A stretch of 64,000 bases of DNA from an uncultured Opitutia bacterium (GTDB taxonomy: Bacteria > Verrucomicrobiota > Verrucomicrobiia > Opitutales > Opitutaceae). Positions 1 through 64,000 of the stretch are shown piece after piece. The translations under genes and the position numbers were made by a program. Each line of letters opens with the position of its first letter. The stretch's first letter is position 1. Where the stretch lies: positions 8,231-72,230 of the forward strand of contig CAIJZY010000048.1 in the NCBI GenBank assembly GCA_903825285.1. The letters run 5' to 3'. The notes under the pieces were generated by a model that worked only from the letters and a program-made list of their open reading frames with translations, made no database searches and was not told the origin of the DNA.

Positions 1-620
1 GCCGCTCGCGCTACGTGGAGCAGGGCGGCTTCAACGTGCCGCAGGACTTCGTCGAGGCCCCGTCGCAGATGCTGGAGAACTGGGTCTGGGACAAGGCCGT
101 GCTGGACACCTTCGCCGCGGACTACCGCGACCCGTCCAAGAAGATCCCCGCCGAGGCCATCGCCTCGCTCGTGGCCGCCCGCCAGGCCACCGAGGGCTAT
201 GGCGAGCGCCGCCAGCTCTCCATCGGCCTGCTGGACCTCACGCTCCACGGCCTCTCGCCCGACGAGGCGCGGAAGACCGACGTGGTGCAGCTCACGAATG
301 ACATCACCGGCCGCGTGGCCTTCCCGCCGCCGGCGGGCACCTTTTGGGCCGCCTACATCGGGCACCTCGCGGGCTACGACGCCGGCTACTACGGCTACCT
401 CTGGGCCAAGGTCATGGCGATCGACATGGCCAGCGTGTTCAAGGCGTCCCCGGGCGGCTTCCTCGACGCGAAGGTCGGCCGCCGCCTGCGCGACGAGGTC
501 TACGGCGTCGGCAACACCCGCGACGTCGGCGAGTCCGTCGAGGTCTTCCTCGGCCGGCCGCGCTCCATGCAGCCGTTCCTCGAGTACGTCGGCATCAAGT
601 CCGACGCCGCGAAGAAATAA
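1..620 (+). CDS. M3-family zinc metallopeptidase (oligopeptidase A / Dcp / thimet-like), C-terminal fragment; 5' end lies outside the window
   Basis: The ORF is open to the left window edge (same frame as track ORF 15..620). Translated segments VEAPSQMLENWVWD and GYDAGYYGYLWAKVMAIDM match the conserved C-terminal half of M3 peptidases as I recall them. The HExxH part would be upstream of the window. Confidence 0.8.
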   Translation, partial: RSRYVEQGGFNVPQDFVEAPSQMLENWVWDKAVLDTFAADYRDPSKKIPAEAIASLVAARQATEGYGERRQLSIGLLDLTLHGLSPDEARKTDVVQLTNDITGRVAFPPPAGTFWAAYIGHLAGYDAGYYGYLWAKVMAIDMASVFKASPGGFLDAKVGRRLRDEVYGVGNTRDVGESVEVFLGRPRSMQPFLEYVGIKSDAAKK

Positions 621-635
621 ACCGCCGCCGCTTGC

Positions 636-654
636 GGGCGGGTCGTTCCCGCCC
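636..654 (+). terminator. Hairpin GGGCGGG-TCGTT-CCCGCCC just after the peptidase stop codon
   Basis: Perfect 7-bp GC stem with a 5-nt loop, 16 nt after the TAA at 618-620. No T-run follows, so terminator function is uncertain. Confidence 0.35.
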
Positions 655-672
655 AAACTTACCGCTCAGCGT

Positions 673-707
673 CCAGGAAAACGGTTTCCTGGGCGTTGAG
701 TTTTTTT
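673..707 (+). terminator. Hairpin CCAGGAAA-ACGG-TTTCCTGG followed (after 8 nt) by a run of 7 T
   Basis: 8-bp stem at 673-680/685-692 and T7 at 701-707. The spacing between stem and T-run is longer than in a textbook intrinsic terminator. Confidence 0.4.
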
Positions 708-756
708 GGGCCTGGTATCTTCGCTGTCGAACAGTGAACTACCTCTGAAGAATACC

Positions 757-843
757 GATGTGGGACTCAGGAAATCAGGGAGGACGGATCCGGCTGGGCT
801 TTGGTGTCCTGAATCCAACCCCTGATTTCCTGAGTCCCACATC
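757..843. repeat. Perfect 24-bp inverted repeat with a 39-nt loop
   Basis: GATGTGGGACTCAGGAAATCAGGG (757-780) is the exact reverse complement of 820-843. The loop holds a sub-stem AGGAC (781-785) / GTCCT (806-810). Confidence 0.9.
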
Positions 844-896
844 CGAATAGAATTGGTTTTGAGAACCCCCATCACGTCATCCCTACCACATCACCC

Positions 897-1490
897 ATGA
901 CCACCACCGATCCCCGGGTGGGCGCCTACATCGCGAAGTCCGCCCCCTTTGCCCGTCCGATTCTCCGTCACCTGCGCACGCTCATCCACCGGGGCTGCCC
1001 GGAGGCCCGCGAGGAGATCAAGTGGGGCATGCCCACGTTCATGCACCACGGCATCCTGTGCGGACTCGGGGGATTCAAGGCCCACGTGGCCTTCTGGTTC
1101 CGGCGTCAGGCGATGGCGCAGATGCTCGGCCCGGACGGCGCCCGGGCGGGGGAGGCCATGGGCCAGCTGGGTCGGATCACGAGCCTGGACGACCTGCCCG
1201 GCGACCGGGCGATGCTCGGCTACATCCGCCAGGCGGCGAAGCTCAACGCCGCGGGCGGCCCGGCGCGCCCGAAGCCGAAGCCCCGTCCGCCGCTCCGGGT
1301 GCCGCGCGAACTCGCCGCGGCCATGAAGCGAAACAAGCGCGCCGCGGCGGCGTTCGCGGACCGGACTCCCAGCTGCCGCCGGGAGCACATCGCGTGGATC
1401 ATCGACGCCAAGCGGCCCGAGACCCGGGCCCGGCGCGTGGCCAAGGTGCTGGACTGGCTGCGGAAAAATCCAAAGACGCGGATGCGCTGA
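897..1490 (+). CDS. YdeI/OmpD-associated family protein with N-terminal DUF1801-like domain
   Basis: ATG at 897. The N-terminal part (AKSAPFARPILRHLRTLIH...IKWGMPTFMHHG) resembles DUF1801/YdhG. The C-terminal part (RREHIAWIIDAKRPETRARRVAKVLDWL) resembles YdeI/OmdA. Confidence 0.7.
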   Translation: MTTTDPRVGAYIAKSAPFARPILRHLRTLIHRGCPEAREEIKWGMPTFMHHGILCGLGGFKAHVAFWFRRQAMAQMLGPDGARAGEAMGQLGRITSLDDLPGDRAMLGYIRQAAKLNAAGGPARPKPKPRPPLRVPRELAAAMKRNKRAAAAFADRTPSCRREHIAWIIDAKRPETRARRVAKVLDWLRKNPKTRMR

Positions 1491-1538
1491 GGGGCCAGGA
1501 TTCTCGAGCGGAATATCAGGCGCCAACGCCGAAGCGGA

Positions 1539-2495
1539 TCAAAGCGACAAGATCCGCGCCCACACGGCTTCGACCGAGTGGCGCGAGCGGATCTTCCAGG
1601 CGACCCGGTGCGGTCCCGTGGGATCAGCCTTAAACCGCGTGTGGCTGAAGGTCGCGGCGGCGAACGACAGGGTGACGCGGCCGCGGCGCCAGACGAACCA
1701 CTCGGGGTGCAGCAGCGTGGCCACGGCCATCGGGTCGAAGAGGTGCGGGTTTTCCACGCGGCCGCGGCGCCGCCAGGATTCCTGCCAGAGCCGGACGGCG
1801 CGGGCCAGCAGCCGGCCGGTGGGGCGGCGCGCCGCGAACAGCCGGCGCAGCTGGGCGTCGCTGACCGTGCAGGCCATGCCCACGCTCCAGGGCAGGAAAT
1901 CAATCGGGATCCCGCTCTCGAGCACGCACGCGGCGGCGAGCGGGTCGCAGACGATGTTCCACTCCGGCATGGGCCGCGCGAATTCGCCGGCCATCAGGAC
2001 GAGCCGCGGGATCGCGGCGCGGACGTCCGGGGCGCGCCGCAGCAGCGTGGCGAGATTGGTCAGCGGACCGATGCCGATCGGCACGATCTCGACCGGCCGG
2101 GCGCGGAGTGCGGCCGCGAGCAGGTCCACGCCGTGCTGGCGCGGGGCGGGCGGGAGCGCGGCGGCGGGACGCGCGCAGGGCCGCTGCACGAGCCAGCGGC
2201 GGGGCGTCGGGCCGTTGGGCCAGTAGTCCGGCGTGACCGCCCCGGGCCACGCATGACCGCAGCCGGCGCCGACGGGCACGCGGGCGAGTTTGCCGCCGAC
2301 CGAGGCCAGGACCGTGCGCGCGAGCCGGGCGCGCGCGGCCGTGTCGCCCAGCACGGTGCTCACCCCGGTGAGTTCCAGTTCCGGGCTCGCGCAGATCAGG
2401 CTCAACGCGAGGATGTCGTCCGTGTCGTCCCCGACATCGGTGTCGAGCCAGACAGGCAGCGGGGGCCGCGAGGGAGGTTTTAGCGTTGAGGCCAT
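1539..2495 (-). CDS. Inosine-uridine preferring nucleoside hydrolase family protein
   Basis: N-terminal signature WLDTDVGDDTDDILAL (the DxDxxxDD motif of IUNH enzymes). The track ORF 1539..2600 is trimmed to the ATG at 2495 (MASTLKPP...), because the upstream extension runs through repeat sequence. Confidence 0.8.
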   Translation of the reverse strand: MASTLKPPSRPPLPVWLDTDVGDDTDDILALSLICASPELELTGVSTVLGDTAARARLARTVLASVGGKLARVPVGAGCGHAWPGAVTPDYWPNGPTPRRWLVQRPCARPAAALPPAPRQHGVDLLAAALRARPVEIVPIGIGPLTNLATLLRRAPDVRAAIPRLVLMAGEFARPMPEWNIVCDPLAAACVLESGIPIDFLPWSVGMACTVSDAQLRRLFAARRPTGRLLARAVRLWQESWRRRGRVENPHLFDPMAVATLLHPEWFVWRRGRVTLSFAAATFSHTRFKADPTGPHRVAWKIRSRHSVEAVWARILSL

Positions 2496-2509
2496 GAGGG
2501 CGCGGCCCC

Positions 2510-2616
2510 GTTGAAAGAGGCGGTCAGTTGAAAGTGAAAGTTGAAGGACGCGGCCTATGACCAAACCCTGTGCGACGTGGCCGCCGCATTCAACTTTCAA
2601 CCCTCAACTTTCAACC
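2510..2616. repeat. GTTGAAA-word heptad repeat arranged as an imperfect inverted repeat (locus 1 of 5)
   Basis: The left part 2510-2547 is GTTGAAAGAGGCGGTCAGTTGAAAGTGAAAGTTGAAGG. The right part 2589-2616 is TTCAACTTTCAACCCTCAACTTTCAACC, which is the complementary word. Confidence 0.85.
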
Positions 2617-2639
2617 GCGTCTAGGCGGCCGGTGGCCGC

Positions 2640-2647
<8 letters not shown>
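2617..2647 (-). terminator. 14-bp perfect palindrome overlapping the htpG stop codon
   Basis: GCGTCTAGGCGGCC-GGT-GGCCGCCTAGACGC. The htpG TAG (2640-2642) lies inside the stem. No U-run follows on the minus strand. Confidence 0.45.
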
Positions 2648-4511
<1,864 letters not shown>

Positions 4512-4525
4512 GGGTGAGTATATGG

Positions 4526-4546
4526 CTGAAAGGTGAAAGTTGAAAG
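4526..4546. repeat. GTTGAAA-word heptad repeat (locus 2), in the htpG leader
   Basis: CTGAAAGGTGAAAGTTGAAAG on the plus strand reads CTTTCAACTTTCACCTTTCAG in the htpG mRNA sense. It ends 14 nt upstream of the htpG ATG. Confidence 0.85.
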
Positions 4547-4610
4547 CCCCGGAAGCGGGAGCCGGTTAGTTTAGCGGCCTGTGAAAAATTGCAAGAGGGC
4601 GTGTGGGGGA

Positions 4611-4681
4611 CCACGAAGGGCACGAAGCCATACCCTCGTGGGCTTCGCGAAGGCCGGGCCCGGGCTTCGAGCGCTTCGTGG
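4611..4681. repeat. CACGAAG-word imperfect inverted repeat between livF and htpG
   Basis: CCACGAAGGGCACGAAGCC (4611-4629) faces GGCTTCGAGCGCTTCGTGG (4663-4681). An extra GGCTTCGCGAAGG copy lies in between. Confidence 0.75.
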
Positions 4682-4692
4682 TAAAAAACCAC

Positions 4693-5400
4693 TCACCCGC
4701 CGAGGTAGGTGGCCTTGAGCTGGGGGTCGGCGCGGAGGACCTTGCTCTCGCCCTCCATCACGATCCGGCCGGTCTCGAGGACGTAGGCGCGGCGGCTGAC
4801 CTCAAGCGCGAGGTTGGCGTTCTGCTCCACGAGCAGGATGGTGATGCCGTGGTCGCGGTTGATCTCCACGATCTTCTCGAAAATCGTCGTGATCAGCCGC
4901 GGCGCGATGCCGAGCGAGGGCTCGTCAAGCATCAGGAACTTCGGGCTGCCCATCAGCGCCCGCCCGATCGCGAGCATCTGCTGCTCGCCGCCCGACAGGG
5001 TCCCGGCCATCTGCTTCAGCCGCTCCTGCAGCCGCGGGAACACGCTGAACACATACTCGCGGTTCCGCGCCACCGCGGCCGCGTCGGACAGCAGGTACGC
5101 ACCCATCGCGAGGTTCTCGTCGACGGTGAGGTTGGCGAAGATCATGCGGCCCTCCGGCACGTGGCAGAGCCCGCGGGCGACGATCTGGTGGGCCGGCACG
5201 CGCGCGAGGTCCTCGCCGAGGAACTCGATGCGACCGGCCTTCGGCCGCAGGAGTCCCGAGATGGTCCGCAGCGTCGTGGTCTTCCCCGCGCCGTTGCCAC
5301 CGATCAGGGTCACGATCTCCCCCGCCGCGATGGTGATCGAGATCCCGCCGAGCGCCGAGATGGCGCCGTAGCTGACGGAGAGATCGGTGACCTTGAGCAT
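4693..5400 (-). CDS. livF: Branched-chain amino acid ABC transporter, ATP-binding protein LivF
   Basis: 235 aa with Walker A GGNGAGKTT and ABC signature LSGGEQQM. It is the last gene of a liv-type operon. Confidence 0.9.
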   Translation of the reverse strand: MLKVTDLSVSYGAISALGGISITIAAGEIVTLIGGNGAGKTTTLRTISGLLRPKAGRIEFLGEDLARVPAHQIVARGLCHVPEGRMIFANLTVDENLAMGAYLLSDAAAVARNREYVFSVFPRLQERLKQMAGTLSGGEQQMLAIGRALMGSPKFLMLDEPSLGIAPRLITTIFEKIVEINRDHGITILLVEQNANLALEVSRRAYVLETGRIVMEGESKVLRADPQLKATYLGG

Positions 5401-5406
5401 GGCGGT

Positions 5407-6201
5407 TCAGTGGTGCGACAGGCTCGTGGTGTGGTCCTCGCCCAGGTAGGCCTCAATGACCTTGGGGTCGCGCTGGATGTCGGCGGGGCTGCCCTCGGCG
5501 ATCTTCACGCCGTAGTCGAGGACGGCGATGCGCTGGCAGACGCCCATGACGACCTTCATCGAGTGCTCGACGAGGAGGATGGAGAGGTCGAACTGCCGCT
5601 GGATCTGCTGGATCAGCCGGATCAGCTCGACCTTCTCGGTCGGGTTCATGCCCGCGGCCGGCTCGTCGAGGAGCAGCAGCCGGGGCCGGGTGGCGAGGCA
5701 GCGGACGATCTCCAGCCGGCGCTGCTCGCCGTAGGGGAGGCTCTTGGCGGGGGCGTCACGGAAGCGGCGGAGGTTGAACAGCTCGAGCAGCTCCTCCACG
5801 CGGCGCGCGATGGCGGCCTCGTCGGCGCGGAAGGCCCCGAGCCGGAGCAGCGGCTGCAGCGGTCCCGTGGCGCGGTGGAGGTTGCAGGCGACGCGGACGT
5901 TGTCGAAGACCGAGAGGCTGCCGAAGAGGCGGATGTTCTGGAAGGTGCGGGCGATGCCGCGCGCGACGATCGCGTGGCCCGGCAGGCCGGCGAGGCTGCG
6001 GCCGTCGAAGCGCACGTCGCCCTCCGTCGGCCGGTAGACGCCCGTGATCAGGTTGAAGACGGTGGTCTTGCCCGCGCCGTTGGGCCCGATCAGGCCGCAG
6101 AGCTCGCCGGCCTGGACGGTGAAGTCGAGGCCGTTGACCGCGGTGAGCCCGCCGAAGCGGATCGTGGCGGCGTCGAGCTGGAGGAGCGGGTCGGACATCA
6201 C
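5407..6201 (-). CDS. livG: Branched-chain amino acid ABC transporter, ATP-binding protein LivG
   Basis: 264 aa with Walker A GPNGAGKTT and the LivG-type C-terminal extension. It overlaps the livM stop by 4 nt. Confidence 0.9.
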   Translation of the reverse strand: MMSDPLLQLDAATIRFGGLTAVNGLDFTVQAGELCGLIGPNGAGKTTVFNLITGVYRPTEGDVRFDGRSLAGLPGHAIVARGIARTFQNIRLFGSLSVFDNVRVACNLHRATGPLQPLLRLGAFRADEAAIARRVEELLELFNLRRFRDAPAKSLPYGEQRRLEIVRCLATRPRLLLLDEPAAGMNPTEKVELIRLIQQIQRQFDLSILLVEHSMKVVMGVCQRIAVLDYGVKIAEGSPADIQRDPKVIEAYLGEDHTTSLSHH

Positions 6202-7139
6202 GGCGCGGCCCGGCCGAACCGGAAATTGAGGAGGCCCTGCGGCCGCGCCAGCATCAGCACGATCAGCAGGAAGGAATACAGCACCGTACGGTACTCGGCG
6301 ACGGGCCGGAGCACCTCGGGCAGCAGGGTGAGCAGGATGGCGGCGAGGATCACGCCGACGGTGTTGCCCATGCCGCCGAGGATGACCATGACGACGATCT
6401 CGATGGACTTGGTGAAGTCAAAGCCGGTGGGGGTGATGGTGAGCTTGAAGTGCCCGTAGAGGCCGCCGGCGATTCCGGCGAAGAACGCGCCGATCACGAA
6501 GGCCACGATCTTGTAGCGCGTGGTGTTCAGCCCGACCGCGGCGGCCGCGATCTCGTCGTCGTGCGTGGCGAGGAACCCGCGGCCGTAGGTCGAGTGCACC
6601 AGGCAGGTGATCACGAACACCGTGATGGCGACGAAGGCCAGGACCCAGAATATGGTGGTGTAGGGCGGGATGCCGTTGAGGCCGAGCGCGCCGCCGAGGA
6701 ACTCGACGTTCTGGAAGGTCACGCGGATGATCTCGCCGAAGCCGAGCGTGACCAGCGCGAGATAGTCGCCGCGGAGCCGCAGCGAGGGCACGCCGACGAG
6801 CAGGCCGGCGCCGGCCGCGGCGAGCCCGCCGGCGAGCAGCGCCGCGAGGAAGAGTGCGCCCTGCTGGAAGGCCGTGCCGCCGTCGTCGCCCAGCAGCCGC
6901 GGGCCGAGGAGCAGGGTGACGGCGGCGGAGAGATAGGCGCCGACGGACATGAAGCCTGCATGGCCGAGCGAGAACTGGCCCGTGTAGCCGTTCACGAGGT
7001 TGAGCGAGACGGCGAGGATGACGTTGATCCCGACGCCGGTGAGGACGTCGAGGTAGTACGGGTCGAAATGGTCGGCGTACTGCTGGAGGCCGTAGGCCGC
7101 GAGGAGCGCGGCGAGCAGGGCGAGGTGCGGTTTCGGCAT
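6198..7139 (-). CDS. livM: Branched-chain amino acid ABC transporter permease LivM
   Basis: 313 aa, multi-pass hydrophobic protein of the LivM type, positioned between livH and livG. Confidence 0.88.
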   Translation of the reverse strand: MPKPHLALLAALLAAYGLQQYADHFDPYYLDVLTGVGINVILAVSLNLVNGYTGQFSLGHAGFMSVGAYLSAAVTLLLGPRLLGDDGGTAFQQGALFLAALLAGGLAAAGAGLLVGVPSLRLRGDYLALVTLGFGEIIRVTFQNVEFLGGALGLNGIPPYTTIFWVLAFVAITVFVITCLVHSTYGRGFLATHDDEIAAAAVGLNTTRYKIVAFVIGAFFAGIAGGLYGHFKLTITPTGFDFTKSIEIVVMVILGGMGNTVGVILAAILLTLLPEVLRPVAEYRTVLYSFLLIVLMLARPQGLLNFRFGRAAP

Positions 7140-7145
7140 GGCGCG

Positions 7146-8036
7146 TCAGACCTTCTCGACGGTGAACCGGCCGAGCAGGCCGGCGGGGCGGAAGAGGAGG
7201 ATCACGATGAGGATGGCGAACGCGATGGCGTCCTTGTACGTGGACCACTGGCTGCCGCCCACGAACGTCTCCACGGTGCCGAGGATGAGCCCGCCGAGCG
7301 CGGCGCCGGGGATGTTGCCGATGCCGCCGAGGATGGCGGCGACGAACGCCTTGAGGCCGGGCATCACGCCCATCAGCGGGTCGATCGAGGGATAGTTCAG
7401 CGCGTAGAGGATGCCGCCGGCGGCGGCGAGGGCGGAGCCGAGGCCGAAGGTGAAGGCGATCACGACGTCGTTGTTCACGCCCATCAGCACCGCGGCCTTC
7501 GGGTTCAGCGCCACCGCGCGCATCGCGGTGCCGATCTTCGTGCGGTACACGACCAGCTGCAGCGCGATCATGAGGACGACGGCGACGGCGATGACGATCA
7601 GCTGGTTGCTGCCGAGGATGAGCCCGCCGACCGCGAAATTGCGCACCGGGAACAGCACGGGAAAATTCCGCGGGGCCGCGCCGAAGACGACCTGGCCGGT
7701 GGACTCCAGCAGGAGGGAGACGCCGATGGCGGTGATGAGGACATTGAGCGTGGGCGCGCCGCGCAGCGGGCGGTAGGCGAGCCGCTCAATCGTCATGCCG
7801 AGCACCGCGCAGCCGATCATCGCCCCCGCCAGCACCGCGAGCCCGCCCCACCACGTGCCCGCGGGCACGAGCTTGCCGAGGTAGTAGCCGAGGAACGCCC
7901 CGACCATGAACACGTCCGAGTGCGCGAAGTTGATGAACCGCAGCACGCCGTACACCATCGTGTACCCCAGCGCGATCAGCGCGTAGATCGCCCCGAGCGA
8001 GAGACCGTTGAGCAGCTGCTGGAGAAATTCGGACAC
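7146..8036 (-). CDS. livH: Branched-chain amino acid ABC transporter permease LivH
   Basis: 296 aa, GTG start at 8036. The N-terminus (FLQQLLNGLSLGAIYALIALGYTMVYG) is typical of LivH. Confidence 0.88.
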   Translation of the reverse strand: MSEFLQQLLNGLSLGAIYALIALGYTMVYGVLRFINFAHSDVFMVGAFLGYYLGKLVPAGTWWGGLAVLAGAMIGCAVLGMTIERLAYRPLRGAPTLNVLITAIGVSLLLESTGQVVFGAAPRNFPVLFPVRNFAVGGLILGSNQLIVIAVAVVLMIALQLVVYRTKIGTAMRAVALNPKAAVLMGVNNDVVIAFTFGLGSALAAAGGILYALNYPSIDPLMGVMPGLKAFVAAILGGIGNIPGAALGGLILGTVETFVGGSQWSTYKDAIAFAILIVILLFRPAGLLGRFTVEKV

Positions 8037-8044
8037 GGCGGGGA

Positions 8045-8073
8045 GTTGAAAGTTGAGGGTTGAAAGTTGAAAG
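8045..8073. repeat. GTTGAAA-word heptad repeat (locus 3), in the livH leader
   Basis: GTTGAAAGTTGAGGGTTGAAAGTTGAAAG is four 7-nt units. In mRNA sense it reads CTTTCAACTTTCAACCCTCAACTTTCAAC and ends 8 nt upstream of the livH GTG. Confidence 0.9.
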
Positions 8074-8083
8074 CCGGGGGAGA

Positions 8084-8215
8084 TCAGCGGATGAGCGCCG
8101 CGTGCAGCCCGGTCAGCATCCGGACGATCTCCAATGCGGATGCATAAAGTTGCTCGTACTCCTCCGCCCTGAGCAAGCCTTGGTTCCGCGCAATCGTGAC
8201 ATGAGCCGTGCGCGA
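8084..8215 (-). pseudogene. Remnant (C-terminal 43 codons) of a four-helix-bundle / 23S rRNA intervening-sequence-type protein gene
   Basis: My own translation of the minus strand is SRTAHVTIARNQGLLRAEEYEQLYASALEIVRMLTGLHAALIR*. It resembles the C-terminal helices of the four-helix-bundle family (TIGR02436-like). An in-frame TGA sits immediately upstream at 8216-8218 and there is no start codon. The segment is locally AT-richer than its flanks. Confidence 0.35.
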
Positions 8216-8256
8216 TCAGGCCGGTCTGAATCTATCGACCTGCGGCCGTGCGACCC

Positions 8257-9408
8257 TCAGGGAAGAACCGCGCTTACAAATTGCACGCGACCGTTCCGCA
8301 CCGTGACGATGATCGCGGGCTTGGAGGGGTTGCGCTGGGCGTCGATCGTCGTGCGGCCGGTGACACCGGGGAAATCCTTGGTCGCGGCGAGCGCGGCGCG
8401 GACGGCGGGGCCGTCGGTGGTGCCGGCGCGGCGCATGGCGTCGGCCAGCAGCATCATGGCATCGTAGCCCAGGGCCGCGACGGCGTCTGGCACCTCGCCG
8501 CCGCGCTGGGCCTGGAAGCGGTGGATGAAGCCCTGCACCTCGGGGGCGGGCGACTCGGCGGAGTAGTGCGTTGAATAGTAGGTGCCCTCGACGGCGGCCC
8601 CGCCCAGCTCCAGCAGCTGCGGGGCCTCCCAGCCGTCGCCGCCGATGATCGGGATGTCGAGGCCGAGGGCGCGGGCCTGCTGGCAGATCAGCGCGGCCTC
8701 GGTGTAGTAGCCGGTGGCGGCGATGACATCGGGATGGAGCGAGCGCAGCGCGGTCAGCTGCGCGCGGAAGTCCTTGTCGCCCTCGGTGTACTTCTGCTCG
8801 GCCACGATCGTGCCGCCCGCGGCGGTGAAGCGCTCGCGGAACACGTTGGACAACCCGACGCTGTAGGGCGCCGAGGCGGAGGTGAGCAGCGCGGCCCGGC
8901 GCGCGTGCAGCGTCGCGCCGGCGAACTTGGCGAGGACCGCGCCCTGGAACGGGTCGATGAAGCAGACCCGGAAGATGTACGAGCCCATGGCCGTGACCTT
9001 CGGGCTGGTCGACGAGATGGCGATCATCGGGACGTGCGCCGCCTGGCAGAAGGGCGCGGCCTCGAGCGAGTTGCTGGAGGCGTTGCCGCCGAGGATGGCG
9101 ACGACCTTGTCGCGGGCGATGAGCTTCTTTACCGCGGTGGCGGACTCGCCCGACTTGGAGGCGATGTCCTCGACCAGGAACTCGATCGGCCGGCCGAGCA
9201 CGCCGCCGGCGGCGTTGAGCTCGGCGACGGCGAGCTCGATGCCCTTGCGCCCGGCGACGCCGAAGGCCGCCTCCTTGCCCGTGAGCGACGCGAACTGCCC
9301 GATGCGGATGGGGGTGGCCGGGGCCGCGGCCAGGGCCAGTGCAGGCAGGAGCAGGGTGGCGACGCCGAGCAGCCGGCGTCCGCGGTTCAGCAGGGGGGCG
9401 GGGCTCAC
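8257..9408 (-). CDS. ABC transporter substrate-binding protein, LivK/LivJ (branched-chain amino acid) family, copy 1
   Basis: 383 aa with a signal-peptide-like N-terminus, then IRIGQFASLTGKEAAFG, typical of Leu/Ile/Val-binding proteins. The GTG start overlaps the stop of the upstream paralog (GTGA). Confidence 0.85.
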   Translation of the reverse strand: MSPAPLLNRGRRLLGVATLLLPALALAAAPATPIRIGQFASLTGKEAAFGVAGRKGIELAVAELNAAGGVLGRPIEFLVEDIASKSGESATAVKKLIARDKVVAILGGNASSNSLEAAPFCQAAHVPMIAISSTSPKVTAMGSYIFRVCFIDPFQGAVLAKFAGATLHARRAALLTSASAPYSVGLSNVFRERFTAAGGTIVAEQKYTEGDKDFRAQLTALRSLHPDVIAATGYYTEAALICQQARALGLDIPIIGGDGWEAPQLLELGGAAVEGTYYSTHYSAESPAPEVQGFIHRFQAQRGGEVPDAVAALGYDAMMLLADAMRRAGTTDGPAVRAALAATKDFPGVTGRTTIDAQRNPSKPAIIVTVRNGRVQFVSAVLP

Positions 9409-10550
9409 GGCGCGATGGTCTCGATGAACTTGAAGTGGCCGTCCTGGACCGTGAGGACCACGGCGGACTTGGTGGCGTTGCGGTGCGAGTCGATGGTCGT
9501 GCGGCCCGTGACGCCGTCGAAGTCCTTCGTCGCGGCGAGCGCGGCGCGGACCTTGCCGGCGTCGGTGGTCCCGGCGTGGCGGATGGCCGCGGCGAGGATC
9601 ATCACCGAGTCGTAGCCCAGGGCCGCCATCGCGTCGGGCGTCTCGTTGGCGAAGCGCGAGCGGAATTTCTTCACGAAGCCTTTCACGGCCGGCGCGGCGT
9701 TCTCGGCGGAGTAGTGCGTGGAGAAATAGGTTCCCTCCATCGCCTTGCCGCCGATCTCGATGAGCTGCGGGGCCTCCCAGCCGTCGCCGCCGAAGAGCGG
9801 GCCGGTCAGCTCCAGCTCGCGGGCCTGCTTGGCGATCAGCGCGGCCTCGGTGTAGTAGCCCGGGACGAAGATGCCGTCGACGCCGGCGGCCTTGATGGCG
9901 GTGAGCTGGGCCTTGAAGTCCTTGTCGCCCTCCGAGTACTTCTGCTCGAGGACCACGGTGCCGCCGAGCGCGGTGAACGTCTCGCGGAAGTACTTGGCGA
10001 GGTCGACGCTGTAGGGGGAGGAGACCGAGGTCAGCAGGGCGACCTTCTGCAGCTTGAGCGTGTGCCGGGCGAACTTGGCCATGACGGTGCCCTGGAACGG
10101 GTCGATGAAGCAGACCCGGAAGATGTAGCTGCCCATCTCGGTCACCCGCTTGTTGGTGGAGGCGGGCGTGATCATCGGCACCTTGAGCGACTGGGCGATC
10201 GGGGCGGCCTCAAGCGAGCGGCCGGAGGCGACCTCGCCGAGCAGGGCGACGACGTGGTCGCGGGAGAGGAGCTTTTTGGCGATGGTGGCGGACTCGCCCG
10301 GCTTGGACTGGTTGTCCTCGGTGAGCAGCTCCAGCGGGCGGCCGAGCACGCCGCCGGTGGTGTTGAGCTCCTCGATCGCGAGCAGCGTGCCCTTGTGCGA
10401 GGACTGGCCGAAGGCGGCCTCCTTGCCGGTGAGCGAGGCGAATTCGCCGACCTTGATCGGGTCGGGCGCGGCGGGCGCAGCGGGCTCGGCGCCCGGCAGC
10501 GCGGCGGCGGCCAGGGCCGCCAGCCCGAGGAAACGGAGGAATGGGTGCAT
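9405..10550 (-). CDS. ABC transporter substrate-binding protein, LivK/LivJ family, copy 2
   Basis: The track ORF 9405..10910 is trimmed to the ATG at 10550 (MHPFLRFLGLAALAAAALPG, a signal peptide). It is a paralog of 8257..9408 (IKVGEFASLTGKEAAFG). Confidence 0.85.
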   Translation of the reverse strand: MHPFLRFLGLAALAAAALPGAEPAAPAAPDPIKVGEFASLTGKEAAFGQSSHKGTLLAIEELNTTGGVLGRPLELLTEDNQSKPGESATIAKKLLSRDHVVALLGEVASGRSLEAAPIAQSLKVPMITPASTNKRVTEMGSYIFRVCFIDPFQGTVMAKFARHTLKLQKVALLTSVSSPYSVDLAKYFRETFTALGGTVVLEQKYSEGDKDFKAQLTAIKAAGVDGIFVPGYYTEAALIAKQARELELTGPLFGGDGWEAPQLIEIGGKAMEGTYFSTHYSAENAAPAVKGFVKKFRSRFANETPDAMAALGYDSVMILAAAIRHAGTTDAGKVRAALAATKDFDGVTGRTTIDSHRNATKSAVVLTVQDGHFKFIETIAP

Positions 10551-10764
10551 AAAGGAACGAAGGGAAGGCACGGGCGAGGCGAGAAGGAAGGGGGAGGAGG
10601 TCGGGATTTTCAATCTCACTGTTGACCCCCCGGAGCAGCCCGTGTGCCGGACCCGGGCCGAAATCGGCGAACCGCGCGCCCTTCCCGGTGTCACGGCGGG
10701 CGTGACCCCGGGTTTGCTGGATTGGGTTTTGCCTTTGGGGCGGCGGCGGCTTTGCTCGGCGCCG

Positions 10765-11877
10765 GTGAACACCTTTGACCGACACCTGCTGCGCGAATGG
10801 CTCGCGATCCTGGGCCTGGTGCTCGGCGCGACCGTGGGGCTGATGATGGTCCAGGTGATGTACGACGACTTCCGGACGCTCCGCGAGCTCGGGGCGCGCG
10901 GCGTGGACATGCTGGTCTACCTCGGCGTGACGCTGCCGAGCTTCCTGGCCGTGGTGCTGCCGCTGGCGCTGCTGCTCTCGCTGCTCTTCGTGCTCGGCAA
11001 GCTCCACCGCGCGAACGAATTCACCGCGCTGCGCGCCGCCGGCGTGAGCCTCGGGCGCATCACGGCCCCGGTGTGGCTGGTGGGCCTCGCGGCCTGCGGC
11101 CTCTCGTGGTGGCTCAACTCGTCCGTGGTGCCCTGGTCCGTCGAGGCCTCGCGCGAGCTGCGCGAGAACCTGACCTTCCGCAAGCAGGCCGGCACCGTCG
11201 CGGCCGACCGCATCGGGGCGGTCGAGAGCGTCGCCTTCGACAACCAGCGCGCCCAGCGCGTCTGGTTCTTCAACCGCTACAGCACGTTCCTGCACCGCGG
11301 CTACGGCGTGACCGTCTCCGAGCTCGACGAGCACCGGCGCGAGCGGTCCCGGCTGGTGGCGGCCGAGGCGTCCTTCGGCGAGCACGGCGAGGGCTGGATC
11401 TTCCGGGACGGGCGCGTGCTGACCTTCAATCCCGAGACCGGCGAGCTGCAGGACGCCGCGGCGTTCGCCAGCCTGGTGCGGGGCCAGTACCGCGAGGACC
11501 CCAAGCTCATGCTGCTGATCGACCGGCGGCCGGTGGACCTCTCGTTCTCCGAGCTGCGCCGGCTCATCGACTACCTGGAGTACGAGAACCCGGTCAAGGC
11601 CACGCCCTATGCGGTGCGCTACTACAGCCTGATCGCGTACATTTTCGGGCCGCTGATCGTGATCGCCATCGCGATCCCCTTCGCCGTCACCGGCGTGCGC
11701 GTGAACCCGGCGGTGGGCGTGTCGAAGTCGTTCGGCCTGTTCTTCCTTTACTACATCCTCGACAACGTCGCCTCGTCGCTCGCCACCAAGCAGCTGGTCG
11801 ACCCGCAGCTCGCCGCCTGGCTGCCCAACCTCGGCATGGCGGCGCTCGCCATCTGGCTGTTCTCGCGCCTGCGCTGA
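10765..11877 (+). CDS. LptF/LptG (YjgP/YjgQ) family LPS export permease
   Basis: The track ORF 10150..11877 is trimmed to the in-frame GTG at 10765 (NTFDRHLLREWLAILGLVLGATVGLMMV...), giving 370 aa, the usual size. The upstream part of the ORF is antisense to the binding-protein gene. Confidence 0.75.
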   Translation: MNTFDRHLLREWLAILGLVLGATVGLMMVQVMYDDFRTLRELGARGVDMLVYLGVTLPSFLAVVLPLALLLSLLFVLGKLHRANEFTALRAAGVSLGRITAPVWLVGLAACGLSWWLNSSVVPWSVEASRELRENLTFRKQAGTVAADRIGAVESVAFDNQRAQRVWFFNRYSTFLHRGYGVTVSELDEHRRERSRLVAAEASFGEHGEGWIFRDGRVLTFNPETGELQDAAAFASLVRGQYREDPKLMLLIDRRPVDLSFSELRRLIDYLEYENPVKATPYAVRYYSLIAYIFGPLIVIAIAIPFAVTGVRVNPAVGVSKSFGLFFLYYILDNVASSLATKQLVDPQLAAWLPNLGMAALAIWLFSRLR

Positions 11878-11889
11878 AGGCCAGGGGGA

Positions 11890-11930
11890 CCGCTAATGGA
11901 ATTTCGCCAGGGGCGAAGTCCGATTAGCGG
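11890..11930. terminator. Imperfect 19-bp hairpin between convergent lptF/G-like and dgkA genes
   Basis: CCGCTAATGGAATTTCGCC (11890-11908) pairs with GGCGAAGTCCGATTAGCGG (11912-11930) at 16 of 19 positions. The right arm overlaps the dgkA stop codon. Confidence 0.45.
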
Positions 11931-12412
11931 TAACCTCCACCCAGCAGCCGGTGCCAGACCGCGTTGCTGGGCCACAGCATGATCACCCACACGACGATGC
12001 AGTTGATGTAGCTGAGGAAGACCGCGGCGCTGGCCATGTCCTTGATCCGCTTGGCGAGCGGGTGCCGCTCGGGACGCAGGTAGTCGATGATCCACTCGAT
12101 CGCGGAGTTGAGCAGCTCGGCGATCAGGATGAGGATCAGCGAGGAGATCATCAGCGCGGTGGAGACCGCGTTGACCGGCAGGATGATCGCGAGCGGGACC
12201 AGCAGGATGGCAAAAATCAGGTCCTCACGGAACGACGGCTCGTGCTTCACCGCCGCGAAGAACCCCTCGATGGCGTACCGGACCGACGCGAAGAAATTCC
12301 GGAAGCTGCGGCGCTTCAGCTCATTTTTCTCTTCGGGGGTGGCCACGGCGCGGGACCCTAGGCGGGTGGCCCGCGGGGAGGAAGCGGAATTTAACGCAGC
12401 CGGCCGGATCAC
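11924..12412 (-). CDS. dgkA: Diacylglycerol kinase (DgkA family)
   Basis: Contains the DgkA core RNFFASVRYAIEGFFAAVKHEPSFRED...AELLNSAIEWIIDYL. The only ATG gives 162 aa, longer than usual, so the true start may be internal or non-ATG. Confidence 0.8.
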   Translation of the reverse strand: MIRPAALNSASSPRATRLGSRAVATPEEKNELKRRSFRNFFASVRYAIEGFFAAVKHEPSFREDLIFAILLVPLAIILPVNAVSTALMISSLILILIAELLNSAIEWIIDYLRPERHPLAKRIKDMASAAVFLSYINCIVVWVIMLWPSNAVWHRLLGGGYR

Positions 12413-13095
12413 GGCGCCGGCTTGGGCGGCGCGGCCTCCGGGGTGACGGGCCGCAGGACCAGCGTCTTGGTCTCGGCCTTGCCCGCGACGCGGAGCGTGA
12501 GCTTCACAGGCAGGGCGAGCGATTCCACGCCCAGCAGCGACTGCATCGCGCCGGGCTCGCCGACCGTGCCGGGCTCCAGGGTGAATTTGTCGGGGCGGGT
12601 GGCGAAGTTGCCGAGCTCGGAGTCCAGGTCGGTGATCTCGACCGTGAGCGTGGCGTCGGACTGGTTCTCCAGCCGCAGGCGCAGCATCGCCGGGGGCATC
12701 GGGCTGTCCGCATAGCGCGGGCGCAGCTCCTCGGAGCTGTCGGCGTCGTACTGCTCGGGCCGGCCCTCGCCGCCGCCCATGCTCTCGCCACCGCCGCGGT
12801 GGCGGCCGCCGCCCATGCTGGCGCTGGCCATGCTGGAGCCACCTATGCTGGGGCCGCCCTTGCCGCCGCGTCCGCCGGGACCCTTGCCCGGGACGCGTTC
12901 GCCGGCGGTGTTGCCGAGGGTGAGCTGGGCGAGGACCTTGCCCTGGAAGAAGGTGTCGCTCGCCGCCATCGGGGGCACCGCGCGGCGGGCCTCCTCCATG
13001 GCGCGACGGTCGGGGCCGGACTCACAGCCGGCGAGGAGAAGGAACAGCAGGCCGCAGAGGGCCGCGGGCAGCAGGCGGGGCAGGAGCAGTTTCAT
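12409..13095 (-). CDS. Hypothetical lipoprotein with a Gly/Ser/Met-rich low-complexity linker
   Basis: The N-terminus MKLLLPRLLPAALCGLLFLLLAGC has a lipobox (LAGC). I recognise no family. Its stop overlaps the dgkA start by 4 nt. Confidence 0.6.
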   Translation of the reverse strand: MKLLLPRLLPAALCGLLFLLLAGCESGPDRRAMEEARRAVPPMAASDTFFQGKVLAQLTLGNTAGERVPGKGPGGRGGKGGPSIGGSSMASASMGGGRHRGGGESMGGGEGRPEQYDADSSEELRPRYADSPMPPAMLRLRLENQSDATLTVEITDLDSELGNFATRPDKFTLEPGTVGEPGAMQSLLGVESLALPVKLTLRVAGKAETKTLVLRPVTPEAAPPKPAP

Positions 13096-13141
13096 GGGAG
13101 CAGGGGCTGATGACGCCGTCGCCGCGGGAAAGTTCCGCGCC

Positions 13142-13759
13142 TCAGGCCCAGTTGAAGTTGAAGCTGATGCTGATGCGCTCGGCGGTGACGCGGTTGGCGG
13201 GCACCTCGTGGCGGAGCCAGCTCTCGAACAGCACGACGTGGCCGGCGACGGCGGGATAGGTGACGTAGGTGCGGTGGGCGGGGCGGGCGTCGGCGCGCTT
13301 CGGCGGCGCGGCCATGAACCGGTCGAGGCGGGGATCCTCGAACTTCAGGCCCGGGCAGCCCCGCGGCGTGGCGACGTAGTAGGTGCCGCTGATGCACGAC
13401 AGCGGGTGCAGGTGCAGCGTGTGCGCGGCGGACGGCGGCATCAGGTTTACCCAGCAGTCGGTCAGCGCGAGGTCCCGGCCCTGCAGGTCGAGGTCGAGCA
13501 GCCGCGCGTACACCCGCGCGTGGCGCAGCAGCTTCTGCTCCAGCGCGCCGAACGTGCTCGAGAACCGGTGCAGCGTGTTCATCGAGGCGTAGCTGGTGTA
13601 GCCGCCCGGATAGTTTTTCGCCGACCAGCGCCGGCCGGCGTCGTCGTAGTCGCGGATGCGGTGGCACTCCTCGGTCAGATCGGCGTTGAGCCGGGCGAGG
13701 CCGGACGCCTGCAGCGGCGCGCGGTAGATCTGGGTGGCGAACCAGGAGCGGGCGGGCAT
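13142..13759 (-). CDS. Putative 2OG-Fe(II) oxygenase-like protein (TIGR02466-type)
   Basis: The track ORF is trimmed to the ATG at 13759 (MPARSWFATQIYRAPL...). HLHPLSCISGTYYV...LKFEDPR...LFESWLRHEV resembles the small cupin/2OG-oxygenase family that I recall as TIGR02466. Confidence 0.6.
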   Translation of the reverse strand: MPARSWFATQIYRAPLQASGLARLNADLTEECHRIRDYDDAGRRWSAKNYPGGYTSYASMNTLHRFSSTFGALEQKLLRHARVYARLLDLDLQGRDLALTDCWVNLMPPSAAHTLHLHPLSCISGTYYVATPRGCPGLKFEDPRLDRFMAAPPKRADARPAHRTYVTYPAVAGHVVLFESWLRHEVPANRVTAERISISFNFNWA

Positions 13760-13801
13760 GGCGCGAGGGTGAGCCGCGCGGGCCCGGCGCGGCAACGGCG
13801 A

Positions 13802-13825
13802 AAAAGCGCGCCCGCCCGCGCTTTT
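13802..13825. terminator. Symmetric terminator-like hairpin AAAAGCGCG-CCCGCC-CGCGCTTTT
   Basis: Perfect 9-bp stem flanked by an A-run and a T-run. It sits in a divergent spacer where no terminator is expected. Confidence 0.3.
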
Positions 13826-13877
13826 GCCTCGCGGCCCGCGGGCCGTTCCTGCCGTGATGGCCGCGCACCCCGCCGCC

Positions 13878-15368
13878 ATGCCGACCCGCCGCCTGCTCCC
13901 GCTCCTCTGCCTGCTGGCCGTCGCCGCGACGGCCGCCCCCGTTCCCGTCGCGCCGCGCGACCGGCTGCTCCAGGTGGACCACATCCCCGCCGCCGACCAG
14001 CAGCCCGGCCACCGCTTCGACTACAGCGACTACAACCGCGTCGAGCTCCTCTCCCTCGTGCGCGACCAGGCCCTGCTGCTCGCCACGGCCGCGGAGGCCG
14101 CCGACCTGCAGCGCGCCGGCTACCAGGTGACGACCCTCCTCCAGAGCGCGGACCCGCTCACGCTTTACCGCCGCGCGCTCTACGGCCCGACCCTGCGGCT
14201 GCCGTCCGTCTACCACACCTACGACCAGATCGTGGCCCGGGCGGACGAGCTCGTGCGGCTGCACCCCGAGCGCATCGCGCGGGTGACGATCGGCGAGACC
14301 ACCCAGTACCACCGGCCGATCTACGCCTACCGCGTCTCCCGCGACGCCCGCGTGCCGCAGCCGCTCCCCGGCGTGCTGTTCGACGGCTGCCACCATGCCG
14401 ACGAGGTCATGGGCGCGGAGATCGTGACGGCCCTCCTGGAGCAGCTCGTGCTCGGCTATGGCCGCGACCCGCGGGTGACCGGGTGGGTGGACCACTGCGA
14501 GATCTACTTCGTGCCGGTGGTAAACGTGGACGGCCACGACATCGTGACGTCCGGCCGCGACCCGCGCTGGCGCAAGAACGCGCGCGACGTGAACGGCGAC
14601 GGCGTGGCGGGCGTGTTCCCCGAGGGCGTGGACGTCAACCGCGGCTACGACTTCAACTGGGCGATGGGCGGATCCGACCAGCCCGCGTCGGACCGTTACC
14701 GCGGTCCGCATCCGTTCTCCGAGGCGGAGAACCGCGCGATGCGGCGGCTCGTCGAGCTGAAGCCGTTCGTGCTCTCGATTTCCTACCACAGCCAGGGCGA
14801 GGTGATCTACTATCCCTGGGCGTGGAACGGGCTCGCGGCGCCGGACGACGCGCTGCTCAAGGAGATCGCCGGCGCGATGGCGGCGCGCATCCGCACGATG
14901 GACGGCAAGGGCACGTACGCGGTGTCGCCCGGCGGTCCGTCGAGCCAGAGCTACGCGTGGCTGTACGGCCGCAAGGGCGACTTCGACTTCATCATCGAAA
15001 CCGGCAAGGGCGCGCATCTCTTCGCGCCGACGGAGGTGCCCGGCCTGATCGCGGCGAACCTGCCCGGCGCGCAGGCGCTGCTCGACCGCGCGGCGGGACC
15101 GGGGCTGGCGGTGCGCGTGACCGACGCGGCGTCCGGCCGGCCGCTCGTGGCGCAGGTGTGGCTGCCGCGGATCGAGAACGAGACCGTGGACCGCCGAGCA
15201 ACCGACCCGCAGTTCGGGTGTTACTGGCGGCTGCTGCGGCCGGGCAAGTACGACCTGATCATCTCCGCCGCGGGCCACGCGCCCGCGGTGCTCCCCGGCA
15301 TCGAGGTGAAACCCGGCGAGTGGACCCCGCTCGAGGTGGCGCTGAAGCCCGAGTCTCCGGCTCCCTGA
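13878..15368 (+). CDS. M14-family zinc carboxypeptidase, secreted
   Basis: The HxxE zinc motif lies in LFDGCHHADEVMGAEI, together with VPVVNVDGHD and GVDVNRGYDFNW. The start is set at MPTRRLLPLLCLLAVAATAAP (signal peptide), but 13824 or 13857 are alternatives. Confidence 0.8.
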   Translation: MPTRRLLPLLCLLAVAATAAPVPVAPRDRLLQVDHIPAADQQPGHRFDYSDYNRVELLSLVRDQALLLATAAEAADLQRAGYQVTTLLQSADPLTLYRRALYGPTLRLPSVYHTYDQIVARADELVRLHPERIARVTIGETTQYHRPIYAYRVSRDARVPQPLPGVLFDGCHHADEVMGAEIVTALLEQLVLGYGRDPRVTGWVDHCEIYFVPVVNVDGHDIVTSGRDPRWRKNARDVNGDGVAGVFPEGVDVNRGYDFNWAMGGSDQPASDRYRGPHPFSEAENRAMRRLVELKPFVLSISYHSQGEVIYYPWAWNGLAAPDDALLKEIAGAMAARIRTMDGKGTYAVSPGGPSSQSYAWLYGRKGDFDFIIETGKGAHLFAPTEVPGLIAANLPGAQALLDRAAGPGLAVRVTDAASGRPLVAQVWLPRIENETVDRRATDPQFGCYWRLLRPGKYDLIISAAGHAPAVLPGIEVKPGEWTPLEVALKPESPAP

Positions 15369-15425
15369 GCCCCGTCGGACGGGTGGATGAAGTGTGGGAG
15401 CGAGCTTGCTCGCGACTCCTCTGAT

Positions 15426-16949
15426 TTATCTGACCCCGCCCATCAGCTTTCGCACCCACGGCACGAGGGCAAAGAGCACGAGCGTGCAGGCGCCGACACC
15501 GAGCGCCTGGTGCCAGAAGAACGTGGCCAGGTGGCCGGGATCCCCGCCCTGGAATTCGCCCGCCAGCACTCCCGCGAGCTTGTTGCCCAGCGCGTCGGCG
15601 AGGAACCACAGTCCCATGACCAGGCCGACCAGCCGCGCCGGCGCGAGCTTGGTCATGGTGGAGAGCCCGACCGGGCTGAGCAGCATCTCCCCGACCGTCT
15701 GCAGCAGGTACAGCCCGAGCAGCCAGGCCGGGCCGACGCGGCCGGCGGCGGTGAGCTTGGCGGCGGGCACCATGAGCAGGAAGGACAGCGCCACGAACAG
15801 CAGGCCGAGCGCGAACTTCAGCGGGCTCGACGGCTGCCGTGAGCCGAGACGGATCCAGAGGAACGCGAACACCGGTGCCAGCACGATGACCCAGACCGAG
15901 TTGACCGACTGCCACCATGACGACGGGAAGGGCAGGCCGAGGACCTCGTTGCGGGTGAGCTGGTCGGCGAACAGCGTGAGCGTCGAGCCGGACTGCTCGA
16001 AGATCGCCCAGAACACCTCGGCGGCGAAGAAGAAGACGAGGATCGCGGCCAGGCGCGGGTGATCGGGGCCGGGCCGGAAGGCGAAGTAGAGGATGGCGGC
16101 GATCTGGAACGCGAAGAGCCCGTAGACCAGCTGCGGGTGATCGTCGCACGCCTCCATGAGCACGATGAGGGCGAGCGAGCCGAGCGCGACGAGCCCCAGC
16201 CGGCCCCACGGGCGGGCGGCGCCCGGAGCGGGGGCGTGGCCCACGTGCGCGAGCCGGGCGCGCTGCAGCACGTACATGACCACGCCGAGGGTCATGCCGA
16301 TGCCGGCGGCGGCGAAGCCCCAGTGCCAGCTGCGCAGCGGGTTCAGGCCCCAGGCGGCGAGCCGGGCGGACCACCACGTGCCCTGCGCGAGGAAGCCGGT
16401 GACCAGCGGCGCAAGAAAGGCGCCGAGGTTGATGCCCATGTAGAAGATCGAGAACCCGGCGTCGCGGCGCTCGTCGTGCGGCGGGTACAGCGTGCCCACC
16501 ATGGTCGAGATGTTCGGCTTGAGCAGGCCGGTGCCGAGGGCGATCAGGACGAGCCCGGCGAAGAAGGCCGGGACCGAGTCGAAGGCCATCGAGTAGTGTC
16601 CGCACGCGATGACGATGCCGCCGGCCAGCACGGCGCGCCGGGCGCCGATGAAGTTGTCGGCGATGAACCCGCCCAGGATCGAGAGCAGGTAGACGCTCAT
16701 CGTGTACGTGCCGTAGATGGCGGCGGCGCGCTTGGTGTCGTAGCCCAGCCCGCCCTCCGCCGCGGCCTTCACCATGAAGAGCATCAGCAGCGCCCGCATG
16801 CCGTAGAAGCTGAAGCGCTCCCACATCTCGGTGAAAAACAGCGTGGTCAGGCCGCGCGGGTGGCCGCCGAGGCCGCCGGCGCCAAGCGGGTCGGACGTGG
16901 GCACGGGGCCCACGTCGGTCGGGAGCGCGTCGGGCGCGGTGGGACTCAT
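15426..16949 (-). CDS. Proton-dependent oligopeptide transporter (POT/PTR2, DtpT-like)
   Basis: PTR2 signature FFTEMWERFSFYGMRALL and GGFIADNFIGARR. The track ORF 15426..17552 is trimmed to the ATG at 16949. Confidence 0.88.
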   Translation of the reverse strand: MSPTAPDALPTDVGPVPTSDPLGAGGLGGHPRGLTTLFFTEMWERFSFYGMRALLMLFMVKAAAEGGLGYDTKRAAAIYGTYTMSVYLLSILGGFIADNFIGARRAVLAGGIVIACGHYSMAFDSVPAFFAGLVLIALGTGLLKPNISTMVGTLYPPHDERRDAGFSIFYMGINLGAFLAPLVTGFLAQGTWWSARLAAWGLNPLRSWHWGFAAAGIGMTLGVVMYVLQRARLAHVGHAPAPGAARPWGRLGLVALGSLALIVLMEACDDHPQLVYGLFAFQIAAILYFAFRPGPDHPRLAAILVFFFAAEVFWAIFEQSGSTLTLFADQLTRNEVLGLPFPSSWWQSVNSVWVIVLAPVFAFLWIRLGSRQPSSPLKFALGLLFVALSFLLMVPAAKLTAAGRVGPAWLLGLYLLQTVGEMLLSPVGLSTMTKLAPARLVGLVMGLWFLADALGNKLAGVLAGEFQGGDPGHLATFFWHQALGVGACTLVLFALVPWVRKLMGGVR

Positions 16950-17049
16950 GGGCGCGGAGCCTGGGGACCGCGCCGGCCGGGGCCAAGCCAAAGCCAGCCT
17001 TCCCGCTCGCCATCCCCGGGCGGACTTTCCAGCTTGGCCCTCCCGCCGC

Positions 17050-18255
17050 ATGAAACGAACACTGCCCTGGGTCCTGGTTCTGCTCGCCCTGCTCCTCCCG
17101 CTGCGCGCCGCCGCGGAGGCCCTGCTGGTGCCGCCGACCGGCGTGGCCCGCGCGGGCCAGGTGCTGCACCTGACCATGTACCTCAACAACCCGGCGGCGG
17201 TGCCATACACCTTCCACGTGCCCGACTCGCTCCGCGTCGACCTGGCCAGCGCGAGCGAGCTGCGGCGCCTGCAGGCGGTGACGGCCGCGACGGACGCGGG
17301 GACAACGCGGGTGGTGCCGGCGATGAGCTTCACGACGGTGGACCTGGCCGTGGTGCTGCCGGACACGCTCGAGGGCACGGTCTCACTGCGCGTCCTGGAC
17401 CTGGGCACCAACGCCGTGATGTTCAACGTGACCCCGGCGGCGGTGGTGAAGGCGACGCCGCGCGCGCTGCAGGCGGCCGAGACGGCGGTGGCGAACCGGG
17501 CGCCGGACCTGGACCTGGCCACGGACCGCGAGATGATCCGGCGGCACATCACGCGCTACGAGCCGATCTACTTCGCCGTGGGCTTTGCCGACGGGGCGAA
17601 CTCCAAGTTCCAGTTCAGCTTCAAGTACCTCCTCATCGCGGCGAGCACCAACGACCCGGAGTGGTGGAACCATCTTTACCTCGGCTACACGCAGACCTCG
17701 CTGTGGGACCTGTCGTCGCCGTCCAAGCCCTTCTACGACACGAGCTACAAGCCCACGGTCTTTTATTACCGCGAGGGATCGCCCGCGACGGCCTCGTGGC
17801 TCGCGCGGCTCGGCTGGCAGGCCGGCGTGCAGCATGAGTCGAACGGCAAGGGCGACGCGGCCTCCCGCAGCCTCAACACGGCCTATGTCACGCCGATCAG
17901 CGCCTGGACCGTGGGTGGCAACTGGCGCCTGATGGTGGCGCCCCGGGTGATCGTGTACCTGGAGAAGGGCGAGAATCCCGACCTCGCAAAGTATCGCGGC
18001 AACGTCGAGCTGCTGCTGCGGTTCGGGCAGGACAAGGGGCTCCAGCTGAACGCGCTCCTCCGCAAGGGCAATGGCACCGGCTATGGCAGCGGCCAGCTGG
18101 ACGTCACCTGGCCCCTGCGGCGCGTGCCGGGCCTGTCGCCGAATGCGGGCGGCTACCTCCAGCTCCAGTACTTCAATGGGTGGGGCGAGAGCCTGCTCGA
18201 CTACAACAAGCGTTCGCCCGACCAGCTACGCTTCGGCTACACGATCGTGCGATGA
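17050..18255 (+). CDS. pldA: Outer-membrane phospholipase A1 (OMPLA family)
   Basis: Signal peptide MKRTLPWVLVLLALLLPLRAAA. OMPLA motifs YEPIYF, GYTQTSLWDL and the catalytic GVQHESNG are present. Confidence 0.75.
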   Translation: MKRTLPWVLVLLALLLPLRAAAEALLVPPTGVARAGQVLHLTMYLNNPAAVPYTFHVPDSLRVDLASASELRRLQAVTAATDAGTTRVVPAMSFTTVDLAVVLPDTLEGTVSLRVLDLGTNAVMFNVTPAAVVKATPRALQAAETAVANRAPDLDLATDREMIRRHITRYEPIYFAVGFADGANSKFQFSFKYLLIAASTNDPEWWNHLYLGYTQTSLWDLSSPSKPFYDTSYKPTVFYYREGSPATASWLARLGWQAGVQHESNGKGDAASRSLNTAYVTPISAWTVGGNWRLMVAPRVIVYLEKGENPDLAKYRGNVELLLRFGQDKGLQLNALLRKGNGTGYGSGQLDVTWPLRRVPGLSPNAGGYLQLQYFNGWGESLLDYNKRSPDQLRFGYTIVR

Positions 18256-18530
18256 GTGCCGTCGTCGCGGCGTACCTCGCGGCCAGCCTCGTCACGTTCC
18301 TGCTCTACGCAGCGGACCGGCGCGCGGCCCGGCGCGGCGCGCGGCGGATCCGCGAGCGCACGCTGCAGGTTTGGGCGCTGGCGGGCGGGTTCGCGGGCGC
18401 GCTGGCGGGCCAGGCGCTGCTGCGGCACAAGACGCGGCATGCGGCGCTCGTGCTCGGCGCGTGGCTGGGCCTGGCGCTCCACGCGGCGGTGTGGATCTGG
18501 TGGCTCACTTCCGCCGGAAGATCGGCGTGA
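18252..18530 (+). CDS. DUF1294 family membrane protein
   Basis: ATGA start/stop overlap with pldA. AADRRAARRGARRIRERTLQVWALAGGFAGALAGQALLRHKTRH matches the DUF1294 pattern. Confidence 0.7.
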   Translation: MSAVVAAYLAASLVTFLLYAADRRAARRGARRIRERTLQVWALAGGFAGALAGQALLRHKTRHAALVLGAWLGLALHAAVWIWWLTSAGRSA

Positions 18531-18915
18531 TCACCGTGTGCACGACCTCCGCGGGGGTCTTGGTGCGGATCGACGGCTGGTAGAACCGGCCGGTGGCGAG
18601 CGTTGTGCCGGAGAAATTGCCCTTCACCTCAATGTCTAGCTCGATGAGGTAGTTCTTGAAATCCCACGCCGAGCGCTCGCGGTACGTGATGATCGCCTCC
18701 GTGCGCTCCGGCATCATCGTGAGCGGGCCGCAGGCGGCGTCGTAGCCGAGCGCGGTGAGCTCCGCGACGATCAGCTGGTCGAGGCGGTGGTTGTCCGTGA
18801 GCAGGTGCTCCACATAGAGGTGATGCAGCTTGGTCGGGTCGCCGTCGTGGTGCGTGTCGAGGGTCGAGCAGCCGGCGAGGCCGACGACGGCCAGGAGGAG
18901 CAGCAGGGATTTCAT
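18505..18915 (-). CDS. Hypothetical lipoprotein
   Basis: This is the 3' 136 codons of the spurious 1249-aa track ORF. The ATG at 18915 gives MKSLLLLLAVVGLAGCS (lipobox). It lies 38 nt downstream of xylA. Confidence 0.55.
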   Translation of the reverse strand: MKSLLLLLAVVGLAGCSTLDTHHDGDPTKLHHLYVEHLLTDNHRLDQLIVAELTALGYDAACGPLTMMPERTEAIITYRERSAWDFKNYLIELDIEVKGNFSGTTLATGRFYQPSIRTKTPAEVVHTVITPIFRRK

Positions 18916-18953
18916 CACAGGAGGGGACGCCGGCCGGGCCGGTTGGTTCCATC

Positions 18954-20282
18954 TCAGCCGTGCAGGTAGGTGTTGAGGAGGTTCTCGAGGTACTCCTGCT
19001 TGCCCGACCGCGGGGTGGGCTCGCCGAGCTTGGTCAGGACGAGCCGGTTCAACTCGCGGAAGCCGACGCGGCGCTTCGCGATGTCGCGGCCGAAGCCGGT
19101 GTCGTAGCTGGCATAGCGCTCCTTGAGGAAGCCGGCGAACTGGCCGTCGGCGAGGATCCGGCGCGCCAGCTTGAAGGCCAGCGCGTAGGCGTCCATGCCG
19201 CCGATGTGGGCGTGGAAGAGGTCCTCCGGGTCGATCGAGGGCCGGCGCAGCTTGGCGTCGAAGTTGAGTCCGCCCGAGCCGAGGCCGCCGGCGCGCAGGA
19301 TGGAGACCATGGCGAGCGTGAGCTCCTTGACGTTGGTGTTGAACTGGTCGGTGTCCCAGCCGAGCAGCTCGTCGCCGGCGTTGGCGTCGATCGAGCCGAG
19401 CAGGCCGTGGGCGGCGGCGGTCTCGATCTCGTGCTGGAAGGAGTGGCCGGCGAGCGTGGCGTGGTTGGTCTCGATGTTGAACTTGAAATGCGGCTCGAGG
19501 CCGTGGGTGCGCAGGAACGCGATGCCGCTGGCGACGTCGAAGTCGTACTGGTGCTTGGTCGGCTCCTTCGGCTTCGGCTCGATCAGGAACTGGCCCTTGA
19601 AGCCGATGCTTTTGGCGTAGTCCACCGCCATGTGGAGGAACGCGGCGAGGTGCGCCTGCTCGCGCTTGAGGTTGGTGTTGAGGAGCGTCTCGTAACCCTC
19701 GCGGCCGCCCCAGAACACGTAGTTCTGGCCGCCGAGGGCCTGGGTGACGTCCAGCGCCTTCTTCACCTGCGCCGCGGCGTAGGCGAAGACGTGGGCGTCG
19801 GGGTTGGTGGCCGCGCCGCACATGTAGCGGCGGTTCGAGAAGAGGTTGGCTGTGCCCCACAGCAGCTTCACGCCGGTGGCCTTCTGGTGGCCCTTGGCGT
19901 GGGCGACGAGCTGATCCAGGTTCCGGTTGGACTCGGCGAGGGTCCGGCCCTCCGGCGCGATGTCGCGGTCGTGGAAGCAGTAGAACGGGACGCCGAGCTT
20001 CTGGAAAAACTCGAACGCGGCATCCATCCGGGTCTTCGCGATGGACATCGCATCCGTGCCCTTTTCCCACGGGCGCTGGATCGTGCCCGGGCCGAAGGGG
20101 TCGGCGCCGGTCCCGCGGAACGCATGCCAGTAGGCGACGGAGAAGCGCAGGTGCGCGGCCATCGTCTTTCCGTCCACGACCTCGTCCGCGTTGTAGTGCC
20201 GGAAGGCCAGCGGGTTCTTCGTGCCGGGGCCCTCGTAGGCGATGGACTTGATGCGGGGGAAGTGGGACTTCGCTTTTTTCAT
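18954..20282 (-). CDS. xylA: Xylose isomerase
   Basis: 442 aa. [32 protein letters not shown] and [15 protein letters not shown] are hallmark XylA segments. Confidence 0.95.
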
Positions 20283-20403
20283 GGGGAGGCGGCAAAGCTA
20301 GACCGCGCCCAGACCCGGAACCAGCGGAAAACATGCGGCCGGGTGGGGCAGAGCGGCCACAACCGGCATTGACCCGTGCGGGGGGCTGTTTTTTAACCTG
20401 CCC

Positions 20404-21489
20404 ATGACACCGGGATTGACCGTCGAGCTGGGAGCCAGGAGCTACCCCATCCATTTCTGCGCCGACGCCGGTGCGGCGCTGGCGGACCTGCTCCGCGAGC
20501 TGCAGGCCCAGCAGCGGCCGGTGGCGCTGCTGACCGACGAGGGCGCGGCCGGGGCGCAGGCGGAGTTCGTGGCGCGCACCTTCGGCGCGATCCCGCGATT
20601 GGTCGTCGGAACCGGCGAGGGCTCGAAGTCGTTGCCGGTGTACGGCCGTGTGCTCGAGTTCCTGGCGGAGCACCAGGTCTCCCGCCAGGGCGTGCTGCTC
20701 GTGCTGGGCGGCGGGGTGGTGGGCGACCTCGGCGGGTTTGCGGCGGCGAGCTACCTGCGCGGCATCGAGTGCGTGCAGATTCCGACCACGCTGCTCGCGA
20801 TGGTGGACAGCTCGGTCGGCGGCAAGACTGGCCTGAACCTCTCGGCGGGCAAGAACCTGGTGGGCGCGTTTCACCACCCGCGCGCCGTGCACATCGCGAC
20901 CGATTTCCTGGCCACCCTGCCGGCCCGCGAGTTTGCCGCCGGGGCGGCCGAGGTCGTCAAATACGGCCTGCTGGGCGACGCGGCGCTGTTCGCGCGCCTG
21001 GAGTCGGACCCCGTCAAGCCGCACCGGACGGAGCTGGCCGCGGTCATCCGCCGCTGCTGCGAGATGAAGGCGGAGATCGTCCGGGCCGACGAGCGCGAGC
21101 TGGCGGCCGAGGGCGGCCGGGCGCTGCTCAACCTCGGGCATACTTTCGGCCACGCCATCGAGCAGGTCACGGGCTACGGCGCGTACCTGCACGGCGAGGC
21201 GGTGGCGGTCGGCCTGGCGGGCGCGGCGCGGCTGTCGCAGCGGCTCGGCCTCATCGGCGCGGCCGACGTGGCCCGGGTCGAGCGCGTCGTCGCCGCGCAC
21301 GCGCTGCCCACGCGGCTGGTGCAGCCGCTGCCGCTGGCGGCGCTGATGGCGGCGATGCAGCACGACAAGAAGGTCCGGGCCGGCCGGCTGCGGTTTGTGG
21401 TCCTGCGGCGGCTCGGCGAGGCGGCGACGCAGGGCGACATCGATCCCGCTCTTGTCGAGGCGGTCTGGCGCGAGCTGGGGGCGGCCTAA
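20404..21489 (+). CDS. aroB: 3-dehydroquinate synthase
   Basis: 361 aa. GGGVVGDLGGFAAASYLRGIECVQIPTTLLAMVDSSVGGKTG and NLGHTFGHAIE are AroB motifs. Confidence 0.92.
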   Translation: MTPGLTVELGARSYPIHFCADAGAALADLLRELQAQQRPVALLTDEGAAGAQAEFVARTFGAIPRLVVGTGEGSKSLPVYGRVLEFLAEHQVSRQGVLLVLGGGVVGDLGGFAAASYLRGIECVQIPTTLLAMVDSSVGGKTGLNLSAGKNLVGAFHHPRAVHIATDFLATLPAREFAAGAAEVVKYGLLGDAALFARLESDPVKPHRTELAAVIRRCCEMKAEIVRADERELAAEGGRALLNLGHTFGHAIEQVTGYGAYLHGEAVAVGLAGAARLSQRLGLIGAADVARVERVVAAHALPTRLVQPLPLAALMAAMQHDKKVRAGRLRFVVLRRLGEAATQGDIDPALVEAVWRELGAA

Positions 21490-21534
21490 GATTTGATGTG
21501 CTATCGGCCGCCGAACGGCTAGATTCCCCTCACC

Positions 21535-22161
21535 ATGTCGGCCATCGACGAAGGCATCGTCCGCGAATACTTTGAGCAAAACGGATTTCTCGTCCGCCAG
21601 GCCCGCAAGTACCAGGTCCAGGCGCGGCGCAAGACCGGCGAGGAGGAGATCGACCTCGTGGTCTACAACCCGAGCTGGGTGCGCGGGTCGCGGCGGCCGG
21701 ACTTCTTCCTGTTCTCGAGCGAGCTCGCCTTCGTCCAGAAGGCCGTGGTCGCGGTGAAGGGCTGGCACACGGACGTGTTCACGCCGGCGACGCTGAAGGG
21801 CAGCCCGGAGATCTTCCGCTTCCTCGAGGAGAAGGTGCTGAAGGACGCGTCGGGCTTCTTCCCGCCCGAAACGGAGGCGGAGGGCGGCGGGACCCTCACC
21901 AAGATCCTCGTGCTGCCGAGCCTGCCCACGGCCGAGCCGTTCCGCTCGCAGAGCGTGGAACTGCTCAAGGGCCACGGGGTCGATGCGATCATCTCGTTCC
22001 GCTCCATGCTGCTCGACATCCTCGACAAGATCGAAATCAACCAGAACTACAGCAAGAGCGACACGCTCCAGGTCATGCGCATCCTGAAGAACTACGACCT
22101 GCTCAAGGACACGCAGCTCGACATGTTCCCGGACCGCGCCGCCCGCCGGCCGAAGGCCTGA
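21535..22161 (+). CDS. Hypothetical cytoplasmic protein, possible restriction-endonuclease-like (PD-(D/E)xK-like) N-terminal fold
   Basis: 208 aa with a clean codon pattern. EEIDLVVYN ... AVVAVKGW resembles the D...(E)xK arrangement of YraN-type proteins, but Ala replaces the acidic residue. I recognise no family. Confidence 0.5.
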   Translation: MSAIDEGIVREYFEQNGFLVRQARKYQVQARRKTGEEEIDLVVYNPSWVRGSRRPDFFLFSSELAFVQKAVVAVKGWHTDVFTPATLKGSPEIFRFLEEKVLKDASGFFPPETEAEGGGTLTKILVLPSLPTAEPFRSQSVELLKGHGVDAIISFRSMLLDILDKIEINQNYSKSDTLQVMRILKNYDLLKDTQLDMFPDRAARRPKA

Positions 22162-22165
22162 CGCC

Positions 22166-22927
22166 ATGGCCACCCGGATCCATCCCGCCGCCCTGGTCGA
22201 GGAAGGGGCGCAACTCGGCGCCGACTGCGAGATCATGGCCGGCGCCATCGTCACCCGGCACGCCGTGCTCGGCGACCGCGTCGTGGTGCATCCCTACGCC
22301 GTCGTGGGCGGCGACCCGCAGTACCTGAAATTCGACCGCGCGGCCGCGACCGGCGTGCGGATCGGCGCCGGCACCGTGATCCGGGAGCACGTCACGATCA
22401 ACCGCTCGATCCATGCCGGGCAGTTCACGACCGTCGGCGAGGACTGTTTCCTCATGGCGACCAGCCACATTGCGCACGACTGCGCCGTCGGCCGCCAGGT
22501 GGTGTTCGCCAACGCGGCGCTGCTGGCCGGGCACGTCACGGTCGGCGACCACACCTTCCTCGGCGGCGGCGCGGCCGTGCACCAGTTCTGCCGCATCGGC
22601 GAGGGCGTGATGGTGGCGGGCCACGCCTCGATCACGCGCGACATCCCGCACTTCGTGATGGTGGCGGACCGCGACGATGTGATCGGGTTCAACGTGGTCG
22701 GGCTCAAGCGCCGCGGCCTCGCGCGGGAGTCCATCGCGCAGCTCAAGCTGGCCTACCACGACGTCTATTTCACGTCCGGGAACATCCGGGCGGTCGCCGC
22801 GGCCGCGCTGGCCGGCGGCAAGTTCACCGCGCCGGAGGCCCGGCGCTTCCTGGAGTTCTTCGGGGAGGGCAAGCGCAGCTTCGCGCGCGCGCGTCGCGCC
22901 GCCGCGGAGGAGTCGGATGCCGGCTAG
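22166..22927 (+). CDS. lpxA: Acyl-ACP--UDP-N-acetylglucosamine O-acyltransferase
   Basis: 253 aa. Hexapeptide repeats from the N-terminus (IHPAALVEEGAQLGADCEIMAGAIV) and a LpxA-type C-terminal helical domain. Confidence 0.9.
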   Translation: MATRIHPAALVEEGAQLGADCEIMAGAIVTRHAVLGDRVVVHPYAVVGGDPQYLKFDRAAATGVRIGAGTVIREHVTINRSIHAGQFTTVGEDCFLMATSHIAHDCAVGRQVVFANAALLAGHVTVGDHTFLGGGAAVHQFCRIGEGVMVAGHASITRDIPHFVMVADRDDVIGFNVVGLKRRGLARESIAQLKLAYHDVYFTSGNIRAVAAAALAGGKFTAPEARRFLEFFGEGKRSFARARRAAAEESDAG

Positions 22928-23840
22928 GCTCGCCATCACCTGCGGCGACCCGGCGGGGGTCGGCCCGGAAATCATCGCGGCCTGGCTGGCGGCGCATCCC
23001 GCCGAGGCGGCGGATGTGGCCGTGATCGGCCCGGGGCGCTGGCTGGCTGGGCTGGACACGCCCGCGGCCAAGGTGCCGGTCGGGCTGGAGGACTTTGCCG
23101 CCGTGCCCGGTCAGCCGAACGCGGACGGCGCGCTGGTGGCGTGGGCGGCGCTGGAGCGCGCGGCGGAGGGCTGCCGGACCGGCGAGTATTCCGCGGTGGT
23201 CACCGGCCCGGTGAGCAAGGCGGGGCTGGCGCGCATCGGCTACGAGTTTCCCGGCCAGACGGAGTTTTTCGCGGCGCGGTGGGGCGGGGACCCGGTGATG
23301 GCGTTCTGCGGCGGGCGGCTGCGCGTCGTGCTCGCGACCTGGCACGTGCCGCTGTTCGAGGTGCCGCGCCGGCTCGGACCGCACCTGCTGCACCGGACGG
23401 TGGCGGCGGCGGACCTGCTGGCGCGCGCCGAGGGCGTGGCCCGGCCGCGCATCGGCGTCTGCGGGCTGAACCCGCATGCGGGCGAGGGCGGCCTGCTGGG
23501 CGAGGAGGAGCGCGATTTCCTGAACCCGGCCCTGGCGCACCTGCGCGCGGAGTTTCCCGGCGTGTCGGGCTGCGAGCCGGCGGACACGCTGTTCGCCCGG
23601 GCGCTGCAGGGCGAATTCGACGTGGTGGTGGCGCTGTACCACGACCAGGGCCTGGCGCCGCTGAAGGCGGTGGATTTTGACGAGGCGGTGAACGTCACCC
23701 TCGGGCTGCCGTTCGTGCGCACGAGCCCCGACCACGGCACGGCGTTCGCCCTCGCCGGCACCGGCCAGGCGCGGGGCACGAGCTTCGCCAACGCCGTCCA
23801 GGTGGCGCGGCGCTTGATAAAGTTCCGGTCCGGGCAATAG
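22917..23840 (+). CDS. pdxA: 4-hydroxythreonine-4-phosphate dehydrogenase
   Basis: GDPAGVGPEI, NPHAGEGG and TSPDHGTAF motifs. A GGAGG lies 6 nt upstream of the ATG. The gene overlaps the lpxA end by 11 nt. Confidence 0.9.
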   Translation: MPARLAITCGDPAGVGPEIIAAWLAAHPAEAADVAVIGPGRWLAGLDTPAAKVPVGLEDFAAVPGQPNADGALVAWAALERAAEGCRTGEYSAVVTGPVSKAGLARIGYEFPGQTEFFAARWGGDPVMAFCGGRLRVVLATWHVPLFEVPRRLGPHLLHRTVAAADLLARAEGVARPRIGVCGLNPHAGEGGLLGEEERDFLNPALAHLRAEFPGVSGCEPADTLFARALQGEFDVVVALYHDQGLAPLKAVDFDEAVNVTLGLPFVRTSPDHGTAFALAGTGQARGTSFANAVQVARRLIKFRSGQ

Positions 23841-23851
23841 TGCCGACCCGC

Positions 23852-24238
23852 ATGACCGTCTCCACCGCTCCCGCCCCCAGCCCCTTGCCCGAGGGCGTCC
23901 GCGCCGGCAGCGAGCAGCTCGTGCGCCTCACGCCCGCGGCCGGCACCAAGGCCGCCGCGCTCATGGCTCGCGAGGGGCAGGGGACCTACCTCCGGCTGGC
24001 GATCACCGGCGGCGGCTGCAACGGGCTCAGCTACAAGATGTCGTTCATCCCCGCGCCGAGGCGCGGCGACCTCCTCGTGCGCACGGCGGGCGTGGACGTC
24101 CTGGTCGACAGCAAGAGCGCCCTGTACCTCAAGGGCACGCACCTGGACTACTCCGACGCGATGGTCGCGGGCGGGTTCAAGTTTTCCAATCCCAACGCCA
24201 AGGCCAGCTGCTCGTGCGGCGAGAGCTTCAGCGTCTGA
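23852..24238 (+). CDS. IscA/ErpA/HesB-family iron-sulfur cluster insertion protein
   Basis: GGGCNGLSY plus the C-terminal CSCGESF triad of A-type carriers. The ATG at 23852 is preferred over the GTG at 23840. Confidence 0.85.
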   Translation: MTVSTAPAPSPLPEGVRAGSEQLVRLTPAAGTKAAALMAREGQGTYLRLAITGGGCNGLSYKMSFIPAPRRGDLLVRTAGVDVLVDSKSALYLKGTHLDYSDAMVAGGFKFSNPNAKASCSCGESFSV

Positions 24239-24326
24239 GCGGCCCGGCGCCCCAGCTAAATAGGTGTTGTCATCCCGGCCCATCCCGGCGAGAAACCGCC
24301 CGACCTAATCACCTGATACTACCTTA

Positions 24327-24998
24327 TTGATGGCTACTTCGTTCCCCTCCGCCGGTGGCGGCAACCGCACCGGCTCCTATCAGCGTCGCAACGTCGACCC
24401 CTTCGCGGCCATTCGCCGCAACCACCGGATCAAGGTCCCCCAGGTGCGCCTGATCTCCCCCGAGGGCAAGCAGCTCGGCGTGATCGACACCGCGAAGGCC
24501 ATCAACCTCGCCCTCGAGGTCGGGCTCGACCTCGTCGAGGTCGCGCCCAACGCCACGCCCCCGGTCTGCCGGATCATGGACTTCGGCAAGTACGTCTACG
24601 AGGAGTCGAAGAAGACCTCCCACGTGAAGTCCACCGCGAGCAAGATCAAGGAGATCGAGTTCAGCGCCCGCATCGAGAACAACGATTTCATCACCAAGCT
24701 CCGCCACGCCGAGGAGTTCCTCGCGCACGGCAACAAGGTGAAGCTCCGCCTGAAGTTCCGCGGCCGCGAGATGGCCCACACCGAGATCGGCTTCGACGTG
24801 ATGAAGCGCGCGGTGGTCGACCTCGCCGGCATGGGCCATCCCGACGCCGACCCGAAGCTCATCGGCCGCAACATCCATGTCATGCTCACGCCGCTGCCCG
24901 TGAACAAGCGCAAGCCGAAGTTTCACGTGGACGAGCCGGACGAGTCAGTGGAACCGGAGGCCGACGAGTCCGCCGCCCCGCCGCCGGCCGACTCCTGA
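24327..24998 (+). CDS. infC: Translation initiation factor IF-3
   Basis: IKVPQVRLISPEGKQLGVIDTAKAINLALEVGLDLVEVAPNATPPVCRIMDFGKY is canonical IF-3. The start is either the TTG at 24327 or the adjacent ATG at 24330. The protein has an acidic C-terminal tail. Confidence 0.92.
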   Translation: MMATSFPSAGGGNRTGSYQRRNVDPFAAIRRNHRIKVPQVRLISPEGKQLGVIDTAKAINLALEVGLDLVEVAPNATPPVCRIMDFGKYVYEESKKTSHVKSTASKIKEIEFSARIENNDFITKLRHAEEFLAHGNKVKLRLKFRGREMAHTEIGFDVMKRAVVDLAGMGHPDADPKLIGRNIHVMLTPLPVNKRKPKFHVDEPDESVEPEADESAAPPPADS

Positions 24999-25009
24999 CC
25001 CCTGCCGCC

Positions 25010-26125
25010 ATGTCCCCGGCGGCCCTGCGTCTGGCCCTGCTCGCGCTGCTGCTGCCGGCGCTGGCCGCCGCTGAGCCCGCCCCGCGCGCCACGCCGACCC
25101 GCCCCGGCGGGAGTGGCGGCCCGCCCGCCCTCACCGCCGCGCCCCGGATCGCGGCGCTCTCCGTCACCCGCGTCAACGGCGTCGACCACGTCTCCCTCCG
25201 CGAGGCCGCCGCCCTGCTTGGCCTGCAGTTCAGCTGGCGCGAAGGGGAGCGCCGCCTGGCCCTGTCCGACGCCACCGGCAAGGTGGAGTTCGAGATCGAC
25301 AGCCGCGAGGTGAGCGTCCGCGGCCTGCGGCTGTTCCTCGGCCGACCGGTGATCGCGCGCAACGGCGCCGCGCTGGTCAGCCGGATCGACTTCGAGCGCC
25401 TGCTCCTCGCCCGGCTGCGGCCGGCGCAGCTCGGGCCCCCGCCGCCCCGGCCGCGCGTGATCGCCCTCGACCCGGGCCACGGCGGCAAGGACAACGGCTT
25501 TGAGAACAAGCGCCTCGGCCTGCGCGAGAAGGTGCTCACCCTCGATGTCGCGCAGCGCGTCCAGGCGCTGCTGGAGGCCCGCGGCTTCAAGGTCGTGCTC
25601 ACCCGCACCGACGACCGCCAGCTGGCGCCCGACAAGCCCACGGACTTCCGCATGCGCGCGGACGTCGCCAACCGCGCGGGGGCCGACGTCTTCGTCAGCA
25701 TCCACTTCAACTCCCTCTATCCCGACACCAAGACCAGCGGCACCGAGACGTACGCGTTCACGCCGCCGCTGCAGCGCTCGGACCGGGCGTGGGGCCCGAT
25801 CGAGCCGGACGACACCGAGCGCGCCCCGGCGCCGGTGAACCGCTACGACCCGTGGAGCGCGCTGCTGAGCCAGTCGATGCACCGCGAGGTCATCGGCGCG
25901 CTGCACAGCCTCGACCGCGGCCAGAAGACGATGCACTCCGCCGTGCTGCGCGGGCTGAACTGCCCGGCGGTGCTGGTCGAGTCGGTGTTCCTGTCCAACG
26001 ACGCCGAGGCCGCCCTCGCGGCGACGCCGGAGGGCCGGCAGCGCATCGCCGCGGCCCTGGCGTCCGGCCTGAACGCGTATGCCGACGCCCTGGCGGCGCT
26101 CGCGCCACCCCCTTCCTCACCATGA
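25010..26125 (+). CDS. N-acetylmuramoyl-L-alanine amidase (Amidase_3, AmiC-like)
   Basis: Signal peptide followed by an N-terminal domain, then IALDPGHGGKDNG...DVFVSIHFNS...VLVESVFLSN, typical of Amidase_3. Confidence 0.85.
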   Translation: MSPAALRLALLALLLPALAAAEPAPRATPTRPGGSGGPPALTAAPRIAALSVTRVNGVDHVSLREAAALLGLQFSWREGERRLALSDATGKVEFEIDSREVSVRGLRLFLGRPVIARNGAALVSRIDFERLLLARLRPAQLGPPPPRPRVIALDPGHGGKDNGFENKRLGLREKVLTLDVAQRVQALLEARGFKVVLTRTDDRQLAPDKPTDFRMRADVANRAGADVFVSIHFNSLYPDTKTSGTETYAFTPPLQRSDRAWGPIEPDDTERAPAPVNRYDPWSALLSQSMHREVIGALHSLDRGQKTMHSAVLRGLNCPAVLVESVFLSNDAEAALAATPEGRQRIAAALASGLNAYADALAALAPPPSSP

Positions 26126-27213
26126 ACTCATCCCTGACCACCCGCCATTTCCTCCTGGCGGCCCTCGCGTTCCTTCCGGCCGGCCTGCGCGCCTGGGACT
26201 ACGAGGGCCATCGCATCGTCAACCAGGTCGCCCTCGCCGCACTGCCGCCGGACTTCCCGGCGTTCGTGCACGACCCGGCCATGGCGGAGCGCATCGCGTT
26301 CCTCGCCGGCGAGCCGGACCGCTGGCGGAACGTCCCGGACCTGATCATGCGCCAGTCGGGCGGCAGCTGGGCGGACCACTACCTCGACATCGAGCAGCTG
26401 CCCGCGGCGGGACTCGACCCGGCGAAGGTGCCCTCGCTGCGCTACGACTTCATGCTCGCCTTCGCCGCGGGACGCGCGGCGCACCCGCAGAATTTTCCCG
26501 CCATCGACCCGGCCAACGACGCCGACCACACCCGCGAGTGGCCCGGCTTCGCGCCGTGGGCCATCGCCGAGTACTACGCGCGGCTGAAGTCCGCGCTGAT
26601 GTACCTGCGGACCTACCAGGAGCTGGGCACGCCCGAGGAAGTCGCCAACGCGCAGGCCAACGTCGTCTACCTCATGGGTGTCATGGGCCACTACGTCGGC
26701 GACTGCGCCCAGCCACTGCACGCGACCGAGTACCACTCCGGCTGGGTCGGGCCGAACCCGCACGGCTACACCACCTGGAAGAACTTCCACAGCTGGATTG
26801 ACAGCGGGCTCATCAACAAGGCGGGCATCACCTACGCCTCCATCGCCGGCCGCGTGAAGCCCGCGACGGCGCTGTCGCTGCCGCCGCAGGCGGACGGACG
26901 CGACCCGCTGTTCGTGGCGGTGATGGACTACATCATTGCGTCGAACCGGCTGGTCGAGCCGCTCTACCAGATGGAGAAGGACGGCAAGCTCAGCAACGAG
27001 GCCGAGCGGCAGGGCCACCGGCCCGCGCCCGGCGCCCCGGTCAATCCGGAGGGCGTGGCGTTCATCCAGGACCGGCTGGTGGTCGGCGGCGAGATGCTGG
27101 CCTCGCTCTGGCTCACCGCGTGGCACAATCCCGTGCCCGACACCTTCCTGCGCACGCAGCTGCTCAAGCGGAAGGCGGCGGCCCATCCGGCCCCGGCCAA
27201 ACCCGCGCCGTAA
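26122..27213 (+). CDS. S1/P1 nuclease-family protein, secreted
   Basis: ATGA overlap with the amidase gene. After the signal peptide come WDYEGHRIV..., WADHYLD, GHYVGDCAQPLHA and NFHSWID, which match the S1/P1 metal-ligand motifs as I recall them. Confidence 0.65.
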   Translation: MNSSLTTRHFLLAALAFLPAGLRAWDYEGHRIVNQVALAALPPDFPAFVHDPAMAERIAFLAGEPDRWRNVPDLIMRQSGGSWADHYLDIEQLPAAGLDPAKVPSLRYDFMLAFAAGRAAHPQNFPAIDPANDADHTREWPGFAPWAIAEYYARLKSALMYLRTYQELGTPEEVANAQANVVYLMGVMGHYVGDCAQPLHATEYHSGWVGPNPHGYTTWKNFHSWIDSGLINKAGITYASIAGRVKPATALSLPPQADGRDPLFVAVMDYIIASNRLVEPLYQMEKDGKLSNEAERQGHRPAPGAPVNPEGVAFIQDRLVVGGEMLASLWLTAWHNPVPDTFLRTQLLKRKAAAHPAPAKPAP

Positions 27214-27222
27214 CGGCCGGGC

Positions 27223-27448
27223 CTAGGCCAGTCCTTATGCGGTGGGTCCTTGCTTCGTCATCCTGAGCGAAGGCGAAGGATCGCTGTTATCCCGCCCCTC
27301 GAGCCAACGCAGGTCTCCAGACACTCAAGCGACGTGGCCAGAGTGTCAGGTCCACCTCGTGGTCTGACGTTGCAGCCAACAGCGATCCTTCGCCTTCGCT
27401 CAGGATGACGTCCGGGTGGGGCCGCAGTTAGGGAAGAGACTCTAGGCC
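27223..27448. mobile_element. MITE-like non-autonomous element (about 212 bp) bounded by a 7-bp direct repeat CTAGGCC
   Basis: CTAGGCC occurs at 27223-27229 and at 27442-27448. The segment between them carries a perfect 33-bp inverted repeat plus inner stems and has no coding capacity. No transposase is present in the window. Confidence 0.4.
27256..27410. repeat. Perfect 33-bp inverted repeat with an 89-nt spacer
   Basis: CGTCATCCTGAGCGAAGGCGAAGGATCGCTGTT (27256-27288) is the exact reverse complement of 27378-27410. Confidence 0.95.
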
Positions 27449-27870
27449 CTCCACGCCAGCACGACCGCGCCCGCGACGATCAGCGCGCTGCCCAGCGTGC
27501 TGCGGAGCGAGAGCGGCTCGTGCAGGAACAGCGCGGCCAGACCGAGCACGAACACCACGCTGAGCTTGTCCACCGGCGCCACCTGCGAGGCCGGGCCGAG
27601 CTGCAGCGCGCGGAAATAGCAGAGCCACGAGAGTCCGGTCGCGAGTCCGGATAGCGCGAGGAAGAGCCACGTGCGGCCGGCCAGCGTGGACAGCGCGAGC
27701 GGCCGCGAGGTGGACAGCGCGATCGCCCAGCAGAACACGAGCACCACGGTGGTCCGGATGGCCGTGGCGAGGTTCGAGTCCACGCCCGCCACGCCGGCCT
27801 TGGCCAGGACCGCGGTGGCGCCGGCGAAGAGCGCCGAGAGCAGGGACCAGAAAAGCCAGGAGGATGTCAT
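27442..27870 (-). CDS. Small EamA/DMT-superfamily membrane protein
   Basis: 142 aa with 4-5 predicted hydrophobic helices and an EamA-like pattern (FAGATAVLAKAGV...LFLALSGLATGLSWLCYFRAL). Confidence 0.7.
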   Translation of the reverse strand: MTSSWLFWSLLSALFAGATAVLAKAGVAGVDSNLATAIRTTVVLVFCWAIALSTSRPLALSTLAGRTWLFLALSGLATGLSWLCYFRALQLGPASQVAPVDKLSVVFVLGLAALFLHEPLSLRSTLGSALIVAGAVVLAWRA

Positions 27871-27900
27871 GGGCGGAAGGGCGGCTGGCCGGCGGCGCGG

Positions 27901-28248
27901 CTAGGGCTGGCGGTGGCTGCGGTCACGGTAGTGGATGACCCGCACGGGTTCGAGAGTGACGAGCCCGCCGCCCATCATCGCGTCGAGCACGGGGAGGAAG
28001 GCGTTGATCTTGTCCTCCGCGTCCACGATCTCGATGACCATGGGCAGGTCGTCGGACAGCCGCAGGATCTTGCTCGTGTGGAGGTGGCTGCAGGCGCCGA
28101 AGCCCATCGGGCTGCGCAGGACGGTGGCGCCGGCGAGCTTCAGCTCGCGCGCCTTGAGGACGATCGCCTCGTACAGCGGCTTGTGCTCATGGCGGTCGGA
28201 TTCGCCGATGAAGATGCGCAGGAGCAGGGCGTCGGGGGGCAGATTCAT
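27901..28248 (-). CDS. DUF190 (COG1993, PII-like) protein
   Basis: The track ORF is trimmed to the ATG at 28248. LLRIFIGESDRHEHKPLYEAIVLKARELKLAGATVLRSPMGFG is the DUF190 pattern. It lies 2 nt downstream of crcB. Confidence 0.8.
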   Translation of the reverse strand: MNLPPDALLLRIFIGESDRHEHKPLYEAIVLKARELKLAGATVLRSPMGFGACSHLHTSKILRLSDDLPMVIEIVDAEDKINAFLPVLDAMMGGGLVTLEPVRVIHYRDRSHRQP

Positions 28249-28250
28249 GG

Positions 28251-28649
28251 TCAGGGTCCTTTCAGGGTGTTGAGCGCGGCGGCCGCGATGTGGCCCAGCC
28301 AGACGGCCACGAGGCAGGCCACGACGGACGCAAGGATGTTCCCGCCGGCCTGCAGCCACTCGCCGTCGCGGGCCAGGGACAGCGTCTGCAGGCTGAACGA
28401 CGAGAACGTGGTGTAGCCCCCGCAGATGCCGGTCATGAAGAACAGCCGGCTCTCGCCGCTCACCAGCCAGCGCCCGTCCGGCCCGGTCAGGGTCGAGAAG
28501 AAGCCGATGAGGAACGACCCGGAGACGTTCACGATCAGCGTGCCCCACGGGAAGGTCTCGCCGATGTGGTGGGCCACGAGGCCGGAGAGGGCGAAGCGCG
28601 CCACGCTGCCGAGCGCGCCACCGAGGGCGATGAGGAGATAGAGCATCAT
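28251..28649 (-). CDS. crcB: Fluoride ion channel CrcB/FluC
   Basis: 132 aa. GGALGSVARF...FPWGTLIVNVSGSFLIGF...GICGGYTTFSSF are CrcB signatures. Confidence 0.92.
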   Translation of the reverse strand: MMLYLLIALGGALGSVARFALSGLVAHHIGETFPWGTLIVNVSGSFLIGFFSTLTGPDGRWLVSGESRLFFMTGICGGYTTFSSFSLQTLSLARDGEWLQAGGNILASVVACLVAVWLGHIAAAALNTLKGP

Positions 28650-28677
28650 GCGACAGGCCTGTTAGGAAGTGAGGGCA

Positions 28678-28746
28678 TAACAGGAGTCATCAGCCGGCGC
28701 GGGGCGGGCGGTTTACCCTTGCGGGAAGGCGGAATCCATCGCCACG
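28678..28746 (-). promoter_or_regulatory. Fluoride riboswitch (crcB RNA motif)
   Basis: The minus strand reads GGCGAUGGAUUCCGCC-UUCCCGCAAGGGU-AAACCGCC...GGCUGAUGACUCCUG, about 30 nt upstream of the crcB AUG. This matches the conserved GGCGAUG..CCGCC / AAACCGCC / GGCUGAUG..CCU core of the fluoride riboswitch as I recall it. Confidence 0.8.
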
Positions 28747-28830
28747 GCGGAGTCAATCGCCTGGCCGCCGGTTGGCAAGCCGCGCGATTGTGGCTCGAAA
28801 ATCCGGGGGCGGGCCGGCACATTCGCCGCG

Positions 28831-30471
28831 TTGACCCTGCTGCGTCCACTCCTCCCGTGCCTGCTGGCCGTGCTCCTGGGCGCGGGCCTCCGCGCCGCCG
28901 ACCCGCTCGCGGCGCGGGTCGTGGTGCTCGCCAACCGCGCCGACCCCGACTCGGTGCAGCTCGCGGCCCACTACGCGGCGGTGCGCGGCGTGCCGCCGGA
29001 GAACATCATCGCCCTGGGCCTGCCGGCGCAGGAGACGATCACGTGGGCGGAGTTTGTCACCACCCTCTGGCAGCCGCTGCAGGACGAGCTCGTGCGGCGC
29101 AAGTGGATCGACGCGATCCCGATGGCGCTGACCGACGAGGTGGGCCGGCGGAAGATGGCGGTGTCCGGCCACCGGATCGCGTACCTCGTCGTCTGCCGCG
29201 GCGTGCCGCTGCGAATCAGCCACGACCCGGCGCGGTACCGGCCGCATCCGCCGGTGACGGACAACCCGTTTTTCCAGACCAACCAGGCGGCGGTGGATTC
29301 CGAGCTGAGCCTGCTGGCGGTGAACGACAGCCCGATCAACGCCTTCCTCGCGAACCCGCTCTTCCACCGCGACCACCCGGCGCCGTGGGAGCTGGCGCAG
29401 GTCGTCAAGGTTGCCCGGCTTGACGGCCCCACCGCCGGGGCGGCGCAGGCGCTGGTGGACCAGGCCGTCGCGGCGGAGCGCACCGGGCTGCTCGGCCGTG
29501 CGTACGTGGACCTCGGCGGCATCCGGCCGGTCGGCGACCAGTGGCTGCGCACCGTGGCGGCGCAGCTGGCGTCGCTCGGGTTCGACCTGGGCGTGGACAG
29601 CGCGCCGACGACCTTTGACGCGGAGGCGCGGCTGGATGCGCCCGTGTTCTATTTCGGCTGGTACGCGAGCCGGCTCAACGGCCCGTTCGCGCTGCCGGGG
29701 TTTCGCTTCCCGCCGGGCGCGGTCGCGATGCACATCCACAGCTTCTCGGCCGAGACCCTGCGATCCGCGGAGATCGGCTGGTGCGGCCCGCTCGTGGCGC
29801 GGGGCGTGACGGCCACGGTGGGGAATGTCTACGAGCCCTACCTTCAGCTGCTGCACCGGCCGGACCTGCTGCTGCGGGCGCTGGCGCGGGGCGACACCTT
29901 TGGCGACGCGGCCTATTACGCGCTGCCGGTGCTCAGCTGGCAGGCGGTGGCGATCGGGGATCCGCTGTACCGGCCGTTCGCGGTGCCGTTCGAGCGGCAG
30001 TGGGACGCGCGCGGGTCGCTCCCGCCGCGCCTCGCGCCGTACGCCGTGCTGCGGCGGGCGCACCTGCTGGAGGCGGACGGCCACGCGGCCGAGGCGAGCG
30101 CCACGCTGGCGGCGGCGCTGGCGGAGCGGCCGTCGCTGCCCGTCGGGCTGGCGCTGGCGCGGGCGGGCGAGCGGGCCGGCGATCTGCCCGCCGCGCGGCG
30201 GACGCTGATGGCGGTGCCCCTGCCGGCGGCGTTTCCGTCCGACGAGTGGGGAATGGCCCGCGAGGCGGCGCAGCTGCTGCTGGCGGCCGGCGCGCCGGCG
30301 CGGGCGGAGCAATACTATGCGCGGCTGCTGGCGGAGCTGGCTTTGCCACGCACGCTGCGCACGCCGTGGCTGCGCGAGGCGAGCGAGGCGGCGCAGGCCG
30401 CCGGGCACGCCGAGCAGGCGCAGGCGTGGACCCGGGAGCGGGAGGAACTGCTCGTCGAGCGCCGGAAGTAG
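28831..30471 (+). CDS. Secreted hypothetical protein with an Ala/Leu-rich (TPR-like) C-terminal region
   Basis: TTG start followed by the signal peptide MTLLRPLLPCLLAVLLGAGLRAA. 546 aa. I cannot name the family with confidence. Confidence 0.6.
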   Translation: MTLLRPLLPCLLAVLLGAGLRAADPLAARVVVLANRADPDSVQLAAHYAAVRGVPPENIIALGLPAQETITWAEFVTTLWQPLQDELVRRKWIDAIPMALTDEVGRRKMAVSGHRIAYLVVCRGVPLRISHDPARYRPHPPVTDNPFFQTNQAAVDSELSLLAVNDSPINAFLANPLFHRDHPAPWELAQVVKVARLDGPTAGAAQALVDQAVAAERTGLLGRAYVDLGGIRPVGDQWLRTVAAQLASLGFDLGVDSAPTTFDAEARLDAPVFYFGWYASRLNGPFALPGFRFPPGAVAMHIHSFSAETLRSAEIGWCGPLVARGVTATVGNVYEPYLQLLHRPDLLLRALARGDTFGDAAYYALPVLSWQAVAIGDPLYRPFAVPFERQWDARGSLPPRLAPYAVLRRAHLLEADGHAAEASATLAAALAERPSLPVGLALARAGERAGDLPAARRTLMAVPLPAAFPSDEWGMAREAAQLLLAAGAPARAEQYYARLLAELALPRTLRTPWLREASEAAQAAGHAEQAQAWTREREELLVERRK

Positions 30472-30484
30472 CGCGCCGCGGCGG

Positions 30485-31138
30485 CTACACCTTGTCCACG
30501 ATGCGGTCGGCCAGGCCGTACGCGATCGCTTCCTGTGCGTTCAGGTAGAAGTCGCGGTCGGTGTCCTGGTTGATCTTCTCGAGCGGCTGGCCCGAGGCGT
30601 CGGCCAGGATCTGGTTCAGCTCGGCCCGCAGCTTCTCCATTTCCTTCGCCTGGATGTTGATGTCCGTGGCGGGGCCGACCATGCGGCCCGAGATCAGCGG
30701 CTGGTGGATGAGCACCCGCGAGTGCGGGTACAGCAGGCGGCGGCCCTTCGGCGCGCCGGAAAGCAGGATCGAGCCCATCGAGGCCGCCATGCCGGTCACG
30801 ACCACCGTGATCGGGGAGGTGACGATCTTCATCGTGTCGTACACCGCCATGCCGGCCGTGATCGAGCCGCCGGGCGAGTTGATGTAGAACGTGATCGGCT
30901 CGCCGGGGGCGACCGTCTCGAGGTAGAGCAGCTTCTCCGTGATGTCCTTGGCGGTCTCGTCGGTCACGGCGCCCCACAGGAAGATCTTCCGCTGCTCGAG
31001 GAATTTCCGCTGGATGAGCATCGCCACGGGCGTGCCGCCCTTCTTGGGGGAGGCCTCGTTCGGCTCGTCATCCTCGTCGTCATCATCCGCCCGCGGGACA
31101 GGAGCGGCCAGGCCGGGCTGCAGATTGTCGAAATGCAT
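30485..31138 (-). CDS. clpP: ClpP-family serine protease subunit with an acidic N-terminal extension
   Basis: Catalytic elements GMAASMG (Ser), LIHQP (His) and DTDRD (Asp) are present. The N-terminal 40 residues include DDDDEDDEPNE, which canonical ClpP lacks. Confidence 0.85.
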   Translation of the reverse strand: MHFDNLQPGLAAPVPRADDDDEDDEPNEASPKKGGTPVAMLIQRKFLEQRKIFLWGAVTDETAKDITEKLLYLETVAPGEPITFYINSPGGSITAGMAVYDTMKIVTSPITVVVTGMAASMGSILLSGAPKGRRLLYPHSRVLIHQPLISGRMVGPATDINIQAKEMEKLRAELNQILADASGQPLEKINQDTDRDFYLNAQEAIAYGLADRIVDKV

Positions 31139-31207
31139 AGGCCAAAAACGTTGGCGGCCTTGGCGCCGTTGGCAAGTGGTTTGGCCGGGTTGTGGCTGAC
31201 GGTAGAC

Positions 31208-31297
31208 GTCAGAGATCAGAAGTCAGAGATCAGAGGTCAGAGGTCGGACGTCAGACCATGGACCTGCGACGTGCCGATCCTGATCTCTGACCTCTGG
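31208..31297. repeat. Seven tandem GTCAGAG-type heptads plus an inverted partner
   Basis: 31208-31257 reads GTCAGAG ATCAGAA GTCAGAG ATCAGAG GTCAGAG GTCGGAC GTCAGAC. 31276-31297 reads GATCCTGATCTCTGACCTCTGG, which is complementary to the array. Confidence 0.9.
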
Positions 31298-31345
31298 CTC
31301 CTCCCTCTCTTGCCAAGCGGGCCGGGGCAGCTCAATCCTCGGAGG

Positions 31346-32980
31346 ATGAGCGTGCAGCGCATCTCGGGCCGGATTGTGGATGTGGTCAACCGCACGGACT
31401 ATCCAGGCACGATCGAGGTCTCGGGCGGCGTCATCCGCCGGATCACGCGCGACGCCCGGGCCCGCGGGCCGCACCTGCTGATGCCGGGGCTGGTGGACGC
31501 CCACATCCACATCGAGAGCTCGCTGCTGCCGCCGGCGGAGTTCGCGCGCCACGCGGTGGTGCACGGCACGGTGGCGACGGTGTCGGACCCGCATGAGATC
31601 GCCAACGTCCTCGGCGCGGCCGGCGTGCGGTACATGATCGCGGACGGCCGGCGGACGCCGTTCAAGTTCAACTTCGGCGCACCGTCGTGCGTGCCGGCGA
31701 CGACCTTTGAGACCGCCGGCGCGGCGCTCGACGCCCGCGCGGTGGGCCGGCTGCTGGCGCGACGCGACGTGCGTTTCCTTGCCGAGGTGATGAACTTCCC
31801 GGGGGTGCTGAATGGCGACCCGTCGCTGCGGGCCATGATCGCGGCGGCGCGGCGGCGCGGCAAGGCGGTGGATGGCCACGCGCCCGGGCTGCGCGGCGCG
31901 ACGGCGGCGAAATACGCCGCGGCGGGCATCACCACGGACCACGAGTGCTTCACGCTCCCCGAGGCGCGCGACAAGCTGGCGGCGGGGATGCGGATCCTGA
32001 TCCGCGAGGGGTCCGCGGCGCGCAACTTCGCGGCCCTCGCGCCGCTGCTCCGCACGGACGCGGCGCGCTGCATGTTCTGCTGCGACGACCTGCATCCCGA
32101 CCTCCTGATGGTCCGGCACCTCGACGAGCACGTGCGCCGTGCGCTCGCGCTCGGGGTGGACCGGTTTGACGTGCTGGCCTGCGCCTCGGTCAACCCGGTG
32201 CGCCACTACGGGCTCGCGGTCGGCCTGCTGCAGCCGGGCGATCCGGCGGACTTCATCGAGGTGGACAGCTGGCGGAATTTCCGCGTGCGGCGCACGTGGC
32301 TCGGCGGCCGGCTGGTCGCGGCGCGGGGCCGCAGCCTGCTGCCGCGGCAGCCGTCGCGCGTCGTGAACCGGTTCCGGGCCCGCCCGCGGACGGCGGCGGA
32401 CTTCGCGGTGCCGGCGGGACGCGGGAAGCTGAATGTCATCGCGGCGCTCAACGGCCAGCTGATCACGCGCCACGTGCGCCTGCCGGCCAGGGTCGTGGCC
32501 GGAGTGGCCATGGCCGACCCGGGCCGCGACCTGCTGAAGCTCGCGGTGGTCAACCGCTACGCGCCGGGCGCGCCGGTGGCGGTGGGCTTCGTGCGCGGGT
32601 TCGGGCTGAAGGCGGGGGCGCTGGCCTCGTCGGTGGCGCACGACTCGCACAACATCGTCGCGGTCGGGGCGGACGACGCCTCCCTCGCGGCGGCGGTGAA
32701 CCTCGTGATCGCGCACCGCGGCGGGCTGAGCGCGGTCGGACCGGGCCGGCGGGCGGTGCTGCCGCTGCCGATCGCGGGGCTGATGTCGGACGCCGACGGG
32801 CGCAGCGTGGCCCGGCGGTACACGGCGGTGGACGCGCTGGCCAAGCGGCTCGGCTCGCGGCTCGACGCGCCGTTCATGACGCTGTCGTTCATGGCGCTGC
32901 TCGTGATCCCCGACCTGAAGCTCAGCGACCGCGGACTGTTCTCCGGCTCGCGCTGGTCGTTCCTGCCCCTGCAGGCGTGA
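31346..32980 (+). CDS. ade: Adenine deaminase
   Basis: The track ORF is trimmed to the ATG at 31346. PGLVDAHIHIESSLL...HGTVATVSDPHEIANV and HDSHNIVAVG are adenine deaminase motifs. Confidence 0.85.
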   Translation: MSVQRISGRIVDVVNRTDYPGTIEVSGGVIRRITRDARARGPHLLMPGLVDAHIHIESSLLPPAEFARHAVVHGTVATVSDPHEIANVLGAAGVRYMIADGRRTPFKFNFGAPSCVPATTFETAGAALDARAVGRLLARRDVRFLAEVMNFPGVLNGDPSLRAMIAAARRRGKAVDGHAPGLRGATAAKYAAAGITTDHECFTLPEARDKLAAGMRILIREGSAARNFAALAPLLRTDAARCMFCCDDLHPDLLMVRHLDEHVRRALALGVDRFDVLACASVNPVRHYGLAVGLLQPGDPADFIEVDSWRNFRVRRTWLGGRLVAARGRSLLPRQPSRVVNRFRARPRTAADFAVPAGRGKLNVIAALNGQLITRHVRLPARVVAGVAMADPGRDLLKLAVVNRYAPGAPVAVGFVRGFGLKAGALASSVAHDSHNIVAVGADDASLAAAVNLVIAHRGGLSAVGPGRRAVLPLPIAGLMSDADGRSVARRYTAVDALAKRLGSRLDAPFMTLSFMALLVIPDLKLSDRGLFSGSRWSFLPLQA

Positions 32981-33056
32981 GTGGCGGGTCCCGTTCGCCA
33001 TTGCGTCGGTGCGCGGCGTCCTGAAACCTCCGGCCAATCCCAATTTGCCCGCACCC

Positions 33057-34667
33057 ATGCTGAAGCTTGGTAATCCCCTGGTGCCCCTGACCGCCTGGCT
33101 GCGCACGGTGCCCGGCCGGCTGCGCGAGCTCTGGCGCCGCCGCTCGGTGGAGCACCTCGCGGCGGTGGTCAACTTCGTGGCAATCACGGTCGCGCTCACC
33201 TACCTGGTCGGTCTGCTGTTCGCGCACATCAAGATCGTGACGCAGCCCGGCCCGCAGGAGTACAACGAGCCGGCGATCTGGCACGCGACGTGGCTGCTGG
33301 CCCACGGCCGGAATCCCTACACCATCCAGGAGCTCCCGGGCGCGGCGTACTGCCTTGGGCCGCTCTACAACTACGTGGTCATCGCGCTCCAGCCGCTGCT
33401 GGGCATCGATTATCCGGCGCACCGCCTCGTGGTGCTCGGGTTTCTCGGGCTGTCGCTCTGGGTGATGGTGCGCCTGATGCGGCGGGCCGGCGCGGGGCTG
33501 GGCATCGCGCTGCTCTCGGCGACCTTCTACTATTGGATGAGCCTCAACAATATTGAGATCACGGCCCGCCCGGACACCATGGGCCTGTTCTTCTTCATGC
33601 TGGGGATCGGCGTGCCCTGGGCGCGCGGCTACACGCGCGGGTCGACGATCTTCGGGCTCCTCTGCGCGGTGGTGGCGTTCAACTGCAAGTCGTACTTCGC
33701 GGTGGCGGGATGCGCGACGCTGCTCACCTATTTCCTCGTGCGCAACCGGCGGGAGGCGTGCTGGCTCGGCGTGGGCTTCTTCGCGCTGCTGGGCCTGACG
33801 TTCTGGCTGTCGTGCGTGATGTACCCCTATTTCTACATCGAGACCGTGCTCGTGCAGCGGGGCGGGGCGGAGGTGAACTCCCGCGACGACATCTCGCTCA
33901 TGCACACGATCATGCTGTTCGAGCGCGGCTGGCCGTACTTCCTCATGATGGTGGTCGGGCTGGGCGGCTGGCTGTGGCGGCGGCAGCAGGCGCGGCGCAC
34001 CGGCACGGTGCCGGACGCGGCGGCCCTGACCAAGGAGCGGTCCTTCATGGCGCTCGGCGCGTCCTTCGTGATCTTCCTTGCGGTCGTCTATTTCTACATG
34101 GGCCGGAACGCCGGCGCCTACTTCACGTATCATCTGCACCTGCTTTTTCCGCTGATGTTCGTGCTGGCGGCGCATGCGGCGCGGCCCGCGTGGCTGCGGA
34201 TTGCCTACGGCGTGATGCTGACCGCGTTCTTCCTCTCGTGGGTGACGATTCCCGGGGTGCCGGACTCGACCGCGCCGTATCGGCGGCTGGAGCGGCTGGG
34301 CTACTCGACCAACGGCGAGGTGCTCGGCATCGCGTGCATGACGGACATCTTCGAGCGCGGTGGCCGGCGCGTGCTGCACAACGGCAACACCATGTTCATG
34401 GGCTTCGCCTTCGCGGACGGCCGCGCGCTGCATGACCCGAAGGTCGCGGCGCTGGCCCAGCGGTACCAGGAGACCGACGCGGAAGTGCAGGCGAAGGTGA
34501 AGGACCGCGCCTACGCGGTCGTGCTCACGGAATTCGACGACCCCTATTTCTGCTCAGCCGACCTGCTCCGGAAATATTACGACAAGGTCGAGCAGATCGA
34601 CTATTACACCTATTTCGGCCACAGCCCCGTCCGCGTCTGGCGGCCGAAGCCGATGGTGCGCCAGTAG
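33057..34667 (+). CDS. Polytopic membrane protein, probable GT-C-fold glycosyltransferase (ArnT/PMT-like)
   Basis: Roughly a dozen hydrophobic segments followed by a soluble C-terminal domain. The architecture resembles the ArnT/GT39/GT83 type. I assign no firm motif. ATG at 33057. Confidence 0.5.
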   Translation: MLKLGNPLVPLTAWLRTVPGRLRELWRRRSVEHLAAVVNFVAITVALTYLVGLLFAHIKIVTQPGPQEYNEPAIWHATWLLAHGRNPYTIQELPGAAYCLGPLYNYVVIALQPLLGIDYPAHRLVVLGFLGLSLWVMVRLMRRAGAGLGIALLSATFYYWMSLNNIEITARPDTMGLFFFMLGIGVPWARGYTRGSTIFGLLCAVVAFNCKSYFAVAGCATLLTYFLVRNRREACWLGVGFFALLGLTFWLSCVMYPYFYIETVLVQRGGAEVNSRDDISLMHTIMLFERGWPYFLMMVVGLGGWLWRRQQARRTGTVPDAAALTKERSFMALGASFVIFLAVVYFYMGRNAGAYFTYHLHLLFPLMFVLAAHAARPAWLRIAYGVMLTAFFLSWVTIPGVPDSTAPYRRLERLGYSTNGEVLGIACMTDIFERGGRRVLHNGNTMFMGFAFADGRALHDPKVAALAQRYQETDAEVQAKVKDRAYAVVLTEFDDPYFCSADLLRKYYDKVEQIDYYTYFGHSPVRVWRPKPMVRQ

Positions 34668-34677
34668 GCGATCATCG

Positions 34678-34717
34678 GCCGGGAAAGGGGAGCCGGGAAC
34701 CGGGAGAGGAGCGAGCG
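34678..34717. repeat. Purine-rich heptad repeat GCCGGGA AAGGGGA GCCGGGA ACCGGGA GAGGAGC
   Basis: 7-nt periodicity read directly from the sequence. It lies between the convergent membrane-protein and sufT genes. Confidence 0.7.
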
Positions 34718-35260
34718 TCAGAGCAGCCCGAGCTTCATCTTGCCCTCTTCACTGATCATGGACTGGTTCCACGGCGGGTCCCAGGTGATGCGGACGTCGG
34801 CGGTGCCGACGCCGGGCACGAGCAGAATCTTGGTCTTGGCGTCCTCCGCGATGGCGGGCCCCATGCCGCAGCCCGGCGCGGTGAGGGTCATGGCCACGTC
34901 CACCTTGTAGCCGGCGGCGGCGTCCTCGGAGACGTCCATGGTATACACCAGCCCGAGATCGACGATGTTGACCGGGATCTCGGGGTCGAAGACCTGGCGG
35001 AGCTGCGTCCAGATGGCCGCCGGATCGGGCGCGCCGCCGGCCAGGGTCGCGGCCTGCACGGTGTTGTCGATGACGGCCTCGCCGAGCGTGTCGCCGTCGC
35101 GGCCCTCGATCCGGAACAGCCCGGAGTCCGTCGAGACGGTGTAGCTGCCGCCGAGCTTCTGGGTGAGCGTGGCCCGGGTGCCGGCGGGCAGGAGGGTCTT
35201 TTCGCCGGACGGGATCTGGGTGGCGGCGACCTCGCGGGTGAGCGTGCGTACGGTGTTCAT
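34718..35260 (-). CDS. sufT: Fe-S assembly protein SufT (DUF59 domain)
   Basis: 180 aa. The DUF59 core is VFDPEIPVNIVDLGLVY...TLTAPGCGMG. It is the last gene of the suf cluster. Confidence 0.8.
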   Translation of the reverse strand: MNTVRTLTREVAATQIPSGEKTLLPAGTRATLTQKLGGSYTVSTDSGLFRIEGRDGDTLGEAVIDNTVQAATLAGGAPDPAAIWTQLRQVFDPEIPVNIVDLGLVYTMDVSEDAAAGYKVDVAMTLTAPGCGMGPAIAEDAKTKILLVPGVGTADVRITWDPPWNQSMISEEGKMKLGLL

Positions 35261-35306
35261 GGCGCGAAAGGTGCGGGAGGCAGTCAGAGCCCTTGTGGCG
35301 AGGGTT

Positions 35307-36659
35307 TCAATGCTGGTGATCCGCGGGCCGCGGCGCGGCGCGGAACTTCGCCTTGATCAGGTCCCGGAAGGCGTCGTGGAGCGGCTCGCTGGCGAGCTTG
35401 CTGAGGACCTCCTCGAAGAACCCGAAGGTGAGGAGCTCGTCGGCGTCGGCCTGGCGGATGCCGCGGGTGCGGAGGTAGAATTCCTGCTCGGGATCGATGC
35501 GGCTGGAGGTGGCGCCGTGGGTGCAGCGGACGTCGTTGGCCTGGATCTCAAGTCCGGGCAGCGAATTGGCCTCGGCGTCGTCGCTGAGCATGAGGTTGCG
35601 GTTCCCCTGGTAGGCGTCGGTCTTCTGCGCGTCCGGGTCGACGACGATCAGGCCGGAGAAGATCGTCTTGGACTGGTCCAGCAGCGCGTTCTTGTAGAGC
35701 AGGTTCGAGCTCGTGTTCGGCGCCTGGTGGATCTGCAGGGTGCGCTGGTCGAACTCCTGCGTGCCGTGGGCGACGGTCAGGCCGAGCATCTCGGTGTGGG
35801 CGCCGGGCGCCTGCAGCTGGCTGTGGCTCTCGTGGCGCGACTGGCGGCCGCCGAGGTGGAGGTTGAGGGACTGCACGGCGGCGTCGCGCCGCGCGATCGT
35901 GGAATTGAACTGGAACGAGAGGGTCTCGCGCGACCAGGTCTGGGCCGCGACGTAGGTCAGCCGCGCGCCGTGGCCGGCGTGGAGGTCGTTCTGGCCGCAG
36001 GCGAAGTGGCGCTGCGCGTCGGCGGAGCGGAAACAGTCCACGACCGTGGCCGAGGAGCCCTCCTCGGCGATCACGAGCGTGTGCGGGAACACCGCGCTCT
36101 GGGCGCCCTGGGCGTAGTGGTAGATGGCGAGCGGGGCCGGCAGCTCGACGCCGCGCGGCACGTAGATGAAGGCGCCGTCCTCGAGCAGGGCGGTGTGGAG
36201 GGCGGTGAACTTCTCCGAGCCGAGCGGCGACGGCTGCGCGAGCAGGTGCGCCTTCACCAGGTCGCCGTGCGTGCGGAGGGCTTCCTGGATCGTGCCGAAG
36301 ACGACGCCCCGCTCGGCGAGCGCGGCGGCCACTTGCTCGCGGGCCACGAGGCGGTTGTTGGCGAAGACCAGCCGGCCGGACTTGGCGACGCCGACGGGCA
36401 CGTGCCCGAGCCGCCCGGCGGGGACGGCGGCGGGGCGCACGTAGCCGTCGAGCGTCAGCCCCGTGAGCGTGGCGAAGCGCCAGGCTTCATCCGTGCGCTT
36501 GGGCAGCGGGAGCGACGCGAACCGCTCGTAGGCGGCGCGCTTCCGGTCCAGCCACCAGGCGGGCAGGTGGGCGACGCCGGCCAGATGGGCGGCGAAGAGC
36601 TCGGGCGTGAAGCCGCCGAGGAGGGAAACCGGTTGGGAGGGGCTGGCGGAAACGGACAT
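35307..36659 (-). CDS. sufD: Fe-S cluster assembly protein SufD
   Basis: 450 aa. The C-terminal SufBD beta-helix region (CTHGATSSRIDPEQEFYLRTRGI) is present. It lies between sufB and sufT. Confidence 0.88.
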   Translation of the reverse strand: MSVSASPSQPVSLLGGFTPELFAAHLAGVAHLPAWWLDRKRAAYERFASLPLPKRTDEAWRFATLTGLTLDGYVRPAAVPAGRLGHVPVGVAKSGRLVFANNRLVAREQVAAALAERGVVFGTIQEALRTHGDLVKAHLLAQPSPLGSEKFTALHTALLEDGAFIYVPRGVELPAPLAIYHYAQGAQSAVFPHTLVIAEEGSSATVVDCFRSADAQRHFACGQNDLHAGHGARLTYVAAQTWSRETLSFQFNSTIARRDAAVQSLNLHLGGRQSRHESHSQLQAPGAHTEMLGLTVAHGTQEFDQRTLQIHQAPNTSSNLLYKNALLDQSKTIFSGLIVVDPDAQKTDAYQGNRNLMLSDDAEANSLPGLEIQANDVRCTHGATSSRIDPEQEFYLRTRGIRQADADELLTFGFFEEVLSKLASEPLHDAFRDLIKAKFRAAPRPADHQH

Positions 36660-36696
36660 GGGAAAAAGTTGCGAGTGATGATGATGGGCCGCGCCC

Positions 36697-38151
<1,455 letters not shown>

Positions 38152-38168
38152 GGCGGTGGGGCCGGGTT

Positions 38169-38924
38169 TCAGGCAGGGACGAGTTCGGTCTTGACCCAGT
38201 CGTAGCCCTTGGCCTCGAGCTCGAGGGCGAGGGACTTGTCACCGCTCTTCACAATGCGGCCGTCCCACATCACGTGCACGTGATCGGGGACGATGTAGCC
38301 GAGCAGGCGCTGGTAGTGGGTGATCATGAGCACGCCGAGGTTCGTGCTGCGGAGGGCGTTCACGCCGTCGGCGACGATGCGGAGGGCGTCAATGTCGAGG
38401 CCGGAGTCGGTCTCGTCCATCAGCGCGAACTTGGGCTCGAGCATCGCCATCTGGAGGATCTCGCAGCGCTTCTTCTCGCCGCCGGAGAAACCGTCGTTGA
38501 TGGCGCGGGAGGTGAACTTCCGGTCCATCTTCAGGAGGTCCATCTTCGAGTAGAGGCGCTTGTAGTAGGCGGCCGCGTCGAGCTCCTCGCCCTCGCCCAT
38601 GCGGGCCTGGACGGCCGCGCGGAGGAAGTTGGCGATGGAGACGCCGGGAATCTCGCTCGGGTACTGGAACGCGAGGAACAGGCCGGCGCGCGCGCGCTCA
38701 TCGGGCTCCATCACCAGGATCGAGCGGCCGTCGAGCAGCACGTCGCCGGACGTGATCGTGTAGCTCGGGTGCCCGGCCACCGCCTTGGCGAGCGTGGACT
38801 TGCCGGTGCCGTTGGGCCCCATGATGGCGTGCACCTCGCCGCTGCGGACGGTGAGCGTGAGGCCCTTGACGATGGCCTTTTCGCCGATGGAGACGTGGAG
38901 ATCCTTGATATCGAGCTGGGACAT
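38169..38924 (-). CDS. sufC: Fe-S cluster assembly ATPase SufC
   Basis: 251 aa with Walker [10 protein letters not shown], signature FSGGEKKR and ITHYQRLL. Confidence 0.96.
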
Positions 38925-38937
38925 GGCGGAAAAAGAA

Positions 38938-39067
38938 GCGGGTAGTGGGTGGCGGGTAGCTGGCAGGACGTGTGAGTCGTTAAGCGGGAGGAATGTGGTT
39001 GGTCGCGTGGGGAGGCTTGGAATGGAATTGTCCTACTCGCTACCCGCCACTCGATGCTCGCTACTCG
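38938..39067. repeat. GTAGCGG/GTAGTGG-word heptad inverted repeat between the Fur-family gene and sufC
   Basis: GCGGGTAGTGGGTGGCGGGTAGCTGGCAGG (38938-38967) faces CCTACTCGCTACCCGCCACTCGATGCTCGCTACTCG (39032-39067). The right arm overlaps the last codons of the Fur-family ORF. Confidence 0.8.
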
Positions 39068-39494
39068 TCAGCGGCGAAGCCTTGCCGCGGAAGGTGACCT
39101 CGACCGTGCGGGCGTCGTAGCCCGGGGGCAGGACGGCGCGGATCTGGGCGAGCAGCTCCGGCGTCAGGTTGACGTCATGGATCGTGCCGCTCTGTTCGTC
39201 GTGAAAATGCGCGTGCGGACGGAGATTCGGGCAGTACCGCGTGGGACCGCGCTCGAAGTGCACCGCCCGGACGAGGTCGCATTGCACCAGCGTCTCCAGG
39301 CAGTTGTAAACGGTGGCCAGCGAGATGCCCGGCATGTCGGCGCGGACCCGTGCGTAAACCTCATCCGCGGTGGGATGGTCGCGCTTCTTCAGCACCATCT
39401 CATAGATCATCTCGCGCTGCGGCGTCGCCCGGAGACCACTGTCCGCCAGACGCTGGGCCAGCACTTCGGAAGAGAGCTCAAGGGTCTGTTGCAT
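39033..39494 (-). CDS. Fur-family transcriptional regulator
   Basis: LRATPQREMIYEMVLKKRDHPTADEVYARVRADMPGISLATVYNCLETLV is the Fur winged-helix region. The HAHFHDE metal-site region lacks the CxxC pairs. The ATG at 39494 is preferred over the TTG at 39512. Confidence 0.8.
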   Translation of the reverse strand: MQQTLELSSEVLAQRLADSGLRATPQREMIYEMVLKKRDHPTADEVYARVRADMPGISLATVYNCLETLVQCDLVRAVHFERGPTRYCPNLRPHAHFHDEQSGTIHDVNLTPELLAQIRAVLPPGYDARTVEVTFRGKASPLTSSEHRVAGSE

Positions 39495-39511
39495 GGGAGG
39501 AAGTTCAAGCA

Positions 39512-39557
39512 ATTGGAATGGTTCTCAGTTGCAAGTGAGATTTAGAACTATTCCAAT
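39512..39557. promoter_or_regulatory. AT-rich palindrome, candidate operator: ATTGGAATGGTTC-N20-GAACTATTCCAAT
   Basis: The 13-nt arms (39512-39524 and 39545-39557) match at 12 of 13 positions. It lies 18-63 nt upstream of the Fur-family ATG, in the most AT-rich stretch of the window. Confidence 0.5.
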
Positions 39558-39583
39558 GATATACGTAGTCTTATCCCTGCCAA
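39556..39583 (-). promoter_or_regulatory. Possible sigma-70-type promoter of the fur-suf unit (TTGGCA-16 nt-TATCAT)
   Basis: Read on the minus strand. The -10 element abuts the palindrome. The assignment rests on consensus resemblance only. Confidence 0.3.
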
Positions 39584-39590
39584 CGAGTTC

Positions 39591-40121
39591 CTAATGATGC
39601 CAACACCAGTGCCAGGGCTCGTAGCCGATGCCGTGGCGGTTTTTTCGGGGGTAGGAGAGCCGAAATCCAAATTTTCGAGCATGCGCGAAGAGCCAGCGAA
39701 ACTCCCGCGTGCGGGCGAATCCGGCCTCCAAACGGAGATTGGATGGAGATCCAATATCAAGTGCGCGTCCGGTGTGGTGTTCGCTGTGGCCGGGGGCGGC
39801 GACGAGCCGGAGAATGGCGGTGACCGTTTTGCCGGCGGCGAGCTTGGCGCGGATGATCGCGGCCTGGCGCGCGACGCTGCGGTAGCCGGACAAGGGCAGC
39901 AGGCGAATGCCATCCGCGGCCGCGGCCTTCTGCATCGCCCGCCAGGCGGTGGCTGCGCGCGGAGTGAGGCGCACCGGCCGGCCGTCGTCCGCGGCCCGGC
40001 CGATCGAGACGAGCCGCACCGCCACGCGCTGCCAGGGAATCTGCCGGCGCGCCTCGTAGTCCGCCGGGATGCCAAGCCGGCGATGGAGTCGGCGGAGCTG
40101 GGTGCGGGAATAGACCGGCAT
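39591..40121 (-). CDS. M15-family D-alanyl-D-alanine carboxypeptidase (VanY-like)
   Basis: SGYRSVARQ...PGHSEHHTGRALDI...EPWHW is the VanY/M15 zinc-site pattern. Confidence 0.8.
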   Translation of the reverse strand: MPVYSRTQLRRLHRRLGIPADYEARRQIPWQRVAVRLVSIGRAADDGRPVRLTPRAATAWRAMQKAAAADGIRLLPLSGYRSVARQAAIIRAKLAAGKTVTAILRLVAAPGHSEHHTGRALDIGSPSNLRLEAGFARTREFRWLFAHARKFGFRLSYPRKNRHGIGYEPWHWCWHH

Positions 40122-40240
40122 GGCGCCACCACAGACGATCCGGCGGCGGCGGTCGAGGACTTGCGCGTGGCGCCGTCAATTTCCCGTCCTAGACAAAGCC
40201 CGGCCGATGCCTACGCTTTTTCTTCTGCGGTCACCCCGAC

Positions 40241-40271
40241 CCCAGAACCTGAACCCCTGATTCCTGAACCC
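40241..40271. repeat. CTGAACC-word repeat forming the leader of the DUF5069-like gene
   Basis: CCCAGAACCTGAACCCCTGATTCCTGAACCC ends immediately before the ATG at 40272. Confidence 0.7.
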
Positions 40272-40712
40272 ATGAGTACCTATGTCCCCCTGATCAGCTC
40301 TGGCACCGCCGGCCCCCTGGGCGTGCTGCACCTCCCGCGCTTTTGGCTCAAGGCCTCCCTCGAGGCCTGCGGCAAGCTCGACAGCCGCTATCCCGGCTGC
40401 GGCAAGGGCTACGACCAGATGACGCTCGACGCGCTCGGCCTGAAGAAGGACGCCGTCCTCGCCTTTATCAAGTCCAGCCGCCCGACCTATCCCCAGCTCG
40501 AGGCCTGGGTCAAGCAGCAGCCCGGCGTGAAGCTCGACAAGGCCACGGTCGAGAAGCACAACGCGGCGGTCCGCGGCTACAATCACGACGACGCCACCCG
40601 CCAGGGCGTCCTCAAGAACAACGGCCTGCCGGACGACGGCTCCGTCAAGGACGCGGTCCGGCTCAACGATCTCGACAGCTGGCAGGAATTCCACGCCGAC
40701 GTCCTGAAATAA
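40272..40712 (+). CDS. DUF5069-like small cytoplasmic protein
   Basis: The track ORF 39594..40712 is trimmed to the ATG at 40272, because the upstream part is antisense to the VanY-like gene. The family assignment of LHLPRFWLKASLEACGKLDSRYPGCGKGYDQMTLDALG is from memory. Confidence 0.6.
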   Translation: MSTYVPLISSGTAGPLGVLHLPRFWLKASLEACGKLDSRYPGCGKGYDQMTLDALGLKKDAVLAFIKSSRPTYPQLEAWVKQQPGVKLDKATVEKHNAAVRGYNHDDATRQGVLKNNGLPDDGSVKDAVRLNDLDSWQEFHADVLK

Positions 40713-40738
40713 CGCCGGCGCGCACGCGTTTTTTTCCC

Positions 40739-40769
40739 ACGCCGCCCATGGCCGGGCGGCGTTTTTTTT
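40739..40769 (+). terminator. Rho-independent terminator
   Basis: ACGCCGCCC-ATGGCC-GGGCGGCGT followed by a run of 8 T, 27 nt after the stop codon. A T7 run precedes it at 40729-40735. Confidence 0.85.
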
Positions 40770-40791
40770 GGCCGCAGGACCGCAGGGCGCC

Positions 40792-40872
40792 GGAAATTCG
40801 AAGGGCAAAATCCGAAATTCGGGCGAATTTCCAAGCTCCGGCCTCCGGCCTTGGAGCTTAACTCGAATTTCG
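40792..40872. repeat. Cluster of GAAATTCG/CGAATTTC palindromic words around a 27-nt hairpin
   Basis: GGAAATTCG lies at 40792-40800. GAAATTCG-GG-CGAATTTC spans 40814-40831. The hairpin AAGCTCCGGCC-TCC-GGCCTTGGAGCTT spans 40833-40859. CTCGAATTTCG lies at 40862-40872. Confidence 0.75.
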
Positions 40873-40915
40873 TGTTTTGATCTGCGTGCTTCCGTCCGCC
40901 GTCCGCGGCGGGCGG

Positions 40916-41860
40916 CTAGCCCCCATGCTCGGCCAGCCAGCGCTCCGCCTCGATGGCGGCGGCGCAGCCCATGCCGGCGGCAGTGATGGCCTGGCGGTAG
41001 ACGTGGTCGGAGCAGTCGCCTGCGACGTACACGCCCGGGACGTTCGTCTGCACCTGCGAGCCGGGCTGCGGCTTGAAGTAGCCGCCCTCGTCCACGGCCA
41101 GCGGCGGCGCGAACGGGCCCGTGTTCGGAATGTGGCCGATGGCGACGAAGATGCCCTTCACCGGGAGCACGGTCTCGGCGTTGGTCTTCACGTGGCGGAC
41201 CTTGAGCCCGCTCACGGCGCCCTCCTTCACGCCGAGCACCTCGACCGGCACGCTGTCCCAGACCATCTGGATCTTCTCATGCGTCGTGGCGCGCTCGGCC
41301 ATGATCTTCGAGGCGCGCAGCGCGTCGCGGCGGTGGACGAGATAGACCTTGCTCGCGAAGCGGGTAAGGAAGAGGGCCTCCTCCGCGGCGCTGTCGCCGC
41401 CGCCGAGCACTGCGACCTCCATCTTGCGGTAGAACGCGCCGTCGCATGTCGCGCAGGTCGTCACGCCCTTGCCGCCGTAAAGCTCCTTCTCGCCCGGGAT
41501 GCCCGTCATGCGGGGCGAGGCGCCGGTGGCGACGATGACGCTCTTGGCGAGGATCGTGCGGTCGCCGAGGTGCAGCTTGCGGGGCATCGACGAGAAATCG
41601 ACCGACGACACCAGCGCCTGCTCGAAGCGCGTGCCGAAGCGCGTGGCCTGCTCGCGCATGTTCTGCGTGAGCTGGAAGCCGTCCACGCCGTGCGGGAAGC
41701 CGGGGAAGTTTTCCACCTCGCTGGTCGTCGTGAGCTGTCCGCCGGGCAGCGGGCCCTCGAGCACGAGCGGGTTGAGGCTGGCCCGCGCGGTGTAGATGGC
41801 GGCGGTGAGACCCGCGCAGCCGGTGCCGATGATGACGACGTTTTCGACTTGGTCGGACAT
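40916..41860 (-). CDS. trxB: Thioredoxin-disulfide reductase
   Basis: 314 aa with the redox-active CATCDG, FAD and NADPH GxGxxA/G motifs, and HRRDALRA. Confidence 0.95.
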
Positions 41861-42011
41861 AAAATGGGGGGTGAGCGCTGAACTGAGCCCAACAATTCGG
41901 TTGGCGCAATCCCGGAGATGCTCCCGGGCCTCGGCCTTACGGTTTTTTCACGGCGCGGCGGGAGCATTCGCCGTTGCCCGCGACGGCGGCCCCGGCTTGC
42001 ATGGCCGCACC

Positions 42012-43169
42012 ATGCCCGACCCCGCGGCGCCGCCGTCCCGGCCCTTCCGCATCGACACCCACTGCGACACGCCGACGGCGTGGCTGATGCGCGACGACTG
42101 GGACTTCGGCGCGGCGCACACCGTGGCCGGCGACCGCTCGCAGGTGGACCTGCCGCGGATGGCCGCGGGTGGCATCGACGCGATGGTTTTCGCCGTCTAC
42201 AGCACGCAGGCGGCGCGGGTCCCCGCCGGCCACGCGATGGCCACGGCGCGCGCGCGCGCGGTGCTGGAGCGCACGCGCGAAGTGATCGGCCGCCACGCCG
42301 CGCGGTGCGGGCTGGCCCTGACCGCCGCCGACGGCCCGCGGCTGCAGGCGGCGGGACGGAAAGCGATCTACCTCAGCATCGAGAACAGCTACTCCCTCGG
42401 CCGCGACACGGGCAACGTCGCGGCGTTCCAGGCCCTCGGCGTGCGGATGCTCGGGCTCACCCACATGTTGCACAACGACCTCGCGGATTCGTCCACCGAC
42501 CCCCGCGGGCCGGAGTGGGGCGGGCTGAGCCCGTTCGGCCGCGAGGTGGTGGCCGAGTGCAACCGGCTCGGGCTGGTGCTGGACGCCTCGCACGCCTCGG
42601 ACGCGGCGCTCGCGCAGCTGCTCGCGTGCTCGCGCACGCCCGTGCTGCTTTCCCACAGCGGCTGCCGCGCGGTCTGCGACCACCCGCGGAACATCGGCGA
42701 CGACCTGCTCCGCGCCCTCGCCGCCCAGGGCGGCGTCATCGCGCTCAACGCCCTGCCCATCGCCGTCGTGCCGACGCGCGAGGACGGCCGCACCGCCGCG
42801 CTGTCGGCGATGCTGCTGAAGCTCGGCGACTCGGTGCTAACGCCCGACGTGCTGGCGGCGGCGGAACGCGAGTGGCACCGGATCGAGGCGCTGTACCCGA
42901 ACCCGCCGGCCACGCTGGCGGACTACGTGCGGCACGTGACGCATGCCGTGCGCGTCGCCGGCATCGATCATGTGGGCGTCGGATGCGACTTTGACGGCGG
43001 CGGCGGCGTGACGGGACTCGGCGATGTCGGCGAGTTTCCCAATCTCACCCGGGCACTGCAGGCGGAGGGCTTCAGTGCGTCCGACCTCGCGAAGCTCTGG
43101 GGCGGCAACGTGCTCCGCGTGCTGGAGCGAGCGGAAGCGGCTGCGCTGGAGTTGATAGTTGATGGTTGA
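42012..43169 (+). CDS. Membrane dipeptidase (M19 family)
   Basis: The track ORF is trimmed to the ATG at 42012. FRIDTHCDTP, GLTHMLHNDLADS and DASHASD are M19 motifs. Confidence 0.85.
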   Translation: MPDPAAPPSRPFRIDTHCDTPTAWLMRDDWDFGAAHTVAGDRSQVDLPRMAAGGIDAMVFAVYSTQAARVPAGHAMATARARAVLERTREVIGRHAARCGLALTAADGPRLQAAGRKAIYLSIENSYSLGRDTGNVAAFQALGVRMLGLTHMLHNDLADSSTDPRGPEWGGLSPFGREVVAECNRLGLVLDASHASDAALAQLLACSRTPVLLSHSGCRAVCDHPRNIGDDLLRALAAQGGVIALNALPIAVVPTREDGRTAALSAMLLKLGDSVLTPDVLAAAEREWHRIEALYPNPPATLADYVRHVTHAVRVAGIDHVGVGCDFDGGGGVTGLGDVGEFPNLTRALQAEGFSASDLAKLWGGNVLRVLERAEAAALELIVDG

Positions 43170-43245
43170 AATTTGAAAGACTGGGGAGCGGACCTGGGAG
43201 CCGCTCGTGGAGCTGGCTTTCAACTTTCAACTGTCAGTTTTCAAC
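43151..43245. repeat. GTTGAAA-word heptad inverted repeat (locus 4) between convergent genes
   Basis: GTTGATAGTTGATGGTTGAAATTTGAAAG (43151-43179) includes the last dipeptidase codons. It faces CTTTCAACTTTCAACTGTCAGTTTTCAAC (43217-43245). Confidence 0.85.
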
Positions 43246-43279
43246 TGGCAGCAGCAGTTGCTGCCGCTGCTGTCTCCGC

Positions 43280-44239
43280 TCACGGCTTCGCCGTGCTCTC
43301 GGAAAGCGTGGCGTCGGGCGCGTTCGGTGGCGGGCCCTGGGGCCGAAGCGTCTTGGCGAAATAGGCGTCCTCCAGCGCATGGATGTCCGGGGCCTCGAAG
43401 GCGGCGCCGGCGTGGCCGGCGCCGTGGATGACATGGAGGTGGACGCCGAGGTTCTTCGCCACGAGCCCGTCGTAAAGCAGCCGCGCCTGCTCGAGCGGCA
43501 CGAGCGGGTCCTGGTCGCCGTGGATCAGCAGCATCGGCGGCGTCTGGGCGTCGGCGAAGAGGAGCGGGTTGGACGCGTTGGTCGGCACGGGCACCTGCGC
43601 GGGCGGGCCGCCGAGGAGCATGATGATGTCCGCGGCGGTGGTGGTGCCGGCGGCCTGCGCGCTGGCGTAGAGCTTGGCCAGGTCGGAGGGGGCGGACAGG
43701 GCGCAGACGGCGGCGACGTGGCTGGGCTGGTCGAGGGAGCCGCCGCTCTCGTAGAGCAGGCAGGAATTCATCGCGCCGAGGAGCACGGCGAGGTGGCCGC
43801 CGGCGTCGGGGCCGATCACGCCGATGTGCTCGGGGTCGAGGCCGAGCCGGGTGGCGTTGGACCGCAGCCAGCGGACCACGGACTTGACGTCCTCAATCTG
43901 CCCGGGGAAGCCGCAGTCCGGGCTGAGCCGATAGTTGGCGCAGGCGGCCACGTAACCCTGGGCGACGAAGCGCAGGGCGCGCTCGCGCTCGTCGGCCTTG
44001 TCGCCCCCGTGCCAGCCGCCGCCGTGGAGGCAGAGGATGACCGGCCGCGGCGCGGTGAGCCGGCCGGTGGGCAGGTAGAGGTCGAGCGTCCGCAGCGGAC
44101 CGTCGTCGTAGGGCAGATTGCGGCGGAGCGTCACGCCGGCGGGCAGGGGCTCCTCGACGACGCTTGCCTGGCCCGCGGCCCGGGCGGGCAGGAGCAGGGC
44201 GGCGAGCAGGGCGGCGGGGAGCAGGGGATGGAGTTTCAC
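43280..44239 (-). CDS. Secreted alpha/beta-hydrolase (esterase/lipase type)
   Basis: Signal peptide, an oxyanion-region motif LHGGGWHGGD, and a C-terminal HGDQD...HGAGH. It overlaps the helicase stop by 4 nt. Confidence 0.8.
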   Translation of the reverse strand: MKLHPLLPAALLAALLLPARAAGQASVVEEPLPAGVTLRRNLPYDDGPLRTLDLYLPTGRLTAPRPVILCLHGGGWHGGDKADERERALRFVAQGYVAACANYRLSPDCGFPGQIEDVKSVVRWLRSNATRLGLDPEHIGVIGPDAGGHLAVLLGAMNSCLLYESGGSLDQPSHVAAVCALSAPSDLAKLYASAQAAGTTTAADIIMLLGGPPAQVPVPTNASNPLLFADAQTPPMLLIHGDQDPLVPLEQARLLYDGLVAKNLGVHLHVIHGAGHAGAAFEAPDIHALEDAYFAKTLRPQGPPPNAPDATLSESTAKP

Positions 44240-46245
44240 CAGGCGTAGCTGCGCTTGATCTTCAAGGGCTCGTAGAGCTCGGAGGGCAATTCCAGAATGA
44301 ACCGGCTCGGCGTGAGCATCATCCCGCCGGGGCCGGCGCGGGACGCGATCTTCGGGTAGCTGAGGTAGAGCTCGTTGCGGGCGCGGGTGACGGCGACGTA
44401 GAACAGCCGGCGCTCCTCCTCGACGTCGCCGGCCTCGATCGCGCGGCGGCCGGGGAACTGGCCGTCGGCGAGCCCGATGAGGAACACCACGTCGTACTCG
44501 AGGCCCTTGGCCTGGTGCACGGTGGTGAGCTTGACCGCGTCGGCGTCGGGATCCACCTGGCGGTCGCTCGTCTCGGAGTTGAGCAGCATGATCTGCGCGA
44601 GGAAGTCCTGCATCTCCTCAAACCGGCCGGCGAAGCCCACCAGCGCCTTCAGCTCGTCGAGCCGGTCCGCGTAGTCGGCGAACGCGCCCTTCAGGTAGTC
44701 GCCGTACCAGCCGTCGATCGCGGTCTCGACGGCCGCGCTGGGCGCCTCGGTGCGCATGACCTCGGCCACCTGCGCGAGCGAGTCGCAGAAGGCCTGCCAG
44801 TCGTCGCGCGCGTCCTTTGCCACCTTGCTCTTCACGTCGTCGCTCGGCAGCACGTCGAGGAAGTTCTTCTGCAGCAGCCGCGCGTGGTCGTGGGCGGCGG
44901 CGTAGATCTTCTGCGCGCCCTTCTCCCCGATCTTCGGCAGGAGGACGGCGATGCGCTGCCACGCGAGGGCGTCGCTGGGGTTGTAGACGAAGCGCAGCAG
45001 CGCGACGGCGTCGCGGATGTGCTGCCGCTCGAAGAACTTCACGCCGCTCGTGATGTGGTACGGCAGCCCGGCGCGCGACAGCGCGAGCTGCACCTCGAGC
45101 GCGAGGAAGTGCGAGCGGTAGAGGATCGCGATGCCGCTGAGCGAGACGCCCTCGTCCTCCACCAGCGAGCGGATCCGCTTGAGGATGAACTCGGCCTGCT
45201 CGCGGTCGTCCATCGTCTGCACGAGAAAGGGCTTCTGCGCGTGGCCGCGGGCGGCGCGGAGCTCCTTGTCGAAGTGGCGGCCCTTGGGCTGGGCAAGGAG
45301 GACGCCGTTGGCGAGGTTGAGGATCTCGGGCGTCGAGCGGTAGTTCGTCTCGATCCGGTGGATGACGGTGCCCGGGTGCCGGTCGGGGAACGTCATGATG
45401 TTCTCGAAGTCGGCGCCGCGCCACGAGTAGATGCACTGGGCGTCATCGCCCACCGCCATCACGCAGTGGTGCGCGGCGAGCCGGTCCACGATCTGCGCCT
45501 GGATCGTGTTGGTGTCCTGGTACTCGTCCACCAGCACGTGCCGGAAGCGGTGCGCGAAGTACTGCGCGACCTCGGGCGCCTTGGTCAGGAGGTCGAGCCA
45601 GAGCTCGAGGAGGTCGTCGTAGTCCACCACGTTCTGCGCGCGCTTCCGCGCCGTGTACGCGGTGGCGAAGGCGGGGAACCGGTCGCTGATCTCGGCGTAC
45701 TGCGGGAAGTTCCGGGTAACGGTGTCGGCGATCGAGGCCTGGGTGTTGCGGGCGAGGGAGAGGACGTCGAAGAGCGGGCCGGGCCGCGGGTGGGTCTTGT
45801 CCTTGAAGAAGCCCTTGTCCGCGGCCTCCACCGTCTGCTTGAGCAGGGCCTCGGACTCGTCGGCGTCGAGGATGGTGAAGTTGCGCGGCAGCCCGACGGC
45901 CTCGCCGTACATCCGCAGCGCGCGGTGGCCGAGGGAGTGGAACGTGCCGCCCCAGAAGCGCGCCGGCTCCATGCCGGTGAGGTCCTGCACGCGGTGGAGC
46001 ATCTCCTTCGCGGCCTTGTTGGTGAACGTGAGCAGGAGGATCTCGCCCGGCTTCACGCCCTGGGCCAGCAGGTAGGCGACGCGGTAGGTGAGGGTGCGGG
46101 TCTTGCCGGAGCCGGCGCCGGCCAGCACCAGCAGCGGGCCGGGCGGCGCCGTGACGGCGGCGTACTGCTCGTCGTTCAGCTGCGCGCGGAAGTCGATCGG
46201 CGGAATGCCATCGGGCGGGCGCGGGGCGTCGAGCGAGAGTTCCAT
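44236..46245 (-). CDS. UvrD/PcrA/Rep-family ATP-dependent DNA helicase
   Basis: Motif I AGAGSGKTRTLTYRVAYLL, DEYQDTN, TVHQAKGLEYDVVF and YVAVTRAR. The start is at 46245 (MELSLD) or 46269. Confidence 0.9.
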   Translation of the reverse strand: MELSLDAPRPPDGIPPIDFRAQLNDEQYAAVTAPPGPLLVLAGAGSGKTRTLTYRVAYLLAQGVKPGEILLLTFTNKAAKEMLHRVQDLTGMEPARFWGGTFHSLGHRALRMYGEAVGLPRNFTILDADESEALLKQTVEAADKGFFKDKTHPRPGPLFDVLSLARNTQASIADTVTRNFPQYAEISDRFPAFATAYTARKRAQNVVDYDDLLELWLDLLTKAPEVAQYFAHRFRHVLVDEYQDTNTIQAQIVDRLAAHHCVMAVGDDAQCIYSWRGADFENIMTFPDRHPGTVIHRIETNYRSTPEILNLANGVLLAQPKGRHFDKELRAARGHAQKPFLVQTMDDREQAEFILKRIRSLVEDEGVSLSGIAILYRSHFLALEVQLALSRAGLPYHITSGVKFFERQHIRDAVALLRFVYNPSDALAWQRIAVLLPKIGEKGAQKIYAAAHDHARLLQKNFLDVLPSDDVKSKVAKDARDDWQAFCDSLAQVAEVMRTEAPSAAVETAIDGWYGDYLKGAFADYADRLDELKALVGFAGRFEEMQDFLAQIMLLNSETSDRQVDPDADAVKLTTVHQAKGLEYDVVFLIGLADGQFPGRRAIEAGDVEEERRLFYVAVTRARNELYLSYPKIASRAGPGGMMLTPSRFILELPSELYEPLKIKRSYAW

Positions 46246-46286
46246 GCGGTGCCGCCCACGCTCATGCAAAGCGGAGCGTTTCGCTA

Positions 46287-46384
46287 GTTGAAAGTTGGGC
46301 GGGTGAGAATTGCCTGCAGGGAACCGAGAAAAATGCCGGCGGGCCTGCGTCCGGCCCTCAACTTTCAGCCATCAACTTTCAACC
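46287..46384. repeat. GTTGAAA-word heptad inverted repeat (locus 5) between proB and the helicase gene
   Basis: GTTGAAAGTTGGG (46287-46299) faces CTCAACTTTCAGCCATCAACTTTCAACC (46357-46384). Confidence 0.8.
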
Positions 46385-46405
46385 CCGGCGCCGTCCCGGC
46401 GCCGG

Positions 46406-47527
46406 TCACAGCAGCACGAGGTCGTTCCGGTGGATGACCTCGAGGCGCTTGCGGCCGGGGTAGAGCGCGGCGACGGCGGCGCCCTGCTGCCCGGCGAGGG
46501 CGGGGATCTCGTCGCTGCCATAGCCGGACTTGCCGCGCGCGAAGACGATGCCGTCGGGTCCGGCGAGGTTTACGATGTCGCCGGCGGCGAACTCGCCCCG
46601 GGCGCCCGTGACGCCGACCGCGAGGAGGCTGCGGCCCTGCTCGCGCAGGACGGGGACCGCGCAGGCGTTGACGGAAAGCGTGCCGGTGGGGCGCTGGAAA
46701 TAGGCGAGCCAGTGTTTCTTGGCCTCGAGGGGGAGGCCGCTCGGGACGAAGAACGTGCCGGGGCCGCGGCCGGCGAGGAGGCGCGCGAGGATCTCGGGCT
46801 CGGCGCCGCTGGCGATGAAGACGCCGCAGCCGGACTTGGTGGCGAGCTTCGCGGCGGCGATCTTGCTGATCATGCCGCCGGTGGCGGTCTCGCTGGTGGT
46901 GCCGCCGGCCATGGCCTCGATTTCCGGGGTGATGCGCTCGACGACGGGGACGATGGCCTTGGTGCCGCGGAGGTCGACCAGGCCCGGGGCCGTGGACAGG
47001 ATCACGAGGTGCTGGGCGCCGGTGAGGCTGGCGACGAGGGCGGACAGCGTGTCGTTGTCGCCGAACTTGATCTCGGCGGCGCTGACGGTGTCGTTCTCGT
47101 TGATGATGGGGATGGTGCCGTAGCGGATGAGCTGCCGGAGGGTCTCCTGCACCCCGAGGTAGCGGGAGCGCAGCCGGAGGTCGTCATGGGTCAGCAGCAC
47201 CTGCGCGACCGTGAGCCCGTGCGGGGCGAAGCCGGCCTGCCACGTCTGCATGAGCAGCGACTGGCCGACGGCGGCGCAGGCCTGCTTCTTCGACGTCTCC
47301 TTGGGCTTCTTGGCCAGGCGGAGCCGGCCCATGCCGAGGCCGACGGCGCCGGAGGAGACGACGATGACCTCGGTGCCGCGGGCGCGCAGGGCGGCGATCT
47401 CGGCGCAGACCGCGGCGATGCGGGCGGTGTTCAGCTCGCCGATGCCGGACGTGAGGACGCCCGTGCCGAGCTTCACGACCACGCGCTTCGGGTGCGGGTT
47501 CGAGGAGTGGGGCGAGGAGCTGGCCAT
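46406..47527 (-). CDS. proB: Glutamate 5-kinase (with PUA domain)
   Basis: 373 aa. RVVVKLGTGVLTS, VSSGAVGLG, NENDTVS and a C-terminal PUA-like region are present. Confidence 0.93.
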   Translation of the reverse strand: MASSSPHSSNPHPKRVVVKLGTGVLTSGIGELNTARIAAVCAEIAALRARGTEVIVVSSGAVGLGMGRLRLAKKPKETSKKQACAAVGQSLLMQTWQAGFAPHGLTVAQVLLTHDDLRLRSRYLGVQETLRQLIRYGTIPIINENDTVSAAEIKFGDNDTLSALVASLTGAQHLVILSTAPGLVDLRGTKAIVPVVERITPEIEAMAGGTTSETATGGMISKIAAAKLATKSGCGVFIASGAEPEILARLLAGRGPGTFFVPSGLPLEAKKHWLAYFQRPTGTLSVNACAVPVLREQGRSLLAVGVTGARGEFAAGDIVNLAGPDGIVFARGKSGYGSDEIPALAGQQGAAVAALYPGRKRLEVIHRNDLVLL

Positions 47528-47531
47528 GGCA

Positions 47532-47646
47532 GAGTAGCGCGTAGCGGGCAGCGAGTAGCGAGTTGATGAAGGCTGGTGGCGGACGGTCGGGCGACCGAAG
47601 TCGAGGATGGGGATGCTCGCTACTCGCTACCCACTACCCGCTACTT
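47532..47646. repeat. GTAGCGA-word heptad inverted repeat: about 30-bp imperfect stem filling the frr-proB spacer
   Basis: GAGTAGCGCGTAGCGGGCAGCGAGTAGCGAG (47532-47562) faces CTCGCTACTCGCTACCCACTACCCGCTACTT (47616-47646), pairing at about 27 of 30 positions by hand alignment. Confidence 0.85.
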
Positions 47647-47650
47647 CCAC

Positions 47651-48196
47651 TCAGACGGCCAGCAGGTCCCTCTCCTTGTGCGCGAGATGTTCGCCGATGT
47701 CCTTGATCGCCTTGTCGGTCGCGGCCTGGATTTCCTTCTCGAGCCGCTTGGACTCGTCCTCGGGCAGCTTCGCCTTCTTGAGCGTCTCCAGCGCGTCGCG
47801 GCGGACGTTGCGCACGTGCACGCGGCCCTCCTCGGCGAGCTTGTGGGCGGTCTTCACGAACTCGAGGCGGCGCTCGCGGCTCATCTCCGGGAGCGGGATG
47901 CGGATGAGCTTGCCGTCGACGATCGGGTTGAAGCCGAGGTTGGCCTCCTGGATGCCCTTGGCGATGGCCTTGGTCAGGCCCGCGTCCCAGGGCTGGATCT
48001 GGATTAGGCGGGCGTCGGGCGTGCTGATGGCCGCGCACTCCTTGAGGCGCATCATCGAGCCGTAGGCCTCGACCTGCACGCCCTCCACCATGGCGGGCGT
48101 GGCCTTGCCGGTGTGGATCGCGCTGAACTCGTGCAGCGTGAAGTCCACGGACTTCTTCATCTTGGTGGCGGCGTCGGTCAGGATGGGATGGCTCAT
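47651..48196 (-). CDS. frr: Ribosome recycling factor
   Basis: 181 aa with a canonical Frr sequence (IRIPLPEMSRERRLEFVK, RNVRRDA). Confidence 0.95.
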   Translation of the reverse strand: MSHPILTDAATKMKKSVDFTLHEFSAIHTGKATPAMVEGVQVEAYGSMMRLKECAAISTPDARLIQIQPWDAGLTKAIAKGIQEANLGFNPIVDGKLIRIPLPEMSRERRLEFVKTAHKLAEEGRVHVRNVRRDALETLKKAKLPEDESKRLEKEIQAATDKAIKDIGEHLAHKERDLLAV

Positions 48197-48297
48197 CGGA
48201 TTTACGGTTTGCGAATTACGATTTAGGTTCGGGGCGGCAGGAGGGCGGGGTGGCCCGCGTTCCTCGAATTTCGAATTTTGACCTGCGGATTTCGCGG
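48197..48297. repeat. T-rich heptad words (CGGATTT ACGGTTT GCGAATT ACGATTT ... CTCGAAT TTCGAAT TTTGACC TGCGGAT TTCGCGG) in the pyrH-frr spacer
   Basis: Two blocks with 7-nt periodicity, 48197-48232 and 48263-48297. The first abuts the frr start codon. Confidence 0.7.
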
Positions 48298-48300
48298 CAC

Positions 48301-49038
48301 TCAGTTCTTCACCAGCGTCCCGATCTTCTCCCCGAGGACGGCGCGGCGGATGGCGTGCTCGTCGTGGAGGTTGAAGACCAGGATGGGGACGTTGTTGTCG
48401 AGGCAGAGGGAGAACGCGGTCGAGTCCATGACGTTGAGCCGCTGCTTCAGCGCGTCGATGAAGCTGAGCTCATCGTACTTCACCGCGTCGGCGTGCTTCT
48501 TCGGGTCCTTGTTGTAGATGCCGTCCACCTTCGTGGCCTTCATGATCACGTCGGCGTGCATCTCGGACGCGCGCAGCGCGGCGGTGGTGTCGGTGGAGAA
48601 GTACGGGTTGCCCGTGCCGGCGACGAAGATCACCACGCGGAGCTTCTCGAGGTGCCGGATGGCGCGGCGGAGGATGAACGGCTCGGCGATCTGGTTCATC
48701 GGGATGGCGCTCTGGACCCGCGTCGTGACGCCCATCTTCTCGAGGCAGTCCATGAGCGCGAGGCCGTTGATCACGGTCGCGAGCATGCCCATGTAGTCGC
48801 CCGTGGTGCGGTCCACGCCGCGCTTCTCGCCGTTGAGCCCGCGGAAGATGTTGCCGCCGCCGATCACCACGCACACCTGCACGCCGAGCTCGTGGATCTC
48901 CTTAATCTGCAGGCTGATCTTTTCCAGCGTGGCGGCGTCGATGGGGTCGCCGCTGGCGCCGCGGAGGACCTCGCCGCTGAGCTTGAGGACGATGCGCTGG
49001 TATTTCACCCGGGAAGTGGCCGGCTTGGGGGCGTGCAT
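48301..49038 (-). CDS. pyrH: UMP kinase
   Basis: The track ORF is trimmed to the ATG at 49038. [37 protein letters not shown] and KATKVDGIY are PyrH motifs. Confidence 0.95.
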
Positions 49039-49058
49039 GACGAACAGGAAACGGCACG

Positions 49059-49119
49059 GCAAAATCCACGTCAACCCTGCGCTGCGCCGGGGCCGGCGCC
49101 GCCGGCGGGCGGATTTTGC
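49059..49119. repeat. Inverted repeat GCAAAATCC / GGATTTTGC enclosing a GC-rich nested palindrome, in the pyrH / DeoR divergent spacer
   Basis: The 9-nt arms lie at 49059-49067 and 49111-49119. The inner GCCGGCG/CGCCGGC palindrome lies around 49091-49106. Confidence 0.6.
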
Positions 49120-49170
49120 TCGCGGTGTTAAATAATCACAACAGGGTGTGAGAAACCCACCCCGCGCCCC

Positions 49171-49974
49171 GTGACGCCCTCCGCCCGCCGGCAGTTCATC
49201 TCGGACCACCTCGAGCAGGCGGGCGCGGGCACGTATGACGGGCTGGCGGCGGCCCTGGGGGTCTCGGCCATGACGATCCGGCGGGACCTGGAGGGGCTGG
49301 TCGCGGCGGGCCGCGCCATCCGGACGGTCGGCGGCGTGCAGCGCGCGGCCGCGCCCTCCTACCTGCTCGAGACCGCCCTCCATGCGCGGCTCGGCGTGCA
49401 GCGCGAGGCCAAGCGCGCCATCGCGCGGCGCGCGCTGGAACTGGTCACCGGCCGGCCGACGCTCTTCCTGGACGGGAGCACGACCTGCCTGGAACTGGCG
49501 CGGCTGCTGGCGCGGGAGCGCCAGGGCCTGACGATCGTCACAAACTCGGCGCTGGTCTGCCTGGAGCTGGGGCGGGGCGGCGGCCACGCGGTCACCGGCC
49601 TCGGCGGCCGCTATGACCCCGACAGCCTGAGCTTTGTCGGCGCGCCGGCGGAGGACGCGGCCGCGGCGCTGTTCGTGGACCTGGCGTTTGTCAGCACCAA
49701 GGGCTTCCTGCCGACGAAGGGCACGTTCGAGTCGGCGCTGCCCAACTTCCGCCTCAAGCAGATCATCGCGCGCCAGTGCGGAAAGCTCGTTCTGCTCGCC
49801 GACCACACAAAGTTCGGCCAGCGGGCCCTGAGCAAGGTCCTCGACCCCGCGCAGATCCACACGGTGGTCACGGACCAGCGGCCGCGGCGGCCGGACCTGG
49901 CCGCGCTCGCCAAGGCGGGCTGCGCAGTGCTGGTGGCCGCCCCCGCGGCCGGAAAGGCTTCCCATGCCACTTGA
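49171..49974 (+). CDS. DeoR-family transcriptional regulator
   Basis: GTG start. The HTH region is [22 protein letters not shown], followed by a DeoR C-terminal sugar-phosphate sensor domain (LFLDGSTT...VSTKG). Confidence 0.85.
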
Positions 49975-50851
49975 ATCCATCGCCACGCTGCTGGCGCGCG
50001 CCCGGGCGGGCGGCTACGCGCTCGGTTATTTCGAAAGCTGGAACCTGGAGTCGCTGCAGGGCGCCGTGGACGCCGCCGAGGCGGCGCGCTCGCCGATCAT
50101 CCTGGGCTTCAACGGCGACTTCCTCAGCCGGCCCGGCCGCCTCGCCGCGGAGCGGCTCGACTGGTACGGCGCGCTGGGGCGCGCGGCCGCGATGTCGGCC
50201 ACCGTGCCGTGCGGCCTGATCTTCAACGAATGCCCGGACGACGCCTGGGTGGGCCGGGCCGCGGACGCGGGCTTCAACCTGGTCATGCCCGCCGACCCGG
50301 CCGCGCCGCCCGAGGAGTACCAGCGGCGCGTGGCGGCCCTCGTGCGCCACGCCCACGCGCGGGGCGTCGCGGTCGAGGCCGAGCTGGGCGAACTGCCCTG
50401 CGGCGCCGGTGGCGGCGAGGCGGCCGGCGGCGCCATGACCGATCCCGAGGCCGCCGCGCGCTTCGTGGCCGGCACCGGCGTGGACCTCCTTGCGGTGAGC
50501 GTGGGCAACGTCCACATCAAGCTCCGCGGCGAGCAGCCGCTCGACCTGCGCCGGCTGGAGGCGATCCGCCGCCGCGTGGACATCCCGCTCGTGCTGCATG
50601 GCGGCACCGGCATCGACCAAGCCTCGCTGCGTGCCGCCATCGCGTTGGGCGTGGCCAAGGTCAATTACGGCACCTACCTCAAGCAGCGTTACCTGGCCGC
50701 CGTCCGCGCCGCGCTGGCGGTGGACGAGCCCAACCCGCACGAGCTGCTCGGGCTGGGCGGGCCGCGCGACGTGATGGGAATCGGCCGCCGCGCGGTGCGC
50801 GACGCCGTGCTGGAGCGCATCGGCAGCCTCGGCGGCAGCGGAAAGGCCTGA
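49964..50851 (+). CDS. Class-II (ketose-bisphosphate) aldolase family homolog with a non-canonical active-site motif
   Basis: Colinear with GatY/KbaY-type aldolases: [34 protein letters not shown]. The canonical LHLDH segment reads LIFNE here. Confidence 0.8.
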
Positions 50852-50854
50852 CCC

Positions 50855-52918
50855 GTGAACCATCCCGCCGCCCTCGACCTCTCCTCCGACCTGCCGAGCC
50901 GTCCAGTGATCGCCAACGCGATCCTGGCCGTGGCCGTGGGCAACCGCGGCACCGTCGCGCGGCCCGCCTTCCACGTGCGCGCCGTGGCCAGCGCGGAGGG
51001 CGGCGCGTGGCGGGGTTTGCTGGACGGCGCCGCCGAGGGCGAATTCATCACTTCGCTCGGCGCCCTCGATGCCGACGCGTGCACCGTGCAGCGCATGTCC
51101 GACGGCGGCTGGGAGCTCCGGCTGACCGCGTCGGGCGAGGCCTGGACGGCGAGCGAGGTCATCACTGTGCCCGCGGGCGAGGCGCCCATCTGCCGGCGGC
51201 AAACGTACACCTTCAATCGCGCCTGCGCCGCGTCCCTGTCGCCCGGCTTCCGGCTCGTGGCCGATCCCGCGGTGCGCTACACCTGCCCGCTGCAGGCCCA
51301 CGAGCGGCCGCTGGCGGAACTGCGGCCTTTCCGCCCGGCGGTGGACTGGGCGCTACCGTTTCCCTTCCATTTCTGGCACGACGGGCGCCGGGTCGCGATC
51401 TACGGCGTGGATCGGACCGCCTCGCGCGGCACACTCGACCTCGCGCCCGAGTCCGGTTGCGGCGCCCGGCTGCGCGTGCATTTTCCCGACACCGCGGTGC
51501 AGCCGCCCGGCGGCGTGCCGGCGGCGTCGCCGGGCACCACGGATTTTCGCACGGGCGACACAGTCACGCTCACCGAGGTGATCGCGGTCCGGGCGCTGGC
51601 GGCCGGGGACGAGCCCTGGCTCGAGGCGGAACGGTTGGCGGCGGCGCTGCTGCTGCGCACCCCGCCGCGGGCGATGGACGCGGCGGCGGTCGCGGCGGGA
51701 ATCGCGGCGTTCTACCCGCGCTGCGGCCTCTGGGAGCCCGACGCGCTCGGGCCGGGCCGTGGCTGGTTCAGCAACATGTGGGTACGCACGCAGACCGGGC
51801 CGGCGAAGCGGCGCGGCGAGATGAGCGGCTATTTCGACCTCGGGTGGGGCGAGGGCATCGCGGTCGAGATCTGGATGGGCGTGGTGCGGCACTGGCTCCG
51901 CACCGGCGACACCGGGTTGCTGTCCTACCTCGACACCATGACCCGCAGCCTCGACTGCTTCCGGCGTCCCGGGGGCCCGGCGGGCGCATACTACGACCGC
52001 AGCGACGGCCAACGGTACGGCGACTTCCTGATCGACCATGTGCCGGGCGGACGGATCTGGTCGCACTCGCTCGCGCACACGGGCAGCCAGCTTATCCAGC
52101 TTTACCAGCTGGCCCCGGCGTACCCGGATGCGGCAACGCGGCGGGCCTGGCTCGACGCGGCGACCGCGATGGGCGGGTACCTCGCGGGGCTGCAGCGGCC
52201 GGACGGCGACCTGCCGGACATCCTCGACGACGCCGACCGCGAGGCGAACCACAAGCCCCACCGCATCGCGGCGCGCGCGGTGGCCTGCGGCCTGTGGGTG
52301 CGGCTCGGGACGGTGTCCGGCGACACGGCGTGGCTCGAGCGCGCGCGGCGGCTGGCGGCGTTTCTCGCGCCCGAGATTGGCCGCTACGAGTTCTACAACC
52401 AGATGCTCGACGGCATCATCGCGGCGGACCGGGAGTTCGTGGACGGGGAGGCGTCGTGCTACGTGCTCGAGGGACTTGTGCCGCTCTACGCCGCGACCCG
52501 CGACCCGGCGGTGCTCGCGCTCTGCCGGAAGGCGGCGGCGTTCGCCTTCGCGTGGACCTATTTCTACGACCTGCCGCACGCGCACCGCGGCGTGGCGCGC
52601 GGCGGGCAGTGCTGCCGGATGGACGACTACCCGCTGCTGTACCCGATCGGCCCGGCCAAGGCGATGGAGCCCGTGCTCGCGCTGGCGCGGCTCACCGGCG
52701 ATCCGCTCTACGCCACGCTCGCGGCGGAGATGGCCGCGTTCATCGGCGCCTGGCAGATCGACGCGCCCGGCGAGCCGTGGCACGGCGGCATGGTCCACGC
52801 GCTCGGCCAGTTCTCCGGCCGGCACTGGGGGCCCGACCTCGCCGGGCAGGTGGACACCGGCATGGCCACGGGCAACAGCCTGGCCGCCCTTGAATGCTGG
52901 CTGGCGCGCGACGCCTGA
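50855..52918 (+). CDS. Hypothetical cytoplasmic protein, 687 aa; the C-terminal half looks alpha/alpha-toroid (six-hairpin) like
   Basis: GTG start 3 nt after the aldolase-like stop. No signal peptide. The C-terminal half is rich in W/Y/D-containing helical repeats, as in six-hairpin glycosidases and lyases. I recognise no family. Confidence 0.6.
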   Translation: MNHPAALDLSSDLPSRPVIANAILAVAVGNRGTVARPAFHVRAVASAEGGAWRGLLDGAAEGEFITSLGALDADACTVQRMSDGGWELRLTASGEAWTASEVITVPAGEAPICRRQTYTFNRACAASLSPGFRLVADPAVRYTCPLQAHERPLAELRPFRPAVDWALPFPFHFWHDGRRVAIYGVDRTASRGTLDLAPESGCGARLRVHFPDTAVQPPGGVPAASPGTTDFRTGDTVTLTEVIAVRALAAGDEPWLEAERLAAALLLRTPPRAMDAAAVAAGIAAFYPRCGLWEPDALGPGRGWFSNMWVRTQTGPAKRRGEMSGYFDLGWGEGIAVEIWMGVVRHWLRTGDTGLLSYLDTMTRSLDCFRRPGGPAGAYYDRSDGQRYGDFLIDHVPGGRIWSHSLAHTGSQLIQLYQLAPAYPDAATRRAWLDAATAMGGYLAGLQRPDGDLPDILDDADREANHKPHRIAARAVACGLWVRLGTVSGDTAWLERARRLAAFLAPEIGRYEFYNQMLDGIIAADREFVDGEASCYVLEGLVPLYAATRDPAVLALCRKAAAFAFAWTYFYDLPHAHRGVARGGQCCRMDDYPLLYPIGPAKAMEPVLALARLTGDPLYATLAAEMAAFIGAWQIDAPGEPWHGGMVHALGQFSGRHWGPDLAGQVDTGMATGNSLAALECWLARDA

Positions 52919-52933
52919 CCCGACGCTTTTCCC

Positions 52934-53326
52934 ATGGATCTCGAATTCAAGATGCCGGACCTGGCCACGACCGACTCCACCATCAAGGTGATCCGCTGGC
53001 TCGCCGTCGCCGGGCAGCCCGTCACCCGCGGCCAGGCGCTGCTCGAGGTGGAGACCGACAAGTCCGCCATGGAGGTGGAGGCGATCGCCACCGGACGGCT
53101 GAAGTCCATCCACGCCCAGCCGGGCGACGCGCTCCTCGCCGGCCAGCTCATCGCGGTGATCGAGGTCGAGGGCAGCGCCCCGGCGCCGACTCTCGCGCCC
53201 CCGCCGGCCGCGGCCGTGCCTCCGCCCCCGACGGTGCCGGTCGCCGCTCCCGTGATTCCGCGCGCGCCCGCCGGCGGGATGTTTGCCAAGAACCGCGCCG
53301 CGGCCCGCCGGCCGGAGACACCCTGA
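52934..53326 (+). CDS. Stand-alone lipoyl-attachment domain protein (E2-type lipoyl domain plus Pro/Ala linker only)
   Basis: The lipoyl-lysine motif is in FKMPDLATTDSTIKVIRWLAVAGQPVTRGQALLEVETDKSAMEVEA. It is followed by a PA-rich linker, and the ORF ends after 130 aa with no acyltransferase domain. Confidence 0.8.
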   Translation: MDLEFKMPDLATTDSTIKVIRWLAVAGQPVTRGQALLEVETDKSAMEVEAIATGRLKSIHAQPGDALLAGQLIAVIEVEGSAPAPTLAPPPAAAVPPPPTVPVAAPVIPRAPAGGMFAKNRAAARRPETP

Positions 53327-53342
53327 AACCGAGAACTTCCCC

Positions 53343-54542
53343 ATGACCATCGCCCCCGCTGAACTGGAACCCGAACTGGCCGAAGCCTACCGGCAGAGCG
53401 CCGACAAAAGCGTCCTCGCGGCGCTCAACCCGAAGATCTTTTTCGGCTATTTCTCCGTGTGCGCGGACCCCTCGCAGGGCCACGGCTTCAACACCACCTT
53501 CCCCGGCCTCGACTGGGGCCAGTCCGCCGAGGCGCTGCTCTGGCTCGGCCGGCGGGCGGAGGTGCTCGCCAGCTGGGAGTACGTGAAGACCTTCCTGCGC
53601 GAGGACGGGCTGCTGCCGTTCGCGATCGTGCCCGACCAGGCGGGAACCACGACGCAGATGGCGCTGCCGAAGCACACCCAGACGTACCCGTTCACGGTCG
53701 CCGCGAATGGCGGCGCGTACTGTCACTGGTTCCCGGGCAACCCGCTGATGATGCTGCCGAACGTCACGTTCCTGCAGATGGCGGACGCGATTTACCACCA
53801 CACCCGCGACGACGCCTGGCTGGCGGCGCAGCGGCCGATCCTGCGGCGGGTGACGGACTGGATGGCGCAGCAGGTGACGCCGGAGGGGCTCGTGCGCGGC
53901 GGTGGCTTCTACATCGAGCGGCCCCCGCGGCTGGAGTTCGACGGCGTGACGCAGTGCTACACGGCGCATGCGTTCCGCCTGGCGGCGGCCCTGGTGGGCG
54001 AGCCGGCCTATGCGGCGGTCGCGGACAAGATCACAATGTGCTTCCGCCGCGAGTTCTGGGCGGGGGATCACTGCGTCGAGTACATCAACGGCGAGCGCGG
54101 CAAGATCTCGCACCACGGTCTGACCGACGTGGACTGGGCCGCCATCGCCACCGGCGTGGCGACGCCCGAGCAGGTGAAGATCCTCTGGCCGCAGCTGCGC
54201 GCGAACGCCGACTTTGTCTACAACGGCATCCCGACCGGCATCTCCACGCGGCCCGAGACGTACGAGGACTGGGAGATGCTGTTCCTCGACCGCCACGACC
54301 TGGCCGCGATGGGCCGGGTCTGGTACCTGGAGGCGTGGGCCCGCTCCCGGATGGGCGACCGCGCGGGCCTGCTCGAGTCGCTGCGCCAGGTGGCGCGCGT
54401 CGGCAAGGGGGACAACTGGTACTGGCGCGAACGCTACTACTCCGAGCGGAGCGGCGACCTCTGCAGCTATCGCATCAACACGTACTGCGAGTACCCGGCG
54501 ACGTTCATCCGCGTCGTCCACCGCTTCGTGCTCGGCGCCTGA
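53343..54542 (+). CDS. Hypothetical cytoplasmic protein, 399 aa, probable (alpha/alpha)6 glycosidase-like fold
   Basis: The track ORF is trimmed to the ATG at 53343. No signal peptide. It is helical-repeat rich and reminiscent of GH63/GH78/debranching-type six-hairpin domains. This assignment is tentative. Confidence 0.5.
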   Translation: MTIAPAELEPELAEAYRQSADKSVLAALNPKIFFGYFSVCADPSQGHGFNTTFPGLDWGQSAEALLWLGRRAEVLASWEYVKTFLREDGLLPFAIVPDQAGTTTQMALPKHTQTYPFTVAANGGAYCHWFPGNPLMMLPNVTFLQMADAIYHHTRDDAWLAAQRPILRRVTDWMAQQVTPEGLVRGGGFYIERPPRLEFDGVTQCYTAHAFRLAAALVGEPAYAAVADKITMCFRREFWAGDHCVEYINGERGKISHHGLTDVDWAAIATGVATPEQVKILWPQLRANADFVYNGIPTGISTRPETYEDWEMLFLDRHDLAAMGRVWYLEAWARSRMGDRAGLLESLRQVARVGKGDNWYWRERYYSERSGDLCSYRINTYCEYPATFIRVVHRFVLGA

Positions 54543-54547
54543 CCGCC

Positions 54548-57500
54548 ATGAGCGCCACCGCCCGGCCATTCTTTTCCGCGTCCGCGGCGCACCTCGCCGG
54601 CGACCCGGGCCCGTTGCGGGAGCCCGGGCAGGTGGTGGAGGCCGTCTATCGGCGCGAGGGCCGCCTCAGGTATGCCGCGGAGGATCGCGCGATCGTCGGG
54701 CGCAATGGGAAATATTTCAATAATCGCCCGCTCTACTGCGCGGCCAATACCGACGGCGCCGCACTCGCAGGGGATCGCCCGCTGGTGCGACTCATCGCCA
54801 AGCCGTTTTTGCACGGCGCTTGGACCCTCGCGATTATTCGCCAGGAGAGGGCCGTCTGGCTGCACGACTTTGCCGAAATCGAGTCGCGCTATCGTTGCGG
54901 CAGCATGACCTGGCATTGTGCCGACTCCGCCTTCCCCGGCCTGGAGGTGGCCCTCCGGGTGGTGCCGCTGGCCGAGACCGCCGGCTTCGCCGCGCGGCTG
55001 CAGGTGGCCGGTGGACGCGTCGGTGACCAGCTGCTCTGGAGCTTCGGCGGCGCGCGGCGGGAGGAGGGCGACCCGCGGTGGAACTGGGACCCGGTCATGT
55101 GCGGCAATCCCGAATTTCGGCGTACCGGCGATCCGCGACGGCCGCTGCTGTTTCAAGGGATGGTCCCCGAATTCAGCGAGGGGAACAAGGCGACGATTGA
55201 CGGGCCGCACTTTCGGCTGATGGCCACGGCTGACGCCACGCACGTCGTCACCGGAAGGGGCAGCCGGACGGACCAGCTGAAGATCGGCGATGCCGCCGGT
55301 TCGACGAATCCCCGGCAGTTGGTGGCCTCGGCTCCGGGCGAGGCGCCCGTGGTTGTCGGCTCCGTTAACCTGGCCGCCCCGCGGGATGAGTGGTTTTTCT
55401 CCTGCGAAACCTCCCCAGTCGGCGCGACGTCGCCTGGCCAGGGGATCGCGGATCCTGCTCAGGCATTCGCCGCGGGCGCGGCCTATCTCGGCGAAGTCGA
55501 GCGCCTGCAGGTGACGAGCCCGGATGAACGGTTGAATGCCGCGGTCGCGGCCGTCTGCCACGCCGTGGATGGAAACTGCGAGCGCGACACGCACATCTTC
55601 CGCCATGGCTGCATGGCCTTTAATTGCCGTTTTGTCGGCTGGCGGGTGATCTGTGGCGCCACGGCGCTCGGCTGGCACGAGCGGGTGCTGGGCAACGCCC
55701 GCTACACCATCGGCCTGCAAAAAAAATCCGACCCGGACCGCCTTCACGCCGCCACGAACGAGCAGCATCTGCACATGCACGAGGGCAAGAACTCGCGCAT
55801 CCACGGCCGCGGCTCGCTCGACCGGGAGTTCATGGTGTACGATGTGCAGTCGCAGTTTTTTGACCAGACCCTCAGCGACTGGCGCGCCACCGCGGACCCG
55901 GCGATGGAGCAGCTCCTGCGGCCGGCGCTGGAGCTGCACGTGGAGTGGCTGAAGGACTGTTTCGATCCCGACGACGACGGGCTGTACGAGAGCTACATCA
56001 ACACGCTCCCCACCGACTCGGTGTGGTATAACGGCGGCGGCAGCGCCGAGGCTTCCGCCTATGCGTTCACCGCGCATCGCGCGGCGGCGGACCTGGCGCG
56101 GCGCGCGGGTGATACCGTCGCCCTCGACCGTCATCTGGCTCAGGCGGACAAGATCCAGCGGGCGATGCGCGAGCTCCTCTGGGTGAAGGACCGCGGGCAT
56201 TTCGGCGCGTATCGCGAGCAGGGCGGCCTCGGCCGGCTCCACACCGACGCCTGGACCTACAGCGTCTTTCTCCCGATTGACGCCGGCCTCACCTCGGCGG
56301 AGGAGGCCCTGCAGTCGCTGTATTCCACCGAGTGGGACCTCGAGCGCATACCCCTGCCGTTCGGGGGCGAGCTCTGCCAGCTGTCCAACTGGGTGCCGTG
56401 GAAATGGTCGGTCCGCGACATGTTTGGCGGCGACATGTTCGCCCTCGCGCTGGCCTATTTTCAGACCGGACTCGGTGACGCCGGCTACCAGCTGCTGCAG
56501 GGCGCGATGCTTGAGGGCGCGTTCGCCAGCGCGGTGCCGGGCGGCTTCAGCCACATCGGGGCGGCGACGGATTTCGGCGACAACGCGCATATGTTCGCGC
56601 GCACGGTGGTCGAGGGACTGTACGGCTATGCGCCCGATTACCCGAACAACCGGGTGCTGATCCGCCCGGCATTGCCGACGAGCTGGCCGGCCGCGGCGAT
56701 TGCCACGCCCGATTTCAGCCTCGATTTTCGCCAGGACGGCGCGACCGACCGCTACCGCCTGATGCTGACGAAGCCCGCCGAGGTCGTTTGCCGCCTTCCC
56801 CTCCGGGCCGAGAAAATCCTCCGCGTCACCCTCGACGGGCGTGAAATCACCGGGCGGACCGAGGCTGGCTTCGGTTTCACCGTGCTGGAAATCAAGGCCC
56901 CCGCGGGAGTAAGCTTCGAGTTGGCCATCGAGCTGGAGCACCGGGTTCCGCAGAGTGAACCCATCCGCCTCGCGGGCTGCGTGGGTGACAACGTGGTTTT
57001 GCAGGTGCCGGGAGGTGCCCCGCAGTCCTGGCGGGACTTGCACGACGTGCTGGAGGGTGCCCGCCCCGACAGTTCCGCCCTCGCTGGTCGGCTGGCAGCG
57101 AAGTCCGGGCATCACCTCGTGCTGGCGCATTGCCGCTGCGGGGAGTTGCCCCGCTGGCAGGTCTTCCAGCTGCAGATTACCGATCCCGCCGCCAGTATCG
57201 CGCGCCGCGCGCGCACGCCCCGCGAGCCGGTCCCGTCGGCGGGGTGGGAGTGCCTGGACCTCTCGGCGCATTACAACGGCGACGTCCGCACCATCTTCCA
57301 GCAGCGCTATCTCTCCCCGCGTCCGGCGACCTGCTCGGTGCGACTGGGCAGCGATGGCTATTCCGCCTGGACGTTTCCCTACTGGAACCTGCACGCGCCA
57401 AAGATCGACCTCAGCGCCGTGGCCCAGCTGGCCGACGCGCCCGGCCGGATCATGACCCCCGCGCGCGTGCCCTTCACGCGGTTTGCCGAGGATCGGAACA

Positions 57501-57916
57501 TCGCGTTCACGTCCCGCTGGGACAACTGGCCGACCGCCGTGGAAATTCCGATCCAGCGGAAGGCGTCCACGATCTGGCTGATGGTGTGCGGCACGACCTT
57601 CCCGATGCAGACGCGCATCGCCAATGCCGAATTCCGTTTCCGCTACGCCGACGGGCTGGTCGAAAAACTCGAGCTGATCCCGCCGGATAATTTCTGGATG
57701 CTCTGCCCATGGGGCGGCGAGGATTACAATTATGCGCATGATGGGTTCTGCCTGCCGCCGGAGCCGCCGCCGCAGGTCCAGCTCGGCGCGAACTGCCGCG
57801 CGATGGTGCTCTCGTGGCGGCTGCGCGCCGGCGCACAGCTTGAGAGCGTCACGCTCGAAACCCTGTCCCAGGATGTCGTCATCGGCCTGATGGGCCTGAG
57901 CCTGGAGACGACCTGA
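54548..57916 (+). CDS. Large hypothetical cytoplasmic protein, 1122 aa, beta-rich N-terminal region plus central six-hairpin-like domain plus beta-sandwich C-terminus
   Basis: The track ORF is trimmed to the ATG at 54548, 5 nt after the previous stop. No signal peptide. The domain impressions come from sequence composition only. Confidence 0.6.
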   Translation: MSATARPFFSASAAHLAGDPGPLREPGQVVEAVYRREGRLRYAAEDRAIVGRNGKYFNNRPLYCAANTDGAALAGDRPLVRLIAKPFLHGAWTLAIIRQERAVWLHDFAEIESRYRCGSMTWHCADSAFPGLEVALRVVPLAETAGFAARLQVAGGRVGDQLLWSFGGARREEGDPRWNWDPVMCGNPEFRRTGDPRRPLLFQGMVPEFSEGNKATIDGPHFRLMATADATHVVTGRGSRTDQLKIGDAAGSTNPRQLVASAPGEAPVVVGSVNLAAPRDEWFFSCETSPVGATSPGQGIADPAQAFAAGAAYLGEVERLQVTSPDERLNAAVAAVCHAVDGNCERDTHIFRHGCMAFNCRFVGWRVICGATALGWHERVLGNARYTIGLQKKSDPDRLHAATNEQHLHMHEGKNSRIHGRGSLDREFMVYDVQSQFFDQTLSDWRATADPAMEQLLRPALELHVEWLKDCFDPDDDGLYESYINTLPTDSVWYNGGGSAEASAYAFTAHRAAADLARRAGDTVALDRHLAQADKIQRAMRELLWVKDRGHFGAYREQGGLGRLHTDAWTYSVFLPIDAGLTSAEEALQSLYSTEWDLERIPLPFGGELCQLSNWVPWKWSVRDMFGGDMFALALAYFQTGLGDAGYQLLQGAMLEGAFASAVPGGFSHIGAATDFGDNAHMFARTVVEGLYGYAPDYPNNRVLIRPALPTSWPAAAIATPDFSLDFRQDGATDRYRLMLTKPAEVVCRLPLRAEKILRVTLDGREITGRTEAGFGFTVLEIKAPAGVSFELAIELEHRVPQSEPIRLAGCVGDNVVLQVPGGAPQSWRDLHDVLEGARPDSSALAGRLAAKSGHHLVLAHCRCGELPRWQVFQLQITDPAASIARRARTPREPVPSAGWECLDLSAHYNGDVRTIFQQRYLSPRPATCSVRLGSDGYSAWTFPYWNLHAPKIDLSAVAQLADAPGRIMTPARVPFTRFAEDRNIAFTSRWDNWPTAVEIPIQRKASTIWLMVCGTTFPMQTRIANAEFRFRYADGLVEKLELIPPDNFWMLCPWGGEDYNYAHDGFCLPPEPPPQVQLGANCRAMVLSWRLRAGAQLESVTLETLSQDVVIGLMGLSLETT

Positions 57917-57934
57917 GTCCATTCGCGCACCGCC

Positions 57935-60520
57935 ATGAGCCAGCCCGACTTTTATTTCACGCTCCTCAACCACTGGAGCTACACCGGCATCGGCTGGAAC
58001 CTGGGACTCGAGTCCTGCGCGCAGTCCATCACCGACAGCCTCGACATGGCGGACTACGCGCCGAGCGTGAAGACCGGCATCAACCTCGATGCGCTGACCT
58101 ATGAGTTGGTGGCCGAGTGGTACCCCCACGTGGTGCGCCGACTGCAGCGCTACCTCGATGCGGGCCGCGTTGAGATCGTGGGCGGCACGTTCGGCCAGCC
58201 GATGGGCTCGATGGTTTCCGGCGAGTCCAACCTCCGGCAGCTGGCCGTGGGCCAGCAGACCATCCGCCGCGTCCTGGGCCGTCCCGTGGCCGTCTTCCTC
58301 GAGGAGGAGGAGATGAGCCATCCGCAGATTCCGCAGCTGCTCGCACTGACGGGCTACCGCTACGCGAGTTTGGCGCAGTGTGACACCTGGGGCCGGCACG
58401 GCGCGCCGTGCGTGGAGGAGCCGGTCATCTGGTGGGAGGGCGTGGACGGCACGCGCATGCTCGCGGTCCCGGCCAGCCCGCTGGTGTTCCACCCGCCGAT
58501 GGTCACGCACGACATCGACTGGCTCTGGAGTGACGCCGGCCGAGCCATGCTCGCGCGGATGGGACGCGACCGGGTGCCACTGGCGCTGAAGTGGACCGAA
58601 TTCGGCTGGGAGAAGCTGACGGGCAAATCCATCAACAAGTTCGACCCCGAGCTCTTCAAGGTGCTCTCGGCAAAATTCCACGTCGAGTACCTCACGGTCG
58701 AGCAGTACCTCGACCGGCAGGCCGCGACGGCCTCGAGCGTGCCAGTGCAGCGGCTGGTGGCGGACGATTTCGCGAAGTTGCTCCCGTGGGGCATCGGCGG
58801 CGACCAGATCCGACGGTTCGGCCGCGAGGTCGAGGCGGTGCTGCTGGCCGCCGAGCGGTTCGAGGCGGTGGCCCAGGCGCTGCGGCTCGGCGGCGACGAG
58901 GCCGAGACCCTGCGGCGCGCGTGGCGCAACCTGCTCGCGGCGCAAAGCCACGATGTTTCACTCTGCGAATACACGCGTCACCAGGGCGCCACGCCGCCGG
59001 TCGATCCGGTGCTCGACGCGCATTTCCAGACCTGGGGCTCGTATGGCTACCGCGCGATGGACGACGCGATGGACGCGGGCCGCGGCGTGCTGCGCCGCGC
59101 GCAGGAGGCCATCGCCGGAGCGGTCGCCACGGGCCCGGCCGGCCCCGGCCGCATCGCCGCCGTGGTCTTCAATCCCTGCGGCTTCGCGCGCGACACGCTG
59201 ATCACGACCGGCACCCTGCAGCTGGAGGAGTTTGGCGGCACCGCGGTGCAGGTGCGCAACGCCGCCGGCGAGCCGGTGCCCGCGCAGCTCCTCACGAGCG
59301 AGCGCACGGCGGACGGCCGGCTGGTCTGCGCCGAGGTCGCCTTCCCGGCCCGCGCGCTGCCCTCGGTCGGGTACGAGGCTTTTCGACTGGAGGTCACGAA
59401 CACCGCGTCCGCCGCGCCGGTCACCGACCTGCGCGTGGACCGCGACGCGCTCGTGCTGGAGAACACCCACGTGCGGGTCGCGCTCGATCCCGTCAGCGGC
59501 GCGATCCGCAGCCTGCTTGACCGGCGCAGCGGCCGGGAGCTGCTGCAAGGCGCCGAGCGGCCGTTCCCGACGCTGACCGGCGAGGCCAACGGCTCGTCGC
59601 CGCTGGCGCGGCCGCCGCGCACGCCGGTGGAGCCGTACCACACCGCCCGCACCCAGGCGCAGATCGCCTGGCTCGAGACCGGGCCGCTGCGCGCCCGCGT
59701 GCGGGCCATGCACCCGGAGACGCGCGGGCTGCGCTTCGAGATCACGGTCACGCTCGCGGCGCAGTCGCCGGACGTGGATGTCCAGGTGCGCGTCTTCCCC
59801 GACCTGCCGCCGAAGACCGGCGAGGCGAAGATCAACGGCTGGCAGTTCCCGCTGACGATCGAGGAGGGCTACTGGCTCGAGCTCGTGCCGGCGTTCCCGG
59901 TGGCGACCGTGCTCCGCGACTATCCCTTCGGCGCGGAGACCGGCGGCAAGGCGGCGGTCACGGCGCTGACCTGGCTCGACCTGATGGCGGCGGACGGCAG
60001 CGGGCTGCTGCTCGTCCACAGCGGCACGCAGTATTTCCAGCGCCGGCCCGACGGCACGTTCGCCAACCTCGTCGTGCGCGAGTGGGAGTCGCATTTCACC
60101 GGGGAGTTCGGCTGGCCGCGGACCTGCGTCTACCGCTACGCGCTGCGGCCGCACGGCCCGGGGTTCGCGACCGCGGACCGCGTGCGGACGGCGCAGGCCT
60201 TTGACCAGCAACCCCGCTGCGTCGTGACGGCCCCGCACCCCGGCGCGCTGCCGCCGCGCGGCGGCTTCCTCGCGGTCGAGGGCGACGGCGCGGTCCTGTC
60301 CGCCTTCCGCCGTCCGGACGCGGGCGATCCCCGCTGCGAGGTCCGGGTGGTCGAGTGCGACGGCCAGGCAGGGAAGGCGCGGCTGGTCACGACGCTGCCA
60401 TTGACGTCGCGGCAGGCGACGGACGCACTGGGCCGGACCCAGGGCGGGCCGGCGGCCGCGCTGGCGGACGGCTTTACCCTGCGTCCGTGGGAGATCAAAA
60501 CCCTTACCCTGCATCCATGA
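57935..60520 (+). CDS. GH38-like (alpha-mannosidase-fold) protein with non-canonical catalytic motifs
   Basis: 861 aa. It appears colinear with bacterial cytosolic GH38 enzymes, for example GRVEIVGGTFGQPMGSMVSGESNLRQLAVGQ compared with the GH38 G.W...D.n..sgEslvRQ block. The metal-binding and nucleophile positions appear substituted. Confidence 0.6.
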   Translation: MSQPDFYFTLLNHWSYTGIGWNLGLESCAQSITDSLDMADYAPSVKTGINLDALTYELVAEWYPHVVRRLQRYLDAGRVEIVGGTFGQPMGSMVSGESNLRQLAVGQQTIRRVLGRPVAVFLEEEEMSHPQIPQLLALTGYRYASLAQCDTWGRHGAPCVEEPVIWWEGVDGTRMLAVPASPLVFHPPMVTHDIDWLWSDAGRAMLARMGRDRVPLALKWTEFGWEKLTGKSINKFDPELFKVLSAKFHVEYLTVEQYLDRQAATASSVPVQRLVADDFAKLLPWGIGGDQIRRFGREVEAVLLAAERFEAVAQALRLGGDEAETLRRAWRNLLAAQSHDVSLCEYTRHQGATPPVDPVLDAHFQTWGSYGYRAMDDAMDAGRGVLRRAQEAIAGAVATGPAGPGRIAAVVFNPCGFARDTLITTGTLQLEEFGGTAVQVRNAAGEPVPAQLLTSERTADGRLVCAEVAFPARALPSVGYEAFRLEVTNTASAAPVTDLRVDRDALVLENTHVRVALDPVSGAIRSLLDRRSGRELLQGAERPFPTLTGEANGSSPLARPPRTPVEPYHTARTQAQIAWLETGPLRARVRAMHPETRGLRFEITVTLAAQSPDVDVQVRVFPDLPPKTGEAKINGWQFPLTIEEGYWLELVPAFPVATVLRDYPFGAETGGKAAVTALTWLDLMAADGSGLLLVHSGTQYFQRRPDGTFANLVVREWESHFTGEFGWPRTCVYRYALRPHGPGFATADRVRTAQAFDQQPRCVVTAPHPGALPPRGGFLAVEGDGAVLSAFRRPDAGDPRCEVRVVECDGQAGKARLVTTLPLTSRQATDALGRTQGGPAAALADGFTLRPWEIKTLTLHP

Positions 60521-61521
60521 ACCCGACCCTGTCACCGTCCCCGGCCGCCGCCGCGCTCCTGCGCGGGTCCGACCGGAACATCCTCCTCGGCCTCTACGAG
60601 AAGCTCGTGCTCATCCGCGAGTTCGAGGAGCGCGTGAAGTTCCTGTTCCTCGAGGGCACGATGCCCGGCACGATCCACCAGTGCCAGGGCCAGGAGGCCA
60701 CGGCGGTCGGCGTGTGCGCGGCGCTGCGGTCCGACGACTTCATCACCTCGACCTTCCGCGGCCACGGCCACGCGCTCGCGAAGGGCCTCGGCGTGCAGGA
60801 GATGCTCGACGAGCTGTTCGGCGCGTCCACCGGCTGCTGCAAGGGCAAGGGCGGTTCCATGCACATGGGCAACATGGACCGCGGCATGGTGCCCGGCATC
60901 GCGATCGTGGCGGGCGGCATCCCGCTGGCCGCCGGCATGGCGCTCGCGTTCAAGCTCCAGCAGCGGCCGCAGGTCGTCGCGTGCTTCTTCGGCGACGGCG
61001 CGGTGGCGGAGGGCGCGTTCCACGAGGGCGTGAACATGGCCGCGCTCTGGAACCTGCCGGTCGTGCTGGTCTGCGAGAACAACCTCTACGGCGCCTCGAC
61101 GCGCATCGACAAGGTGATGAAGAATCCCTGCGTGGCCGACCGCGCGGCGGCGTACGGCTTCCGCGGCGAGACGGTGGACGGCAACGACGTCCTCGCCGTG
61201 CTCGCGGCGGCGCAGCGCGCCGTGGCGGAGTGCCGCGCGGGGCAGGGGCCGGTGCTGCTTGAGCTGCTGACCTACCGGCGGACCGGTCACTCGCGCCGCG
61301 ACGCCTGCCACTACCAGCCGAAGGACGAGCGCGAGGCGTGGTTCGCCCGCGACCCGATCGAGCGCTTCGCCGCGCAATTGGCCGAGCGCGGCGACGTGAC
61401 CCCGGCGGACCTCGCCGCGATCCGCGCCCGGGTGGAACAGCAGATCGCGGCCGCCGTGGCCGTCGCCCAGCGCGCGCCGCAGCCCACCTTGGCGGACCTC
61501 ACCACCGACGTGTACGCCTGA
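60517..61521 (+). CDS. TPP-dependent 2-oxoacid/acetoin dehydrogenase E1 component, alpha subunit
   Basis: ATGA overlap with the previous gene. The TPP motif is GDGAVAEGAFHEGVNMAALWNLPVVLVCENN, and YRRTGHSRRD is present. Confidence 0.9.
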   Translation: MNPTLSPSPAAAALLRGSDRNILLGLYEKLVLIREFEERVKFLFLEGTMPGTIHQCQGQEATAVGVCAALRSDDFITSTFRGHGHALAKGLGVQEMLDELFGASTGCCKGKGGSMHMGNMDRGMVPGIAIVAGGIPLAAGMALAFKLQQRPQVVACFFGDGAVAEGAFHEGVNMAALWNLPVVLVCENNLYGASTRIDKVMKNPCVADRAAAYGFRGETVDGNDVLAVLAAAQRAVAECRAGQGPVLLELLTYRRTGHSRRDACHYQPKDEREAWFARDPIERFAAQLAERGDVTPADLAAIRARVEQQIAAAVAVAQRAPQPTLADLTTDVYA

Positions 61522-61529
61522 ATTTGCCC

Positions 61530-62357
61530 ATGAGCACATTACCCCTGACGGAATTGACGGACCCGGAGCGCCGGCTGGCGGCGGCCCAGTATGAACGCGA
61601 TGGCTTTTTTCTCGCCCCGGCGCTCATCCCGCCGGAGCTGCTCGCCCGCGTGCGGCCGCGGATCGACGCGGTCTACGCCGGCGAGTACGAGACCGGCCGC
61701 ACGCCCGAGGGCGCCCCGCCCGGCCGCAAGGAGCCGCCGACCTCGCTCGTGAAGATCAACAACGCCCATTGCTCGGACCGCACGATCCACGAGTTTGTCA
61801 CGCACCCCGCGATCGGCCGCTGGGCGGCGGCGCTGACCGGCAGCAAGTGGGTGCAGGTGTTTGCGACCCAGATGCTGATCAAGCCCCCCGGCAGCCGCGA
61901 CAACGGCAACGTCGGCTGGCACCAGGACTACGAGTACTGGGACGGTGCGTTCACCGGCGAGGTGTTCACGGCGTGGGCGGCGGTGAGCGACGTCACGGCC
62001 GAGTCCGGCCCGATGCGCTTTGTGCCCGGCTCGCAGAACTGGGGCCTGCTGAAGGCCGGCGACTTCTACGGCCGCGACCTCGACGTGGTGAAGCGGCGCC
62101 TGCTCGAGAAGAGCGGCGCGACCGAGTGGCGCGAGGTGGCGGCGGTGCTGCCGCCGGGCGGTGTGAGCTTCCACGACAAGCTCACCGTGCACGGCAGCGG
62201 TCCCAACCTCGCCGCCGGCCCGCGCGTCAGCTTCGCCATCCACCTCCGCACCGAGCGCTCCGCGCTACGCGATGGCGTGAAGTGGAGCGACATCCCGTTC
62301 CTCAACGACCTCGACGACCCCTGGGACAGTCCGGTCTACGGCGAGAAATCCACCTGA
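61530..62357 (+). CDS. Phytanoyl-CoA dioxygenase (PhyH) family Fe(II)/2-oxoglutarate oxygenase
   Basis: The track ORF is trimmed to the ATG at 61530. YERDGFFLAP..., VGWHQDYEYW (the HxD iron ligands), FHDKLTVHGSGPN and RVSFAIHL form the PhyH pattern. Confidence 0.85.
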   Translation: MSTLPLTELTDPERRLAAAQYERDGFFLAPALIPPELLARVRPRIDAVYAGEYETGRTPEGAPPGRKEPPTSLVKINNAHCSDRTIHEFVTHPAIGRWAAALTGSKWVQVFATQMLIKPPGSRDNGNVGWHQDYEYWDGAFTGEVFTAWAAVSDVTAESGPMRFVPGSQNWGLLKAGDFYGRDLDVVKRRLLEKSGATEWREVAAVLPPGGVSFHDKLTVHGSGPNLAAGPRVSFAIHLRTERSALRDGVKWSDIPFLNDLDDPWDSPVYGEKST

Positions 62358-62361
62358 ACCC

Positions 62362-63378
62362 ATGAAACGACAAGGCATCGCAGAGGCGCTTCGCGACGGC
62401 ATCGCGGAGGAAATGACCCGGGACCCCAGCGTGTTCTGCATCGGCGAGGATATCGGCGTGCCGGGCGGGTGGGGCGGGGCCTTCACGGTCACGCTCGGGC
62501 TCGCGGAGAAATTTCCCGGCCGCATCATCGACACGCCGATCGCCGAGCTGGGCTTCACCGGCGTGGCGGTCGGGGCGGCGATGATGGGCATGCGGCCGAT
62601 CGCGGACGTGCAGTACGGGGATTTCCTCTTCCTCGCCAGCGACCAGCTGATCAACAACGCCGCCAAGCTCCGCTACATGTCGGGCGGCACCGTGAAGGTG
62701 CCCCTCGTGATGCGCGCGCCGATCGGCGCCACGGGCCGCGGCTCGCAGCACGCGCAGAGCATGGAACGCTACTTCACCGGCGTGCCGGGCCTGAAGGTCG
62801 TGGCCGTCTCCACCGCCTACGACGCGAAGGGGATGCTCAAGGCCGCGGTGCGCGACGACAACCCGGTGATGATCTTCGAGCACAAGCTGCTCTACGGCTC
62901 CAAGGGCGCGCGCGCCGAGCCCGGCGCGGTGGACGCCACCAGCGAGATTCCCGACGACGACTACGTGGTCCCGCTCGACCGCGCGGTCGTCCGCCGCGAG
63001 GGCACGCACGTCACGATCCTCGGCTGGCTGCTGATGGCGCACTTCGCGCAGGCCGCGGCCGCCCAGCTCGCCGCCGAGGGCATCGAGGCCGAGGTGATTG
63101 ATGTCCGCAGCCTGTCCCCGATCGACTACGAGACCATCGGCGCCTCGGTCCGCAAGACCGGCCGCGTCGTCATCGTCGAGGAGGGCCCCAAGACCGGCGG
63201 GGTCAGCGCCGAAATCGCCGCCGGCATCATGGAGCACTGCGCCGACAGCCTCCAGGCCCCCGTCACCCGCGTGGCCTCGGCCGATGTGCCGGTGCCGTTC
63301 ACCCCCATCCTGGAAAACGCCTACCGGCCCGACGTGCCCCGGATCGTCGCCGCCGTGCGGCAGCTGGTGGGGAGCTGA
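62362..63378 (+). CDS. TPP-dependent dehydrogenase E1 component, beta subunit (transketolase-like)
   Basis: IGEDIGVPGGWGGAFTVTLGL...IDTPIAELGFTGVAVGAAMMGMRPIADVQYGDFL is canonical E1 beta. 338 aa. Confidence 0.92.
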   Translation: MKRQGIAEALRDGIAEEMTRDPSVFCIGEDIGVPGGWGGAFTVTLGLAEKFPGRIIDTPIAELGFTGVAVGAAMMGMRPIADVQYGDFLFLASDQLINNAAKLRYMSGGTVKVPLVMRAPIGATGRGSQHAQSMERYFTGVPGLKVVAVSTAYDAKGMLKAAVRDDNPVMIFEHKLLYGSKGARAEPGAVDATSEIPDDDYVVPLDRAVVRREGTHVTILGWLLMAHFAQAAAAQLAAEGIEAEVIDVRSLSPIDYETIGASVRKTGRVVIVEEGPKTGGVSAEIAAGIMEHCADSLQAPVTRVASADVPVPFTPILENAYRPDVPRIVAAVRQLVGS

Positions 63379-63398
63379 ATCCGAAACGAATCGGATTC
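63377..63398 (+). terminator. Hairpin GAATCCGA-AACGAA-TCGGATTC overlapping the E1 beta stop codon
   Basis: Perfect 8-bp stem with no T-run. It lies in the only sizeable gap (61 nt) of the operon. Confidence 0.3.
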
Positions 63399-63439
63399 CA
63401 ATTCGTGCCCATAAGCGCAAATTAGCGGTTCCTCTTCCC

Positions 63440-63982
63440 ATGATCACCAAAGTCGAACTCAAGCAGCGTCAGGATGAGGCGTTCGCCTTCTTTCGGAAGG
63501 CCGGCCTCGTCATCACCCCCGCCGAACACGCACAGATCGAGGTCGCCGACTTCGGGCTGAGCGAGTTCACGCGCACGGGCCTGGGCGTGCTGGTCTACGT
63601 CAACACGCTTCGCTGCTGCGCGAAGGAACTCGCGATGTGGCCGCGCCAGACGTGCCCGGAACACCGCCATCCCAATGTCCGCGGGCAACCCGGCAAGGAG
63701 GAGACGTTCCGCTGCCGCTGGGGCCGCGTCTACCTCTATGTCGAGGGCGCGCCGGCCGCGGCGCCGCACTGCCGCCCGCCCGCGGGCCGCGAGGCGGCCT
63801 ACACGGTCTGGCACGAGGTCGTGCTGCAGCCGGGCGAGCAGTACACCATCCAGCCGAACACCAAGCACTGGTTCCAGGCCGGCGACGAGGGCGCGGTGGT
63901 GTCCGAGTTCTCCACCCACAGCACGGACGAGAACGACGTCTTCACCGACTCCGCCATTGGCCGCGAAACCAAGATTCTCTGA
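63440..63982 (+). CDS. D-lyxose/D-mannose ketol-isomerase family cupin
   Basis: IEVADFGLSEF...VYVNTLRCCAKELAMWPRQTCPEHRHP...GKEETFRCRWGRVYLYVEG...YTVWHEVVLQPGEQYTIQPNTKHWFQAG closely follows the YdaE-type lyxose isomerase sequence as I remember it. Confidence 0.85.
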   Translation: MITKVELKQRQDEAFAFFRKAGLVITPAEHAQIEVADFGLSEFTRTGLGVLVYVNTLRCCAKELAMWPRQTCPEHRHPNVRGQPGKEETFRCRWGRVYLYVEGAPAAAPHCRPPAGREAAYTVWHEVVLQPGEQYTIQPNTKHWFQAGDEGAVVSEFSTHSTDENDVFTDSAIGRETKIL

Positions 63983-64000
63983 TCCGACCGACTGATCGAT

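Follow-up and report, generated by a model that had tools for sequence, protein, structure and literature searches.

Two described systems come close to the locus analyzed here. Escherichia coli O157:H7 carries an isomerase/class-II aldolase/PfkB kinase trio that adjoins a characterized D-lyxose isomerase and is not accompanied by E1/E2 genes. In the DeoR-regulated rhamnose/fucose operon of Caldicellulosiruptor, an acetoin-dehydrogenase-like complex has been predicted to oxidize lactaldehyde (PMC8579813); this is the same role that we propose below for E1, albeit as a prediction only and in deoxyhexose catabolism. We found no characterized pathway that combines all of these parts, as had been supposed in a first-pass annotation of this DNA. 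The idea of an undescribed pathway, raised in the same annotation, therefore stands as far as characterized pathways are concerned, but a related prediction has already been published. We tentatively read the locus, which lies within a stretch of 64,000 nucleotides (nt) that we analyzed in full (the window), as a DeoR-controlled glycoside-utilization operon of an Opitutae-type Verrucomicrobium, composed of two parts: a set of glycosidase-like proteins, and a conserved but never characterized sugar module built around a pyruvate/acetoin-dehydrogenase-like enzyme.

Organization of the operon

The locus of this freshwater Verrucomicrobia bacterium consists of eleven tightly packed genes, all on the same strand (49171-63982), preceded by a conserved motif:

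49126..49153, + strand: conserved upstream motif (candidate promoter/operator) within the 132 nt between pyrH and deoR
49171..49974, + strand: DeoR-family transcriptional regulator, 267 aa (HTH_DeoR 41.7 bits, DeoRC 132 bits)
49964..50851, + strand: class-II (metal-dependent) ketose-phosphate aldolase homolog, 295 aa (PF01116 190.7 bits)
50855..52918, + strand: 687-aa member of a family without a name; beta-sandwich at the N terminus and (alpha/alpha)6 barrel
52934..53326, + strand: 130-aa lipoyl-domain protein, an E2 cut short behind the linker (Biotin_lipoyl 62 bits)
53343..54542, + strand: glycosidase-like protein, 399 aa, assigned by its (alpha/alpha)6-barrel fold; unnamed family
54548..57916, + strand: 1122-aa protein, DUF4450 plus MGH1-like (GH63-type) six-hairpin segment, assigned by Pfam
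57935..60520, + strand: 861-aa GH38/GH57-like protein, weak matches to GH38N (42.6), GH57 (29), and GH38C (28.5)
60517..61521, + strand: E1 alpha subunit, TPP-binding, 334 aa (E1_dh 269 bits)
61530..62357, + strand: PhyH-family Fe(II)/2-oxoglutarate dioxygenase, 275 aa (PF05721 91 bits)
62362..63378, + strand: E1 beta subunit, 338 aa (Transket_pyr 145 bits, Transketolase_C 127 bits)
63440..63982, + strand: short-type cupin isomerase of the D-lyxose/D-mannose family, 180 aa (PDB, Pfam)

The intergenic gaps, recomputed in order, are -11, 3, 15, 16, 5, 18, -4, 8, 4, and 61 nt, in line with the ORFs, strand, and spacing of the first-pass annotation (-11 to 18 nt plus one gap of 61 nt), whose domain calls were also matched by Pfam and NCBIfam profile searches. 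Of the two ATGA overlaps it reported, only that at the GH38-like/E1 alpha junction (60517-60520) is ATGA; the DeoR and aldolase genes overlap by 11 nt. Starts were corrected to 60517 (E1 alpha), 61530 (PhyH), and 63440 (cupin). The operon had been suspected to continue past position 64000, and it does: metagenome scaffolds that are nearly identical to the window (2 mismatches over 11.6 kb) carry a twelfth gene encoding a canonical 909-aa GH38. Its start is at position 64007, with 24 nt between it and the cupin gene, and it is followed by a 175-nt gap and then unrelated genes. Upstream, pyrH, frr, proB, and uvrD are housekeeping genes on the opposite strand. Neither the operon nor the rest of the window encodes a PfkB kinase, an E2 catalytic domain, E3, or a transporter, in line with the earlier remark that a kinase and the other three are not visible, and a simple hydropathy check found neither transmembrane segments nor classical N-terminal signal peptides, the latter as previously stated.

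The DeoR protein scored below all NCBIfam equivalog cut-offs; in Victivallales as well as in the Verrucomicrobia loci, the cluster begins with its gene. Alignment of the 160 nt 5' of deoR from 12 loci yielded the upstream motif, for which the block common to Verrucomicrobia is TTGCC-N-TGTTAA-N4-TTAACA-N6-TGTGAGA; the window has a degenerate copy (TGTTAAATAATCACA...TGTGAGA), and no second copy was found with up to 2 mismatches allowed. This motif may function as a promoter/operator.

Glycosidase-like proteins

At the domain/fold level, the locus encodes a cytoplasmic glycosidase-like set consisting of two GH38-type proteins (one past the window end) and the 687-aa, 399-aa, and 1122-aa proteins. 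Neither a Pfam, NCBIfam, nor PDB sequence match was obtained for the 687-aa protein, and no Pfam match for the 399-aa protein; AlphaFold models compared by Foldseek gave glycosidase-like folds for both. More specifically, the AF2 model of the 687-aa protein (pLDDT 89) matched PL27 Rha-GlcA lyase, AGE-family isomerases/epimerases (TM to target ~0.65), and GH63, GH94, and GH116, and that of the 399-aa protein (pLDDT 87) matched GH100 invertases, GH63 YgjK, GH78 rhamnosidases, and MmpH (TM 0.58-0.70). With ~10 full-length clusters at 50% identity in 1.84 billion representatives, the 687-aa family is small and stands apart from others, and its gene shows the tightest cross-phylum linkage to the catabolic core described below. 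The 399-aa protein has 1112 homologs, none of them named; its identity is 82-85% in most Verrucomicrobia loci and 70-75% in two, and its gene is kept in locus L047 even though the 687-aa and GH38-like genes are missing there.

Within the 1122-aa protein, Pfam detected PF14614 (58 bits, residues 90-285) and PF22422 (27.8 bits, residues 501-586); there was no PDB sequence match, and the gene occurs in Opitutae loci and in L017. Alignment of the 861-aa protein with canonical GH38s revealed N-H-W-S in place of the H-W-D metal motif and L-E-E-E-E-(M/F) in place of the D-x-F-G-H nucleophile motif, and both changes are kept in orthologs of Kiritimatiellae and Clostridia. Rumen Clostridia carry a GH38/687-aa/GH38-like triad. 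The glycosidase assignments are drawn from folds and weak HMM matches, and the GH38-like protein lacks the canonical GH38 catalytic motifs; both points count against our overall reading.

A sugar module conserved across phyla

The aldolase homolog scored well below the equivalog cut-offs for FBA (170 versus 423) and tagatose-bisphosphate aldolase (164 versus 343). Its nearest solved structures are FBA 7nc7/3q94 and YdjI 6ofu, and it shares 37% identity with the aldolase adjoining the E. coli O157 D-lyxose isomerase. The matches of the cupin to solved D-lyxose isomerases (7NZO, 6e-67; 2Y0O, 4.3e-64) identify it as a true relative of D-lyxose/mannose isomerases, and it also matched PF07385 (Lyx_isomer, 28 bits). 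In Thermoflexales, Latescibacteria, Anaerolineae, and Lacunisphaera, the cluster likewise includes a member of this family, either short or long (223-233 aa).

We recovered 35 loci encoding the 687-aa family; in 12 of these, E1 alpha and/or beta is encoded no more than 10 kb away (seven in Verrucomicrobia, two in Chloroflexota, and one each in Victivallales, Latescibacteria, and Actinomycetes). The cluster is common to Opitutae relatives. The catabolic genes at its core (DeoR, class-II aldolase, PfkB kinase, E2, E1 alpha/beta, and D-lyxose/mannose isomerase) were found again in Victivallales, Latescibacteria, and Chloroflexota and, in a looser form, in Actinomycetes; in these groups and in Thermoflexales, the aldolase, PfkB, E1 alpha/beta, E2, and LyxI genes accompany the 687-aa gene. 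The cluster is thus real and recurs across phyla, and a chance juxtaposition, the prospect that the first-pass annotation had set against its own reading, is ruled out by this co-localization in relatives.

The portable module (isomerase, PfkB, aldolase, and E1 alpha/beta plus E2) is conserved across phyla, and the glycosidases around the core vary (GH38, GH29, GH42, GH123, GH127). In Lacunisphaera, where its order is DeoR-Ald-PfkB-E2-E1a-E1b-LyxI, its neighbors are GH29, an Aldolase_II+SDR fusion, an MFS transporter, and an AKR; it stands alone there with other glycosidases, which shows the module to be an autonomous catabolic unit. E1 beta identity is 92-96% within Verrucomicrobia and 75-77% against the copies in Chloroflexota and Victivallales, for which the corresponding E1 alpha identity is 68-71%; these cross-phylum values fit a horizontally shared accessory module.

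PfkB, the E2 catalytic domain, and the Aldolase_II+SDR gene are missing from the window when it is set against the syntenic loci L042 and L047. PfkB lies between the aldolase and 687-aa genes in L006, L007, L011, L013, L015, and L042, as well as in distant loci, so that the absence of a kinase, correctly noted for the window, reflects a lineage-specific loss. Similarly, what had been described as a free lipoyl carrier is an E2 without its catalytic domain, since sister loci encode full E2s of 332-373 aa with lipoyl and 2-oxoacid_dh domains at the same position. The 130-aa protein, which carries the ETDK lipoyl-lysine motif, can be aligned along 153 residues to the N-terminal region of the 373-aa E2 of L007 and ends ~10 aa past the GGMFAKNRAA motif common to both. 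The same short form is found in 11 further loci (10 independent, as L042 duplicates the L006 locus).

Such losses could mean that the catabolic half is a decaying remnant in the window genome and that only the glycosidases still matter, but we consider this highly improbable. The remaining genes keep intact motifs, and purifying selection acts on all genes, that of the short lipoyl protein included (dN/dS 0.04-0.36 versus several relatives; 0.22-0.36 for the lipoyl protein, 0.14-0.21 for E1 alpha, and 0.04-0.13 for E1 beta). Moreover, at least 17 metagenome contigs carry the same sequence, and the identical end point of the short lipoyl form in the 11 further loci points to an old, maintained architecture.

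Candidate roles of the E1 enzyme

The E1 alpha translation shows the GDG...NN TPP motif, its top PDB match is human PDH E1 alpha (2.7e-58), and it reached 349 bits against TIGR03182 PDH_E1_alph_y, short of the 394 cut-off; E1 beta clears the PRK09212 subfamily cut-off (340 versus 321). These are the best HMM and structure matches, and they would suit a true pyruvate dehydrogenase, co-regulated with the sugar genes, that converts pathway-derived pyruvate (e.g., from lactaldehyde via lactate, or from triose phosphate) to acetyl-CoA. The Aldolase_II+SDR fusions that adjoin the module in L028, L042, L046, and L047 (rhamnulose-phosphate aldolase/lactaldehyde dehydrogenase type) would likewise yield lactate, one step off pyruvate, and the Lacunisphaera locus, with its PFK, DeoC/FbaB-type aldolase, and RPE-family gene, has a glycolysis-like flavor. 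Nevertheless, we regard this alternative as somewhat unlikely, given that E1 alpha falls under the PDH equivalog cut-off, that neither E3 nor lactate dehydrogenase was found in any locus, that E1 sits inside the sugar module in all four fully listed Verrucomicrobia loci (the window, L042, L046, and L047), and that the module moves across phyla together with isomerase and aldolase. In addition, Pfam finds no E3-binding domain in Verrucomicrobia E2s and the catalytic domain is gone in several lineages, which would be odd for a flux-bearing pyruvate dehydrogenase.

The E1 family also includes acetoin dehydrogenase, which cleaves an alpha-hydroxyketone. In line with the C-C cleavage envisaged in the first-pass annotation, E1 could perform an acetoin-type (acyloin) reaction on the sugar itself (a 2-ketose, 1-deoxy-ketose, or branched/modified sugar), with transfer of C2 to the lipoyl carrier and oxidative tailoring by PhyH. 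The isomerase would supply the alpha-hydroxyketone, some annotations name close E1 homologs acoA, and lipoyl-E1 alpha fusion proteins exist; furthermore, the PhyH gene is nested between those of E1 alpha and E1 beta, and the nearest solved relatives of its product are the sugar-modifying SnoN, SnoK, and EvdO1/O2, followed by phytanoyl-CoA dioxygenase. However, PhyH is a Verrucomicrobia-only accessory (1-3 paralogs per locus, none in other phyla) outside the cross-phylum core, nothing indicates a branched sugar, the isomerase being of the D-lyxose/D-mannose type, and cleavage of a ketose would leave a glycolyl-thioester and a shortened aldose without obvious follow-up in the cluster. The isomerase/kinase/aldolase trio is already a full ketose route, and its occurrence without E1 in E. 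coli O157 makes it more likely that E1 acts on a downstream fragment than on the sugar skeleton; cleavage of the sugar by E1 is thus unlikely.

As the trio exists without E1/E2, the latter is an add-on to a complete isomerase-kinase-aldolase route, for which the leftover is the aldehyde co-product. Our preferred reading, to which we assign a probability of about 0.4, is that glycosidases free a manno/lyxo sugar, that isomerase, kinase, and aldolase split it, and, as we infer, that E1/lipoyl oxidizes the aldehyde co-product. The Caldicellulosiruptor prediction and the Aldolase_II+SDR fusions next to the module in relatives also favor this reading. More specifically, the cytoplasmic glycosidase-like enzymes would trim an imported oligosaccharide and free a manno/lyxo-configured aldose (candidates are D-mannose, D-lyxose, or a 6-deoxy analog), which the cupin would convert to the 2-ketose. 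PfkB would phosphorylate this ketose, and in the window genome, from whose copy the gene is lost, the activity would have to be supplied from elsewhere; the aldolase step would require the kinase product to be a 1-phosphate. The aldolase would then release DHAP and a non-phosphorylated alpha-hydroxyaldehyde (glyceraldehyde, glycolaldehyde, or lactaldehyde), which E1 would take on TPP, reductively acylating the lipoyl-lysine; where retained, the E2 catalytic domain would move the acyl group to CoA. With only the lipoyl domain left in the window genome, acyl off-loading and re-oxidation would need E2 and E3 acting in trans.

The gaps in the window copy (PfkB, E2 catalytic domain, E3, and transporter) weigh against this preferred reading. 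Against the aldehyde role in particular, the E1 sequence is nearest to pyruvate dehydrogenases, and we know of no free aldehydes that are physiological substrates of 2-oxoacid-dehydrogenase E1s. Loci with the Aldolase_II+SDR fusion may already own a lactaldehyde dehydrogenase, which would weaken the need for E1/E2 there. The PhyH dioxygenase, finally, would probably tailor the sugar before its entry into the module, for example by demethylation, epimerization, or oxidation.

Gene layout and genomic setting of the operon

The operon and its neighboring elements comprise the following features:

49126-49153: conserved block upstream of deoR
49171-63982 (+): eleven-gene operon, opening with the DeoR-family regulator and class-II aldolase genes
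50855-52918 (+): 687-aa protein
52934-53326 (+): 130-aa lipoyl protein
53343-54542 (+): 399-aa protein
54548-57916 (+): 1122-aa protein
57935-60520 (+): 861-aa GH38-like protein
60517-61521 (+): E1 alpha
61530-62357 (+): PhyH dioxygenase
62362-63378 (+): E1 beta
63440-63982 (+): Lyx_isomer cupin

The window has a G+C content of ~70%, and its remaining genes are housekeeping genes (htpG, lptF/G, lpxA, infC, sufBCD, trxB, peptidases, transporters), with pyrH, frr, proB, and uvrD lying immediately upstream of the cluster on the opposite strand. Because such opposite-strand and housekeeping genes surround it, we place the beginning of the cluster at the 132-nt pyrH-deoR intergenic region. Comparison of the cluster region with ENA metagenome-assembly scaffolds revealed 2 mismatches in 11.6 kb, the E1 beta protein was found on at least 17 contigs, and the nearest genome-resolved relatives were uncultured Opitutae/Opitutaceae MAGs. 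Elsewhere in the window, three high-GC3 ORFs (28681-30471, 596 aa; 32919-34667, 582 aa; 21523-22161, 212 aa) had no Pfam match at E <= 1e-4, and a 447-aa xylose-isomerase-like TIM-barrel protein (18954-20297, - strand) is the divergent neighbor of a 3-dehydroquinate-synthase-family gene (20302-21489, + strand).

As described in the first-pass annotation, eleven + strand ORFs follow one another closely, with successive gaps of -11, 3, 15, 16, 5, 18, -4, 8, 4, and 61 nt; of the two ATGA overlaps that it had counted, we found a single one, at the GH38-like/E1 alpha junction. All of its domain calls were reproduced with Pfam and NCBIfam, and its view that the large proteins lack signal peptides agreed with a simple hydropathy check, in which neither a TM segment nor a classical signal peptide was seen in any of the proteins. 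The suspected continuation past the window end also proved correct, in that a gene for a canonical 909-aa GH38 starts 24 nt after the cupin gene and is followed by a 175-nt gap and then by unrelated genes. No sigma-70-type promoter match was detected inside the cluster, and terminator-like matches in the cluster region were weak and located within genes. Taken together, the short spacing, the lack of an internal sigma-70-like promoter, and the retention of gene order in relatives indirectly support the prediction that the eleven genes form a single operon.

The regulator comprises an N-terminal HTH_DeoR domain (41.7 bits) and a DeoRC sensor domain (132 bits). The block upstream of its gene (TTGCC-N-TGTTAA-N4-TTAACA-N6-TGTGAGA) is conserved among the Verrucomicrobia loci, being present 5' of deoR in related loci L006, L007, L009-L013, L015, and L047, and is degenerate in the window copy. 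The palindrome that it contains could be a candidate DeoR operator; no second copy of this palindrome was found within the window, and an Rfam search of the leader and operon for riboswitches or known RNAs returned no match. In addition, a C-rich stretch (...CCC/CC) precedes the start codon of every operon gene (window 49150-63440), and no Shine-Dalgarno-like purine run was seen there.

Conservation of the locus and separability of its modules

To determine whether the gene combination recurs, we used the 687-aa family as the anchor of a scan in which each species was represented by one genome. This yielded 35 loci, which we searched by tblastn with all window proteins. The whole cluster was recovered in Opitutae/Verrucomicrobia MAGs, so that the co-localization noted in the window is conserved. 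Further afield, the 687-aa gene was found close to the genes for both E1 alpha and E1 beta in Victivallales (L019), Chloroflexota (L028 and L029/L041), and Latescibacteria (L033/L004), and more loosely in Actinomycetes (L040). An aldolase and a lipoyl/E2 protein accompanied E1 in L019, L029, and L033; L028 carries a DeoC/LacD-type aldolase in place of the class-II enzyme and gave no E2 match, and L040 has an E2 and gave no aldolase match. The cross-phylum identity of E1 alpha/beta (68-77%) suggests horizontal spread of the module. Three representative arrangements are listed below.

Gene order of the catabolic genes in relatives of the window locus
Latescibacteria: GH38, 687-aa, PfkB, aldolase, E1 alpha, E1 beta, full E2, Lyx_isomer
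Thermoflexales: E2, E1 beta, E1 alpha, then divergent aldolase, Lyx_isomer, PfkB, 687-aa, GH127
Lacunisphaera (catabolic genes alone): DeoR, aldolase, PfkB, E2, E1 alpha, E1 beta, Lyx_isomer

The Lacunisphaera genes are flanked by genes for GH29 fucosidases, a DeoC-family aldolase, an RPE-family protein, an Aldolase_II+SDR fusion, MFS transporters, and an aldo-keto reductase, and rumen Clostridia encode the glycosidase part alone, as a GH38 / 687-aa / GH38-like triad accompanied by genes for a surface protein and an ABC importer. Since each part thus stands alone in some lineage, the window locus consists of two separable modules that have been fused. The catabolic module is surrounded by interchangeable glycosidases (GH38, GH29, GH42, GH123, GH127), and its proximity in relatives to Aldolase_II+SDR fusions and GH29 genes ties it to deoxyhexose metabolism. 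The closest syntenic relative, L047, has the downstream GH38 and a sensor kinase in common with the window locus, and additionally carries three PhyH paralogues as well as an Aldolase_II+SDR fusion between the cupin and GH38 genes.

A trio formed by the Lyx_isomer cupin, the class-II aldolase, and a PfkB kinase recurs in these loci. The window cupin is close to solved D-lyxose isomerases (7NZO, 6e-67 over residues 1-176; 2Y0O, 4.3e-64), scored 28 bits against PF07385 (cut-off 20.8), and shows, by eye in the translation, an H-R-H...E-E...H pattern (EHRHP, GKEETF, TKHWF) that may correspond to the cupin metal site (His-x-His, Glu, His). The aldolase matched PF01116 across its full length (190.7 bits) and stayed below the equivalog cut-offs for FBA and tagatose-bisphosphate aldolases (best, 170 versus 423; TIGR01859, 164 versus 343; TIGR00167, 144 versus 216); it is a divergent paralogue. 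The kinase gene lies between the aldolase and 687-aa genes in many sister loci and also occurs in distant ones; it is absent from the window.

The same trio is present in E. coli O157:H7 (ECs_5068-5070), adjoining the characterized D-lyxose isomerase within the ECs_5068-5073 locus (Z5688 enzyme). The E. coli aldolase is 37% identical to that of the window, and the long-type isomerases of loci L027 and L046 are 45% identical to ECs_5070, whereas the window cupin is of the short type (180 aa). The E. coli locus differs in having an ABC transporter and in lacking E1/E2, glycosidases, and a DeoR regulator; to our knowledge, only the isomerase of its pathway has been worked out. The E. coli ydj cluster likewise combines a DeoR regulator (YdjF), a PfkB kinase (YdjH), and a class-II aldolase (YdjI), but has no cupin-type isomerase, E1/E2, or glycosidases. 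Among solved structures, YdjI (6ofu) ranked third as a match to the window aldolase. Reportedly, work of the Raushel laboratory established that YdjI cleaves a ketose 1-phosphate into DHAP and an aldehyde; the ydj substrates are higher-carbon keto-uronic acids.

The E1/lipoyl proteins and a proposed route for sugar breakdown

Both E1 subunits are present in the window (E1_dh, 269 bits; Transket_pyr, 145 bits; Transketolase_C, 127 bits), and the TPP motif GDG...NN was seen in the E1 alpha translation; the conserved motifs of the aldolase and of E1 are common to all members of their families. The 130-aa protein consists of a lipoyl domain and linker alone, the E2 subunit-binding and catalytic domains being absent. 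In this respect, the free lipoyl carrier of the first-pass annotation was right as to the lipoyl domain and wrong as to a carrier by design: the protein is a truncated E2, the same-position gene of L007, L008, L010, L046, and L047 encoding a protein of 332-373 aa in which a 2-oxoacid_dh catalytic domain accompanies the lipoyl domain. More specifically, the alignment of the window protein with the L007 E2 covers the first 153 residues of the latter, and the window protein ends ~10 residues past a common GGMFAKNRAA motif, and the lipoyl protein of eleven other loci ends at the same place. As its ETDK lipoyl-lysine motif is intact and its dN/dS is 0.22-0.36 (other operon genes, 0.04-0.35), the short form is maintained and is no pseudogene. 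Several of the oddest-looking features (a free lipoyl carrier, no kinase, no E2 core) are lineage-specific losses; that the catabolic half as a whole is a decaying remnant, as the absence of so many parts might imply, seems to us highly improbable given the maintained lipoyl form.

No E3-type (dihydrolipoyl dehydrogenase) gene was found in the operon, among the listed ORFs of the remaining window, or in any related locus listed; such a gene may lie elsewhere in the genome. The Verrucomicrobia E2s gave no Pfam match for an E3-binding domain, and the Latescibacteria and Thermoflexales E2s possess lipoyl, E3-binding, and catalytic domains. Two proteins from metagenome contigs (P0190 and P0209; 468 and 482 aa) are natural fusions of an N-terminal lipoyl domain to E1 alpha, 77-83% identical to the window E1 alpha, and one is encoded directly 3' of a class-II aldolase gene. 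In the Actinomycetes locus L040 (18478-19394), the lipoyl domain (~80 aa) and the E2 catalytic part are separate adjacent ORFs, which may be explained by a frameshift or by splitting of the gene.

We propose that (i) cytoplasmic glycosidases would free a sugar with D-manno/D-lyxo configuration at C2-C3; (ii) the cupin would convert it to a 2-ketose; (iii) the PfkB kinase would phosphorylate the ketose; (iv) the class-II aldolase would cleave the product into DHAP and an alpha-hydroxyaldehyde; and (v) the E1/lipoyl(E2) system would oxidize the alpha-hydroxyaldehyde to an acyl-thioester. We assign this sequence of steps a probability of roughly 40%. The last step is a matter of parsimony: E1/E2 were assigned to the aldehyde because the trio is complete alone in E. 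coli, E1/E2 are an add-on in several phyla, and only the aldehyde is left unprocessed. E. coli encodes lactaldehyde and glycolaldehyde dehydrogenases elsewhere than at the trio locus. The same argument bears on the proposal of the first-pass annotation that E1 performs an acyloin-type cleavage of the sugar itself, which we regard as unlikely.

Several points count against oxidation of the aldehyde by E1. We know of no precedent for the physiological use of free aldehydes by E1 enzymes; the Aldolase_II+SDR fusions of relatives may already oxidize lactaldehyde; and the kinase, E2 core, E3, and transporter are missing here. In addition, the window E1 is most similar to PDH, in line with which the E1 set might be a dedicated pyruvate dehydrogenase. 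The E1 alpha score fell below the PDH equivalog cut-off, and we consider this alternative somewhat unlikely. The heterotetramer-type E1 alpha and E1 beta with their TPP motif, the lipoyl domain with its ETDK lysine, and the lipoyl + 2-oxoacid_dh E2s of relatives all recall AcoABCL and E1 alpha-beta-type PDH. In contrast to those systems, the window operon has neither an E3 gene nor an E2 catalytic domain, the E2s of Verrucomicrobia show no detected E3-binding domain, and the E1 genes reside inside a DeoR-led sugar operon, where a dioxygenase gene separates one from the other.

A published precedent is the DeoR-regulated operon Athe_0702-0706 of Caldicellulosiruptor bescii, which comprises acoC-, acoL-, and acoA-like genes, rhaR2, and rhaA, and adjoins lipB/lipA, fucA, and rhaD (Rodionov et al. 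2021, PMC8579813). There, an acetoin-dehydrogenase-like complex was predicted to oxidize L-lactaldehyde, the aldehyde co-product of rhamnose/fucose catabolism, and the same study also lists these genes as lacking a specific functional assignment (PMC8579813). The general idea has therefore already been published as a prediction. Both loci appear analogous in placing acetoin-dehydrogenase-like E1/E2(/E3) genes under a DeoR-family regulator in a sugar catabolic setting; the C. bescii operon has E3, lipB/lipA, the L-rhamnose isomerase RhaA, and RhaD/FucA aldolases, whereas the window encodes a cupin of the D-lyxose/mannose type, an FBA-family class-II aldolase, PhyH, and GH38-type enzymes.

Literature searches for lyxose isomerase with GH38, or acetoin dehydrogenase with Opitutaceae, returned nothing, and apart from PMC8579813 our searches turned up no paper on the gene combination, in accord with the initial impression that no characterized route combines these parts. 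The locus is real and conserved, no characterized pathway explains it, and it is best filed as a combination of a glycoside-utilization operon, an isomerase-kinase-aldolase route, and an acetoin/pyruvate-dehydrogenase-like complex. Two analogies were rejected. A sulfoquinovose pathway, suggested by the resemblance of the class-II aldolase, PfkB, and isomerase to sulfo-EMP2, was dismissed on account of the lack of a GH31-type sulfoquinovosidase, the mannosidase-like GH context, and the lack of a literature link. An inositol-like IolB/IolC/IolJ scheme with E1 as the ring-cleaving enzyme was speculative, no dehydrogenase or dehydratase being conserved with the core.

If the proposed route is true, it would be the first in which a PDH/acetoin-dehydrogenase-type complex acts directly in carbohydrate catabolism, and it would explain how bacteria without lactaldehyde/glycolaldehyde dehydrogenases dispose of the toxic aldehyde from ketose-1-phosphate aldolases. 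The module occurs in Verrucomicrobia, Lentisphaerae, Latescibacteria, Chloroflexota, and possibly Actinomycetes, groups with an important part in glycan degradation in lakes, soils, and guts. How acyl-lipoyl groups are off-loaded is a mechanistic question that the conserved E2-less lipoyl protein also raises. More tentatively, and with considerable doubt, E1 alpha/beta and the lipoyl protein might constitute a new 2-oxoacid-dehydrogenase-type machine that acts on a sugar-derived alpha-hydroxyaldehyde/ketose in place of a 2-oxoacid, yielding an energy-rich acyl-thioester, tolerating loss of the E2 core (its lipoyl domain being either a free carrier resembling H-protein or fused to E1 alpha), and coupled to three family-less glycosidase-like proteins (687-aa, 399-aa, and the GH38-like protein with its Glu-rich motif) and a sugar-tailoring PhyH; at least five phyla would then share a route, so far undescribed, for a sugar of manno/lyxo configuration that may be 6-deoxy or O-methylated.

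Glycosidase-like proteins and the PhyH dioxygenase

The 687-aa protein had no sequence-family match in Pfam, NCBIfam, or PDB sequences, and its 107 homologues are all unnamed; the family is compact, with ~10 full-length clusters at 50% identity in a set of 1.84 billion representatives. Its model (pLDDT 89) combines a beta-sandwich with an (alpha/alpha)6 barrel, a fold resembling PL27 rhamnose-glucuronate lyase, AGE-family sugar isomerases/epimerases, GH63, GH94, and GH116. The PL27-like fold, together with pectate-lyase genes beside a Planctomycetes homologue, hinted at an unsaturated-uronate (KduI/KdgK-like) route following a lyase. We put this route aside by reasoning alone, as the 4-deoxy-5-keto-uronate would have no C4 hydroxyl, which a DHAP-type aldolase needs. 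The 399-aa protein was likewise modeled as an (alpha/alpha)6 barrel (pLDDT 87), closest to GH100, GH63, and GH78. The 1122-aa protein had no match among PDB sequences, and a literature search on DUF4450 found nothing.

The 861-aa GH38-like protein exceeded the cut-offs for GH38N (42.6 bits) and GH38C (28.5 bits), its middle domain scored 18 bits against a cut-off of 31, and a competing GH57 match reached 29 bits. Alignment with five canonical GH38s revealed that N-H-W-S and L-E-E-E-E-M-S-H replace the H-W-D metal and D-x-F-G-H nucleophile motifs, respectively. Both N-H-W-S and the L-E-E-E-E-(M/F) Glu cluster are conserved in orthologues (L005, L036, L037), and the downstream 909-aa GH38 carries both canonical motifs. 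From these residues, the GH38-like proteins may represent a glycosidase family of their own that, like GH57, uses Glu as its nucleophile. Firmicutes cytoplasmic GH38 mannoside loci similarly employ signal-peptide-less GH38 enzymes on imported oligosaccharides; the window differs from them in joining its GH38s to three glycosidase-like families with no Pfam/CAZy-type assignment and to an E1-containing module, and in that one of the operon's two GH38-type proteins lacks canonical catalytic motifs. The locus offers good enzyme-discovery prospects: new CAZymes could be sought in the 687-aa family, which is rare, in the large family of the 399-aa protein, and among the GH38-like proteins, whose catalytic residues are altered. 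Directly 5' of the GH38 / 687-aa / GH38-like triad of rumen Clostridia, L036 (3824-7171) and L037 (2-2326) encode large proteins that combine a 3-keto-disaccharide-hydrolase-like domain with InlB B-repeats and may be an extracellular enzyme supplying the triad.

The PhyH protein (PF05721, 91 bits) is encoded between E1 alpha and E1 beta, and its WHQD and later VHGS, mapped by eye in the translation, fit the H-x-D...H iron triad. Its nearest solved relatives are the sugar-modifying oxygenases SnoN, SnoK, and EvdO, and the gene is confined to Verrucomicrobia versions of the locus. Uroporphyrinogen-decarboxylase (URO-D)-family genes recur beside the 687-aa gene in L005 (10864-12069), L027 (918-2069), L045 (two genes), and the contig of P0103. 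These loci come from anaerobic phyla (Kiritimatiellae, Anaerolineae, Latescibacteria), and Verrucomicrobia loci have PhyH instead; the URO-D genes might be an anaerobic counterpart of the aerobic PhyH for the same sugar modification, acting in O-demethylation.
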